DNA from: Nemertoderma westbladi
Taxonomy: Eukaryota > Animalia > Xenacoelomorpha
Length of the DNA stretch: 64,000 bases
Assembly: GCA_032718475.1 (NCBI GenBank)
Contig: JAUCBJ010008467.1
Location: forward strand, 1 to 64,000
Direction of reading: 5' to 3'
The position numbers and the translations under genes were made by a program. Below the pieces are notes generated by a model, which searched no databases, was not told where the DNA came from, and was given only the letters and a program-made list of their open reading frames with translations. Numbering within the stretch: position 1 is the stretch's first letter; each line of letters opens with the position of its first letter. Shown here piece after piece: positions 1 through 64,000 of this stretch.

Positions 1-3000
1 CTGACCAAAAATTTCAAAAAAATTTTTTCGTAGCCAGTACTGCCAATCGATTCGCCATCAAAAATAACGCCAAAAAATTTTTTTGCAAAATTTTAAATTA
101 CTGTAAATTTTTGGCGACTGGGGGGGGTCAATTTTTTTCGATCCGCTATAACTCCGGAACGCTTTGTCCAAATTCGATGGGGTTTTCATTTTTCAACTTA
201 ATTCGATGTCCTCTTTCAGCCTATCCATGTTTCGAAACCCCAAACACCGCCGTTCAAAAATTAATTTTTTCTAGTTCTAGAATTTTACAAATTTCAAAAA
301 AGTTGCAGTATTTTATTAACGCCTTTACGGAATTCGATAGCGTTTTCGATTTTTATATTAAACGCAATATCCTGAATCTCACTAGCCTAGTTTCGCGTCA
401 CCAATGCCAAGACTTCATACTTTTTGAGGAAAAGTTTTCTAGAATAATTTTTATTTAATTACATTTATCGCGATTTCTTATTACTGGTTGCACATGAATT
501 GATGGAGTTTTCAATTTATTAACTAAACACGATATCGCGCATCGCACCAGCGTGGTTTCGAAATTCCAAAACGAGGTCTTCACTAGTTGCAGGTCGATTT
601 TGTTCTAGAATTCACCAACTAATAATAGATCGAATTTATTAATAATTATTGTATGAAATATGATTGTATTTTTACATAATTATTAGTTCTATACTAATTC
701 TCGTTGTCTCTTTTATTTAAAATAAAAAGTCGGTTCCTTATCGGGCCGCTAGGCCCGTCACTAGTTAGGAACCGAGAGGTTCATTACTGTAAGAATTGTT
801 GGCTGATTGATTGACTGGCTGGCTGGCTAATCTATAGCCAAAACTACTCTAACGATTTTGATGAAATTTTCACAGCGGCTGGATACCGCGATTCTAAGGT
901 CCCTGATATGTTCCGCTATTTCGTCCATGAGCCGTGGGCTCGAAAAATAGACATAAACGAAAAAACGCCATAGGCGCAATGGTAAAATATCACCAATAAC
1001 AGCTGGTGTCGTGATGAAAAATGGCTTACGTAATGGATTTCTACACAAGGCTTAGTATAAATCGATGAGGTTGCCAAGATTATTCACTTAGTACACCAAT
1101 ACTGTTTGTTTAGGCCTTAGGACACTCTGTTAACTGGTTGGTTTAGTTTGAAATCTATTATTGCCTCAGCTGAATTACTCTTCCCAATGCGCACTCTATG
1201 GGAATATCTCCCTCTGCTAATGTAAGCTGAATGACTTAAGTACACAGTGAGTTGGCTACATTAATGTCAACATTTTTGCAAAATGTTTTATTGTTGGACT
1301 CTCTGTCAGTCTCCCCTTCAGAACATTGTATAGGGAATATACTTTAGTTTACTCTACTGTGCCATTCAGCTGAATGGATTTGAGCGATTGCCAAGTAACA
1401 GAGTTGGATCATTCTCTGACCATAGGCAAAGACAGCAAATCTTTTTAAAAAGATACTTTTTCCATGTTTTTTTTCTGACCAAAAATTTCAAAAAGATTTT
1501 TTCATAGCCAGTACTGTCAATCGATTTGCCATCAAAAATAACGCAAAAAATTTTTTTTGCAAAATTTTAAATTACTGTAAATTTTTGGCGACTGGGGGGG
1601 GTCAATTTTTTTCGATCCGCTATAACTCCGGAACGCTTTGTCCAAATTCGATGGGGTTTTTATTTTTCAACTTAATTCGATGTCCTCTTTCAGCCTATCC
1701 ATGTTTCGAAACCCCAAACAGCGCCGTTCAAAAATTAATTTTTTCTAGTTCTAGAATTTTACAAATTTCAAAAAAGTTGCAGTATTTTATTAACGCCTTT
1801 ACGGAATTCGATAGCGTTTTCGATTTTTATATTAAACGCAATATCCTGAATCTCACTAGCCTAGTTTCGCGTCACCAATGCCAAGACTTCATACTTTTTG
1901 AGGAACATTTTTCTAGAATAATTTATTAATAATTATTGTATGAAATATACTTTAGTTTACTCTACTGTGCCATTCAGCTGAATGGATTTGAGCGATTGCC
2001 AAGTACAGAGTTGGATCATTCTCTGACCATAGGCAAAGACATCAAATCTTTTTAAAAATATACTTTTTCGATGTTTTTTTTTCTGACCAAAAATTAAAAA
2101 AAAAATTTTTCGTAGCCAGTACTGCCAATCGATTCGCCATCAAAAATAACGCAAAAAATTTTTTTTACAAAATTTTAAATTACTGTAAATTTTTGGCGAC
2201 TGGGGGGGGTCAATTTTTTTCGATCCGCTATAACTCCGGAACGCTTTGTCCAAATTCGATGGGGTTTTCATTTTTCAACTTAATTCGATGTCCTCTTTCA
2301 GCCTATCCATGTTTCGAAACCCCAAACAGCGCCGTCCAAAAATTATTTTTTTCTAGTTCTAGAATTTTACAAATTTCAAAAAAGTTGCAGTATTTTATTA
2401 ACGCCTTTACGGAATTCGATAGCGTTTTCGATTTTTATATTAAACGCAATATCCTGAATCTCACTAGCCTAGTTTCGCGTCACCAATGCCAAGATTTCAT
2501 ATTTTTTGAGGAAAATTTTTCTAGAATAATTTTTATTTAATTACATTTATAGCGATTTCTTATTACTGATTGCACATGAATTGATGGAGTTTTCAATTTA
2601 TTAACTAAACACGATATCGCGCATCGCACCAGCGTGGTTTCGAAATTCTAAAACGAGGTCTTCACTAGTTGCAGGTCGATTTTGTTCTAGAATTGAGAAA
2701 CTAATAATAGATCGAATTTATTAATAATTATTGTATGAAATATGATTGTATTTTTAGATAATTATTAGTTCTATACTAATTCTCGGTGTCTCTTTTATTT
2801 AATAAAATAAAAAGTCGGTTCCTTATCGGGCCGCTAGGCCCGTCACTAGTTAGGAACCGAGAGGTTCATTACTGTAAGAATTGCTCGTGGCTGGCTGGCT
2901 GGCTGGCTGGCTGGCTAATCTATAGCCAAAACTACTCTAACGATTTTGATGAAATTTTCACAGCGGCTTGATACCGCGATTCTAAGGTCCCTGGTATGTT

Positions 3001-6000
3001 CCGCTATTTCGTCCATGAGCTGTGGGCTCGAAAAATAGACATAAACGAAAAAAACGCCATAGGCGCAATGGTAAAATAACACCAATAACAGCTGGTGTCG
3101 TGATGAAAAATGGCTTATGTAATGCATTTCTACAGAAGGCTTAGTAATAAATAGATGAGGTTGCCAAGATTATTATACTCAGTACACCCATACTGTTTGT
3201 ATAGGCCACCACTCTCTGTCAAAGCAAATATTAACTGGTTGGTTTAGTTTGAAATTTATTATCGCCTCAGCTGAATTACTCTTCCCAATGCATTCTATGG
3301 AAGTATCTCACTCTGCTAATGTAAGCTGAATGACTTAAGTACACAGTGTGTTGGCTACATTAATGCCAACATTATTGCAAAATGTTTTATTGTTGTATTA
3401 CTCTCTGTCAGTCTCCCCTTCAGAACATTGTATAGGGAATTCACTTTAGTTTACTCTACTGTGCCATTCAGCTGAATGGATTTGAGCGATTGCCAAGTAC
3501 AGAGTTGGATCATTCTCTGACCATAGGCAAAGACATAATTTAAAAACTTAATTCGATGTCCTCTTTCAGCCTATCCATGTTTCGAAACCCCAAACAGCGC
3601 CGTTCAAAAGTTATTTTTTTCTAGTTCTAGAATTTTACAAATTTCAAAAAAGTTACAGTATTTTATTAACGCCTTTACGGAATTCGATAGCGTTTTCTAT
3701 TTTTATATTAAACGCAATATCCTGAATCTCACTAGCCTAGTTTCGCGTCACCAATGCCAAGTCTTCATACTTTTTGAGGAAAATTTTTCTAGAATAATTT
3801 TTATTCAAATTACATTTATCGCGATTTCTTATTACTGGTTGCACATGAATTGATGGAGTTATCAATTTATTAACTAAACACGATATCGCGCATCGCACCA
3901 GCGTGGTTTCGAAATTCCAAAATAAATTCTTCACTATTTGCAGGTCGATTTTGTTCTAGAATTGAGCAACTAATAATAGATCGAATTTATTAATAATTAT
4001 TGTATGAAATATGATTGTATTTTTACATAATTATTAGTTCTATACTAATTCTCGTTGTGTCTTTTATTTAAAATAAAAAGTCGGTTCCTTATCGGGCCGC
4101 TAGGCCCGTCACTAGTTAGGAACCGAGAGGTTCATTACTGTAAGAATTGTTAGCTGACTGGCTGACTGACTGGCTGGCTGACTGATCTACAGCCAAAACT
4201 ACTCTAACGATTTTGATGAAATTTTCACAGCGGCTGGATACCGCGATTCTAAGGTCCCTGGTATGTTCCGCTATTTCGTCCATGAGCCGTGGGCTCGAAA
4301 AATAGACATAAACGAAAAAACGCCATAGGCGCAATGGTAAAATAACACCAATAACAGCTGGTGTCGTGATGAAAAATGGCTTATGTAATGCATTTCTACA
4401 GAAGGCTTAGTAATAAATCGATGAGGTTGCCAAGATTATTATACTCAGTACACCCATACTGTTTGTATAGGCCACCACTCTCTGTCAAAGCAAACATTAT
4501 TAACTGGTTGGTTTAGTTTGAAATCTAATATCGCCTCAGCTGAATTACTCTTCCCAATGCATTCTATGCGAATATCTCACTCTGCTAATGTAAGCTGAAT
4601 GACTGTTACGTACACAGTGAGTTGGCTACATTAATGCCAACATTATTGCAAAATGTTTTATTGTTGGATTACTCTCTGTCAGTCACCCCTTCAGAACATT
4701 GTATAGGGAATTTACTTTAGTTTACTCTACTGTGCCATTCAGCTGAATGGATTTGAGCGATTGCCAAGTTACAGAGTTGGATCATTCTTTGACCATAGGC
4801 AAAGACATCAAATCTTTTTAAAAATATACTTTTTCCATGTTTTTTTTTCTGACCAAAAATTTCAAAAAAGATTTTTCGTAGCCAGTACTGCCAATCGATT
4901 CGTCATAAAAAATAACGCAAAAAATTTTTTTTGCAAAATTTTAAATTACTGTAAATTTTTGGCGACTGGGGGGGGGGTCAATTATTTTCGATCCGCTATA
5001 ACTCCGGAACACTTTGTCCAAATTCGATGGGGTTTTCATTTTTCAACTTAATTCGATGTCCTCTTTCAGCCTATCCATGTTTCCAAACCCCAAACAGCGC
5101 CGTTCAAAAATTAATTTTTTCCAGTTCTAGAATTTTACAAATTTCAAAAAAGTTTCAGTATTTTATTAACGCCTTTACGGAATTCGATAGCGTTTTCGAT
5201 TTTTATATTAAACGCAATATCCTGAATCTCACTAGCCTAGTTTCGCGTCACCAACGCCAAGACTTCATACTTTTTGAGGAAAATTTTTCTAGAATAATTT
5301 TTATTTAATTACATTTATCGCGATTTCTTATTACTGGTTGCACATGAATTGATGGAGATTTCAATTTATTAACTAAACACGATATCGAGCATCGCACCAG
5401 CGTGGTTTCGAAATTCCAAAACGAGGTCTTCACTAGTTGCAGGGCGATTTTGTTCTAGAATTGAGTAACTAATAATAGATCGAATTTATTAATAATTATT
5501 GTATGAAATATGATTGTATTTTTACATAATTATTAGTTCTATAATAATTCTCGTTGTCTCTTTTATTTGAAATAAAAAGTCGGTTCCTTATCGGGCCGCT
5601 AGTTACTGTAAGAATTGTTTGCTGATTGACTGGCTGACTGACTGGCTGGCTGATCTACAGCCAAAACTACTCTAACGATTTTGATAAAATTTTCACAGCG
5701 GCTAGATACCGCGATTCTAAGGTCCCTGGTATGTTCCGCTATTTCGTCCATGAGCCGCGGGCTCGAAAAATAGACATAAACGAAAAAACGCCATAGGCGC
5801 AATGGTAAAATAACACCAATAACAGCTGGTGTCGTGATGAAAAATGGCTTATGTAATGGATTTCTACACAAGGCTTAGTATATAAATCGATGAGGTTGCC
5901 AAGATTATTGTACTTAGTACACCCATACTGTTTGTTTAGGCCCTCAGTCTCTGTCACAGCAAATATTAACTGGTTGATTTAGTTTGTGGTTCTACACAGG

Positions 6001-7230
6001 CTTAGTATAAATCGATGAGGCTGCCAACTGGTTGGTTTAGTTTGCAATCTATTACCGCCTCAGCTGAATAACTCTTCCCCCTGCTGAATGACTATTAGGT
6101 ATACAGTGTATCAGCTACATTAATGCCAACATTAATACTGTGGAGGCTGTATGCTTATAAGGTGGAATGTTTACTCAGCCTTATACTGATACTCTGTAAG
6201 GCTAAGACCAACATTATTGCAAAATGTTTTATTGTTGGATTACTCTCTGTCAGTCTCCCCTTCAGAACATTGTATAGGGAATTTAGTTTAGTTTACTCTA
6301 CTGTGCCATTCAGCTGAATGGATTCGAGCAATTGCCAAGTTACAGAGTTGGATCATTCTCTGACCATAGGCAAAGACATCAAATCTTTTTAAAAAGATAC
6401 TTTTTCCATGTTTTTTTTCTGACCAAAAATTTCAAAAAAAAATTTTTGTAGCCAGTACTGCCAATCGATTCGCCATCAAAAATAACGCAAAAAATTTTTT
6501 TTGCTAAATTTTAAATTACTGTCAATTTTTGGCGACTGGGGGGGGGGGGGTCAATTTTTTTCGATCCGCTATAACTCCGGAACGCTTTGTCCAAATTCGA
6601 TGGGGTTTTTATTTTTCAACTTAATTCGACGTCCTCTTTCAGCCTATCCATTTTTCGAAACCCCAAACAGCACCGTTCAAAAATTAATTTTTTCTAGTTC
6701 TAGAATTTTACAAATTTCAAAAAAGTTGCAGTATTTTATTAACGCCTTTACGGAATTCGATAGCGTTTTCGATTTTTGTATTAAACGCAATATCCTGAAT
6801 CTCACTAGCCTAGTTTCGCGTCACCAATGCCAAGACTTCATACTTTTAGAGGAAAAGTTTTCTAGAATAATTTTTATTTAATTACATTTATCGCGATTTC
6901 TTATTACTGGTTGCACATGAATTGATGGAGTTTTCAATTTATTAACTAAACACGATATCGCGCATCGCACTAGCGTGGTTTCGAAATTCCAAAACGAGGT
7001 CTTCACTAGTTGCATGTCGTTTTTGTTCTAGAATTGAGCAACTTATAATAGATTGAATTTATTAATAATTATTGTATGAAATATGATTGTATTTTTACAT
7101 AATGATTAGTTCTATAATAATTCTCGTTGTCTCTTTTATTTGAAATAAAAAGTCGGTTCCTTATCGGGCCGCTAGGCCCGTCACTAGTTAGGAACCGAGA
7201 GGTTCATTACTGTAAGAATTGTTGGCTGAT

Positions 7231-7262
<32 letters not shown>

Positions 7263-10200
7263 TAATCTACAGCCAAAACTACTCTAACGATTTTGATGAA
7301 ATTTTCACAGCGGCTAGATACCGCGATTCTAAGGTCCCTGGTATGTTCCGCTATTTCGTCCATGAGCCGTGGGCTCGAAAAATAGACATAAACGAAAAAA
7401 CGCCATAGGCGCAATGGTATAATAACACCAATAACAGCTGGTGTCGTGATGAAAAATGGCTTATGTAATGGATTTCTACACAAGGCTTAGTATAAATCGA
7501 TGAGGTTGCCAAGATTATTGTACTTAGTACACCCATACTGTTTGTTTAGGCCCTAGGACACTCTGTCAAAGCAAATATTAACTGGTTGGTTTAGTTAGAA
7601 ATCTATTATCGCCTCAGCTGAATTACACTTCCCAATGCATTCTATGAGAATATCTCACTCTGCTAATGTAAGCTGAATGACTTTAAGTACACAGTGTGTT
7701 GGCTACATAAATGCCAACATTATTGCAAAATGTTTTATTGTTGGATTACTCTCTGTCAGTCTCCCCTTCAGAACATTGTATAGGGAATTTACTTTAGTTT
7801 ACTCTACTGTGCCATTCAGCTGAATGGATTTGAGCGATTGCCAAGTTACAGAGTTGGATCATTCTCTGACCATAGGCAAAGACAAATCTTTTTAAAAATA
7901 TAATTTTTCCATGTTTTTTTTCTGACCAAAAATTAAAAAAAAAATTTGTTCGTAGCCAGTACTGCCAATCGATTCGCCATCAAAAATAACGCAAAAAAAT
8001 TTTTTGAAAAATTTTAAATTACTGTAAATTTTTGGCGACTGGGGGGGGGGGGGGGGTCAATTTTTTTCGATCCGCTATAACTCCGGAACGCTTTCTCCAA
8101 ATTCGATGGGGTTTTTATTTTTCAACTTAATTCAATGTCCTCTTTCAGCCTATCCATGTTTCGAAACCCCAAACAGCGCTGTTCAAAAATTAATTTTTTA
8201 TACTTCTAGAATTTTACAAATTTCAAAAAAGTTGCAGTATTTTATTAACGCCTTTACGGAATTCGACAGCGTTTTCGATCTTTATATTAAACGCGATATC
8301 CTGAATCTCACTAGCCTAGTTTCGCGTCACCAATGCCAAGACTTCTTTGCCAAGACTTTTTTTTTCTAGAATAATTTTTATTTAATTACATTTATCGCGA
8401 TTTCTTATTACTGGTTGCACATGAATTGATGGAGTTTTCAATTTATTAACTATACACGATATCGCGCATCGCACCAGCGAGGTTTCAAAATTCCAAAACG
8501 AGGTCTTCATTAGTTGCAGGTCGATTTTGTTATAGAATTGAGCAACTAATAATAGATCGAATTTATTAATAATTATTGTATGAAATATGATTGTATTTTT
8601 ACATAATTATTAGCTGGTTGGGTTAGTTTGAAATCTATTATCGCCTCAGCTGAATTACTCTTCCCAATGCATTCTATGGGAATATCTCACTCTGCTAATG
8701 TAAGCTGAATGACTTAGTACACAGTGTGTTGGCTACATTAATGCCAACATTATTGCAAAATGTTTTATTGTTGGATTACTCTGTGTCAGTCTCCCCTTCA
8801 GAACATTTTATAGGGAATTTACTTTAGTTTACTCTACTGTGCCATTCAGCTGAATGGGTTTGAGCGATTGCCAAGTTACAGAGTTGGATCATTCTCTGAC
8901 CATAGGCAAAGACAAATCTTTTTAAAAATATACTTTTTACATGTTTATTTTTCTGACCAAAAATTTCAAAAAAAAAATTTTCGTAGCCAGTACTGCCAAT
9001 CGATTCGCCATCAAAAATAACGCAAAAAATTTTTTTTGCAAAATTTTAAATCACTGTCAATTTGGCGAATGGGGGGGGGGTCAATTTTTTTCGATCCGCT
9101 ATAACTCCGGAACGCTTTGTCCAAATTCGATGGGGTTTTTATTTTTCAACTTAATTCGATGTACTCTTTCAGCCTATCCATGTTTCGAAACCCCAAACAG
9201 CGCCGTTCAAAAATTAATTTTTTCTAGTTCTAGAATTTTACAAATTTCAAAAAAGATGCAGTATTTTATTAACGCCTTTACGGAATTCGATAGCGTTTTC
9301 GATTTTTATATTAAACGCAATATCCTGAATCTGACTAGCCTAGTTTCGCGTCACCAATGCCAAGACTTCATACTTTTTGAGGAAAATTTTTCTAGAATAA
9401 TTTTTATTTAATTACATTTATCGCGATTTCTTATTGCTGGTTGCACATGAATTGATGGAGTTTTCAATTTATTAACTAAACACGATATCGCGTATCGCAC
9501 CAGCGTTCCAAAACGAGGTCTTCACTAGTTGCAGGTCGATTTTGTTCTAGAATTGAGCAACTAATAATAGATCGAATTTATTAATAATTAATTATTGTAT
9601 GAATTATGATTGTATTTTTACATAATTATTAGTTCTATACTAATTCTCGTTGTCTCTTTTATTTGAAATAAAAAGTCGGTTCCTTATCGGGCCGCTAGGC
9701 CCGTCACTAGTTAGGAACCGAGAGGTTCATTACTGTAAGAATTGTTGGCTGATTGATTGACTGGCTGGCTGGCTAATCTATAGCCAAAACTACTCTAACG
9801 ATTTTGATGAAATTTTCACAGCGGCTGGATACCGCGATTCTAAGGTCCCTGATATGTTCCGCTATTTCGTCCATGAGCCGTGGGCTCGAAATTAGGAACC
9901 GAGAGGTTCATTACTGTAAGAATTGTTGGCTGATTGACTGGCTGACTGGCTGGCTAATCTATAGCCAAAACTACTCTAACGATTTTGATGAAATTTTCAC
10001 AGCGGCTGGCTGACCGGATTCTAAGGTCCCTGGTATGTTCCGCTATTTCGTCCATGAGCCGTGGGCTCGAAAAATAGACATAAACGAAAAAACGCCATAG
10101 GCGCAATGGTAAAATATCACCAATAACAGCTGGTGTCGTGATGAAAAATGGCTTACGTAATGGATTTCTACACAAGGCTTAGTATAAATCGATGAGGTTG

Positions 10201-13200
10201 CCAAGATTATTCACTTAGTACACCAATACTGTTTGTTTAGGCCCTAGGACACTCTGTCAAAGCAAATATTAACTGGTTGGTTTAGTTTGAAATCTATTAT
10301 TGCCTCAGCTGAATTACTCTTCCCAATGCATTCTATGGGAATATCTCACTCTGCTAATGTAAGCTGAATGACTTAAGTACACAGTGAGTTGGCTACATTA
10401 ATGTCAACATTATTGCAAAATGTTTTATTGTTGGACTCTCTGTCAGTCTCCCCTTCAGAACATTGTATAGGGAATATACTTTAGTTTACTCTACTGTGCC
10501 ATTCAGCTGAATGGATTTGAGCGATTGCCAAGTTACAGAGTTGGATAATTCTCTGACCATAGGCAAAGACATCAAATCTTTTTTTAAATATACTTTTTCC
10601 ATGTTTTTTTTTCTGACCAAAAATTTCAAAAAAAATTTTTCGTAGCCAGTACTGCCAATCGATTCGCCATCAAAAATAACGCAAAAAATTTTTTTTGCAA
10701 AATTTTAAATTACTGTAAATTTTTGGCGACTGGGGGGGGTCAATTTTTTTTGATCCGCTATAACTCCGGAACGCTTTGTCCAAATTCGATGGGGTTTTCA
10801 TTTTTCAACTTAATTCGATGTCCTCTTTCAGCCTAACCATGTTTCGAAAACCCAAACAGCGCCGTTCAAAAATTAATTTTTTCTAGTTCTAGAATTTTAC
10901 AAATTTCAAAAAAGTTGCAGTATTTTATTAACGCCTTTACGGAATTCGATAGCGTTTTCGATTTTTATATTAAACGCAATATCCTGAATCTCACTAGCCT
11001 AGTTTCGCGTCACCAATGCCAAGACTTCATACTTTTTGAGGAAAATTTTTCTAGAATAATTTTTATTTAATTACATTTATCGCGATTTCTTATTACTGGT
11101 TGCACATGAATTGATGGAGTTTTCGATTTATTAACTAAACACGATATCGCGCATCGCACCAGCGTGGTTTCGAAATTCCAAAACGAGGTCTTCACTTGTT
11201 GCAGGTCGATTTTGTTCTAGAATTGAGCAACTAATAATAGATCGAATTTATTAATAATTATTGTATGAAATATGATTGTATTTCTACATAATTATTAGTT
11301 CTATACTAATTCTCGTTGTCTCTTTTATTTAAAATAAAAAGTCGGTTCCTTATCGGGCCGCTAGGCCCGTCACTAGTTAGGAACCGAGAGGTTCATTACT
11401 GTAAGAATTGCTCGAGACTGGCTGGCTGACTGACTGACTGACTAATCTACAGCCAAAACTACTCTAACGATTTTGATGAAATTTTCACAGCGGCTAGATA
11501 CCGCGATTCTAAGGTCCCTGGTATGTTCCGCTATTTCGTCCATGAGCCGTGGGCTCGAAAAATAGACATAAACAAAAAAACGCCATAGGCGCAATGGTAA
11601 AATAACACCCATGACAGCTGGTGTCGTGATGAAAAATGGCTTATGTAATGCATTTCTACAGAAGGCTTAGTAATAAATCGATGAGGTTGCCAAGATTATT
11701 ATACTCAGTACACCCATACTGTTTGTATAGGCCACCACTCTCTGTCAAAGCAAACATTATGAACTGGTTGGTTTAGTTTGAAATCTAATATCGCCTCAGC
11801 TGAATTACTCTTCCCAATGCAATCTATGGGAATATCTCACTCTGCTAATGTAAGCTGAATGACTGTTACGTACACAGTGAGTTGGCTACATTAATGCCAA
11901 CATTATTGCAAGATGTTTTATTGTTGGATTACTCTCTGTCAGTCTCCCCTTCAGAACATTGTATAGGGAATTTAGTTTAGTTTACTCTACTGTGCCATTC
12001 AGCTGAATGGATTTGAGCAATTGCCAAGTTACAGAGTTGGATCATTCTCTGACCATAGGCAAAGACATCAAATCTTTTTAAAAATATACTTTTTCCATGT
12101 TTTTTTTTCTGACCAAAAATTTCAAAAAAAATTTTTTCGTAGCCAGTACTGCCAATCGATTCGCCATCAAAAATAACGCAAAAAATTTTTTTTGCAAAAT
12201 TTTAAATTACTGTAAATTTTTGGCGACTGGGGGGGGGGGGTCAATTTTTTTCGATCCGCTATAACTCCGGAACGCTTTGTCCAAATTCGATGGGGTTTTC
12301 ATTTTTCAACTTAATTCGATGTCCTCTTTCAGCCTATCCATGTTTCCAAACCCCAAACAGCGCCGTTCAAAATTTAATTTTTTCTAGTTCTAGAATTTTA
12401 CAAATTTCAAAAAAGTTGCAGTATTTTATTAACGCCTTTACGGAATTCGATAGCGTTTTCGATTTTTATATTAAACGCAATATCCTGAATCTCACTAGCC
12501 TAGTTTCGCGTCACCAACGCCAAGACTTCATACTTTTTGAGGATAATTTTTCTAGAATAATTTTCATTTAATTACATTTATCGCGATTTCTTATTACTGG
12601 TTGCACATGAATTGATGGAGTTTTCAATTTATTAACTAAACACGATATCGCGCATCGCACCAGCGTGGTTTCGAAATTCCAAAACGAGGTCTTCACTAGT
12701 TGCAGGTCGATTTTGTTCTAGAATTGAGCAACTAATAATAGATCGAATTTATTAATAATTATTGTATGAAATATGATTGTATTTTTACATAATTATTAGT
12801 TCTATACTAATTCTCGTTGTCTCTTTTATTTAAAATAAAAAGTCGGTTCCTTATCGGGCCGCTAGGCCCGTCACTAGTTAGGAACCGAGAGGTTCATTAT
12901 CAGGAACCGAGAGGTTCATTACTGTAAGAATTGTTGGCTGATTGACTGGCTGACTGGCTAATCTATAGCCAAAACTACTCTAACGATTTTGATGAAATTT
13001 TCACAGCGGCTGGATACCGCGATTCTAAGGTCCCTGGTATGTTCCGCTATTTCGTCCATGAGCCGTGGGCTCGAAAAATAGACATAAACGAAAAAACGCC
13101 ATAGGCGCAATGGTAAAATAACACCAATAACAGCTGGTGTCGTGATGAAAAATGGCTTATGTAATGGATTTCTACACAAGGCTTAGTATAAATCGATGAG

Positions 13201-16200
13201 GTTGCCAAGATTATTGTACTCAGTACACCCATACTGTTTGTTTAGGCCCTGTCAAAGCAAATATAAACTGGTTGGTTTAGTTTGAAATCTATTATTGCCT
13301 CAGCTGAATAACTCTTCCCAATGCATTCTAGTTGAGTATCCAAGTTTCTCCCTCTGCTAATGTAAGCTGAATGACGGTTTAGTATGCAGTAGTGTGTTGG
13401 CTACATTAATGCCAACATTATTGCAAAATGTTTTATTGTTGAATTACTCTCTGTCAGTCTCCCCTTCAGAACATTGTATAGGGAATTTACTTTAGTTTAC
13501 TCTAACTGTGCCATTCAGCTGAATGGATTTGAGCGATTGCCAAGTTACAGAGTTGGATCATTCTCTGACCATAGGCAAAGACATCAAATCTTTTTAAAAA
13601 TATACTTTTTCCATGTTTTTTTTCTGACCAAAAATTTCAAAAAATTTTTTTTGTAGCCAGTACTGCCAATCGATTCGCCATCAAAAATAACGCAAAAAAT
13701 TTTTTTTGCAAAATTTTAAATTACTGTAAATTTTTGGCGACTGGGGGGGGTCAATTTTTTTCGATCCGCTATAACTCCGGAACGCTTTGTCCAAATTCGA
13801 TGGGGTTTTTATTTTTCAACTTAATTCGACGTCCTCTTTAGGCCTATCCATTTTTCGAAACCCCAAACAGCACCGTTCAAAAATTAATTTTTTCTAGTTC
13901 TAGAATTTTACAAATTTCAAAAAAGTTGCAGTATTTTATTAATGCCTTTACGGAATTTGATAGCGTTTTCGATTTTTATATTAAACGCAATATCCTGAAT
14001 CTCACTAGCCTAGTTTCGCGTCACCAATGCCAATACTTCATACTTTTTGAGGAAAATTTTTCTAGAATAATTTTTATTTAATTACATTTATCGCGATTTC
14101 TTATTACTGGTTGCACATGAATTGATGGAGTTTTCAATTTATTAACTAAACACGATATCGCGCATCGCACCAGCGTGGTTTCGAAATTCCAAAACGAGGT
14201 CTTCACTAGTTGCATGTCGTTTTTGTTCTAGAATTGAGCAACTAATAATTGATTGAATTTATTAATAATTATTGTATGAAATATGATTGTATTTTTACAT
14301 AATGATTAGTTCTATATTTATTCTCGTTGTCTCTTTTATTTAAAATAAAAAGTCGGTTCCTTATCGGGCCGCTAGGCCCGTCACTAGTTAGGAACCGAGA
14401 GGTTCATTACTGTAAGAATTGTTGGCTGAGCTGGCTGGCTGGTTAATCTATAGCCAAAACTACTCTAACGATTTTGATGAAATTTTCACAGCGGCTGGAT
14501 ACCGCGATTCTAAGGTCCCTGGTATGTTCCGCTATTTCGTCCATGAGCCGTGGGCTCGAAAAATAGACATAAACGAAAAAACGCCATAGGCGCAATGGTA
14601 AAATAACACCAATAACAGCTGGTGTCGTGATGAAAAATGGCTTATGTAATGGATTTCTACACAAGGCTTAGTATAAATCGATGAGGTTGCCAAGATTATT
14701 GTACTTAGTACACCCATACTGTTTGTTTAGGCCCTAGGACACTCACTCTGTCAAAGCAAATATTAACTGGTTGGTTTAGTTAGAAATCTATTATCGCCTC
14801 AGCTGAATTACTCTTCCCAATGCATTCTATGAGAATATCTCACTCTGCTAATGTAAGCTGAATGACTTAAGTACACAGTGTGTTGGCTACATTAATGCCA
14901 ACATTATTGCAAAATGTTTTATTGTTGGATTACTCTCTGTCAGTCTCCCCTTCAGAACATTGTATAGGGAATTTACTTTAGTTTACTCTACTGTGCCATT
15001 CAGCTGAATGGATTTGAGCGATTGCCAAGTTACAGAGTTGGATCATTCTCTGACCATAGGCAAAGACAAATCTTTTTAAAAATATAATTTTTCCATGTTT
15101 TTTTTTCTGACCAAAAATTTCAAAAAAAATTATTCGTAGCCAGTACTGCCAATCGATTCGCCATCAAAAATAACGCAAAAAATTTTTTTTGCAAAATTTT
15201 AAATTACTGTAAATTTTTGGCGACTGGGGGGGGTCAATTTTTTTCGATCCGCTATAACTCCGGAACGCTTTGTCCAAATTCGATGGGGTTTTTATTTTTC
15301 AACTTAATTCGATGTCCTCTTTCAGCCTATCCATGTTTCGAAACCCCAAACAGCGCCGTTCAAAATTTAATTTTTTCTAGTTCTAGAATTTTACAAATTT
15401 CAAAAAAGTTGCAGTATTTTATTAACGCCTTTACGGAATTCGATAGCGTTTTCGATTTTTATATTAAACGCAATATCCTGAATCTCACTAGCCTAGTTTC
15501 GCGTCACCAACGCCAAGACTTCATACTTTTTGAGGAAAATTTTTCTAGAATAATTTTTATTTAATTACATTTATCGCGATTTCTTATTCCTGGTTGCACA
15601 TGAATTGATGGAGTTTTCAATTTATTAACTAAACACGATATCGCGCATCGCACCAGCGTGGTTTCGAAATTCCAAGACGATGTCTTCACTAGTTGCAGGT
15701 CGATTTTGTTCTAGAATTGAGCAACTAATAATAGATTGCATTTATTAATAATTATTGTATGAAATATGATTGTATTTTTACATAATTATTAGTTCTATAC
15801 TAATTCTCGTTGTCTCTTTTAATTAATAAAATAAAAAGTCGGTTCCTTATCGGGCCGCTAGGCCCGTCACTAGTTACTGTAAGAATTGTTGGCTGATTGA
15901 TTGACTGGCTGACTGGCTGACTGGCTGGTTAATCTATAGCCAAAACTACTCTAACGATTTTGATGAAATTTTCACAGCGGCTGGATACCGCGATTCTAAG
16001 GTCCCTGGTATGTTCCGCTATTTCGTCCATGAGCCGTGGGCTCGAAAAATAGACATAAACGAAAAAACGCCATAGGCGCAATGGTAAAATAACACCAATA
16101 ACAGCTGGTGTCGTGATGAAAAATGGCTTATGTAATGGATTTCTACACAAGGCTTAGTATAAATCGATGAGGTTGCCAAGATTATTGTACTTAGTACACC

Positions 16201-17365
16201 CATACTGTTTGTTTAGGCCCTAGGACACTCTGTCAAAGCAAATATTAACAGGTTGGTTTAGTTTGAAATCTATTATTGCCTCAGCTGAATTAGTCTTCCC
16301 AATGCGCACTCTATGGGAATATCTCCCTCTGCTAATGTAAGCTGAATGACTTAAGTACACAGTGAGTTGGCTACATTAATGTCAACATTATTGCAAAATG
16401 TTTTATTGTTGGACTCTCTGTCAGTCTCCCCTTCAGAACATTGTATAGGGAATATACTTTAGTTTACTCTACTGTGCCATTCAGCTGAATGGATTTGAGC
16501 GATTGCCAAGTTACAGAGTTGGATCATTCTCTGACCATAGATAGGCAAAGACATCAAATCTTTTTAAAAAGATACTTTTTCCATGTTTTTTTTTCTGACC
16601 AAAAATTTCAAAAAAATTTTTTCATAGCCAGTACTGCCAATCGATTCGCCATCAATAATAACGCAAAAAATTTTTTTTGCAAAATTTTAAATTACTGTAA
16701 ATTTTTGGCGACTGGGGGGGGGGGGGGGGGGTCAATTTTTTTCGATCCGCTATAACTCCGGAACGCTTTGTCCAAATTCGATGGGGTTTTTATTTTTCAA
16801 CTTAATTCGACGTCCTCTTTCAGCCTATCCATTTTTCGAAACCCCAAACAGCACCGTTCAAAAATTAATTTTTTCTAGTTCTAGAATTTTACAAATTTCA
16901 AAAAAGTTTCAGTATTTTATTAACGCCTTTACGGAATTCGATAGCGTTTTCGATTTTTATATTAAACGCAATATCCTGAATCTCACTAGCCTAGTTTCGC
17001 GTCACCAATGCCAAGACATCATACTTTTTGAGGAAAATTTTTCAAGAATAATTTTTATTTAATTACATTTATAGCGATTTCTTATTACTGATTGCACATG
17101 AATTGATGGAGTTTTCAATTTATTAACTAAACACGATATCGCACCAGCGTGGTTTCGAAATTCTAAAACGAGGTCTTCACTATTTGCAGGTCGATTTTGT
17201 TCTAGAATTGAGCAACTAATAATACATCGAATTTATTAATAATTATTGTATGAAATATGATTGTATTTTTAGATAATTATTAGTTCTATACTAATTCTCG
17301 TTGTCTCTTTTATTTAATAAAATAAAAAGTCGGTTCCTTATCGGGCCGCTAGGCCCGTCACTAGT
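1..17365 (+). repeat. Tandem head-to-tail array of a ~1.49 kb non-autonomous Helentron (HINE/DINE-1-like) unit, about 12 unit equivalents, continuing left of the window
   Basis: Junction CTAG at 761, 2846, 4112, 5599 (deleted), 7184, 9707, 11373, 12874, 14384, 15870 and 17361; regular spacings 1486-1510 bp. Each unit has 5' subTIR AGGAACCGA, a (GCTG/ACTG/ATTG)n microsatellite, 3' subTIR TCGGTTCCT, a GC hairpin and a CTAGT end. Confidence 0.85.
730..785 (+). other. Representative Helentron tail-to-head junction (3' subTIR, stem-loop, CTAG, 5' subTIR)
   Basis: TCGGTTCCT 730-738, hairpin CGGGCC-GCTA-GGCCCG 742-757, CTAG 761-764, AGGAACCGA 767-775 overlapping hairpin GAACC-GAGA-GGTTC. Confidence 0.85.
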
Positions 17366-18715
17366 TACATTGTTAACTCTTTCGCTTACCTTAACCTATC
17401 TTTTAGTTTAATTTGCCTTTTGTTATTCTGTAAAGTTTAGTTAATTTGATAAGTCTTACGTTAAATATACCCCAAACTCTAACATGTAGTTTTAACATAT
17501 CTATCTTGAGACAGCCAAATGCTTCGGGGAATGGCTGCCTAAACCGTTTGGCTTCAGCAACGCAAGGGGAAGGGATGTCCACAACGCATTAAGGAGCCCA
17601 CATTATCTTAGCCCACCCATTTGAGAGTATGCCTTGCTGCCTGAAAGCGCCCACATCTGAGGAAGGTAAGACTTTGTTCGATGCCCTTGCCCTCCGTAAG
17701 ACCTTTAGATCAGGGTAAAGCATGACGTCATCCTGGGATGCCATAAAATTTAGGATTAAATATGGTGCGAGCAGCTGAACAGGTGCGAGCTGTTGCTGTT
17801 CATCAGTACGTGCAAGAACACTTAGGTGCGAATAGCACGCTCTATAATTTGGTGATTTGCAGTACTGACAGTACAGTACCAGCTCTGTATGCTTTATAGA
17901 TTGACTGACCAGTCTGATTCCAAAGTATTTGATCAGGCAAGAGGCAGCTTTCTGCTACCTGCACACGTTTGGCTAAGGGAGGTTTACTAAGATCCTACCC
18001 CGTCCTTGCCACGTACTGATAGGTATTTACTGCAGTCCACCACAGTAACAAAGTTCTAGAATCAAATTTATATACCAGATCTATAGGTATGGTAGTAAAT
18101 TAACACCTATTTCATTATCTTACAATCAGAATCTGGTATCAGTGCCGATCACGGGCGTAGTTACTAACACCGTAGTTGCCCGGTTGAGTTGTGAATGAAG
18201 GAGGAGAGCCCTTTTGACGTCAGTTTGTAAGTATTGCACCTGCAGCATGCGACTAGCTTATACAAGTAGCTAGGACCCGGTATTGTTATTTTGATAAAAT
18301 CACCAAAACCTAGTATAACGGCGATACACCAAAATTGTTTTATTTGTAACACACACACACACATACGTCTTGAGATCTAAGATACTGATTTACAATAGGC
18401 TATTATTATTTGAGGAGATATTTGGTATTTGTTTTACTCAGGCATAGAGGCACCCTTTTGACTGCTATTTCCCTGTTGGCAGTATTGTTTTAAGCTAGTG
18501 TCGTTGACCCGCTAGCTCGTATATACCCATATAAATCACACCACAACAAGTTTACGGTATTTTAGGTCCATTAGCGATAGTTAGACTTAGTATCTGTTTA
18601 TTTTGACATCCTGGACTGGGATTTCTTTTCAGATACTGTACGAGCCCGTATACACTGCTGGATTCTACAGTAAGGTACTTCGTTACTAGGATCCGGTATA
18701 CTACTGGACTTATCA
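17366..18715 (+). repeat. 5' LTR of element A, 5'-truncated by the Helentron array
   Basis: Aligns to 32287-33174 and to the inverted solo LTR 33868-35925; ends GGACTTATCA. Confidence 0.85.
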
Positions 18716-18959
18716 GTAGGATATATATATATTAATATATATGTTATTCGCTATTGTAGCACCAGTAGGAGATACTCTTATTAAATATATAGTAAGAGTA
18801 ATATATAGTAAGTATATAGTCCGATCTAAGAACCGGAAGTTGTACCGAGAGGGACAACGGAAGTTCTTACTACGGGAGGCACGTGAGCCTACCAAATTCC
18901 TCCTCTGGATAGATCGTTCGATAGTGTATGGAGCGATGTTGGCGACATTAGTAGGACAG

Positions 18960-19969
18960 CGTCTGTAATTACTCAGAAACAACAGGAGGTCACACGCCAA
19001 CAACAAGTCGACGAGGAAGAAGAATAACGCCAGATGGCACAGATTTCTATCGAGGGAGATAGACAACGTAGGGAAGACATAGCGAAAATGGCGCAACTCC
19101 AGGCCCAAGCCGAAGTTGGAGCATCAGAAATGTAGAGACTGGAAGAAGACATAGCGCAAGAAGTTGCTGCAACAGCAGCGGCGGAGGAGTTAGCCCGACG
19201 GACAACAGCGGAGAAGTTAGTGCGGCAAGCTACGGCAAATACAGCTGAGTTAGCACGGAAGAAAGCGGCATCTGTCGCTCGTGCCGAGTTGGAGGCGCGA
19301 CAAATAAGAGCTCGTTTAGGTATTCATGAAGCGGAGTTAGCGTCGCAACAGCTGTAGGCCAACCGACGCGAAAGAGAGATGCAGCTCCTGTTCGAACTAA
19401 ATCGTAGATCACGTGAGTTAGCGAACGCACAAGAGGACCTCGAGGTCGACGCGAGAGATAGATCTATAAGGTCTCGAACTGGACATGACTTGTCTGCATT
19501 GGATCGTATGGGGACTAGATATCATGGAATTCAGAAGCGAATTGAGGCAGAAAGTGTGGGAGCGATATATAGAGGAGAGGAGTTTGTTGAGGATTACTGT
19601 CAACGTTTTCCCCAAGTTATTCCTATGCTCAATCCCACGACTCCAGTAAAACCGATCATAGTTGTAAAGCCGAATGAGATATCGCCTGTGCAATCAATGC
19701 AAGAAAATAGGTTTGTTATATTGGAATCAATTCCGCAGCCAAGAGCGACTTCATCGCCGATTTTAGCAGGTAAGGTAAGTAGTCCACCTACTGTAAGCCA
19801 TAGTTTACTTGTAGAGAGGGACAAACCTGTATTCATGACAGTCAAACAGGTGAGTAAACCGTTACCAGTTAAACCTGTGATGTGCTGCATAACCCAGTCA
19901 TTTACAGACCAACTGCGACCAACAGCTATAACATGGTACGTGTTATACTACAACTGTATGCACAATTAA
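18960..19969 (+). pseudogene. Gag N-terminal-like coiled-coil remnant of element A
   Basis: Ala/Glu/Arg-rich helical reading frame with stops, leading into ORF 19379-19969; located downstream of the 5' LTR. No diagnostic domain recognised. Confidence 0.45.
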
Positions 19970-20258
19970 ATAAGGACATTTAACCAACGATCGGCTTTCC
20001 TACTAATAATACTACATATAGAATGGACAACGCATGAAGACGCCTAGCTAAATTATTTTCAGTTTCGTACGGACAAGATCAGTCAGTTTCTCAAATACTA
20101 CGACGAGTTTATAGCGGATTGTAACAGACTGACAAAAAAAACAGAACTCTATACTAAAGGGATACAAATAAGCAAACAAACTAAGAGCCAATAGTAATGG
20201 CCGCTGTAACGCATGGGATACCATAAATACGTAGGAAAACTTTAGTATTGTAGTGTAA

Positions 20259-23200
20259 TCATGGTGGAGGAAACCCATAGTAGTCTGGTGGGCGCGTATG
20301 ACGCTGAGGATGCCGGGTGTGTGGAGGAACGTTGTCCACATCGTCGAACCCGAGGAACACCTCGTCTAGGGACGGAGAGGGTGATGGGGAGCGCGCTGGT
20401 GCCGGAGAGGGTGTAGTTGGAAGCACAGAAGGTACCGGAGGAGAGGCCTGGTAATGTCGCTCACCCAGCGGTTCGGTGTCGGCTGGTCGCGAGGAAGGTA
20501 GACCCGCCGACCCCTCGTCATCGTCGTTGGACGAGGGTTCGTTGACCGCAGCTACCAAGGTATCGCGGTAGGGTACGCGATAACATTCGGACCGCGGAAC
20601 CCGATAGGCCTGCGAACGCAGTTGGCGACCGACGAACTTCCGGACACTTACCCAGGATTGGTCCGTTGTCGCTACAATGTACCGGGGTCGGCCCTGTAGT
20701 TGCGGCGAATCGACGTGGAGGTAGACGATATCTCCTACTTCTAACGGAGTATCTCTAGCGGAGCTACTGGGATGCGGATTTTTGGACTGTGCACTATGGG
20801 GATGATTGGCCAAACGACGGCGATGTTGCTGGTCGATAAGCTCAGAATCGATGAGGGGGAGTTGAGCGCCAGTAAACTGATCACGTTGGAGCAGAATTTC
20901 TCGGGCGGATACGCCGCTCGACCGGATACGCGCATTTAACCGGGCGACGGCGAGGGCGAGAGACACAACGGAGTAGGGTACCCCGGAGGGATGGAGTTTA
21001 AGGAGCTCGTCTTCTAATTCGCGGACGGCGTGTTCCGCGACCAGATTTTTGTCTTTATTTTTGGCGCGACCCAACTCAATACGGATATGGTGGGTGGATA
21101 AAACCTTGTCGCCGACTAACGCACGGAATCCGGGTGCGGGATCGGTACGGATGACTGCGTGGGGGCCGCTAAGGGGGCACACACCGACGCACAACGTGAG
21201 GAGGCCATCCCGCAACGTTGTGTGTTGTTCAACTGAGAGGAACATGGCAGCAGAGTACGACGAGGCGGTTTCGCGGAGGATGAGTATGAACTGTCGATGG
21301 CGACGGATGACATCGGCAGCGAATGCGATTCCGATGGCGGCCGGAGGGTCACCGGACGACTGCTCGATGGATCGCCGTGGGGCGGAATGCAGCGCGGCGC
21401 ATTGGGCACACTGCGAGTGGATGGATGTGATGGCTTCTTCCATGTCGAGGGCGTAGAAGTACCGCAGAAATGTAACGCGCAGCTGGGTACGCGACGGGTG
21501 CTGCAACTCGAGGTGCAGTGATGTAAGGAGACCAGAGAGCGCATGGCGAGGGACAACGATCATTTCCCGTGGGGTCGAGAACGCGGTGTGTCGAGGAACA
21601 ACGAGGAGTCCGTCCATGGCGATGGACGCGCAGCCGATGTACTGCTTAACGTCGCGGATGGTCGTCTCCTTCTTGGAGGGATGCGTGCCCTGTGCGAGGT
21701 GCGCCTTGGTGCGACGGATAGATACGCATTCCGGCTGGGTGACGAGCCAGGTACTATGGGTGGCGTACAAGGGACGCGCTAGAGGGGGGGGGGGGTCTTT
21801 GGTGAGACCCGCCGCACGGATGATGGGTTCGTCGGCAAGCTGATTAACGAAGTCACAGACCTGGCACTGTGGATTAACACACTCGGGAATACTGCGACTT
21901 TGGAAGTCGGCTGGTAGGTTGCGCGAACCCTGGATATGGACCACGAGGAGGGAGAACTGGCTCACCGTGGCGAGGAAGGTAGTGAGTCTTGGGCTGTTGG
22001 AGTAAGCCCCACGAGTAAGTTTAGCGAATGCCTGGACGCAGGGTTTACTATCGGTGACAACGGACGTGCGGGTAGTAGCGTGAGTGATATAGGGGGCGAA
22101 GTGATGAACAGCTGCGGCGATAGCGAGTGCTTCCAATTCACAAGGAAGCCACGTACATTGATGGGTTCGCAACTTCGTGGAGTAGAACCCGGCGACGAGG
22201 AGTTTCGACTCGCGGCGGATATATAAGACAGCGCCGAGTCCATCGACGCTGGAGGCGGCATCGGTGATGATGAACAGCTCGTCGGAGGGCCATGGGAGAA
22301 CCACAGTATGGCATGTTTTCAGGGCGGCCTGAGCATGCCGGAATGCACAAGTCGAAGGATCCATCCACTGAACGATATCGGCGGAAGCGCCGACTGCGAG
22401 TTCGTCGAGGTCGGAGAGAAGTGCTGCGCAATGGGGGAGAACGCGCGCGAGGACTTTATACAATCCCAGGAAGGAACGGAGGGACCGGACAGTGTCAGGT
22501 TTATCGCAGGTTGCGAGGGCTGAGACGACGCGGTCAGGGAGCCAGCAGTCCATTGCCAGCCAAGAATGGTTGCGGAATGCGGGCAAATGACGGTCTTCTT
22601 GGGGGATAAACGTAAAGAAGAGCGTGCGAGGGCTGTGAGTAGCGCGTTAAAATTGGCAGCTAATTCGTCTATCGTGTTGCCGCCACAATACAAATCGTCT
22701 GCGAGTTTACTGACGGCGCCCTGCTTGATGAGTTCCCCAATGACACGGCACATCAGTTCTTCCAAGGCGGTCTCGGATCCGGGCATACCCATGGCGCAGC
22801 AGGTATAGACTCGCACGCCGCGGAACGGTGTAACAAAACCGCAGAACTTCATGGAGTTGCGACTAATGGGGATCTGGTAGAACGCACTTGTTAAATCAGT
22901 TTTGATGAGGAACTTATAGGAGCCGATTTCGCGCAGGGTAGACTCGACACTAGGGAGGAGTGATGGCTGGGGTTTAGCATACCGGGCGATCTCGTTAAAG
23001 GCTGTAACAAGACGAGTTCCTCCGTAAGGTTTGGCGACGAGGAAGGAGGGACTAAGGTACTCCACATGTACCCCAGCGTGTTGGGTGTAGCGAAGACACC
23101 GCGTTGTTCGAGTTCGTCGAACCGGTCCTGCAACTCGACGAGGCAGTTGCGGCCGTATTGGGGTACACGTTCTTTCTGTTGAGGGGGTAGAGTTGGTCCC

Positions 23201-25109
23201 ATTTTGACAACGGCTTCGTAGGGGCCCGCGGCGCCGTTGTATCCAGGGTACTCGGCTTCGAATACCGTGGAGTGCGCGGCGAGGACGTCGGAAAACTGGC
23301 AGCGTTCAGCGCTGGTGAGGATGTTGTCGGGGTCTAAGCGTACGCCGTCGACAGAACGGGGGTTGGGGCGATGGGTAGAGCGCGGTGCAGGCAGTGGGAC
23401 TGTGTCAACGGCAGTGGTCGGTATTGCCGCCGGTTGGATGGGTGTTGCCAAGCAAACGTGAGAGTTCCGTTTGATCCTGACGGGGATCTGTGTGACATTG
23501 CGGATGGCGAAGGAACCGTCGCACACGTTGGCAAGGAACGGTTGGAACCAGGGCTCATATGGAGACGTAGATGGATGGTGGGGTGCCAGTAAGAGGGGCA
23601 CGGTACTCGCTACCGGTAGAGTGAGATTCACGTCTGGCCAGACTACGACGGACCGGGTAGATGCACGTACCAGTGTGGACTCAGGTCTTCGCGGGCGCGT
23701 GGAGGTTGAGTGCTGGCCTCCGAAGGGTATTGTGGTGCCGTCCGGTAGGGTAATCGTCATATGGGTGGGACGTAGCGTTATATCATTGCGGTATAGGAAC
23801 GGCATTCCACAAATGATGGGACATCCGAGCTCCGGGATGACGAGACCGTTAAACTCGAAGGGGATCGAGCCACGGTGGACGACAAAACGCGTTTCGCCGG
23901 TAACCTTCATCTTAGACTGTCCATCGGCCTGTTCGGGAACCTGGCAACTACTCGGGGATATATGGACGCCCAGCTGGCGGTGAACGCCTCCCGGATGAGA
24001 TCGGATTCTGCGCCACTGTCGAGTAGCAATCGAAGTGGACGGGACTGATAATCGGCTTCCAAGACAGGGGAACGCATCACAGCGACTCGGCGGGCCGCTG
24101 GTGGTTGGTTGTAACTCATTGGGGAATCATCGGGGGGCTCAAACTCGTCATTGGAACTGGCGGAATCGGCGATATCGATGGCGTGAGTCCGGACGAGGAA
24201 CTGTTTATCCTGATCGGGGAGGAATGGGCAGGTACTGAGGAAGTGGTCGAAGTCCTTGCGTTGCGCCTGCTTGCACAGGGGGCAAATCCGGGCAGGTCGT
24301 GTGCGGTTCTGTAAACTACGGCGGTCGAGCTGGCGCATGCGGTTCGGGTGGCGCGGGGCAACCTCCGTCGTCTGGGAGCGGAACATGCGCACGTCGGCTG
24401 ACACGCGGAGCTCCTCCAAGAGGGACGGCATCGCCTGGCTGATCTCGGCCTTGACGGAAGCCAAGGTGCGGGAACGAAGTTCGCAGCCATATCGTTGCTT
24501 AACCAACGCCAGTAAGTCCTCGTGGATGAGACATAACCAAGTAAACACAAGGAAGTTCTCCACTGTGGGGGAGATCTCATCGGCGGCGGTGGGGAGCTCG
24601 CAGTGGTGGGTAATGCCCCTGAGGGGTGAGAGGAGGTTGTCATCAAAAAACGCTGCGAGATGTTGGAAAAGGTCTTCATGGCGTTCCTCGTGTTCGAGGT
24701 GGATGGTGGAGAAATCTAGGAAGTGGGAGCCTGTCCGTTGAAAACCGTAATGTAATCGGAGGGCCTGCCAGACGTATGAGAGAGATGTTGATTTTAGTAC
24801 GATGGTGTTATGCGCGATAACCTGCGCGTAGTTGGCGATTTGGCCCAGCATGACCTAAAGGGAGACGAGTTGTTGCTGCGCAGTACGTCGTTGGGCGTCC
24901 GGAACACCGGCGGCGTGGTCGACGAGACCCCGGGTCGGACTCGCAGGAGAAGCCTTCTCCCATACTGCGCCAGCGGCGGTAAACCGCGCGAACTCTGGGT
25001 TGAGGGACAGACTATAAATCAACGTCTGGCGCCAGGACTCGAATGACGTGATGGATTCCTGAGTAGTGAGTTTAACTAAACGTGGAGCCTTTAGGTGTTG
25101 ATTCGCCAT
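20259..25109 (-). pseudogene. Ty3/Gypsy gag-pol, disrupted by stops and frameshifts (gag, CCHC, protease, RT, RNase H, integrase)
   Basis: Gag 25109-23907 with CPLCK..DHFLSTC; protease LLDSGA; [29 protein letters not shown]; RNase H IITDAA, CELEALA, VTDSKP, PADFQSR; integrase HHCC, FAADV, IRTDPAPGF, VAEHAVRE. Markedly more GC-rich than its flanks. Confidence 0.93.
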
Positions 25110-25477
25110 GGTGAATGGTGGATCGGGTTGGGTACTGCGTGAGTCCGCAGTACCGGTTAGGTAAGTAGTAGCCTAACTGGTGGGTGGATCGCCAGTAGGT
25201 ACCGGTAATGGCTGACTGGATAGCAGGAAGACGACAGAGGGAGCTCTGACCCTGGGTCGCCTGGTGAAGAGAACGTGTAGCGACTCTGACTTGCTGCTGA
25301 CAGGCTGAGGAGTGAGAATCGAACTCTGAAACGTTGCCACCACGCCAGAGGGTAAAAAGAACAAGTGTCGCGGACACGTGGTAACTGGTGTATTAATGTA
25401 TAACTGATAACTGATACCGGGTAATAATGTTATATACAATATGGGTAAAATGGCTACAGTAACAATACGATCATACA

Positions 25478-27810
25478 ACGTTCATATCCACCAATATTGT
25501 CAGTCTAGTTCAGCGCGAATTGAAGGCTAACTTGAAGTCAAGTATTGGACCGATGCGACATTGGTACTTTGGTACATTAACAACGAAATGTTTCAGTTCA
25601 AGACTTTCGTGGCCAACAGGTGGGCTGAAATACAAGACCGGTCGCTCAAACAAGACTGACATCACTGCCCAGGGAAACTGAACCCCACTGACATCGCGTC
25701 ATGGGGAATGTCACCCATAGACTTTTGTAAACCGGGCAATAAGTCCTACGGGTTTAAAGGACCCGATTTCCTACAACGACCATCAGACGAATGGCCGCTG
25801 TTATTCGACGCGACATTGAATACCATACCGAAAGGTGCCGAGATTAAAATCGACACTGTTGTCAAGTCGAAGGCTAAAGTCAGCACCAGTGTCAAGAGGA
25901 AACAAGGACGAATAAAATCCAATGACCTGGACATTAGACCAGACATTACGCCAGACGTCTCACCAGACGTTCGACCAGACGTTCCAAAGAATCTTTCGCC
26001 AGATGTTCCGCGGGAGATTTCACCAGACATTTCGCCAGATTGTTCACCAGACGTTTCGCCAGATTATTCGCCAGACTGTCCACCAGATTATTTTCCGGAT
26101 TCTTTGCCATACTGCCTTTTGGAGCTCTCAACAGATTGTCTACTGGACGCCTCACCAGATTTTCCACCAGACGTTTCGATGGATTTATTATCAGACATTT
26201 TGATGGATTTTCCACCAGACCTTTGACCAGACATCTCACCAGACTGTCTACCAGACTTTCCATGGACGATCCACCGGAAGGATGCCCCAAAATTAACCCA
26301 TTGGAGTGGACTAGTACTAACCCATTAGGCATTACCAACTTACCGACTTTGACTTCCTTGAGTCACAATGACAACGGTGTGGCTACAGGTATCACACTCC
26401 GCTCAAGAAAAATACCAGACTTACAGCCTACGGGTAAATGTGTAACTAAGGTTTGAAGGCTTGCAAGCTCACAGGAACACACTGATACTGTTGAGTTGAA
26501 ACCATTACTCTCAGTCAACCCACTGAATGCTGACGGTAAAGGTAAGACCATGGAGATTAAGGTACTTAAGCACTCAGACAAACATATTACACAAAGGGAG
26601 ACACTCACCGGAAGGCCCACAGGCCTACCAAGTCCAAACAAGTATCCACACTATGACTACACCTTACCTGATGACGTCACCAACACTTATGTTGACAGGA
26701 TAGTTAACTTGACTAGATCATGGACAGACGCATGCCGCAAGTTAGCATGGCTCAAATGTTTGAGACAATATGCCAGAGGCAAATGCGACTTTCCACAAAG
26801 ACTAACCTTGGCTGAAATTGGTAGCTGCGAGATTGATATTATTAGACATTATCAATTGCAATATTTTGCACGAGAGTTCACAGCGATAAACAGATCAAGT
26901 CTTCACCAATCTTGAGTTGAAGTATAATAATATACAAGGGCTTACTTTGTCACAAGTCCAGACTCCAAAACATTGACTTCGCATTAGACTTTAGGTACCC
27001 TATCATCATACCGCAACACCATGAGTTACAGCGTGCTATGATACTGGACGCACACATACAACTCAAACACGTAGGTAGACACCACTGTTTATCTCACTTA
27101 CGCTCGAGGTTTGTACTGATTAGCCTGGTAAGGATGCAACTGTATTATTTGTAAGAAGGTGCACACGAGGATAGGACACCAAGAAATGAGTGAACTACCA
27201 CTAGCAAGGTTACAGGCCTTTAGACCCCCATTCACCGAAACGGGGATAGACTGTTTTGGACCCATAATTGCAAAACACGGATGGGTACAGGTTAAACATT
27301 GGGGACTGATTTTTACCTGCATGGCAAGTAGAGCGGTTCATATTGAATGCATAACAGATCTAACCACCAATGCCTTTATCCTAGCCTTACGGCGATTTAT
27401 CGCTAGACGTGGATTGGTAAAATCCATACATTGTGACCAAGGGACCAACTTTGTGGGTGCGCGGAACAAAATTTCCAGAGCCTTAAAGAAATTGGACCAA
27501 AATCAAATCTCCAACAAATTACGTCCTCACAAGATTGTCTGGAACACTTCCGACAGTCCGTGGAGAGGCAGAGTTTGGGAGAGGTTGATTGGATCAATTA
27601 AGATGGCAATGGCAAAAGAATACCGACGCAACGCATATTGACAGATGACCAACTGACGACGTTGTTAATAGAAATCGAGGCGGTTCTGAATACTCGGCCC
27701 ATCGCTTTGATCCCAGACGACAACCTATCTCAGTTTGCCTTGACACCAGCGCACCTGCTTATGCAGGCGCCGATGACATTGTTGCCCACTTCTGTACCTG
27801 TTGGCAGTGA
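25478..27810 (+). pseudogene. BEL/Pao pol remnant: RNase H C-terminal half, expanded linker, integrase
   Basis: YWTDATLVLWYI, KTFVANR, HCPGKLNPTDIASWG, GPDFL..WP, then GIDCFGP, WGLIFTCMASRAVHIE, CDQGTNFVGA, WERLIGSIK, IEAVLNTRP, LTPAHLL. Confidence 0.92.
25936..26265 (+). repeat. 12-bp minisatellite (consensus ~CCAGACGTTTCA) encoding S-P-D-x tetrapeptide repeats within BEL pol
   Basis: CCAGA recurs every 12 bp; translation PDITPDVSPDVRPDV...PDYSPDCPPDY. Confidence 0.85.
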
Positions 27811-28164
27811 CAGTTAGAGACATGGAACTAAAATTAGGTGAGGGACAAGAGCGGATGGAAGGCTTGCGAGCCTACCGATATTTTTTAGAAAATAAAATCG
27901 CCCTTGTTCTGTAGTCGTGACTATTATTATATTTTTACTCTGAGTAATTATTGACTGCTTTATATTTTTGGGAAATAGTTTGGGATTAAAAAGTGAGTAT
28001 TTTAGACTCACAGCTAGTTTGCCCGAAGTCGTTTTTTATCTGCACATTTTTTTGGATTTGGAGCCTGTGCGAAATCACGCGGAACCCGAAATCTTAGACA
28101 AATGGGTAGGTGTTTTAGAGCAAAGTTGAACCAAAAGCCGACAAAACTCTAAGTCTCCTTATAT

Positions 28165-28190
28165 CTAACCTCTGTTTGTGCTTCCTCTAG
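28165..28190 (+). promoter_or_regulatory. Putative 3' splice acceptor upstream of accessory ORF A
   Basis: CTAAC branch-point motif, pyrimidine tract CTCTGTTTGTGCTTCCTCT and AG at 28189-28190; ATGGCG at 28248. Confidence 0.45.
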
Positions 28191-28247
28191 TACAACGCAA
28201 CGGTTTAGATAAATGTACGATACGTAACCGATATATACGCGTATATA

Positions 28248-31200
28248 ATGGCGGAGAGGATTTACAATGCCTATGCCTACGGATTCCTATGCGCTAGAAC
28301 CCAGAGAACCCCGAGCCGATATTAGCGCAATGCACAAACCACCAGAGTCTGCGTTATCAAGAAGGCAGATACCCCTTGACTAATCCGTATCACTCATTTA
28401 AGATGAGTGGACCGAATGTAGGCGAGATTGTGATTTATGAACCCAAACTAGTCGAGCTGGACGTCTACAGTATGATAAAAGACGAGTCCAACAAGTCGAC
28501 ACAGGAGAAACGGGAAAATCTTAGCCTGTATAGGGTGTACACGAGAAAGGTGAGATCGAGGAGTTCAGCAGAAGGCTTGCGAGCCTATCATTCTATTGGA
28601 TATCCCACGATCAAACCGAACCTAAGGAAATGACACCCGAACTCTCCGATAGCATTACTTTTGCTCAGCATTTGTCGCAGAGACTACAGACACCTCACGT
28701 CGAGATGATGCGAGAATCTCAACCCAACTCTACCCAAGCGGTAGTGCCGGTCACGAGGATAACCAACTTTCCTATTAGTATACCGACCAGAGAGGATACG
28801 ACTTACGAGATCCCCATAGTGGAGCATCCAGAGATTATCTCGAACCTGGATTTCCTCCCATCGGTAACATTTGGCAATGTGTTAGAGGCGGCGGAGTTGC
28901 GTAGAATAATAGTTCAGAAAATCGTACTCAATGTGCCTCCACATATTACCGATTTTAAGCAAGTTGATCGTGCGGGGACGGATATCGCACCTTGCATCCT
29001 GCAAGGATATCTAACAAGGACGATTCGATTGTGGATCGGAGTCGGCACGTTCGAAACCGACACCGACATCGCAACCAATTGGACGGGGAAACCCATAAGC
29101 GTCGATGACGAGAAGTCCATTGGAAGGATATGGAACCTTACCGACGATTTACTCAACAAATGGGACACGACGAGTCGATCTCTGCGAGAGAACGGGTATA
29201 TATTTTACGACAACGAAAGGAGGGAGCCACCAGCAGAGCCTCACCAGGTGGAGTGCTATATGTCTTCAGCCGACAGCAGAGCGATCGAAAGATGCCGATG
29301 CCGGAAGGAACGACACAACGACACGCTATGATAAAGTGGATTGTAAAACCCATGCACCTAGCTTGTAATATAGAAGCTAGGAAATTACCAAAGGCCGTGC
29401 ACGACATCGTACTTGACAGGAGTATCATCAAAATCGGATCCAGTATACCGAGGACCTTATTTGCGACTTCGCTGGGATGCCCGAGGAGGAGGATCGATTG
29501 CGTGCGATCGATACTTATGTGGGCACTAGACCATTGTTGCTCTGGGCTATAGAGCAAGGATATTTCTGGGAGTATAATACTCTGCGGATAATCTTGCAGT
29601 ACTATTTGGAATCATTGGTAAACGTATGTTTCATCGCCGATATAGTGTCTAGGACTATTAAGCGACATCTGTTATGTCTCGGCGAAGGACATACAGTTTA
29701 TGAGGGAGGAAGGACGCATACTGATGTATTCCACCGATTCCTTCAACCATTTTACAAAACCAACGCCCACTGTGAATTTTTCACGCACGCAGGATTCAGA
29801 GTTTTTTGCGACGTTTATCTCACCCATGTGGGAAGCCTCATCGACAGACCGTCAATGTTGACGTTAGTACCCTTTGACAGGGAACGCCACATGGAGATTA
29901 AGGACCCGGAAGGATCATGGAAGGTGCGCGTGCCTACCGCTTATCATCCCGATGAGGATCCGACCGAGTCTGTGATAATCGACGAGCCGTAGTGGCAGCT
30001 TATAGAGGTAGAGGAGAATCTTCCGGGGAAGACGCGAACCGAGATCCGCGAACTCGAGAAGAGCAACACCATGGTTTGTGCGCAACCCACGGAGACGAAC
30101 ATACCGACTGACCCCGATGATGAAGACTATCATATGGACAGTAGCGCTCGCCTGGGCTACACGTGCTACACCATGCTACAGGGCATCATGCCAAGAAATG
30201 TGGAGCCAAGCATATCTCTCTACCAGACCTAGTGTGCAACTGGTATGGGGATCAACGGTCCCACACTTTCTACAGCTGTTGGCGCTTTGTGGCTCAGTGT
30301 ACCTACTGTAACATCAAAGGACATAGGGCATCGGAGTGCCAACTTTGAGACGTTCCCTATAAGCATATGTCAGTAAAGATCACACGACAGCTATTTTACC
30401 ATTGGGAAAATTTAGCACACAAGCATCTGTCGACGCAGCGACGATGTTTCCCCATGAGAGCGCACCAGGGATTATGGGCCGTCAACCCTCTCATAATGTC
30501 TAAAGAAGGATATGTGTCTGGCATGCCTCAGTACGACGAACTGTTGGAGGTGCTGGACATATTGCCATTGGATAGGTTCACATCCTACATGTTCACCCGG
30601 ATAACAAGAATACATGGAACTTTCAGACCGTGGTGAACAGGATAACCGCTGGGGAGTTAGATAAACTGTGAGTCGAACAGCGGAATCGGGGAGTCTGGCA
30701 TTCGATTGCTGGGCTTACCGGATCGCATTTTATCACAAACGCGTGACCTCATGTAGATTGACGAGGCAAACATCTTGCGTGAAACCGGTTTTAAAGCAAC
30801 ATCGTTGCCCGAGAGAATACGCCATCCCCAAGAGGATGCGCAATTTCACATTCTTCTAGCCCAGAAGGCCGGACAAGAGATAAAGAAAGTGGTGAATGTC
30901 GCTGAAAGGACGACTTCCAAGTCACAGATCTGGATGACCTGAGGCACCGTTTCCCTTCCTAGAGAACCGTGTGGAGGGACAGGATTCGCTTTGCCCAAAC
31001 CCATGAGGGTTCTGACGACATTGGAGAGTGAGGTGTCGGTGGACGGATTGGTCCCGCCCCTCAAACTTCCTTCTAGCTTCGCAGAGGCTCAACCCGATCC
31101 TACTAAGTGCATGATTGGGATCGGACGAGGATTTAGAGGATTAAGCACCCGACGGATGTGCAAGACACCAGTTGTTCCTTTTCCTAGCGTTCTGGAATTG

Positions 31201-31263
31201 CAGACAGATCGGAGCCCGAGTCCAGTTCGATCTCGACTGCCACCCAATCATCTTAGAGGGTGA
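28248..31263 (+). pseudogene. Accessory ORF A: DEDD-like 3'-5' exonuclease plus CCHC zinc-knuckle protein (frameshifted)
   Basis: GYIFYDNE (DxE at 29209-29217), LPKAVHDIVLDRSIIKIGSSI, CTYCNIKGHRASEC, FYHWENLA; motifs collinear with ORF B at 59979-62462. Confidence 0.6.
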
Positions 31264-31845
31264 GGTCGAGATCATTGAGACAAAACAATGAGGGGCGAGG
31301 TGGAGGAAGGAAGGCTTGCGAGCCTACCGTTGGCATTAAAGAGCGAGATTATGGAGAAAGGAAGGCTTGCGAGCCTACCGATAGCGATTAGCACTCAGGA
31401 GAAGACATCTAGACCAGCGAGACGAACTTTTAAGATCGTCAGGAGGGCACTTTAGGACACTTTGAAATTATTTTAGCAATTGTGTTTTTTTATATTTTGA
31501 CTGATTTAATTTTGTGAACTTATATGTATTTGTAACATTATATTGTATGAAAATTTGAAATTATTTGCATTAATTTGTTAATTTGTTTAATTTTGGATAA
31601 CTGAAGCCCTTTTTTATATTTTATGCACCAAGCTCGATAATATTAGAGTGTAAATTTGTATTTGTATGTACATATGTACAAAGGTTTTATATTTACGCAG
31701 TACCAGCAATATTTAGTATGCAATAGATTAAAGCAGTGATTATATTATATTTTAGGCCCTACCCTAGATTTAGAGAGATATTTTAGTAATTAATTTTGTA
31801 TTTCAATTGGTGCAAACAGTCTTACTTACTGTTTTCATGGAGCAG

Positions 31846-33174
31846 TGTGGGATTATTTCACTGTTAAGTAAGATATCTACAGTACTACGTAAAAAACTTT
31901 CTAAATCCGACGTATTATGCTTTGATTTGTAGTTGTTGTAATTTGCCTATTACCTACAATAGTTATAATTTCACCTGGGTTTCCATTGGCGCAGTGGTCG
32001 AGTAGGTTAAGGCGCGGGTTACATTGTAAGTAGGTCAGGGGTTCGAATCTAGATCGGTAAATTCCTAGTAGTAGTCCTAGTCCTAGTATTTTGGGCTATT
32101 ATATTTTCGGTTTCATTAATGAATGGGGTGCGTACAACATGTGGAACGATGAGTTGGACCAATCGTAGGGCACTTGATAATTTATTGCTCCAATGTGCAT
32201 TCATAGAATGTTGTAGAACGTTCTGGTTGATTCCATGCTTAGGATTTGCTATATAAGGGGCTGTTTGCCCTTCGGTTCTCTCTTATTACATTGTTAACTC
32301 ATTCGCATACCTTAACCTCTTTTAGTTTAATTTGCCTTTTGTTATTCTGTAAAGTTTAGTTAATTTGATGAGTCTTACATTAAATATACTGCAAACTCTA
32401 ACATGTAGTTTTAACGTATCTATCTTGAGACAGTCAAACGCTTCGGGGAATGGCTGCCTAGACCGTTAGGCTTCAGCAACGCAAGGGGAAGGGATGTCCA
32501 CGGCGCATTAAGGAGCCCACATTATCTTCGTGCGACTAGCTTATTTGAGTAGCTAGCACCTGGTATTGTTATTTTGATAAAATCACCAAAACCTAGTTTA
32601 ACGGCGATACACTAAAATTGATTTATTCGTAACACACACACACACATACACGCGTCTTGAGATCTAAGCTACTGATTTACAATAGACTATTATTATTTGA
32701 GGAGATATTTGGTATTTGTTTTACTCAGGCATAGAGGTACCCTTTTGACTGCTATTTTCCTGCCGGCAGTATTGTTTTATGCTAGTGTCATTGACCCGCC
32801 AGCTTGTATATACCCATATAAATCACACCGCAGCAAGTTTACGGTATTTTAGGTCCATTAGCGATAGTTAGGATTCGCTACGCGGGGATTGTTTTACCGT
32901 GAGTTTGGTCTGTATCTGTAAACTGTACATCTGCCTCACCGGTTAGAGGCCGGGCATCCTGTTTGTCTAGTTACCCCGGGCATTTGATTCGCCCAAGTAT
33001 TAGAATAGACATCAGGCTCCATTCCTCGCCAGTAGTACTTAGTATCTGTTTATTTAGACACCCTGGACTGGGATTTCTTGTCAGATACTGAACGAGCCCG
33101 TATACACTGCTGGATTCTACAGTAAGGTACATCGTTACTAGGATCCGGTAAGCGGTATACTACTGCACTTATCA
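31846..33174 (+). repeat. 3' LTR of element A (internal ~640 bp deletion relative to the other copies)
   Basis: Starts TGTGGGATTATTTCA, ends CTTATCA; CCAAT near 32159 and TATATAA at 32250-32256. Confidence 0.85.
31980..32062 (+). other. tRNA-derived (Pol III A/B-box) segment inside the LTR U3 region
   Basis: A-box TGGCGCAGTGG (~31988) and B-box GGTTCGAATC (~32040); no intact cloverleaf or anticodon arm recognised. Confidence 0.5.
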
Positions 33175-33221
33175 GTCATAGATTATTCATCCCCATACTT
33201 TTCTTGCGAGACTGGAGGTTC

Positions 33222-33670
33222 AAGGCCCGTTTCCATGCAGCTTTTTTGAGTTGTATTTCCAGCTTTTTTTTGAGCTTTATTTCTAGATTTTTTTGAGCTG
33301 TATTTCTAGCTTTTTTTTAGCTTTATTTCTAGCTTTTTTTGAGCTGTATTTCTAGCTTTTTTCAAGCTTTTTTTGAGCTTTATTTCTAGCTTTTTTTGAG
33401 ATGTATTTCTAGCTTTTTTTGAGCTATATTTCTAGCTTTTTTGAGCTGTATTTCTAGCTTTTTTTCTAGCCTTTTTTTTAGTTTTTTCTAGCTTATTTTG
33501 AGCTTTTTTCAAGCTTTATTTTGAGCTATTTTTCAAGCTTTTTTTGAGCTTTATTCTATATTTTAGGATTTAGAATTCGAAAACTCTCAGGTTCATCTTG
33601 AAGCAATTAATTTCTAGAAATTGTTTTACCTAAAAAAGCTTGAAATAAAGCTCAAAAAAAGCTTGAAATG
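33222..33670 (+). repeat. ~20-bp T-rich minisatellite (GAGCTTTATTTCTAGCTTTTTTT) with a short inverted copy, probably a MITE remnant
   Basis: Tandem units at 33240-33560, inverted units AAAAAGCTTGAAATAAAGCTC at 33632-33669, preceded by TIR-like GGCCCGTTTCCA. Confidence 0.6.
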
Positions 33671-33681
33671 AATATAGATAC

Positions 33682-33765
33682 CTTGAAAAAGATATACATA
33701 TTATATCGAAAGCTAGTGAGAAAGCAATATATGAATATTTTCTGAGGTCGATCTAGCTTTATTTA
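33682..33765 (+). ncRNA. Hammerhead-ribozyme-like motif in Penelope 5' pLTR
   Basis: CTTGAAAAA core variant, stem II GATATA/TATATC, GAAA, and AAGCTAG pairing with CTAGCTT-TA at 33753-33761. Confidence 0.5.
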
Positions 33766-33867
33766 AAATAATATTTTATTTATTCATTATTTTATGCTTA
33801 CAAATATATATATAATATACACTAAACCGGATCCCTTATCCCACGGCGGTTTCTTATATATTAAAGT

Positions 33868-35925
33868 TGAAAAGTCCAGCAGTATACCGCCTACCGGATC
33901 GTAGTAACGATGTATCTTACTGTAAGATCTAGTAGTGTCTACGGGCTCGTACAGTATCTGACAATAAATCCCAGTCCAGGGTGTCTAAATAAACAGATAC
34001 TAAATACACAAACTACTACTGGCGAGGAACGGAGCCTGGTGTCTATTCTAATACGTGGGCGAGTCAAATGCCCGGGCGTACTAGACAAAACAGGATACCC
34101 GGCCTCTAACCGGTGAGGCAGATGTACCGTTTACGGTGACAGACCAAACTCACGAGGAAAACAATCCCCACGCAGCGAATCCTAACTATCGCTAACGGAC
34201 CTAAATACCGTAAACTTGCCGCAGTGTCATTTATATGGTTTATATACGAGCTAGTGGATTAACAGACTAGCGTAACAATACTGACAGTGACAATCAGTCA
34301 AAAGGGGGTAGTGCCAAAAGTAACAATACTGTTGACAGGTTAAAAACAGTCAAACAAGTGAATGCTCCCTTGCCGTAAAACTAAATATCAATATCTCTCA
34401 AATTTACAAACTACGAATGGTAGAACTGCAGAATAGAATCCTATCTGAAAGGCAATTAAGCTAGTAACTAGTAGGTCTCGAAGGGGGGGGTATATATGTT
34501 TTAGGGCGTGTGTGTGTGTGTTACGAATGAAACAATTTTGGTGTACTCCATTGTTAGTACTGTTTTAGTGATTTCTGACCAAAACAATACCGGGCGCTAG
34601 CTACTAAAATAAGCTAGTCGCTCTCTGTAGGGCTTAATACTTACAACCCTGACATCAAAGCTCTCTCCTTCTTAACCACAACTCAACCGGGCAATTACGT
34701 TGTTAGTAACTACACACGTGATCGGCACTAATACCAGATTCTGGTTGTAAGATAAGAAAATTGGTGTTAATTGCTACCGTACATTAGCTGATCTGGTATA
34801 CTAATTTGATTCTAGAACTTTGTTACTGCGGTGGTTAGCAGTAAATACCTATCAGTACGTGGCAAGGCGCAGTAGGATATTAATAAACCTCCCTAGGCCA
34901 AGCATGTGCCGGTAGCAGAAATGCTCCTTGCCTGATCAAACATTTCGGGCTCAGACAGGGGCGAGCAAATGTATAAACTACAAAGTGAACCGGTACAGAA
35001 CTGTCAGTACTACAAATGACCAAATTATAGAACATGTGCTGTCCGCACCTAAAGTGTACTTGCGTGTACTGACGAACAGCAATAGTTCTACCTGTAGGGA
35101 ATACAGGTTAATCCGGGGATTTGGCACTGAACCTATCGGAATCTGAGATATTGATCCTAAATTTTACGGCGTCCTAGGACGGCGTCACGCTTACCCTGAT
35201 CTATAGGTCTTATGGCGGGCAAGGGGGTCAAACAAAATCTTACCTTCCTCTGAAGTGGGCGCTGTATGGCAAGAGTGGAGCATTTCGAACGGGCATGCGG
35301 GCGAATCTAAAGTGGGCGCTTAGAGTGTTGTGGACATCTTTTCCCTGCGTTGCTGACGGCCTAACGGTTTAGGCAGCCATTTCCCAAATGTTTGGCTGTC
35401 CCAAAGGTGGTCTGTTCGAAATATACATGTTCAAGAGTTTACAGTATATTTACCTAATTTACAAAACTTATTACTTCACCTTTACAAATAATAACTAAAC
35501 TAAGCAAACTAAGATCAGTGATAACAAGGATTGTAAGTGGGTATTATGGTGTATAGAATGTAATGATAACCGAAGGCTAAACCGGCCCTTATATAGCAAA
35601 TCAGGGACATAGAATCTACTATATTCTAGGGCATTCCATGGCCTCACATTGGAGCAATTAGATGTTCGATGCCCTATGATTGGCCCAACTCAGTATTCCA
35701 CATGTTGTACGCACCTCATTGACCTATCTATTTTAATCAAATCGAAAATTAATAGCCCAAAAAAGACCCATCTGACCACTGCGCCAATAGAGTCACCGAT
35801 GAACTAACATGTACTAATAGGAATAGGCATATTACATTACTACAAATTAAGTCATAATACGTCGGATTTTAGAAAGTTTTTACGTTATACTACAAAGTGC
35901 TACCTAACAGTGAAATAATCCATCA
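33868..35925 (-). mobile_element. Solo LTR (2058 bp) of the element A family
   Basis: TG...CA termini on the minus strand, perfect 5-bp TSD AAAGT at 33863-33867 and 35926-35930; contains both segments that are individually missing from the two element A LTRs. Confidence 0.92.
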
Positions 35926-35970
35926 AAAGTAATATATCTTCCTACAATAATTTATGATTATCTGCCGTGG

Positions 35971-37057
35971 ATGAATAATGAACAACCAAAATCGTTATAC
36001 TTTAAAATGTCTAAATCGGAACTAAAATTCAAGACGTCAGAATTGCAATTATCTTTTCTAAGAGATTGTGCGTATTTTAATCTTGTACCCAAGAGTCTGA
36101 GAATAATTAACCACTACAATGTACCAATATTTAAAAATTTACAGTACTTCGAATATTACGCCAATTCTATTAATAAAACATTGAGGGAAGCAGAGCATAA
36201 AAACATTAATGACCTGATTAGATACACTGATTAGAAACACTTTTCGATCTGAACTTTTCTTGGAAAAGAATCGTCTTTGTGAAGTGACAAACGAGGAACA
36301 ATACAGGTCCACCAACAAATTCCATAAATATTTGTTCAAAAAGGGAAGAGAGATTGGGACACGTTTAAAAAGGAACTAGATGCGTTATTTCGTGAGCGAG
36401 ATGAGAGATCATGTGGCATGGAACATTGAGACTTATCATAGGACTACAACAACTTGAACAAAATACAATTGGGTTGGAAAATTTATTTTCCAGACAACAT
36501 CGAGCCAGACATGTAAGGGGACACTTACACACAGTTCAAAGGCGGAACAGTCGGGGAAACAGAAAGTCATACTTAATAGAAAAACTGAAGACAGGTATTA
36601 TGAACAATCCGACACACAAAAAGGTATTTGAGCCTTTAGCTTGTGCGGGAAGCTCATTTAGTGGGGGAGAAAAGTCTCTACTGGAACTAGGACCATCCTT
36701 CTGTCCGACTCCATTGACTATTGATTTATATAAATCACATAAGGACTACAACGACTTTGTAAACATAACTAGGAACAAATACTATGAGATCATAAAGAAA
36801 ACGGAAAACCCACAGAACAGAGAACAACAAGCACACTTGGATACAGCCACGACTAATATTGATGAACATGAATCACATACTGCGGCAAGACAGGTTGTCC
36901 CATGGAAAGGTAAACATTATTCACCCAACAAACAAGGAATACTGATCTAGAACAGTTTTTTGTTAATGTATACAATGAAATCTTCACGCAAAACAACTAC
37001 ATAGCCGACAATCTCACAAAACTACAACGAGAAGCACTGAACTCTATTAGGAGGAAA
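35971..37057 (+). pseudogene. Penelope-like ORF N-terminal region
   Basis: FLRDCAYFNLVPKSLRI, EKSLLELGPSFCPTP and DNLTKLQREAL, motifs typical of the pre-RT part of PLE ORFs. Confidence 0.75.
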
Positions 37058-37720
37058 CTACACACGATTCGGCCCACCCACTATATTTTCGTAATCGTTC
37101 AATGAAATCCTACAAAATTTGGGCTGTTGGTGAAACAACAATAGACGAACACTACCAAACCTTAAAAAGTTAAAATTTCATAAGCAGGGAATCATAATTT
37201 TGAAGAAAAATAAAAGTAGTCCCAGGACAAAATTACAAAATTTATCGTTTTCTAAAAACTAATAGTGCGGCAGTGTTTGGCTAGATTTAGTAGGTTTTTA
37301 AAGACGCTGAATCGAATGTGATTATGTTCCATTTCCAAAAATTGAAGTGGATGCTATTTTTCGTGCACCTAAGAAGTGGGCGTGCTCAAATTTTGATAAA
37401 TTAGATATTCAGAAAATGCCCCTAATTTTTTATTTCAACGCATCTTTTTAAGTTTTCTGGGCCGCTGAATCGATTGAAAGTAATATAGAAGCCTGAAGAC
37501 TTATTGGTTCGCCATTTTTGGTGCACCAAAATTAGGGCGTGGCACTTAAAATTTTGAAAAGTACGAGATTCGTAAAATAAACCAAAATTGAAATTTTAAC
37601 GCATTTAAATAGGTTTTCTAGACCGCTGAATCGATTGAAAGTAATATAGAAGCCTGAAGACTTAGGGGTTAGCCATTTTTCATGTACCAAAATTAGGGCG
37701 TGGCACTTCAAATTTTGAAG
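37058..37720. mobile_element. Non-coding DNA-transposon-like fragment with ~160-bp internal tandem repeats
   Basis: CGCTGAATCGA...GGGCGTG units start at ~37301, 37461 and 37621; interrupts the PLE ORF; termini not resolved. Confidence 0.5.
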
Positions 37721-39775
37721 TTGGGTCGCTGATAATGTTCTTTGTCATGTTGTTCCAGAAGTTGAATTGACGACGTAAAACCTCATTTTGTAGCGTTTCT
37801 TTACCAGATTCAGCATAAAGTATTTCATTTGGGCATGAACTGCGAAGAACTAAGGGGTACTTTAACGATTTACGGTGTAAAGGTTCTAAATTCTTAGAGA
37901 TGTGTGGACCCCATGACTCACAACCATAGCCTACAACCATAACCACAACCAAGCTATGTACAGTGGGACCCGTTTGCACTTACAGATATCTATCAGGAGG
38001 CGCAACAGAAAAAGTTGATCAGCACAGCTTTTCCCTTTTTGGAAGGCTGATTGGAGCGGGTGAATAAATGCCCAGGTTCCGAGTCTTTTAGCTAGAATGC
38101 GGTCGTATATATTTGCCAAGAAATTGCCCATTGTAATGCCGCGGTAGTTTCTTGGTAAACTGAGGTTACCATTATTTGGTAAGAAGGACAGTATAGCATC
38201 CGTTAAGTTACTAGGAAAGCAACCCGATATAAAAATTGAATTGAACAATACTAAAAGAAATGGTATCAGAGTAGGGAAGAGTTTCCTTAGATTTGAGCCT
38301 GATATATCCTTCCCCCCTTTCTTTGATGCACTGTTACATGCTTCATGGATATCATCGAAGGTGAAATCATCATCCAATTGCGGAATATGAACCATATAGT
38401 TTAAAGTAAATAAATCTGCCGTTGACTCATTATCTGGAAGCGCATAAAGCGATTGAACATGAGATTCAAAACCACAGTTTTCTTGCTATTTACAGTACCC
38501 TTCCAATCAATTTTGTTCCACAACTCCTTGGAGTTGCTGGCATCAAGCAGTTCATTCCACTTCTTTCTTTCGTCACTGTGGTAATTTTTGATAATCTGGG
38601 AGTTGAGTTTCGAGCGTTTAGAAGTGAAATCAGTAATGGTATTGTCCATGTCGGTCTTTGGAGGATTATTGTTGGTACTTGTAAGAAGTTTTAAGTCATT
38701 AAAATAAGTTTCGCACTCCTTCATTAAATCATTGACACTGTAGGTTGAGTTACCTACAACCTACTTGTTCAGTATCGTTCCTATTGTGTTTTACTTCTCC
38801 AGTGCGACATGCGCTCAGTACAGCTGACCTTATCAGGCTTGCATTAGGGTTAGATCTGTCATATTAATACTACCGACTTCTGACGAGAGCGCTTCTACTG
38901 ATAAGTCGTAATCTATTAGAAATTTGCAAGTCGGTGGTCGTCCACAAGATATTACAGAGTTGAGTTCTCGTGCACGAGTAAGTAAGAGATTAAGATTTAT
39001 ACACTGCACTGATAATTTGATACATACAGGTATATGATCGGACAAATAAAATCCATGGTCGTTGAAGGCAAAGTGCTCTACAAAAGGTAGTGATTGCTTA
39101 TCAACTAACACTAAGTCAATTTGAGATTTTTTGGTTGATTTTGTGTATGTGAACATTCCTGGAAAAGAATGGCAGCCATGCATCATGTGGTTTAGGGGCC
39201 CACCAATACCAAGCGAAGTAAAGATATCTCTTAGCGTAGACCCATTCGTATTTGTTAAATGATCTACATTGTCTGAGTCTACATTGCCACCCTAAATCAC
39301 CCAAAACTGTGCGGAAATTGCCCATTCGACTGTTGAGGTCGCCACCAATAACAGGGCACAAGCCGTTTTCTTGTGCGGTTGCAATGGCGGCTGCAAGATG
39401 TGCGAGGTTAAGTGGGTCAGTCTTTACAGAGTCGCTTGGCAATATATACGATCCAAAAATTATTAACTTGGGAGAGTAATCTGAGCGTAAAGAAACGTAA
39501 CAATAAGTAAGTTCTAAGTCGAAAACATGATTTTGGAGGTCGTTACGTGCCAGTAAAATCAGTCCATGATCGAATCGTGGGAGAGTATTTAGTGTAATAT
39601 TAACGAATCCTTTTGGTAGTTCACAACCTGCTGTGTTGTGGCCTGTTTCAAATAAGAATATTAAATCATAATCGTTAAAACAGTTTACAAATTTTTTTAA
39701 TATTAGAGTAGTGCGTTTATTTACGTTCCAGAATAATACATTCAGTTTAAGTTGTTGTATAGTTTAAGTTGTTGA
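37720..39775 (-). pseudogene. Non-LTR retrotransposon ORF2 (APE endonuclease plus internally deleted RT)
   Basis: VLFWNVN, LIFLFET, GGDLNSRMG, SQIDLVLV, SDHIPV; RT NYRGIT, QSAFQKGKSCADQLF, then a jump to YGCESWG with no YADD region. Confidence 0.85.
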
Positions 39776-39808
39776 ACATGGGCCAATAATTACAGCAATA
39801 GAAGTGAC

Positions 39809-40947
39809 TTGGTTGGTGCTACGAAGTGTAAACGAAGAAGATGTAATCCTTGTGAATCTATTCAACCTTTAAAGAATTTTACAACAACGACCCCACTGAA
39901 CAAAAAGAGATATCTAATTAAAGGAAATTTTACTTGTGACATTAAGAATGTTATTTATCTGGTAAGGTGTGAAAAATGCAACTTACAAGGGGTAGGATCG
40001 ACAACCGACCTAAAAGCAAGAATTAGAAATTATAAATGCAAGATACTACTACTACTACTACTAGGTCGAGCGAACTCGGACAGTGGAAATGAGATCCTTC
40101 CAGGCTTCCCGATTCTCCATAGTTGTCGCAATTTCGTTTCTCCTAAGTTCAGTATCCCTTTCAAGTTGATCTATATATGTTATGGCCGGTCGTCCACGAC
40201 TACGCTTTCCATGAGTTGGTTGCCAGAAAAGTAGATCTGGTATGACCTCGTCTTTACTTCGCCAGCAGTGCCCACTGAATCTTAATCTGCGTTCACGGAG
40301 GGTGGTTGATACAGTTGGTATTGTACCATAAAGCTCGGCGTTTGTCATGTGTTGTCTCCAGCTGATGTTTAGGCTGCCCTTAGTAGTCTTGTGTAGCAAC
40401 CATCAATTCGCTGTTCAAGTGATTTAGTCAGTGTCCAGGTCTCACCCCCATATAAAAATACACTTTCCCCTGTGACTCGAAAGAACTTAGTCTTCAGGTG
40501 CCTGGAGAGATCTGATTTCCAGATGGTATCCATTTTTGATAGAGCTACCCAAGCCTTTGCTTTCCTAACTTCTATGTGCTTTTTGCTACTCTCTATCCAA
40601 GATCCAAGGTACTGGAAGTCATCAACCTTCCTTAGTTGATTATTATCAATGGTTGTCAAGTTTCCATCAACATGCAAGAATGCAAGATAGTAAACAATAA
40701 ACCCATGACTTCAATTGAAAGTCATTTCTGTGAACAGTTTGGACACAACTTTGCGGACTTCAAAATTACACCCATTGAGAACGTCAAATTTAAATTGAGA
40801 AACAAAAAAGATCAAACCGTCGAACTAAGGAACAGGGAGGGCTTTTGGCAATGTACTCTGCTAACAGTGAAACCATTCGGGTTGAACATGAACACCATCA
40901 ACGAGGCAGTAGTGAATGATTTCGGTGTAGATGTATTCAACCCATAA
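39809..40947 (+). pseudogene. Penelope GIY-YIG endonuclease split by a LINE insertion
   Basis: NVIYLVRCEKCNLQGVGST..LKARIRNYKCKI rejoins VNNKPMTSIESHF...REGFWQCTLLTVKPFGLN when 40046-40689 is removed. Confidence 0.88.
40046..40678 (-). mobile_element. 5'-truncated RTE-like LINE with (TAG)n tail
   Basis: VDDFQYLGSWI, LYGGETWTL, RRLRFSGHCWR; 11-bp TSD AATGCAAGATA at 40035-40045 and 40679-40689. Confidence 0.92.
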
Positions 40948-41054
40948 TTAAATTGGTTCGCCTGAGAAACACGAAATAGGAAAGACGTATACAAACTATC
41001 TAGAATTTTAAATTGTGCTTATATTGTTATTAATTTATTTAATTTATAAATAGT

Positions 41055-41150
41055 TGGTTTTCAACTCTTGAAAAAGATATACATATTATATCGAAAACCA
41101 GTGATAAAGTAATATATGAATTTTTTCTGAGGTTGATCTAGGTTTATTTA
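41055..41150 (+). ncRNA. Hammerhead-ribozyme-like motif in Penelope 3' pLTR
   Basis: Same CTTGAAAAA-GATATA-CATAT-TATATC-GAAA core; AAAACCA can pair with upstream TGGTTTT (41055-41061) or downstream GGTTTT. Confidence 0.5.
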
Positions 41151-41519
41151 AAATAATATTTTATTTATTTATTATTTTATGCTTACAAATTTATATATAT
41201 ATGTTTTATATATACAGTATATTATTAAAGTCGTGTTGGAAGGGTAGGCAGAGTCCACTTGGGCCACCCCCCCCCCCCCCCCTTTATAATATGTTAAAGT
41301 GTAAATAAATTTCATAATTAATACAATAATGTTAAGGTATGAGTCAAACATAATTTCTCGTAAACGGGTTTGAAAGATCTTCCATTTAATAATTTATTAT
41401 ATAATTATTCTGAAATTATTCAAAATAAATTTAAAGTAATAAATTAAGTAATAGCCTGCAAATTAATCCTCACTGTCTACCAAGGGTGAGGAGGGGGGGG
41501 GGGGGGGGGGGTCATCACA

Positions 41520-42132
41520 TGTAAGCGGACTCAATTCCCTGCACTACCCAGCGGAAAATGGGCAAGTGGCATTTTACCAATTATAGTTGGGAAGGTGACA
41601 TTACCAATAATAATGTCACCTAATAACCAACTTAGGCGATACACGTTGCCAGCCCCAAAGAAAGTTGAGAGGTCATAAACCATCTCAAAGGGACAAAGGG
41701 GCTAGCACGTGGGGATAGTGGCAGCAGGAAGTAGCAAGATGGAGATTAATCGGGTTAGCCAATGATGGGAGGGGAAAACAGGCAATTGGAAGCATCTATT
41801 GGCCAGGCCACTCAATACAGTAGCAGTGACTAATATGTGTTAATAATATAATCGTTGTACTTGTGGATTATGATTCAGTTGGTATCTGTAGAGTTGTGAG
41901 ACCGGAACGGTTTTTAACCATCGTCGCCATTACCGTGCTATTATATTCTGACTGTGCTATTATTATGTTCTGTGATTATAACAACTGACACTAAAAACTC
42001 AGTTATTCCAACAGCCTTCATCCTCAATATCCAGACCTCAGCCTTTCAGCAGCCTACGGATGCGGCAACACGTATAATACAAAAACAACACACCAGTCGG
42101 GGTTTAGCAATCAACTCCTAAGTCCTGTCACA
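41520..42132 (+). repeat. 5' LTR of element C
   Basis: Direct repeat of 63169-63792, roughly 95% identical by eye; CCAAT ~41759, TATATAA ~41846. Confidence 0.92.
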
Positions 42133-42217
42133 GTTAAAAACTGCCGAGGAAGTTAAAAATCGACGAGTCGATATCGAAGATTAAAGAAAATAAACTGTGA
42201 CCACAGCCAGCGCCAAC

Positions 42218-45200
42218 ATGAGTGAACAACAGATGCCCCAATGTCCAGAAGGAGAAGCGATCCCGCCGCAAACCCCGAGCGACAGGGACCAGATGATTCG
42301 GGAAGCAGCGACGAGGCAGTACCGGCCCGCCAAAACAACAAACACAACAAACAAATACAACAAACATTTTCACTACCTAGTCCGATTTGGGCAGGGGGAA
42401 CTAGCAAGTGAGAGGGAGAGGGGGGTCGCCACAGAACTGTTCGAATTGTGGCGATCCAAGGTGGTGGCGGCTAGTGTGGTGTATATAGGATATATATATA
42501 TATATATATATCTAGTAGATGCGAGGGGGATTAAGTTAGTGGGATGGGCGGATCCGCACGACGCCGAACCCGAGGTTAACCCCAAAGATTCGGTGTTGTC
42601 GGTTAGTAGGAATGTTTGTAAGCATGGGAAAATTAGTAGGATGAGCAGGCGACAGGAGTCCGTTGCAACCGAAAAGTCCGTTACATCCTTCGCGAAAGCA
42701 AGATGGGTGTTAGAAATCTGGCATATCAGCTAGACATAGTCACGCTAGACCATAAGGAACTAGAGAGACAACTGGATTAGGAGACTGCGTCACTAGAAAG
42801 GGAAAGGGAACTAGCGAGAGAGTGTAAAGAGAGGGCCGAGAGGGTGGCAAAAAACTATATAGAACGTAATGAGAAAGAAATAAGCGAGCGTGATGAGCGG
42901 GAGGCGAGAGAGGAGAACAAGCGCAAAGAGCGGGAAGCGAGGAAATCTGAGAGGATTGAGAGAGAGGCGAACGAGCGCAGAGAGCGAAAGGCGAAGGAGG
43001 CAGAACTAGCTGATCAGAGTACTAGAGAGGATAGAGAGAGAGAGAGGGTGGGTAAACGTATGAGGGATGATATGCATACCCAGTTGAGGGGGTTAATGCA
43101 ATATCAGGCGAAGCAATTTAGAACTTAATTTTAAATTTTTAAATTAATAAAAATAGAACTTAAATTAGAACTGGCAAAACTGAGTTTATCAGAGAGCGAG
43201 GCTGTTTTTATGAGTGTTTTATGAAGTATTTATGAGGAACCAGGAGTGATGGAAACCTTTGTTAATACCCCACTTACAGGTACCGGACGACAGACTCAGA
43301 ACTGGTGTGACTGGATGGGCGGGGGGAGGGGGGGGGGGGGGGTGTAATGACAATACGTTTAATGAAAACGTTAATATTTATAGTACCGTAGTAGATAACC
43401 CTAATACTAACGAAACATTTCTTGCAGGAAATAATATTTTGGTTAATAATAATGTTGATACTGGTACAGCAAATAATTTAAATAATAATGTAACAAATAA
43501 TGACGGTGAAGAAAATAACTTAAATAATAATGTAAATATTGGTGCGTCAAATAACCAAAGTAATTTAAATAACAACCGCCGGGGGGGCGCAGAAAACGCT
43601 CCACAGATGTTGATGGGAAATGCGCTCTGTGATTCAAGTGAACCGGGGCTCCCGACGATGGATTAAAGGGGGGGGGGGGGGGGTGCAGCAGAAGCCCCAC
43701 GAGCGTCGGCAGACAATGCGTGCGGTTAAGTGAACCATGGCACCCGACAATGGAGGATAATAAGAGGGCAACGAATATCCGCAAGGCCATCCAACCAGGC
43801 AGAGGGATGGACATTGGAGCCGTAAGCGCCCAAACGAGAAAACGTCGAGCCCACTCGGAAGAAGGAAGGAGGACAGTAGAGTTCATCCGGCAGGTCGATA
43901 TGAGACCTCATAACGCTGAAACCAGAAGAAGTGAGGAGGAACGGGGAAGTGTTGCTATGGGCAACCAGAGAAGTCGAGAGAGGATGGACTAGAGTAGAAC
44001 TAGATCGATAGTCAAACTAGAGAGAGAGAGCCGGTGGGGTCGTACTCCGGGAGATTGCCATCGCCCCGGAGGATCACAACCTGGCGAAATATACCACACA
44101 CCGGGAGAGGGGTACAGAGTGTACCGGTACGAGGAGGAAAAGGGAGGAAGGGATCGGAGGGAAACTTCCCGTCAGAACGTAGCTGCCGATCGAGGATATG
44201 GTAGTCATGGGGAGGAGTTCTCGGAATATTCGAGAAGATTAAACTTCGATCCGGAGGGACACAGGCAGACTGCAGAACATAATGTAGGCCATGCTGGGAG
44301 AGATAGTGTAGGCGATGGGGTAGCGCGAATGCCGGGATTGTACCCGGAGGTCGTGGCACATATACAGGTTAGTAGGCAGGTTAATAGGACCCCCTTGGAA
44401 ATAAGCTGCAAAGCTTTAGGGGTAATCCTATATGTTATGTTGGACAATACCTTTATACCGGTACATTGTTTGGTGTATTTGTTATTGTTTTTACATAATG
44501 TACAAATAAATCTATCTATCTATCTATAATAGGCCATTGCTGATGGCCACTAAATCGGTCATTGCGGTTCTAATGAGCATAATATTAATTCAGTAGGAGA
44601 ACTCAAAGTTGGCCATCGCGAAAATTTAGAATTATCATCACTTGTGCCAAATGGTAGGTTCTGTCCATGTGCCTGTGGCACTAGTTCCCTTGATCCAAAA
44701 ATTAAAATTTTGGTATTTAACTAAGTTTGGACCCATTTGATGACATTTGATGCATGCAGGAAGTTCTTTCTTGAGTCATTGAACTTTCATTAATGTGTTA
44801 TATTGCTATAAATTTAAATATGGCGCATCGCGATGGCTTAAAATTTCAACCCTCTTGGGATCCGTGAAGATATAGACGAAATTTAAAGAAATTTTTTTGC
44901 CTTATTTTTTACCATTTGGCAACTTTTGTGCACCGGTAGAACAATGAAATCTAAAAAAAAGTAAAAAACGCACCGCCCTAATGTATAGTGGAAAGGGTGG
45001 AGGACGAATCCGGAGAAGTACCATTGGTAGAGGAGACAGGACGACAAGTAACAGCTAGGGAGTGGGTGGAGGAGAATGGGTTCGACGCACAGGACCTAGA
45101 GGCGATGGGATTGGACAAAGACATTCCTGGCGAGTATCGGTATGGGAATGGGGAAGAGTGGATGGCAAGGTAAGAGACTCCATTCTTAGAGGGTATAAAG

Positions 45201-45770
45201 AATATACCGATACTAAGTAGGTCAAATATGAAGATAAGGTGAAAAGGGAGAGGATGTAAGAAGGTTAATCCAAAGGGAGAGGAGCCGAAGACGAAGGGTG
45301 ACAAAGGAGACAGGAAAGTTAGAGGAGATGTGTTGCACACGGGGCTGGCAGAGTGCGCGGGGGCATTAAATGGTAAGCCATTATGCGTACCGAAGGATGA
45401 CCATGACCAAGGGTCATCGATGGGCTTTAACGCCGGCGCACATATTGAAGGGGAGGCCAGCAGAGGTGGCATGTACCAGTGAGGCTGACATGAAGGGCGG
45501 CATTCTACCACCAAGTGACATATTGAAGGGTGGCATTTTGCTGCCAGAGGACAATAAGGAGTTGTGTGAGGAGATGGAAAGATCCGATCTTAGGGTGGAG
45601 GAAAAGGGGAAGTCAGATCCAAGAGATTTGGAATCGACAAGGGGAGTGGGGCAGAGAATAAGAGGAACTACAGGGGGGCAGTGGGAGAGTTGCCTGCTGG
45701 AGGAATCTCCCTTAGGTTGTTCAGTCGTCCAATAAGTTGGACTGAGGGGGGTGGGAATGAGGGCGATACA
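42218..45770 (+). pseudogene. Gag and protease-like remnants of element C
   Basis: E/R-rich coiled coil 42844-43128, Asn-rich tract 43340-43575, VMLD followed after an AT-rich ~530 bp insertion (~44445-44975) by YRYGNG and IPILSRSNMK, resembling retrotransposon aspartyl protease motifs. Confidence 0.45.
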
Positions 45771-46374
45771 CCCTTCCCACAAAAATAAAATAAATAAATA
45801 AAATAAATAAGTAGTAAAACATCATTACCAAGGTACGCTGTAGGTATGACTGGTCCTCTCTGTTGCAACAGCCAAGTGTGAGATCCAGCTTCACACTACA
45901 GCTGAGCAACAGGTATGAGGCTCTTGCCTCTGAGGCGGCAGATCACTGTGAGGGCTATACTGCCTTTACAGAAGCAGTTAAGTTAGCAGCTGCAGAAACA
46001 GTTCCTATATACCCTCGAAACAGGAAAAGGGCCCCCTGGACTGACAACAAAATTCAGAAGTGCCGAAATGACCTTCATAAGGCGCAGAAAGAGTCCCGAC
46101 GCAAACAGACTACAGCGGCAAGAATGCAGTTAAGGCTGCATCTAGGTCCCTGAACAGGCAGTACTCTGCTAATCTACAGGAGCTAATAAACCAACAGGTT
46201 GATGCCATCAATGATGCTGACGACAGCAGGCAATCATCCCAGGCATGGAAATCGATCAATCTGCTTACTGGGCGGAAAAGCCAACCAACCACCAAGGTTA
46301 AGGCTGAATCACCAGCCGATCGCCTCAATGGTTGGAAAGCCCACTTTGATAAGCTCCTCAATAATGACAGGGTA

Positions 46375-47985
46375 TTGCCTGATAACTTTATAGAAGTAAA
46401 AGTGTCTGAGTCTGTACTCCCAGATATTCCCATTGGCGATATCTCCTTTGCAGAAGTGAAGGCTGCTGCAAAGAGCATTAAGACCAATCGTGCCAGTGGA
46501 GTAGATGGTGTTCCCCCTGAGGTCTTTAAAATACCTGAGTGTTTAAAGCTCATCTATCCCATCATAGTAGACATGTACCGAACAACAAGAGTCCCACAAG
46601 AAATGAAAACAAATAAGTTGGTGCCAGTTCCCAAGAAGGGCAACCTAACACTCTATGGTTCTTTTCGGGGAATCTCATTGATCTCGATTGCTGCAAAGCT
46701 ATACAATAGGATTCTATTAAATCTCATCAGGGATCCCATTGAGAGACTGCTCCGTGGAAATCAGAATGGGTTCCGTAAAGGTCGTGGGACCATGGAGCCC
46801 ATTTTGGCACTTAGAAGGATAATTGAAGAGTTATCAAAAAAGAAAGACAGGCATCTGGCTGTTATCTTTGTTGACTTCTTCAAGGCTTTTGATTCAGTCT
46901 CTCGCTCACGTATGTTCAGCATACTTTCATTATATGGGATTCCTGATGAAATTATTGCAGCAATCAGATCAGTATACGATGGTTCGACAACATTTGTGTC
47001 TACTGTTGACAGTGACACAGAACCATTTGAAGTGTTATGGGGCGTCCTCCAAGGAGACACACTTGCACCATTCTTGTTCATTATTGTGGTTGACTATGTT
47101 CTACGCATGTCCTTAGATCATTATAATGATGATGGGGTGATGATAACTCCACCTACTGGCTCCAGAAGTCGAGGAAATCCTGCCAAGTACCTAACTGATC
47201 TAGACTTTGCTGATAACTTAGGAGTACTCTCAGAATCATTAGAGGGAGCCCAATGGCTCCTCAGCTCATTAGAACATGCTGCTTCTAGTGTTGGTCTTTT
47301 TATTAACTCCAGAAAGACCAAAATTCTGACAGTTAAATTTGAAAGTCCTCAGCAAGTCTCTGATCGGATGAGCATAAGCTCAAAGGATGGTATGCTTGAG
47401 CATGTGGACGACTTCTGTTACCTGGGATCATGGATCCGGAAGTCAGGTGAGGACCTTCGAATACGTAAGGGAAAGGCATGGGCAGCCTTGAATAGGCTTT
47501 CCAGGATTTGGAAGTCACCGAGAATTAATCGGAAACTTAAGGTCCGATTATTTAGAGCAGCAGTAGTTCCAGTACTCCTCTACGGGAGTCCATGCTGGGC
47601 TCTAACTGCTGAGGACACCAAATCTCTGGATGGCACATTCACAAGAATACTACGCCGGGTTCATTGTGTCAAGTACAATGCACACATCTCCAACCAGACA
47701 CTATATAACATTGGAGGTGTCTCATTGGTTACCCCAAGCTTGACACTAGAACAAAATCGCCTCCGCTTTGCAGAACATTGCTTTCGCCGTGAGGACCAGC
47801 CAGTGCATAATCTTGTACTTTGGCAGCTTCATGGAGTGAATAAGCATGGTGGACAGCCCATGACTTTCTTGAGACGCATCTTAAAGGACACTGGCCTTAA
47901 ATATGCGGATGATCTAGCAAATGTCATGGGTGATAGGGAGTTGTGGCGGTGCAATTTTGTTGACAAGCCGACACAGCATTCTTAA
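46375..47985 (+). CDS. RTE-like LINE reverse transcriptase (5'-truncated element ~45860-48030, catalytic motif FADN)
   Basis: PVPKKG, FRGISL, QNGFRKGR, FVDFFKAFDSV, GVLQGDTLAPFLF, DLDFADNL, FCYLGS; (TAG)n-like tail at ~48016-48030. Confidence 0.92.
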   Translation: MPDNFIEVKVSESVLPDIPIGDISFAEVKAAAKSIKTNRASGVDGVPPEVFKIPECLKLIYPIIVDMYRTTRVPQEMKTNKLVPVPKKGNLTLYGSFRGISLISIAAKLYNRILLNLIRDPIERLLRGNQNGFRKGRGTMEPILALRRIIEELSKKKDRHLAVIFVDFFKAFDSVSRSRMFSILSLYGIPDEIIAAIRSVYDGSTTFVSTVDSDTEPFEVLWGVLQGDTLAPFLFIIVVDYVLRMSLDHYNDDGVMITPPTGSRSRGNPAKYLTDLDFADNLGVLSESLEGAQWLLSSLEHAASSVGLFINSRKTKILTVKFESPQQVSDRMSISSKDGMLEHVDDFCYLGSWIRKSGEDLRIRKGKAWAALNRLSRIWKSPRINRKLKVRLFRAAVVPVLLYGSPCWALTAEDTKSLDGTFTRILRRVHCVKYNAHISNQTLYNIGGVSLVTPSLTLEQNRLRFAEHCFRREDQPVHNLVLWQLHGVNKHGGQPMTFLRRILKDTGLKYADDLANVMGDRELWRCNFVDKPTQHS

Positions 47986-48149
47986 AAATGCAGCTGCAAT
48001 GCAGCATGCTGATCCTAGTTGTAGTAGTAGGTAGACATTATGTACATCTGATAGGTACAGATGTACCAATGTACATAATACATAGGTGTAGGTAGTTACA
48101 ATTACGTACGTTGGAAGGTACAAAATGTATCAACATACCCAATTTACAT

Positions 48150-48620
48150 ACGCACTATTTTGGCCATGAGGGCGCCATGTGAAGAGTTGAAGGGGGGTAT
48201 GCACGCATACCGTGATGGAAGGGTACACAGTACCTTAAGTACGTAATATGTACTATTGTGGGCACTGAGGGCGCCACGTGAGGAGTTGAAGGGGAGGTAT
48301 GTACGCATACCGTAGTAGAGGGGTACATAGTACCATAAGTACGTAATACGTACTATTGTAGGCACTGAGGGCGCCATGGAGGAGTTGAGGGGGGGGGGGG
48401 GGGGTATGCACACATACTGTGATGGAAGGGTACACAGTACCGTAAGTACATAATACGTACTATTATGGGCACTGAGGGCGCCACGTGAGGAGTTGAAGGG
48501 GAGGTATGTACGCATACTGTAGTAGAGGGGTATATAGTACCATAAATCCGTAATATGTACTATAGTGGGCACTGAGGGCACCATGTAAGGAGTTGAGGGG
48601 GGTATGTCGGCATAGTAAAA
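48150..48620 (+). repeat. ~100-bp tandem repeat, about 5 copies, alternating A/B variants
   Basis: GGCACTGAGGGCGCCA...GAGTTGA at ~48162, 48261, 48361, 48467 and 48567; units alternate GTGATGGAAGGG and GTAGTAGAGGGG. Confidence 0.85.
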
Positions 48621-48640
48621 TAGAATGTATAGGCTGCACG

Positions 48641-49852
48641 TGTTCGCGCTTTTAAGACCTTTGGCAGTTTAACCCGCCAAATCTATATGTCTTCTAGGTT
48701 ATAAATCTACTCCAGCCTACTGGCCTATGTCAAGTATTGAACACCTATAATAATTCTAACATTAGCCAAAGCCAGTCTGTGCGCGACCATTCACCCGCTG
48801 GATATACCCGGGAGACTGGATTTGGATGCTTTAATTTGATTGCGGTGCAGGCCTACCGTACTATTCGATTGATCGTTAATATATAATCTCTGACAAATAT
48901 TATTCACCTTTTGGGAAATATTAGCAGTTCCTTTAGGACGTGGCGCTCTATCTATTTAAACAGAGCTATGACTTACACTATACACAACGGTATGTCTTAT
49001 AGATCACCAAAGTGCATTCTTTAGGAAATGCTTTGTTACTCGGTCAAGCACACACAGACTATTGCACACAACTGCACACTGAATTGCCGATATTCACTGA
49101 TTTTAATCATATATAAAGAGAACAGCAACCAACATTTGTAGGGCCTATTAAGTAGCATTGAACTCACTACAAACCACGATAATGTATGTCGCAAATTGTT
49201 ATATGTAACCGGTCTCTCTAACCTTAGTGTATCAAGAAGATTGGGGTTTCGGATCGTTATCAATATTCTTCCCAATAATAATATGTAAACGAATGATACA
49301 ATCAACAACACAGTAAATAGCAGTAAATAATGCAAGTGTACTTAACCAAGCTGACCAAGGTGCTGTACCAAAACCGAGACCGAGATAACAGTTTGATGAT
49401 CTTATAATTAAAGACGCTCTAATGTCAGAAAACATTCCCCGGCCGGTGTTCTTAGGCGTGGGGGAAACGTCAGTACTGAATCATGGGATTCTGCTGTACA
49501 GCTTTTTTTACACAAAGGGAAAATCTCTGATTGGTCGAACTGACGTGGACACAGCTGATAGATGTCGTCATTTGAGCTGAGCAGAACAAAGAACCAAGGC
49601 TCCGTGCAGAGGCTCCACGTGTACAGCTCAGCTATTAGCTGTCGTCATAGTAACTACACTGTTCAAGAGTATTTCGGCTTTTACGTCATAGAATTGCGGA
49701 TTATGTCCGCTAAAGTACACATACAGAAGAAATTACTTTTATGTCCTCTAAAACACCAGTACAGTAAGGACACGGCCTTTTTATGCCTGGTAAACCAACT
49801 ACAGAGTACTTTACGGGGAAAATAACCGGCTAATTATGCAAAAGCCTTTACA
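48641..49852 (-). repeat. 3' LTR of element B
   Basis: TGTTCGCGC...CCTTTACA; direct repeat of 58310-59521. Confidence 0.95.
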
Positions 49853-52800
49853 CCGCTCCCAGAAAATGGGATTTAAGTCTATAAAATATAACAAATCACA
49901 GTTTCTAAAATATAAAAATACTCTAAACAGTTAGTCTTTCTTACGCGGACGGCGTTTATGCAGCTTTTGAGGCTAGCAAGAGTCCTTTTCTCTTTGGGGC
50001 GAGCCACTTTACTAGGAGGGCTATAACTCCTGGGTGAAGGGTGCAATATCATTGCATCAGAAGGTTTAGGGTTACGGTCAGTGTCTCGTCCATTTCGATC
50101 TGCTTCTCCTCGAGCTGATTTTCCTCCGCTTGCCGTTGGACACGCTCGTCCAAAACTCTCGCAGAGAATAGGGTTGTCTAAGCTCGATATCTTCTTAGAG
50201 ATTCAAGATTTCCCAATCGAACTGAGATAAGCCAATTCGTTTACCGCTTGGACTTGCTGTTATAACTTACGTTTATCTGAACAAACGCAGGTTTCCTTTC
50301 TGATCTTTGTAGAATAGCGTTTAACTCGTTTCGTACAACGCTCTCCTTCACCTTGATGAAGGGTTGTATCGCGTTAAACTGGGACGACCATACGGTTGAT
50401 TGGTGATATTAGGTGTCCGCGTCCCAATACGGCTAGGTAAGATGGGCGGCTAGCTAGAGCTCGCTGCCGGAGTGTTACCGATTAATTGTTAGGGTAGCAC
50501 TAGATCTTTGAACAGTGAATACAGCTCGTGAGGATCTGGGATACCATCAGAATCGAAAGTCTGAGGTCTAATCAAGGAACGAGGTGGTCTGACCGAGTAT
50601 TCCGGAACTATGATTGTAGGTTTACTCAAGGATCGTCTGAGTCGAGCGAGCGTAGGTGATATGTCGAACAAGTTTCGGTTTCCGTGGATGTTTATGTCTT
50701 TCCGTTTATTAGTTGGGTCTAGGGCATTTATCGTAATAATACCAAAGACGCACGTCTGGTAGGGGAAACGCGGATGATATTTATTTGTTGTTACAATGCT
50801 TCTATCAAGAATTCCAAATATACGTTAGAGTTACCGCGTCCATTTGTCTCTCTAATGTCTTTTCTTTCGAGTCGATTTCGAATAGAATTTTCGCATTCGA
50901 ATTTCAGTCGCTGCCGCTGGGTAGGATATATGTTCGACATAGTCCGTATCGTGTGAATCGATAGAATAGCCAATGGTTAAGAAGTCCATATACGTACTAT
51001 TACGATGCGTGTAGCGAGCGGTGAATTTTCCATAGTCCAATTCACGCGTAAGTTGCTTCTAGGAAATCGTCGGTTCGATATAACGACCATCGTCCTTCGT
51101 AGTAGTTGGACTAGCGTCGCCGCGTATCAAGCTATCAACAAACACTTGTAAAGGTAGAGTATATCGCTCCCCGATACCAAGACCATCTTCTATCAACTCC
51201 GTTATATCTGCTATATATGAGTTTATTAATATTATAATGAGCTTATAATTAGGCTAGCGAGCGTCGCTGCCTACCCCAATCAGCCCCCGGACAGTGTAAG
51301 AGCCTCAGCGCAAATGTATCGTCGCCGCTGTGTTTTCCGCCAACGTGTAGCTACACAACGACAACGACACTAGCACGAGTCACTCCACTGTCCGTCCCAA
51401 AGGCTTAGATACACTTCAGGTTCTTAATGGAGAGTTAGGGTTACTTTCACAATTGCGACTCGCTACTGTAAACACACCTTAGTAGTAACATTCGCCTATA
51501 AACTCACAAATTCCACACACACAACTGTCACAAATTACACACACTCGGGCCATTTGTCCGTTAGTCAGTGCCTTCCAGAATGCCACGTTATTATTATGTA
51601 TCCTTGGATACTAGCAGTGCCCTATTTATTTCTTACTATGCAATGGGCAAGCTTTCTATTGTTCTTTTTAACTTGTTTCTAATTCTAGCGTGGGTGTTAC
51701 TATGGTGACATTATGGAAAGCTAGCGGTAGAATTAGGGTAATTCCAATGCATACAGATCTGGGATGCTATTTAATAGTCATTCTTTAATGGTCCAATATC
51801 TCGTTTATATATGATTTTATAAATTTTATCGGCTATTGACTTATACATGGGAGATTCTCACACTCTAACACACTTAATAGGATGAATCTCCGCTCCCGTG
51901 ATCTATTAATTAATGGGATTTTGGGAATGTTATAAATTGCACAGAATGACAATTTATTAAATTCATTAAAATATGAATTTAAATTTATTCCCTGAAATTT
52001 TATTATTTGATAGTACAATTGACACAATTTGATTCCAGAGCAGGTCTGGGGACATAGGATCCTTAATTCTATGAAAATTGTCCTTTAAGAGTATCGGTAA
52101 GTGCTACGATATCTTAATCGACTAGAATTGTTAAAGGATCTGAATTTTACAGATTTTGATTTATAGATTTGTAAATATTAAATAATTAATATTTGAGATG
52201 GGCACCAATTTATTCCAGAACTTGTCTGGGGACGTTAACCACTGATTCTAGAATTTGTCTTTCAAGTATATCGGTGGGTGCCGCAATATCTTAATCGACT
52301 AGAATTACAGATGGTCAAAAGGTTTAACAGATTTATTTGCGTTTCACGCTACTGCTAGAGGGACATCACGCTACTATATGTATTAATATATATGGTATGA
52401 GAGCAATATCGCACGAAGCAATGTCAGTGTGAAGAGGCAAGTCGTTTCCAAGGTCTACCCAGAGCTTGGTTTAGCCGAGACACGAGGATCTCAACTTTGC
52501 ATTCCTAATACTCTGCCTACCAATAATACTTGAATATAGTAGTGGCTTTATTGTACTTTAATAAGTACGGACATTTCATCTTACTGTAGTCACGTATTTA
52601 TAATATGATACGGACAGTAAGGAAAGAGAAAAAATAATTATTTCTCGCCGTCGCACTAAATATATATTATAAGTAATTATGTACGTAATAAACACTAATA
52701 TATTGCACTAATCTACTAAATAATCACTAAAAGAACATTCTACTAAATAAAATTAAAGAAAACGATTATAATAAAATTACATAATAATACATACATAAAT

Positions 52801-52854
52801 ATAAAATAAAAACAAATATAAAATGATATAGTCACACGCCCACTCCATATGTTA

Positions 52855-55800
52855 TTACGTTATGGAGTCCCTAGATATTTGTCGGATTAGGGAAGTGGTC
52901 GTAGGAAGAGTATCTTGCCTTCCATAGTTTCCGGACAGTTTTCGGTCTCTTTCCAGTAAACATAAACGACCAGCTGGGCGATTGAGTTGTTGTGTTACTT
53001 TCTCCGCTCCCTTGGCCTGTCTAATCTCCGCCGTGGTAATATGAGGAGGCCATTCTTCTTCTTCTTTACTTAAGAAGTCGGATCCACCTAACCAGCCTGG
53101 AGTATCTATCAGTTCTTGAGGAGTTGCTCCTCTGGAAGCAATGTCGGCTGGATTAATCGTCCCAAGGCAATGTCTCCATTGATCTACATTGGAGTTAATA
53201 TCGTCATTATCTGAGGAGTATGGTGTTCCCTCAGTTGGGTCGTCCACCTCACTGCTCTCCACTTCCCATTCCTTTACTTGGTATACCTGTTCTTGAGGTA
53301 ATCTCTCTTTGAGAGTTCTACGGGAAGGGCCAGTGAAGTACCAACCTACTCTAGTTCTTACTGCATAGGTTTGTAGTGGCTGTGGTTGAGCAGGCCGTTT
53401 CTCCAATGTCTCTAGCGCCTCATGCGCGTTTTGGCCGATGAGTATTTGCACTCCAGGATAATCTGTGTGGAATCGAGGTATCTTAAGCTGCTGGATGCTC
53501 TCGTCCTCGTCCCAGTTATAAGGTTCTACCTGGGTAGTAGCGAAGTTCTTTATAGCCACCATTTTTACTGACCTTATACTTTGTTCTCCTAATTTATCCT
53601 GGGGGGTGGACAACGCACCTACATAGTAATCTGCCGTTATGGTAGATTTCCAAACCTGCATAATTCCTGACATATCCAACTTAGTTCGGAATTTGGGTTG
53701 TCCAGCAAAGATGTCTTCGGCTAGTTCTTGATCGATGAATGTTCCTGTGCTGCCGGAGTCAAGGAGGGCGTTCACTATGTAACTTTTGGTGGGACCGTGA
53801 ACTCTTACCTGCACTACAGGAAATTCTCTGATTCCTACGTTGGAAGTTGGAGGTTTCCAAGATGGTTGTCTGTCAAAGGTAGTTGGGGGGAACTCATTGT
53901 CGGTGTCCTTTTCATACGTAAGTGCTCGATACACTGCGGTATTTATTAGGTAACAGGATTCGTTGGCGTCGGAGAATTCGTCCGTATAGAATCCTTCCAT
54001 CTCAGACTCTTGATCAGTGTCATTTACATCACTGAATTGGACATGTAGTTCGGGCTCACTTACCTGACTCGGGTTGTTTCGTTCGAATTCACTGCGTAAC
54101 AAGATGTGATGTTTCGCACCGCACTTTGCACACTTTACTTCGGAGTAACAGGTTCGCCGTTGGTGTCCTGGTCTGAGGCAATTATAGCATAACCGCTTAT
54201 CCCACATGACTTCACGTCTGTCTACCAGGGATTTCTTTAGGAATTCAGCACACACACTCAAACGGTGGGGCCCGTCACACAGCGCACATTTTGGTTTGAT
54301 GTTACTCACTTTACCTTGGGTAACGTTATGCACTCTCGTTCTTTCTTCGGGCTTTCTTCCGTGAATTCTCTTAGGAGACGTAGGAGGAGTTGTTGTTACC
54401 TGTTCTCTCCGGTCACTGGTTCGAGACTTATATTTACTTACGTCTTTATAGGTCTTGTTGTCATAGTAGGATTTTGCTGTGTCTTTCCCGCTGTCCTCTT
54501 CCTGAGAGACTTGGCTTTCGCCGTCGTCAGTATAACACTCTGGTGTTACCCTTCTCCTAGAAACGGGTTTCTCACTTACCTTATTTTCCGATGTTTTCTC
54601 TCTGGACTGCTTTATGAGTTGTAATTTTACTTCACTATCTAAGAAGGACATGAGATCAGCCATGGTAGGGTCTCGTTGTTGTTGTTCCATCATATATAAC
54701 ACTTTCTTGTCCCAGCGTGTACCTACTCCACCCTTTGGTAAAGTAGATGCTAAGGCTCCTACAACCATAGAGTTCTCGTATTCATGAGACTTACCTAACC
54801 AATCTAGCTGTCTACAGATCTCCTGAATTTCATCGGAAAATTCTATAATCCCGCTGCTAAGAAACTTTCGGGGCGCCATTAATTTCGCATATAAATACCT
54901 AGCTATGTTAGTCCTATTACCATACCTGATGTTTAATGTATCCCAAACTTGTCTTAATCCATCTGGATGTCCAATAAACTTTAACACCATTAACTTGGGA
55001 GGTCCTTCCAAGCACTTGATGAGGAATCTAAGTTTCTCTCCGTTAGATAGTACAGAGTTCTGTATGCTATCTTTGTAATATTCATTGAAAGATAACCATT
55101 TCATCTCATCTCCATTGAATTTGACGATTTCTCCCACTTTGACCGCTTGGTGGGCTTCTGTTCTAGCCATCTGACGCGTAAAACTTTCTTGAGCCATCGT
55201 ATTATTGAATATAGAATTATCGGTATATAAATTTCTCGGATTATGATCAGGTCTATATGGAATATTATTATCAACAGGTTTATAATTACCCTGAATAGGG
55301 TTTACTATAGGAGTTTCTACTTCACTAGCAGTATAGATGCGTGTAGGCTCCACACCTTGCGCATGAAATACTTCAGACCTAACGGGTTGACACATTGTTA
55401 CACGGGGTGGTGTTATACCCCTTTGTATGTTCACTAATTTATCGCGTTCTAACGCGATACTTTGCTGCACCTTTTGCAACTCTAACCTACTTTGCCTTAC
55501 TGTTCCCTTGATCTGCTGAACAGTCTCTTCCACTTCCCGGACCTGCTGAGAGGAGCACAAACAGTGTTCCCTCAGCTGCTCGAGCAGGAGACCCATCTCC
55601 CGTCGTCCCTCAGCTACCCACTCAACCGCCGAAGCGGGAGTCGCCAACGTAGTAGCGGGCGAGCGAGAGACGACGGGCGATAAATTCTTGATATCTCGCT
55701 CGGTGTCCAGGACGGGTTCGGACTCGGGAACAGTCCTACTGGGCACAGGTAGTTTAGTACTGTTCAAAGGGAATTTATAGGCAGGTTCTGGGAGTACAGG

Positions 55801-56052
55801 TGTCTCTATCTTTCTTTCCGCTTCTACTGTTGCCATTGCCTCTGCCACCTTTCTTTCCGCTTCTGCAGTTGCCATTGTCTCTGCCGCCTTTCTTTCCGCT
55901 TCTGCTGTTGCCATTGCCTCTGCCGCCTTTCTTTCCGCTTCTGCTGTTGCCATTGCCTCTGCCATCTTCCTTTCAAGACCCTGTCCAAGTCTAAGACTCA
56001 TTCTAACACCTTCCAAAAGACTATCTGACAGTGCCCGTTTTGTGTCAGACAT
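52855..56052 (-). CDS. BEL/Pao Gag-protease (1065 aa) fused in frame to an RNase H C-terminal remnant
   Basis: FNGDEMKWLSF...EKLRFLIKCLEG (DUF1759-like), three knuckles CALCDGPH/CYNCLRPGH/CAKCGAKHH, protease ALLDSGS, then QWRHCLGTINPADIASRG. Confidence 0.92.
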   Translation of the reverse strand: MSDTKRALSDSLLEGVRMSLRLGQGLERKMAEAMATAEAERKAAEAMATAEAERKAAETMATAEAERKVAEAMATVEAERKIETPVLPEPAYKFPLNSTKLPVPSRTVPESEPVLDTERDIKNLSPVVSRSPATTLATPASAVEWVAEGRREMGLLLEQLREHCLCSSQQVREVEETVQQIKGTVRQSRLELQKVQQSIALERDKLVNIQRGITPPRVTMCQPVRSEVFHAQGVEPTRIYTASEVETPIVNPIQGNYKPVDNNIPYRPDHNPRNLYTDNSIFNNTMAQESFTRQMARTEAHQAVKVGEIVKFNGDEMKWLSFNEYYKDSIQNSVLSNGEKLRFLIKCLEGPPKLMVLKFIGHPDGLRQVWDTLNIRYGNRTNIARYLYAKLMAPRKFLSSGIIEFSDEIQEICRQLDWLGKSHEYENSMVVGALASTLPKGGVGTRWDKKVLYMMEQQQRDPTMADLMSFLDSEVKLQLIKQSREKTSENKVSEKPVSRRRVTPECYTDDGESQVSQEEDSGKDTAKSYYDNKTYKDVSKYKSRTSDRREQVTTTPPTSPKRIHGRKPEERTRVHNVTQGKVSNIKPKCALCDGPHRLSVCAEFLKKSLVDRREVMWDKRLCYNCLRPGHQRRTCYSEVKCAKCGAKHHILLRSEFERNNPSQVSEPELHVQFSDVNDTDQESEMEGFYTDEFSDANESCYLINTAVYRALTYEKDTDNEFPPTTFDRQPSWKPPTSNVGIREFPVVQVRVHGPTKSYIVNALLDSGSTGTFIDQELAEDIFAGQPKFRTKLDMSGIMQVWKSTITADYYVGALSTPQDKLGEQSIRSVKMVAIKNFATTQVEPYNWDEDESIQQLKIPRFHTDYPGVQILIGQNAHEALETLEKRPAQPQPLQTYAVRTRVGWYFTGPSRRTLKERLPQEQVYQVKEWEVESSEVDDPTEGTPYSSDNDDINSNVDQWRHCLGTINPADIASRGATPQELIDTPGWLGGSDFLSKEEEEWPPHITTAEIRQAKGAEKVTQQLNRPAGRLCLLERDRKLSGNYGRQDTLPTTTSLIRQISRDSIT
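55808..55965 (-). repeat. 39-bp x4 coding repeat (AEAMATAEAERKA) in the Gag N-terminus
   Basis: Visible in both the ORF translation and the DNA. Confidence 0.9.
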
Positions 56053-57429
56053 GTTTGTTTACACAGTTGAATGCCTACGGCTATAAATACAGCTAAAGTA
56101 AGTCTAGTAATTCAGTATCACTGTTAGCCTAATAATTAATTACCGATACTGCTGCTCAGTGTAGCGTGATATATATATAATATATTAGAATACCGGTATG
56201 CTTATAGTATATATATAAGTATTATTACAGACTAGATTTGTCACAGAGTACCGGTATATAATTTTAGCACAACTATATATAAATATATAATAGGCCTATC
56301 GTGAATACCGGTATACAGCTGACACTTATAGTATATATAAGTATAATTATTACAGACTAGAATTAATTACAGAATACCGGTATGATTTCAGCCTAAATTT
56401 ATAGAATAAATATAATAAGCCTATTGTAAATACCGGTATGTCAATTATTTTAAAAATAATTGAATTTCTGAATGTTAGGGGTTACTTGGTTACTTTACTT
56501 ACTCTATTACCATTATTTGAGCAGCAGTCCAACTGATATTAAGACCTAAGTGTTGTATAACAGGCCTACTATTTTATTAATAGATTTAGTGGGTTTATAT
56601 GTACCCGTATGAGGGATTTTGTTACAATATTGAAATAGATGTTATTATTTCTGGGAATTAATCACTACACAAAAGCTGTGCGCTCTCAGTGAAGTGCTAC
56701 TTATTGGACACTAAAACAAATAATTCTACTTCCTAAGTTACTTATCTACGAATTACTTACGATACGGGTGAGATTAAATCTCTAATTAAACACAAAAAAT
56801 TACAAAAAACACAAATACGAATTTTTAGGGTAATTTTACAAGGAACTACAAACCAGTCTAACAGAGTGTTAGATTTTCTGGTTATTACATCGGACAGGAT
56901 ACTACGGTATTTGAAAATAATAAGTAGTAGTAAATACACTGTGTTGTCCAGATAGGAAATACCACCGTCTGACGACCTATAGCCGTATCGCTATAGGTAC
57001 TACGTTATGTATCATGGAGTGTCCCTACCTAGAAGTTAATTACCGCGGTCTACCAGAACCAACGTGCCTATTAACCACTTTACAACACAATACACTGCCT
57101 ACACACTAATTACTTTCGGAAAGCACTGTACACCAAACCCTAAATTAGGTACAAGTACTTATTAAAAACAGATAACTAGCAGCTAAATATACTTGAACAG
57201 TTAAAAGAACCATGGCATCTGCTGGAGTGACCGGAGCACAAAGTCACCAGTCTTTACCTACGCCAAGCAGCCCGTGTAGTACCGGGGTTAATTTAACTAT
57301 AACGGTATGTGTAACAAGCACAATTACTGTAGGAATAAACTTAGGGATATGAATGTTGCGAATAATCGCATAAACTCTGAATAATAAATATTACGCTACC
57401 CGTACAGAATACTCAAACAAAATACAAAC

Positions 57430-57950
57430 CAAACGCTGGCAGACTACCACCAAGCCTAAATAAACTACAGTATGTGCAGATTCCAAAATGGTTAGTTAGT
57501 ATGCATTCTAACACGGTAGTACGACTTATTCTTTAGGAGGGGATTGACCTTACAGCTCTGGCTGCCCCAACTTACTAACTGGCACTTTATCAGACAAACT
57601 CTACACACGCAGCAATCTCTTCAGACCTAATAATAGCTAGACAACAATCCAGCCTACAAAATATCTGAGTAATAACTATTACGGTACCTGAACAGACCAC
57701 ACAAACAAACACAGGCTAAAACGCTGGCAGACTACTATCAAGCCTAAATAAACTACAGTATATGCAGATTCCAAAATGGTTAGTTAGTATGCGTTCTAAC
57801 ACGGCAGTACGACTTATTCTTTAGGAGGGGATTGACCTTACAGCTCTGGCTGCCCCAACTTACTAACTGGCACTTTATCGGACAGACTCTACACACGCCG
57901 TAATCTCTCCAGACCCAACAACAGTCAGACAACAGTCCAGCCTACAAATT
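57430..57950. repeat. ~230-bp direct duplication in the long 5' UTR of element B
   Basis: AAACGCTGGCAGACTAC...CCAGCCTACAAA at ~57431-57660 and ~57719-57948. Confidence 0.85.
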
Positions 57951-58309
57951 GTCTGTACAGACTGAACAGGCTTACACGCCTTCTGCTCAATACTGGCCTA
58001 CAAATAAATAAAACTGACAGAAATAAGTAAAATCTCAATAAAAAACCAGGGCGGGCCCTCCCTGATTAATTATTAAGGCCTACCGGTATATAACTATCAA
58101 AATCGAATAATACTGCTGTACCTGTACTGTTGTAAGTACCGGTCCGGATGATCAGGCAGTCAGGCCTACTGGTTACCGGTCGACCGGTACTTTAGTCTTG
58201 ATCGCTTACGCCGCAATCAAGATCCTACAAACTGTTATTGTTCTTACCAGAACAATATTAAACTGTATTTATTGCCTACACTGCAATCAAGAATTTTACA
58301 AACTGTTAT

Positions 58310-59521
58310 TGTTCGCGCTTTTAAGACCTTTGGCAGTTTAACCCGCCAAATCTATATGTCTTCTAGGTTATAAATCTACTCCAGCCTACTGGCCTATGAC
58401 AAGTATTGAACACCTATAATAATTCTAACATTAGCCAAAGCCAGTCTGTGCGCGACCATTCACCCGCTGGATATACCCGGGAGACTGGATTTGGATGCTT
58501 TAATTTGATTGCGGTGCAGGCCTACCGTACTATTCGATTGATCGTTAATATATAATCTCTGACAAATATTATTCACCTTTTGGGAAATATTAGCAGTTCC
58601 TTTAGGACGTGGCGCTCTATCTATTTAAACAGAGCTATGACTTACACTATACACAACGGTATGTCTTATAGATCACCAAAGTGCATTCTTTAGGAAATGC
58701 TTTGTTACTCGGTCAAGCACACACAGACTATTGCACACAACTGCACACTGAATTGCCGATATTCACTGATTTTAATCATATATAAAGAGAACAGCAACCA
58801 ACATTTGTAGGGCCTATTAAGTAGCATTGAACTCACTACAAACCACGATAATGTATGTCGCAAATTGTTATATGTAACCGGTCTCTCTAACCTTAGTGTA
58901 TCAAGAAGATTGGGGTTTCGGATCGTTATCAATATTCTTCCCAATAATAATATGTAAACGAATGATACAATCAACAACACAGTAAATAGCAGTAAATAAT
59001 GCAAGTGTACTTAACCAAGCTGACCAAGGTGCTGTACCAAAACCGAGACCGAGATAACAGTTTGATGATCTTATAATTAAAGACGCTCTAATGTCAGAAA
59101 ACATTCCCCGGCCGGTGTTCTTAGGCGTGGGGGAAACGTCAGTGCTGAATCATGGGATTCTGCTGTACAGCTTTTTTTACACAAAGGGAAAATCTCTGAT
59201 TGGTCGAACTGACGTGGACACAGCTGATAGATGTCGTCATTTGAGCTGAGCAGAACAAAGAACCAAGGCTCCGTGCAGAGGCTCCACGTGTACAGCTCAG
59301 CTATTAGCTGTCGTCATAGTAACTACACTGTTCAAGAGTATTTCGGCTTTTACGTCATAGAATTGCGGATTATGTCCGCTAAAGTATACATACAGAAGAA
59401 ATTACTTTTATGTCCTCTAAAACACCAGTACAGTAAGGACACGGCCTTTTTATGCCTGGTAAACCAACTACAGAGTACTTTACGGGGAAAATAACCGGCT
59501 AATTACGCAAAATCCTTTACA
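58310..59521 (-). repeat. 5' LTR of element B
   Basis: Direct repeat of 48641-49852; upstream of gag on the minus strand. Confidence 0.95.
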
Positions 59522-59978
59522 GCACGAACTAGACTACTGTAGCGCATAGCCAATAGTACAGACTTAGTGTATTGTTACAGAGCCAGGAAACTGTCTGGTA
59601 GGAAGCTAGTCTGACAATAATAAAACTGTAGCTAGTCTTCTCTGTATATAAGTAGGAACAGATTGCTTAGGTAGTAATCAAGTAGCAGATAGGATAATAG
59701 CACATGTAGGGGAGAATATAAATAATAACAAAAATTAACAAAATTATAACAACTGGGGAGGAAAATTCTAGAATCATTAATAAAAAGCAATGGACAAAAT
59801 TGTAAATTAAGAGGAAAATTGACACATAGGGGAATATTTGTACTAAAATGTAGCAAAAAGAACAGATAGGAAGTAGGCCATCTCTGATCGAAACTAATAA
59901 GATCCTATTTAGTAACCCTCTTACTTAACTGAGCCTTTCTAAGGCCCCACCAGTTCGGTGAGAGTGAGTGGATTCGTG

Positions 59979-62462
59979 ATGGCGGAGAAACTAGTGTAGA
60001 AGAGGAAATTAGAGAAGAGTAGAAAGGAGTTACTAGTGGATTTCACGCAGAGGCATTGGGAGAACAAGATGAAGGGATACTACAAACCACTCCCGAAAGG
60101 TCATAAAGCGCATGCGCTACAGGATCAGTTTAGGGAGATGCACGAGCGACGGCTGGTCGGGACCTACGTGACGCCGTCATTGGACAACGCGATCGACGAG
60201 CATCTTCGCTACGTTGTAAAGGGGGACGAAGCTAGGTTCTGGATACCAAAGTACCCAAGGGAACCACCGAGGAAGGGGTGGAGGAGATTTGTAGATTCCG
60301 TGGAGAGGGGTGGATACATGGTTCTAGACGACGAAGGGACTATGGAGGACGACGAGGACTCGAGAAGGGGGTTGGGAGGATCGGCTAGAACCATATTGCT
60401 GCACTTAGCAGCGCCGAATGGAGATATCTTTCTATTTGACATAGGGACCTACGGAAAGAGGAGTGGGCCGAAATTAAATCGGTTGCCGAATGCGGTGCAG
60501 GAGCTAGTAAGACTGAAGACTATGCACAAGGTGCGATCAGCGATACGCAGCAATGCGGACAGAATTATTGGACCGGGCACCCCGAATCTTCTGGACATGC
60601 AGGTAGTCTACATGGCTATGATGAAACTATAGGGATTGGGATTGGTGGTTAACACAGGACATTACGGAGCCGTGGCGATGGGTCAACTGATGGGACTCGT
60701 CTGCCACAAGCCAATGGACTGGAACAAGTTCCGGGAGGAATACGGAGCGGAACTTGCAAACTCACTCAAGTGGGGAGTGAGACCGGGGAAGGAGGAGCTA
60801 TATCACTTCTGGAAGGGAGCCATAAAGATATATCAGAAGAGATATATCCTACAATAGAACTGGATAATGATAGGTTTACTAAACATATTCATTACGGTGA
60901 CTATTGGGAGGGAGCCGACGGCGTTTCTACTATTGGGATCACCTCTGAACCACAGGAGAGCCTTTAACATGGCCCTAGAAGGTCTTGTAGACCACCCGGG
61001 GCTGAATGGCGAGTCGGTATATTACAATAACCGACACCTGGTGGACAGAGAGGTAGATACAACATACAAGCAATGGAAGAAACAGGAGGCAGATAGGGTT
61101 GAGGAGAGGGGACTAGAGGAGGTCGCCAGGAGAGAGAGAAGGGAGGCAGCGGGCAGAGAGGCAGATATAAGGGGAGAGGAGTATGAGTTCGAAGCCCAGG
61201 ATTTGGATCAGCTGAGGTGGGGATCGGAGACCTCAGGCAAGTTTCGGCTGGGGGACGAACTGGGTTGGATGAAGAGACACCGATACAGTCTACACGGGGC
61301 TGTAAGGAATGCCCATGCCTGCAGGGTCTGAGGGCGACTTAGGAAGGAGGAGACCGAGGGAGGTAAAAGGGTGGAAGAAGGTTAACTGGGAGTTAACGAG
61401 GACGAGTTCGGGGCGATGCCACCGATAGCGAGGATTGGCCACTCGGACACAGACTAGGTTGGTGGAAGGGTGGTGACAGCCAGCAGGGCGACAGCCTTCT
61501 GGGATGCATCCGGTAAGCGTACCTGGGTGCAAGGGGAGCCGGCAACGGACTTAGCGGCGAGCACGATCCGACTGGGCGAGCAACTGGGGACGGCACCACA
61601 GGTAGTGTTTGGAGAAACGATGCCGAGGTTGGAGGAGGACAACGATATGGGTAGGGAAGACAACATCGAGATGTTTACCTACCAGCGGCTCCACAGACCC
61701 AGGATGCCACGTGGAGCCAAGGTCGACTTGGGGCGAGAGACAATGGTACACGGTTGCGATTACTGTGGGAGATTAACCCATCAGCAAAAGAACTGTCTGT
61801 ACCGTTACCAGAAGGGGACGGCGTGTCTTTACTGCCGCGAGTCTACACACAGGATGGGTGCGTGCCCGAGGTTGCACGACAGATGTTCGAAGTGCAAGTT
61901 TAAAGGGCACTTTGAGCGCCAGTGCGACTGGATGGATGATCAGGAGAAATTCCACATTTTCGAAGAGTGGGCCGACGTCGGAGTCATGACACGACAAAGG
62001 ATGAAGGCCCAGGAGTTCTGGTGGGGCTTCTTCAACATTATTATAGAAGCCCACCAGCAGATCACCAAGAGGAGACTACCATTTACGTATCAGGAGGTAG
62101 CGACAGCGGCATCATACGGAGGGTTCATCAACACCCAAAGATATCTGGACAGATGGTCACCAGGAAATAGGATAGAATTCAGGGACTTTCTGGCGGAACA
62201 CATGCCGCGTGCGATGAAGATGATCTTGTGGGACACTGCCAGGGGGAAACACGAGGGACACTCAGTGGGACCACCTGCGAAGCAATACCATGAGTTAATA
62301 ACACCCGCGCCCAAAGAACCGACAACGGGGCTTGGTAAAATGGTATCAGTGAGGATGAGTAGCCTCAAGGGTAAACAGGAAGGGAGGAAGCGACCCAGGC
62401 AGGACGACGATAGGGGCAAGGAACTTAGATGGTTCCCGGAGGGTGTGGGAGGAGCGATGTAG
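59979..62462 (+). pseudogene. Accessory ORF B: DEDD-like 3'-5' exonuclease plus triple CCHC zinc-knuckle protein (single frame, about six in-frame stops)
   Basis: ORFs 60036, 60636, 60867 and 61470 share one frame with ATG 59979; GYMVLDDEG (60327-60335), LLHLAAPNGDIFLFDI, LPNAVQELV..MHKVRSAI, LLDMQ; CDYCGRLTHQQKNC, CLYCRESTHRMGAC, CSKCKFKGHFERQC. Confidence 0.7.
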
Positions 62463-63168
62463 AACTCTAGGACAAGCGATGTCAATGTGCCTGGAAGGCA
62501 CCATATGGACAGACCAGTACAAATAACTCCTAAGTGCAATTAACTAAGTGTAATTAGTATGTACGTAGGTAATTAATCAATATATATATATATACAATAC
62601 ATATATAAGCATAATATACGTACTATAGTCAGATATAACCTTTTCCAATTAGCTACTGGGACTGGGGACTAATTGACTGAAACAGGAGGACGAGACATTA
62701 GACGGATCACACTTCTTGAGTGCGAGGGCATAAACGAGAATGTGAGGCCTGACAGAAGTGCGTGGGGATAAAACGGGTTGAGTATGGGAAGACTATGGGG
62801 AGGAAGTGCTAGGGTAAGAGGAAGCAGAAGGGTGCGAGATTCAAGGGTGGGGAGCGAGCATGGAGGGGGGCGAGTCCTAAGAGACTAATAAGAGAGGAAA
62901 GGACAACGAAGTCCGAGAGATAAAATTGTGTGAGGAATGAGGGCGATCGTCTAAAACAGAGACGCCAGATACCTTGGTACAGCTTAGCTCGCAGATGTAC
63001 CAAGGATGGGTAGTGAAAACAGACCCATGGGGGGCAGCCAGGAAAGCTGACCCCGAGAAGAAAATTCCACCCCACATCCAATATTAGATTGGATTCCAGC
63101 GGAATTGAAAGGCACTTAAGGTTGATGCTATCTTCTCACCGGGAAGATATCATGGGGGGGGGGGGGGG

Positions 63169-63792
63169 TGTAAGCGGATTCAATTCCCTGCACTACCCAG
63201 CGGAAAATGGGCGAAGTGGCATTTTACCAATTATAGTTGGGAAGGTGACATTACCAATAATAATGTCACCTAATAACCAACTTAGGCGATACACGTCGCC
63301 AGCCACAAAGAAAGTTAAGAGGTCATAAACCATCTCAAAGGGACAAAGGGGCTAGCAGGGCTAGCACATGGGGATAGTGGCAGCAGGGAGTGGCAAGATG
63401 GAGATTAATCGGGTTAGCCAATGATGGGAAGGGAAAACAGGTGATTGGAACGCATCTATTGGCCAGGCCACTCAATACAGTAGCAGTGATTAATATGTGT
63501 TAATAATATAATCGTTGTACTTGTGGATTATGATTCAGTTGGTATCTGTAGAGTTGTGAGACTGGAACGATTTTTAACCATCATCGTCATTACCATGCTA
63601 TTATATTCTGACTGTGCTATTATTATGTTCTGTGATTATAACAACTGACACTAAAAACTCTGTTATTCCAACGGCCTTCGGCCTCATTATCCAGACCACA
63701 GCCTTTCAGCAGCCTACGGACGCGGCGACGCAAATAATACCAAAACAACACACCAGTCGGGGTTTAGCAACCAACTCCTAAGTCCCGTCACA
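63169..63792 (+). repeat. 3' LTR of element C
   Basis: Preceded by a G15 tract; direct repeat of 41520-42132. Confidence 0.92.
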
Positions 63793-63907
63793 TTACATGA
63801 AAACAAAGGAAATTATAGCAGATTGGATACAGAAAATACCATGCCAAAGTTTAGAAGTAGTGAGTGAGCAGTGAGCCATTAAACTCCCAGGTTGTAGTAT
63901 GAATACT

Positions 63908-64000
63908 TCTACTACTACGATCGGCATGCTGCATTGCACCTGCATTATATATATATATATATATTACATATATATTAAGAATGCTGTGCCGACTTGTCAA
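63908..64000 (-). mobile_element. 3' end of a second copy of the RTE-like LINE at 45860-48030
   Basis: Reverse complement matches 47960-48030 (TTGACAAG..ACAGCATTCTTAA..ATGCAGCATGC..TAGTAG), with a (TA)n expansion. Confidence 0.85.

Follow-up and report, generated by a model that had tools for sequence, protein, structure and literature searches.

Own-LTR complementarity next to the 5' LTR as a candidate replacement for tRNA priming in BEL/Pao and unclassified LTR elements of Nemertoderma westbladi

Introduction

In Tf1, the transcript's first 11 nt pair with the site of primer binding (PBS), and RNase H cleaves after this stretch (PMC7175516); a Tf1-like self-priming has also been proposed for Tj1 (available text of PMC4600332). 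More broadly, within Ty3/gypsy, own-LTR complementarity adjoining the 5' LTR is seen in the Tf1/sushi and Tcn1 groups, and self-priming has been predicted from sequence outside the chromoviruses, in the TAR/Houba/Osr-1 Ty1/copia elements of plants (accessible part of PMC6317226). The replication of BEL/Pao elements is described as poorly understood, and tRNA priming is assumed for the family, Belpaoviridae (ICTV, PMC8742986). No report of self-priming in BEL/Pao was found in the literature searched, which did not extend to Repbase, GyDB or subscription journals, where the trait may already be recorded, and which included the available portions of PMC3601003, PMC13524379, PMC3286476, PMC5445492 and PMC6934838; PBS or primer terms gave no match in the available portions of PMC3118150, PMC6238403 and PMC554778.

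Here, we analyze three LTR elements (A, B, and C) in a 64,000-nt stretch of Nemertoderma westbladi DNA (contig JAUCBJ010008467.1, positions 1 to 64,000), the whole of which is called the window. Tf1/Tf2 of S. pombe and Tj1 of S. japonicus lack a tRNA site and have about 11 nt complementary to their own LTR (PMC7175516 and PMC4600332); such a complement is present in B (11 nt) and C (9 nt, or 11 with one G-U), and in A it reaches 7 nt, a length within chance. It adjoins the 5' LTR, as in the Tf1/sushi and Tcn1 groups. Unlike in the Tf1/sushi chromoviruses, the coding remnants of A and B match BEL/Pao profiles. They also differ in superfamily and kingdom from TAR/Houba/Osr-1, for which the accessible part of PMC6317226 mentions neither an internal nor a spliced site. 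With Belpaoviridae (Tas, BEL, Pao, Sinbad, Suzu), A and B between them share a DUF1759 gag, a BEL-type RNase H tail and an integrase, and further family-like traits are TG...CA LTRs, a 5-bp target-site duplication (TSD; B, C, and the solo LTR described below) and a purine tract. Unlike Belpaoviridae with an 18-nt tRNA-complementary PBS (ICTV, PMC8742986), however, A, B, and C lack a TGG site.

Results

Three LTR pairs and a solo LTR form a transposon nest

Self-BLAST resolved the window into a transposon nest with three LTR pairs and one solo LTR. The features of element A and its surroundings are as follows.

17343–17364, plus strand: hairpin and CTAG that form the 3' end of the final unit in a Helitron-like tandem array, and that recur in 10 units
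17365–18715, plus strand: part of the element A 5' LTR within the window, ending in CA; 94.2% identity to the 3' LTR over aligned columns
17992–17998, plus strand: 7-nt site in the element A LTR, the complement of its post-LTR motif and the homologue of the solo LTR site
18716–18724, plus strand: element A post-LTR motif and candidate PBS, GTAGGATAT, followed by an (AT)n run
20262–24854, minus strand: gypsy-type pol fragment nested in element A (Pfam RVT_1, RT_RNaseH)
25534–27790, plus strand: frameshifted remnants of a BEL/Pao RNase H tail and integrase in element A (tblastn; HMM E 9e-70)
31846–33174, plus strand: element A 3' LTR (TGT...CA), preceded by a purine tract; TATA at 32250
33868–35925, minus strand: solo LTR, kin of element A (about 76–85%), with the 5-bp TSD ACTTT
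34872–34880, minus strand: solo LTR site, 9 nt, complementary to the element A motif (17/2000 shuffles)

The left end of element A falls outside the window, and the reverse transcriptase (RT) is missing from this element. Nearly all of the 120 homologues listed for it carry PF05380/PF18701/PF17921/PF00665, and among the matches listed the closest proteins with a name belong to aquatic animals, including fish, cnidarians, and molluscs. A search around the nested gypsy-type fragment gave no LTR pair, and this fragment is therefore unusable as an internal control.

Element B (48641–59521, minus strand) comprises the following features.

58310–59521, minus strand: element B 5' LTR, 1212 bp
59054–59064, minus strand: site in the element B LTR, a candidate self-primer that starts on the initiator-like motif YYANWYY
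58299–58309, minus strand: element B post-LTR motif and candidate PBS, ATAACAGTTTG
58272–58289, minus strand: degenerate tRNA-PBS-like word at +20, with TGA in place of TGG
58228–58238, minus strand: second motif copy (+71), whose extended pairing to the site is stronger
52858–56058, minus strand: BEL/Pao gag-protease ORF joined to an RNase H tail (DUF1759, E 7.6e-14)
48641–49852, minus strand: element B 3' LTR, 99.6% identical to the 5' LTR; 5-bp TSD (GCACG on the plus strand)

Both RT and integrase have been deleted from element B. Its 99.6% LTR identity, together with its perfect TSD, suggests a recent move with the present leader. Neither its site nor its PBS figured among the 40 of 985 differences listed.

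Element C (41520–63792) holds element B and a nested LINE.

41520–42132, plus strand: element C 5' LTR, 613 bp; TSD TCACA/TTACA; 95.1% identity to the 3' LTR
41908–41918, plus strand: element C LTR site, 9 Watson-Crick pairs, or 11 with one G-U
42133–42141, plus strand: element C post-LTR motif and candidate PBS, GTTAAAAAC (5/2000)
42152–42162, plus strand: second motif copy (+19), 11/11 to the 3' LTR site (0/2000)
45846–48023, plus strand: LINE-type RT element nested in C (Pfam RVT_1 and DUF6451), with loose ends at both borders
60000–62459, plus strand: broken ORF of element C, family unassigned, with CCHC knuckles (zf-CCHC_4, E 0.039)
63169–63792, plus strand: element C 3' LTR, preceded by a poly-G tract; site at 63568–63578

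The element C LTRs have TG...CA termini, and one mismatch separates the two copies of the 5-bp TSD. A search for homologues of element C gave none, and the gag/pol profile search gave no HMM domain match below E 0.4; its ORF matches the element A 3' ORF weakly (E 0.006 in a small database). A reading of this ORF as an exonuclease, made by eye, was discarded, as it is unsupported by Pfam, by HMMER, or by a fold at pLDDT 40. The assignment of the elements to BEL/Pao in the first-pass annotation thus stands for A and B, by profiles, but not for C, which gave no domain or homologue: judged by their coding remnants, A and B are defective BEL/Pao elements, and C is an LTR element that we leave unclassified. 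Since all three are without RT, a helper element would be needed for their movement. Rfam over 17000–64000 gave no match, ARAGORN predicted no tRNA within the window, and a search of viral contigs returned no relatives.

The post-LTR motif pairs with an internal LTR site in B, likely in C and weakly in A

All eight motifs on which the first-pass annotation was built were recovered at the coordinates it gave, with the reverse complements it claimed. To measure chance, we used dinucleotide shuffles of each element's own LTR and counted pairing from offset 0. In A, B, and C alike, pairing begins at the first base after the terminal CA, and the helix ends at the LTR edge.

For element B, the 11/11 pairing was borne out, with 11 nt paired from offset 0 in 0/2000 shuffles (1/200 in a repeat). 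For element C, 9 nt pair with its own 5' LTR (5/2000), extendable through one G-U to 11, as had been proposed; against its 3' LTR, 8 nt pair (32/2000), and when offsets 0–3 are allowed the count is 8/500 shuffles. For element A, the reported 7-nt match exists but lies at chance level: 7 nt paired from offset 0 were equaled in 164/2000 shuffles (27/500 in a second shuffle set), which is not significant. Altogether, B shows real self-complementarity, in C it is likely, and the case for A is weak; describing A, B, and C as "three different elements" that share the trait overstated both their independence and their classification, given that A is within chance and C is unclassified.

The 11/11 match claimed between the element A motif and the solo LTR holds over 9 nt after the LTR (17/2000; 33/500 with offsets 0–3 allowed), but the other two pairs fall on the LTR's terminal CA, and these two are missing both in A's own LTR and in a related X1 contig. 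One contig of run X1 retains the 9-nt site of the A/solo group but differs in the 3' flank; a 7-nt core is common to one X1 contig, element A, and the solo LTR, and its 3' flank varies. Coverage of element A by run X1 amounted to two contigs on the LTR and none on the leader. The 3' LTR of element A is without the segment that bears the complementary site. The idea that the (AT)n run of element A grew by slippage from what had been a 14-nt match with the solo site was dropped as post hoc.

These numbers bear directly on the possibility that the matches in A, and perhaps in C, are AT-rich coincidences in decaying copies and that only B self-primes. The result for element A (164/2000) points this way, as does a cross-control in which the element C motif matched the unrelated 2-kb solo LTR over 9 nt, so that 9 nt can arise by chance. 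In addition, the LTR pairs of A and C are 94–95% identical, which indicates that these copies are old. Against coincidence, however, the element A match sits at the position homologous to the 9-nt match of the solo LTR, the two motif copies of element C match both LTR variants, and the motifs of A and C begin with GTA/GTT, with GT also starting the motif in five of the seven relatives presented below. We therefore consider chance and decay an improbable account.

No TGG-type PBS adjoins the three 5' LTRs

The absence of a TGG-type PBS was confirmed. In all three elements, the 20 nt after the 5' LTR contain no TGG; the first TGG lies at offset 190 in A and at offset 60 in B, and none occurs in 200 nt in C. 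Likewise, comparison of 200 nt with 14 control PBSs gave no 18-nt tRNA-complementary PBS, the best agreement being 11/18.

A tRNA, a tRNA half or another small host RNA could nevertheless act as primer, with the word at +20 in element B as a working or vestigial tRNA site. This word is identical at 10/12 positions to the PBS of the tRNA-site control L069 (18/5000 shuffles, about 1% over three elements). Yet the likeness stops after 12 nt, the distance of 20 nt departs from the control spacers of 0–9 nt, and the TGA in both B leader copies is a mismatch against CCA. The corresponding values for A (7/12) and C (8/12) are lower, and the splice-junction matches of the relatives would be left unexplained. 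Priming by a host RNA thus appears about as improbable to us as coincidence.

Related BEL/Pao loci show the trait and tRNA-site controls do not

A broad BEL/Pao alignment scan returned 80 loci, and upstream DNA was examined for 46 of them. Twelve control LTR pairs were inspected and ten tested, from about seven families; L042 (a tandem repeat) and L051 (LTR end undelimited) were left out of the paired controls, and both show a TGG site. In all 12 tRNA-site controls (10 from the broad scan and 2 from the close scan), TGG lies 0–9 nt after the LTR (1–9 nt in the ten from the broad scan) and self-pairing reaches 3–5 nt. When all CA ends were scanned in 22 one-sided contigs, no self-pairing was found at a known LTR end; the best of them, L001, gave 10 nt (3/300) away from its TGG-marked end.

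Alignment of proteins near the element A integrase yielded 16 loci, nine of them with a testable LTR end. These 16 loci were found in prokaryote genome records and probably represent host contamination; four are without the 5' part. In two loci (L094 and L095), TGG is present and self-pairing absent. The seven TGG-less relatives among the nine testable all show 11–14 nt of self-complementarity, in differing letters, and in six of the seven the pairing exists only when a GT-AG splice junction within the LTR is joined. Pairing from offset 0 across such a junction spans 11 nt in L087, 11 in L089, 14 in L092, 11 in L086, and 13 in L091 (0/200 each), and all five junctions have donor- and acceptor-like context; L087 and L089 are near relatives with an identical motif. 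In L084, 11 nt pair across a junction at +5 from an LTR end placed by eye (1/200), and in L082, 11 contiguous nt pair at +4 (0/200), the offsets of both having been picked post hoc. In L088, the LTR end lacks TGG, but too short a stretch of the LTR is present. No convincing match was obtained in the circular clade loci L083 and L093 or in the incomplete loci L072 and L079.

The seven TGG-less loci form a clade without a TGG-labelled row (87/96; 27 rows, 165 columns). The element A integrase, together with L074, is sister to this clade in FastTree (87), and in the careful tree it falls outside the self-complementary clade with weak support. The element B gag-protease is sister to the clade (SH 85) on a long branch, in a tree from which L071/L093 are absent and in which the L087 row was mis-extracted; this placement suggests that element B is kin to the self-complementary clade.

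Unlike the spliced-primer BEL/Pao loci L084–L092, elements A, B, and C have contiguous sites that do not depend on a junction. A splice-built site within the window elements was considered and rejected: the best spliced matches are 6 in B, 4 in C, and 9 in A, compared with contiguous matches of 11, 9, and 7. The spliced match of 9 in element A is equaled in 6/100 shuffles and takes only 2 nt from exon 1.

Second motif copies, folding and transcript signals

In B and C, the second copies in the leader pair better than the LTR-adjacent ones; with extended pairing in element B, the second copy reaches -19.2 kcal/mol and the first copy -14.3 kcal/mol. A 9-bp hairpin, partly present in the predicted fold, overlaps the second copy of element B. 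The site-PBS duplexes themselves are weak in A, B, and C, at -7.8 to -11.2 kcal/mol. A second motif copy occurs in 0/7 related loci.

The complementarity could accordingly be real and selected but structural, a helix of the U5-leader type that serves dimerisation, packaging, or translation control, while another host RNA primes nearby. The second copies in B and C, which out-pair the LTR-adjacent ones although priming alone needs no such copies, fit this alternative, as does the hairpin overlapping the second copy of B. It is harder to reconcile with the start of pairing at the first base after CA in A, B, C, and 5/7 relatives, which is the required position of a primer 3' end, and with the restriction of pairing to TGG-less elements (0/12 controls). 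We regard a purely structural role as unlikely, though less so than either coincidence or a host RNA primer.

In global folding of the unspliced RNAs, the site-PBS helix has p <= 0.07 in A, B, and C, and in the spliced relatives the predicted p ranges from 0.01 to 0.93. The distance between site and PBS is 214–744 nt in A, B, and C versus 74–153 nt in the spliced relatives. Removal of a candidate intron in B (59037–58414) raises the predicted helix p to 0.48–0.98, and removal of the equivalent intron in element A gives p 0. The B intron has a weak donor, was chosen post hoc, and would not be inherited; for these reasons, and given the 0 for A, it is not counted as support.

In motif scans of A and the solo LTR, a TATA word lies about 660–715 nt above the site; in C, an initiator-like word lies about 35 nt above it. 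In element B, a TATA-like word begins 11 nt above the site, which itself begins on an initiator-like word. The earlier statement that the site lies tens to hundreds of nt below the TATA box thus does not hold for B, and if the TATA-like word of B is a TATA box, the B site would lie outside the 5' transcript. By the same scans, a primer segment forming the 5' end of the transcript possibly fits B and does not fit A or C. Poly(A)-like hexamers occur below the site in B and 22–75 nt below the acceptor in five spliced loci; the corresponding search in A, C, and the solo LTR gave no such hexamer.

Discussion

Our analysis points to self-priming by an own-LTR site, in replacement of a tRNA, as the most likely function of the complementarity, and we consider this reading probable. 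It is strengthened by the related BEL/Pao loci, which show the trait when tRNA-site controls do not. At the level of the individual elements, tRNA-independent priming as first put forward appears supported for B, moderately so for C, and weakly for A. Several observations count against the reading: the low predicted probability of the helix and the weak, widely spaced duplexes in the window elements, the chance-level match and the conflicting tree positions of A, the long branch of B and its tRNA-like word at +20, the absence of gag or pol matches in C, the loci L083, L093, L072, and L079, in which no convincing match was obtained, and the tRNA priming that ICTV gives for the family (PMC8742986).

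Under self-priming, the LTR site of a transcript would anneal to the PBS, either in cis or, with co-packaged RNAs, in trans. RNase H from the RT of a helper element would then cut 3' of the paired stretch, as in Tf1, and the freed 3'-OH would be extended into U5. Since the base that follows CA is paired with the last (3') base of the site, a single cut should yield the primer. One cut would be enough wherever the site lies, provided that poly(A) addition falls downstream of the cut, and a primer from an internal site would merely have a longer 5' tail. The sequence above the cut would be regained from the 3' LTR copy, again if poly(A) lies below the cut. Of the two primer sources suggested previously, internal cleavage remains plausible, and one cut may suffice; folding back of the 3' R copy appears unnecessary because an internal site would require only a Tf1-type cut on its 3' side.

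Tf1 uses the first 11 nt of its RNA as primer, and this scheme differs in that the site probably lies within the transcript in A and C and may coincide with its start in B. It differs further in the relatives, whose site is formed across a splice junction: the relatives would assemble it by splicing an LTR intron, whereas A, B, and C would carry it contiguously.

A joint reading of the window elements and their relatives can be offered tentatively, although we lean somewhat against it as a whole. A BEL/Pao branch would have independently swapped tRNA priming for an internal own-LTR primer that exists in spliced and contiguous forms, the host-spliced form being that of six loci and the contiguous form that of B, probably C and A, and L082. 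The contiguous form may have arisen via intron loss during reverse transcription. In the leader, the second copy in B and C would be a stronger docking site, and the B word at +20 would be a relic of a tRNA site.

If self-priming is true for these elements, it would represent a further independent origin of this mechanism, in a third LTR superfamily, and the primer would not be obliged to be the 5' end of the RNA. In the relatives, reverse transcription would be tied to host splicing. Finally, such priming would account for annotations of the type "no PBS found" and would offer a simple sequence test.

One feature of the window had been overlooked in the first-pass annotation, namely, the second motif copies in B and C, and a further correction concerns the 5' LTR of element A, which is cut. 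The tandem array that makes this cut, which we take to be Helitron-like from its hallmarks, inserted at an A|T step (17364/17365), and the 3' LTR reads A|T at the same place.

Splice-junction matches among BEL/Pao relatives

In six BEL/Pao loci, the 11-14 nt that follow the LTR match only an exon-exon junction within the LTR, and the intron spanned by that match, 318-625 nt long, lies inside the LTR.

Junction-matching BEL/Pao loci
L087:1339-2105
L089:1-627
L092:7217-7935
L091:5460-6291
L086:3238-4185
L084

The element at L092:7217-7921 is young (LTR identity 99%, 5-bp TSD), and its LTR termini are TA...AA instead of TG...CA. At L082, a relative with a short LTR of 320 nt (L082:6090-6425), the 15 nt after the LTR appear to pair as two pieces of 5 and 11 nt with a one-nt overlap; the LTR segments so paired lie ~70 nt apart, without GT-AG ends. 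At the BEL/Pao locus L007, whose LTR is incomplete, no TGG site was seen, even though the integrase clusters with those of tRNA-primed loci; here the 8 nt that follow a CA match a segment of the LTR that terminates in a donor-like site. Animal BEL/Pao retrotransposons (L081-L096) were found in 16 contigs from prokaryote genome records, where they are probably host contamination.

Splice-like words and other features of the window

Donor- and acceptor-like words at 17666, 18023 and 18632 in element A have counterparts in the solo LTR. Since these words are retained in both LTRs, which are 76% identical, the sequences suggest that this LTR contains introns that play no part in building the site.

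Broken extra ORFs lie upstream of the 3' LTRs of elements A, B and C:

28298-30700 (+), A
49900-52200 (-), B
60000-62459 (+), C

None has a clear Pfam family; CCHC knuckles are common to those of A and C (E 0.006, small database).

A's 5' LTR is interrupted at an A|T step:

1-17364, tandem array, units of ~1.2-3 kb

An identical hairpin followed by CTAG terminates 10 units of this head-to-tail array, which we take, from its hallmarks, to be Helitron-like. Fragments at 36405-40231, with a weak GIY-YIG match (E 0.003), are possibly a Penelope-like element.
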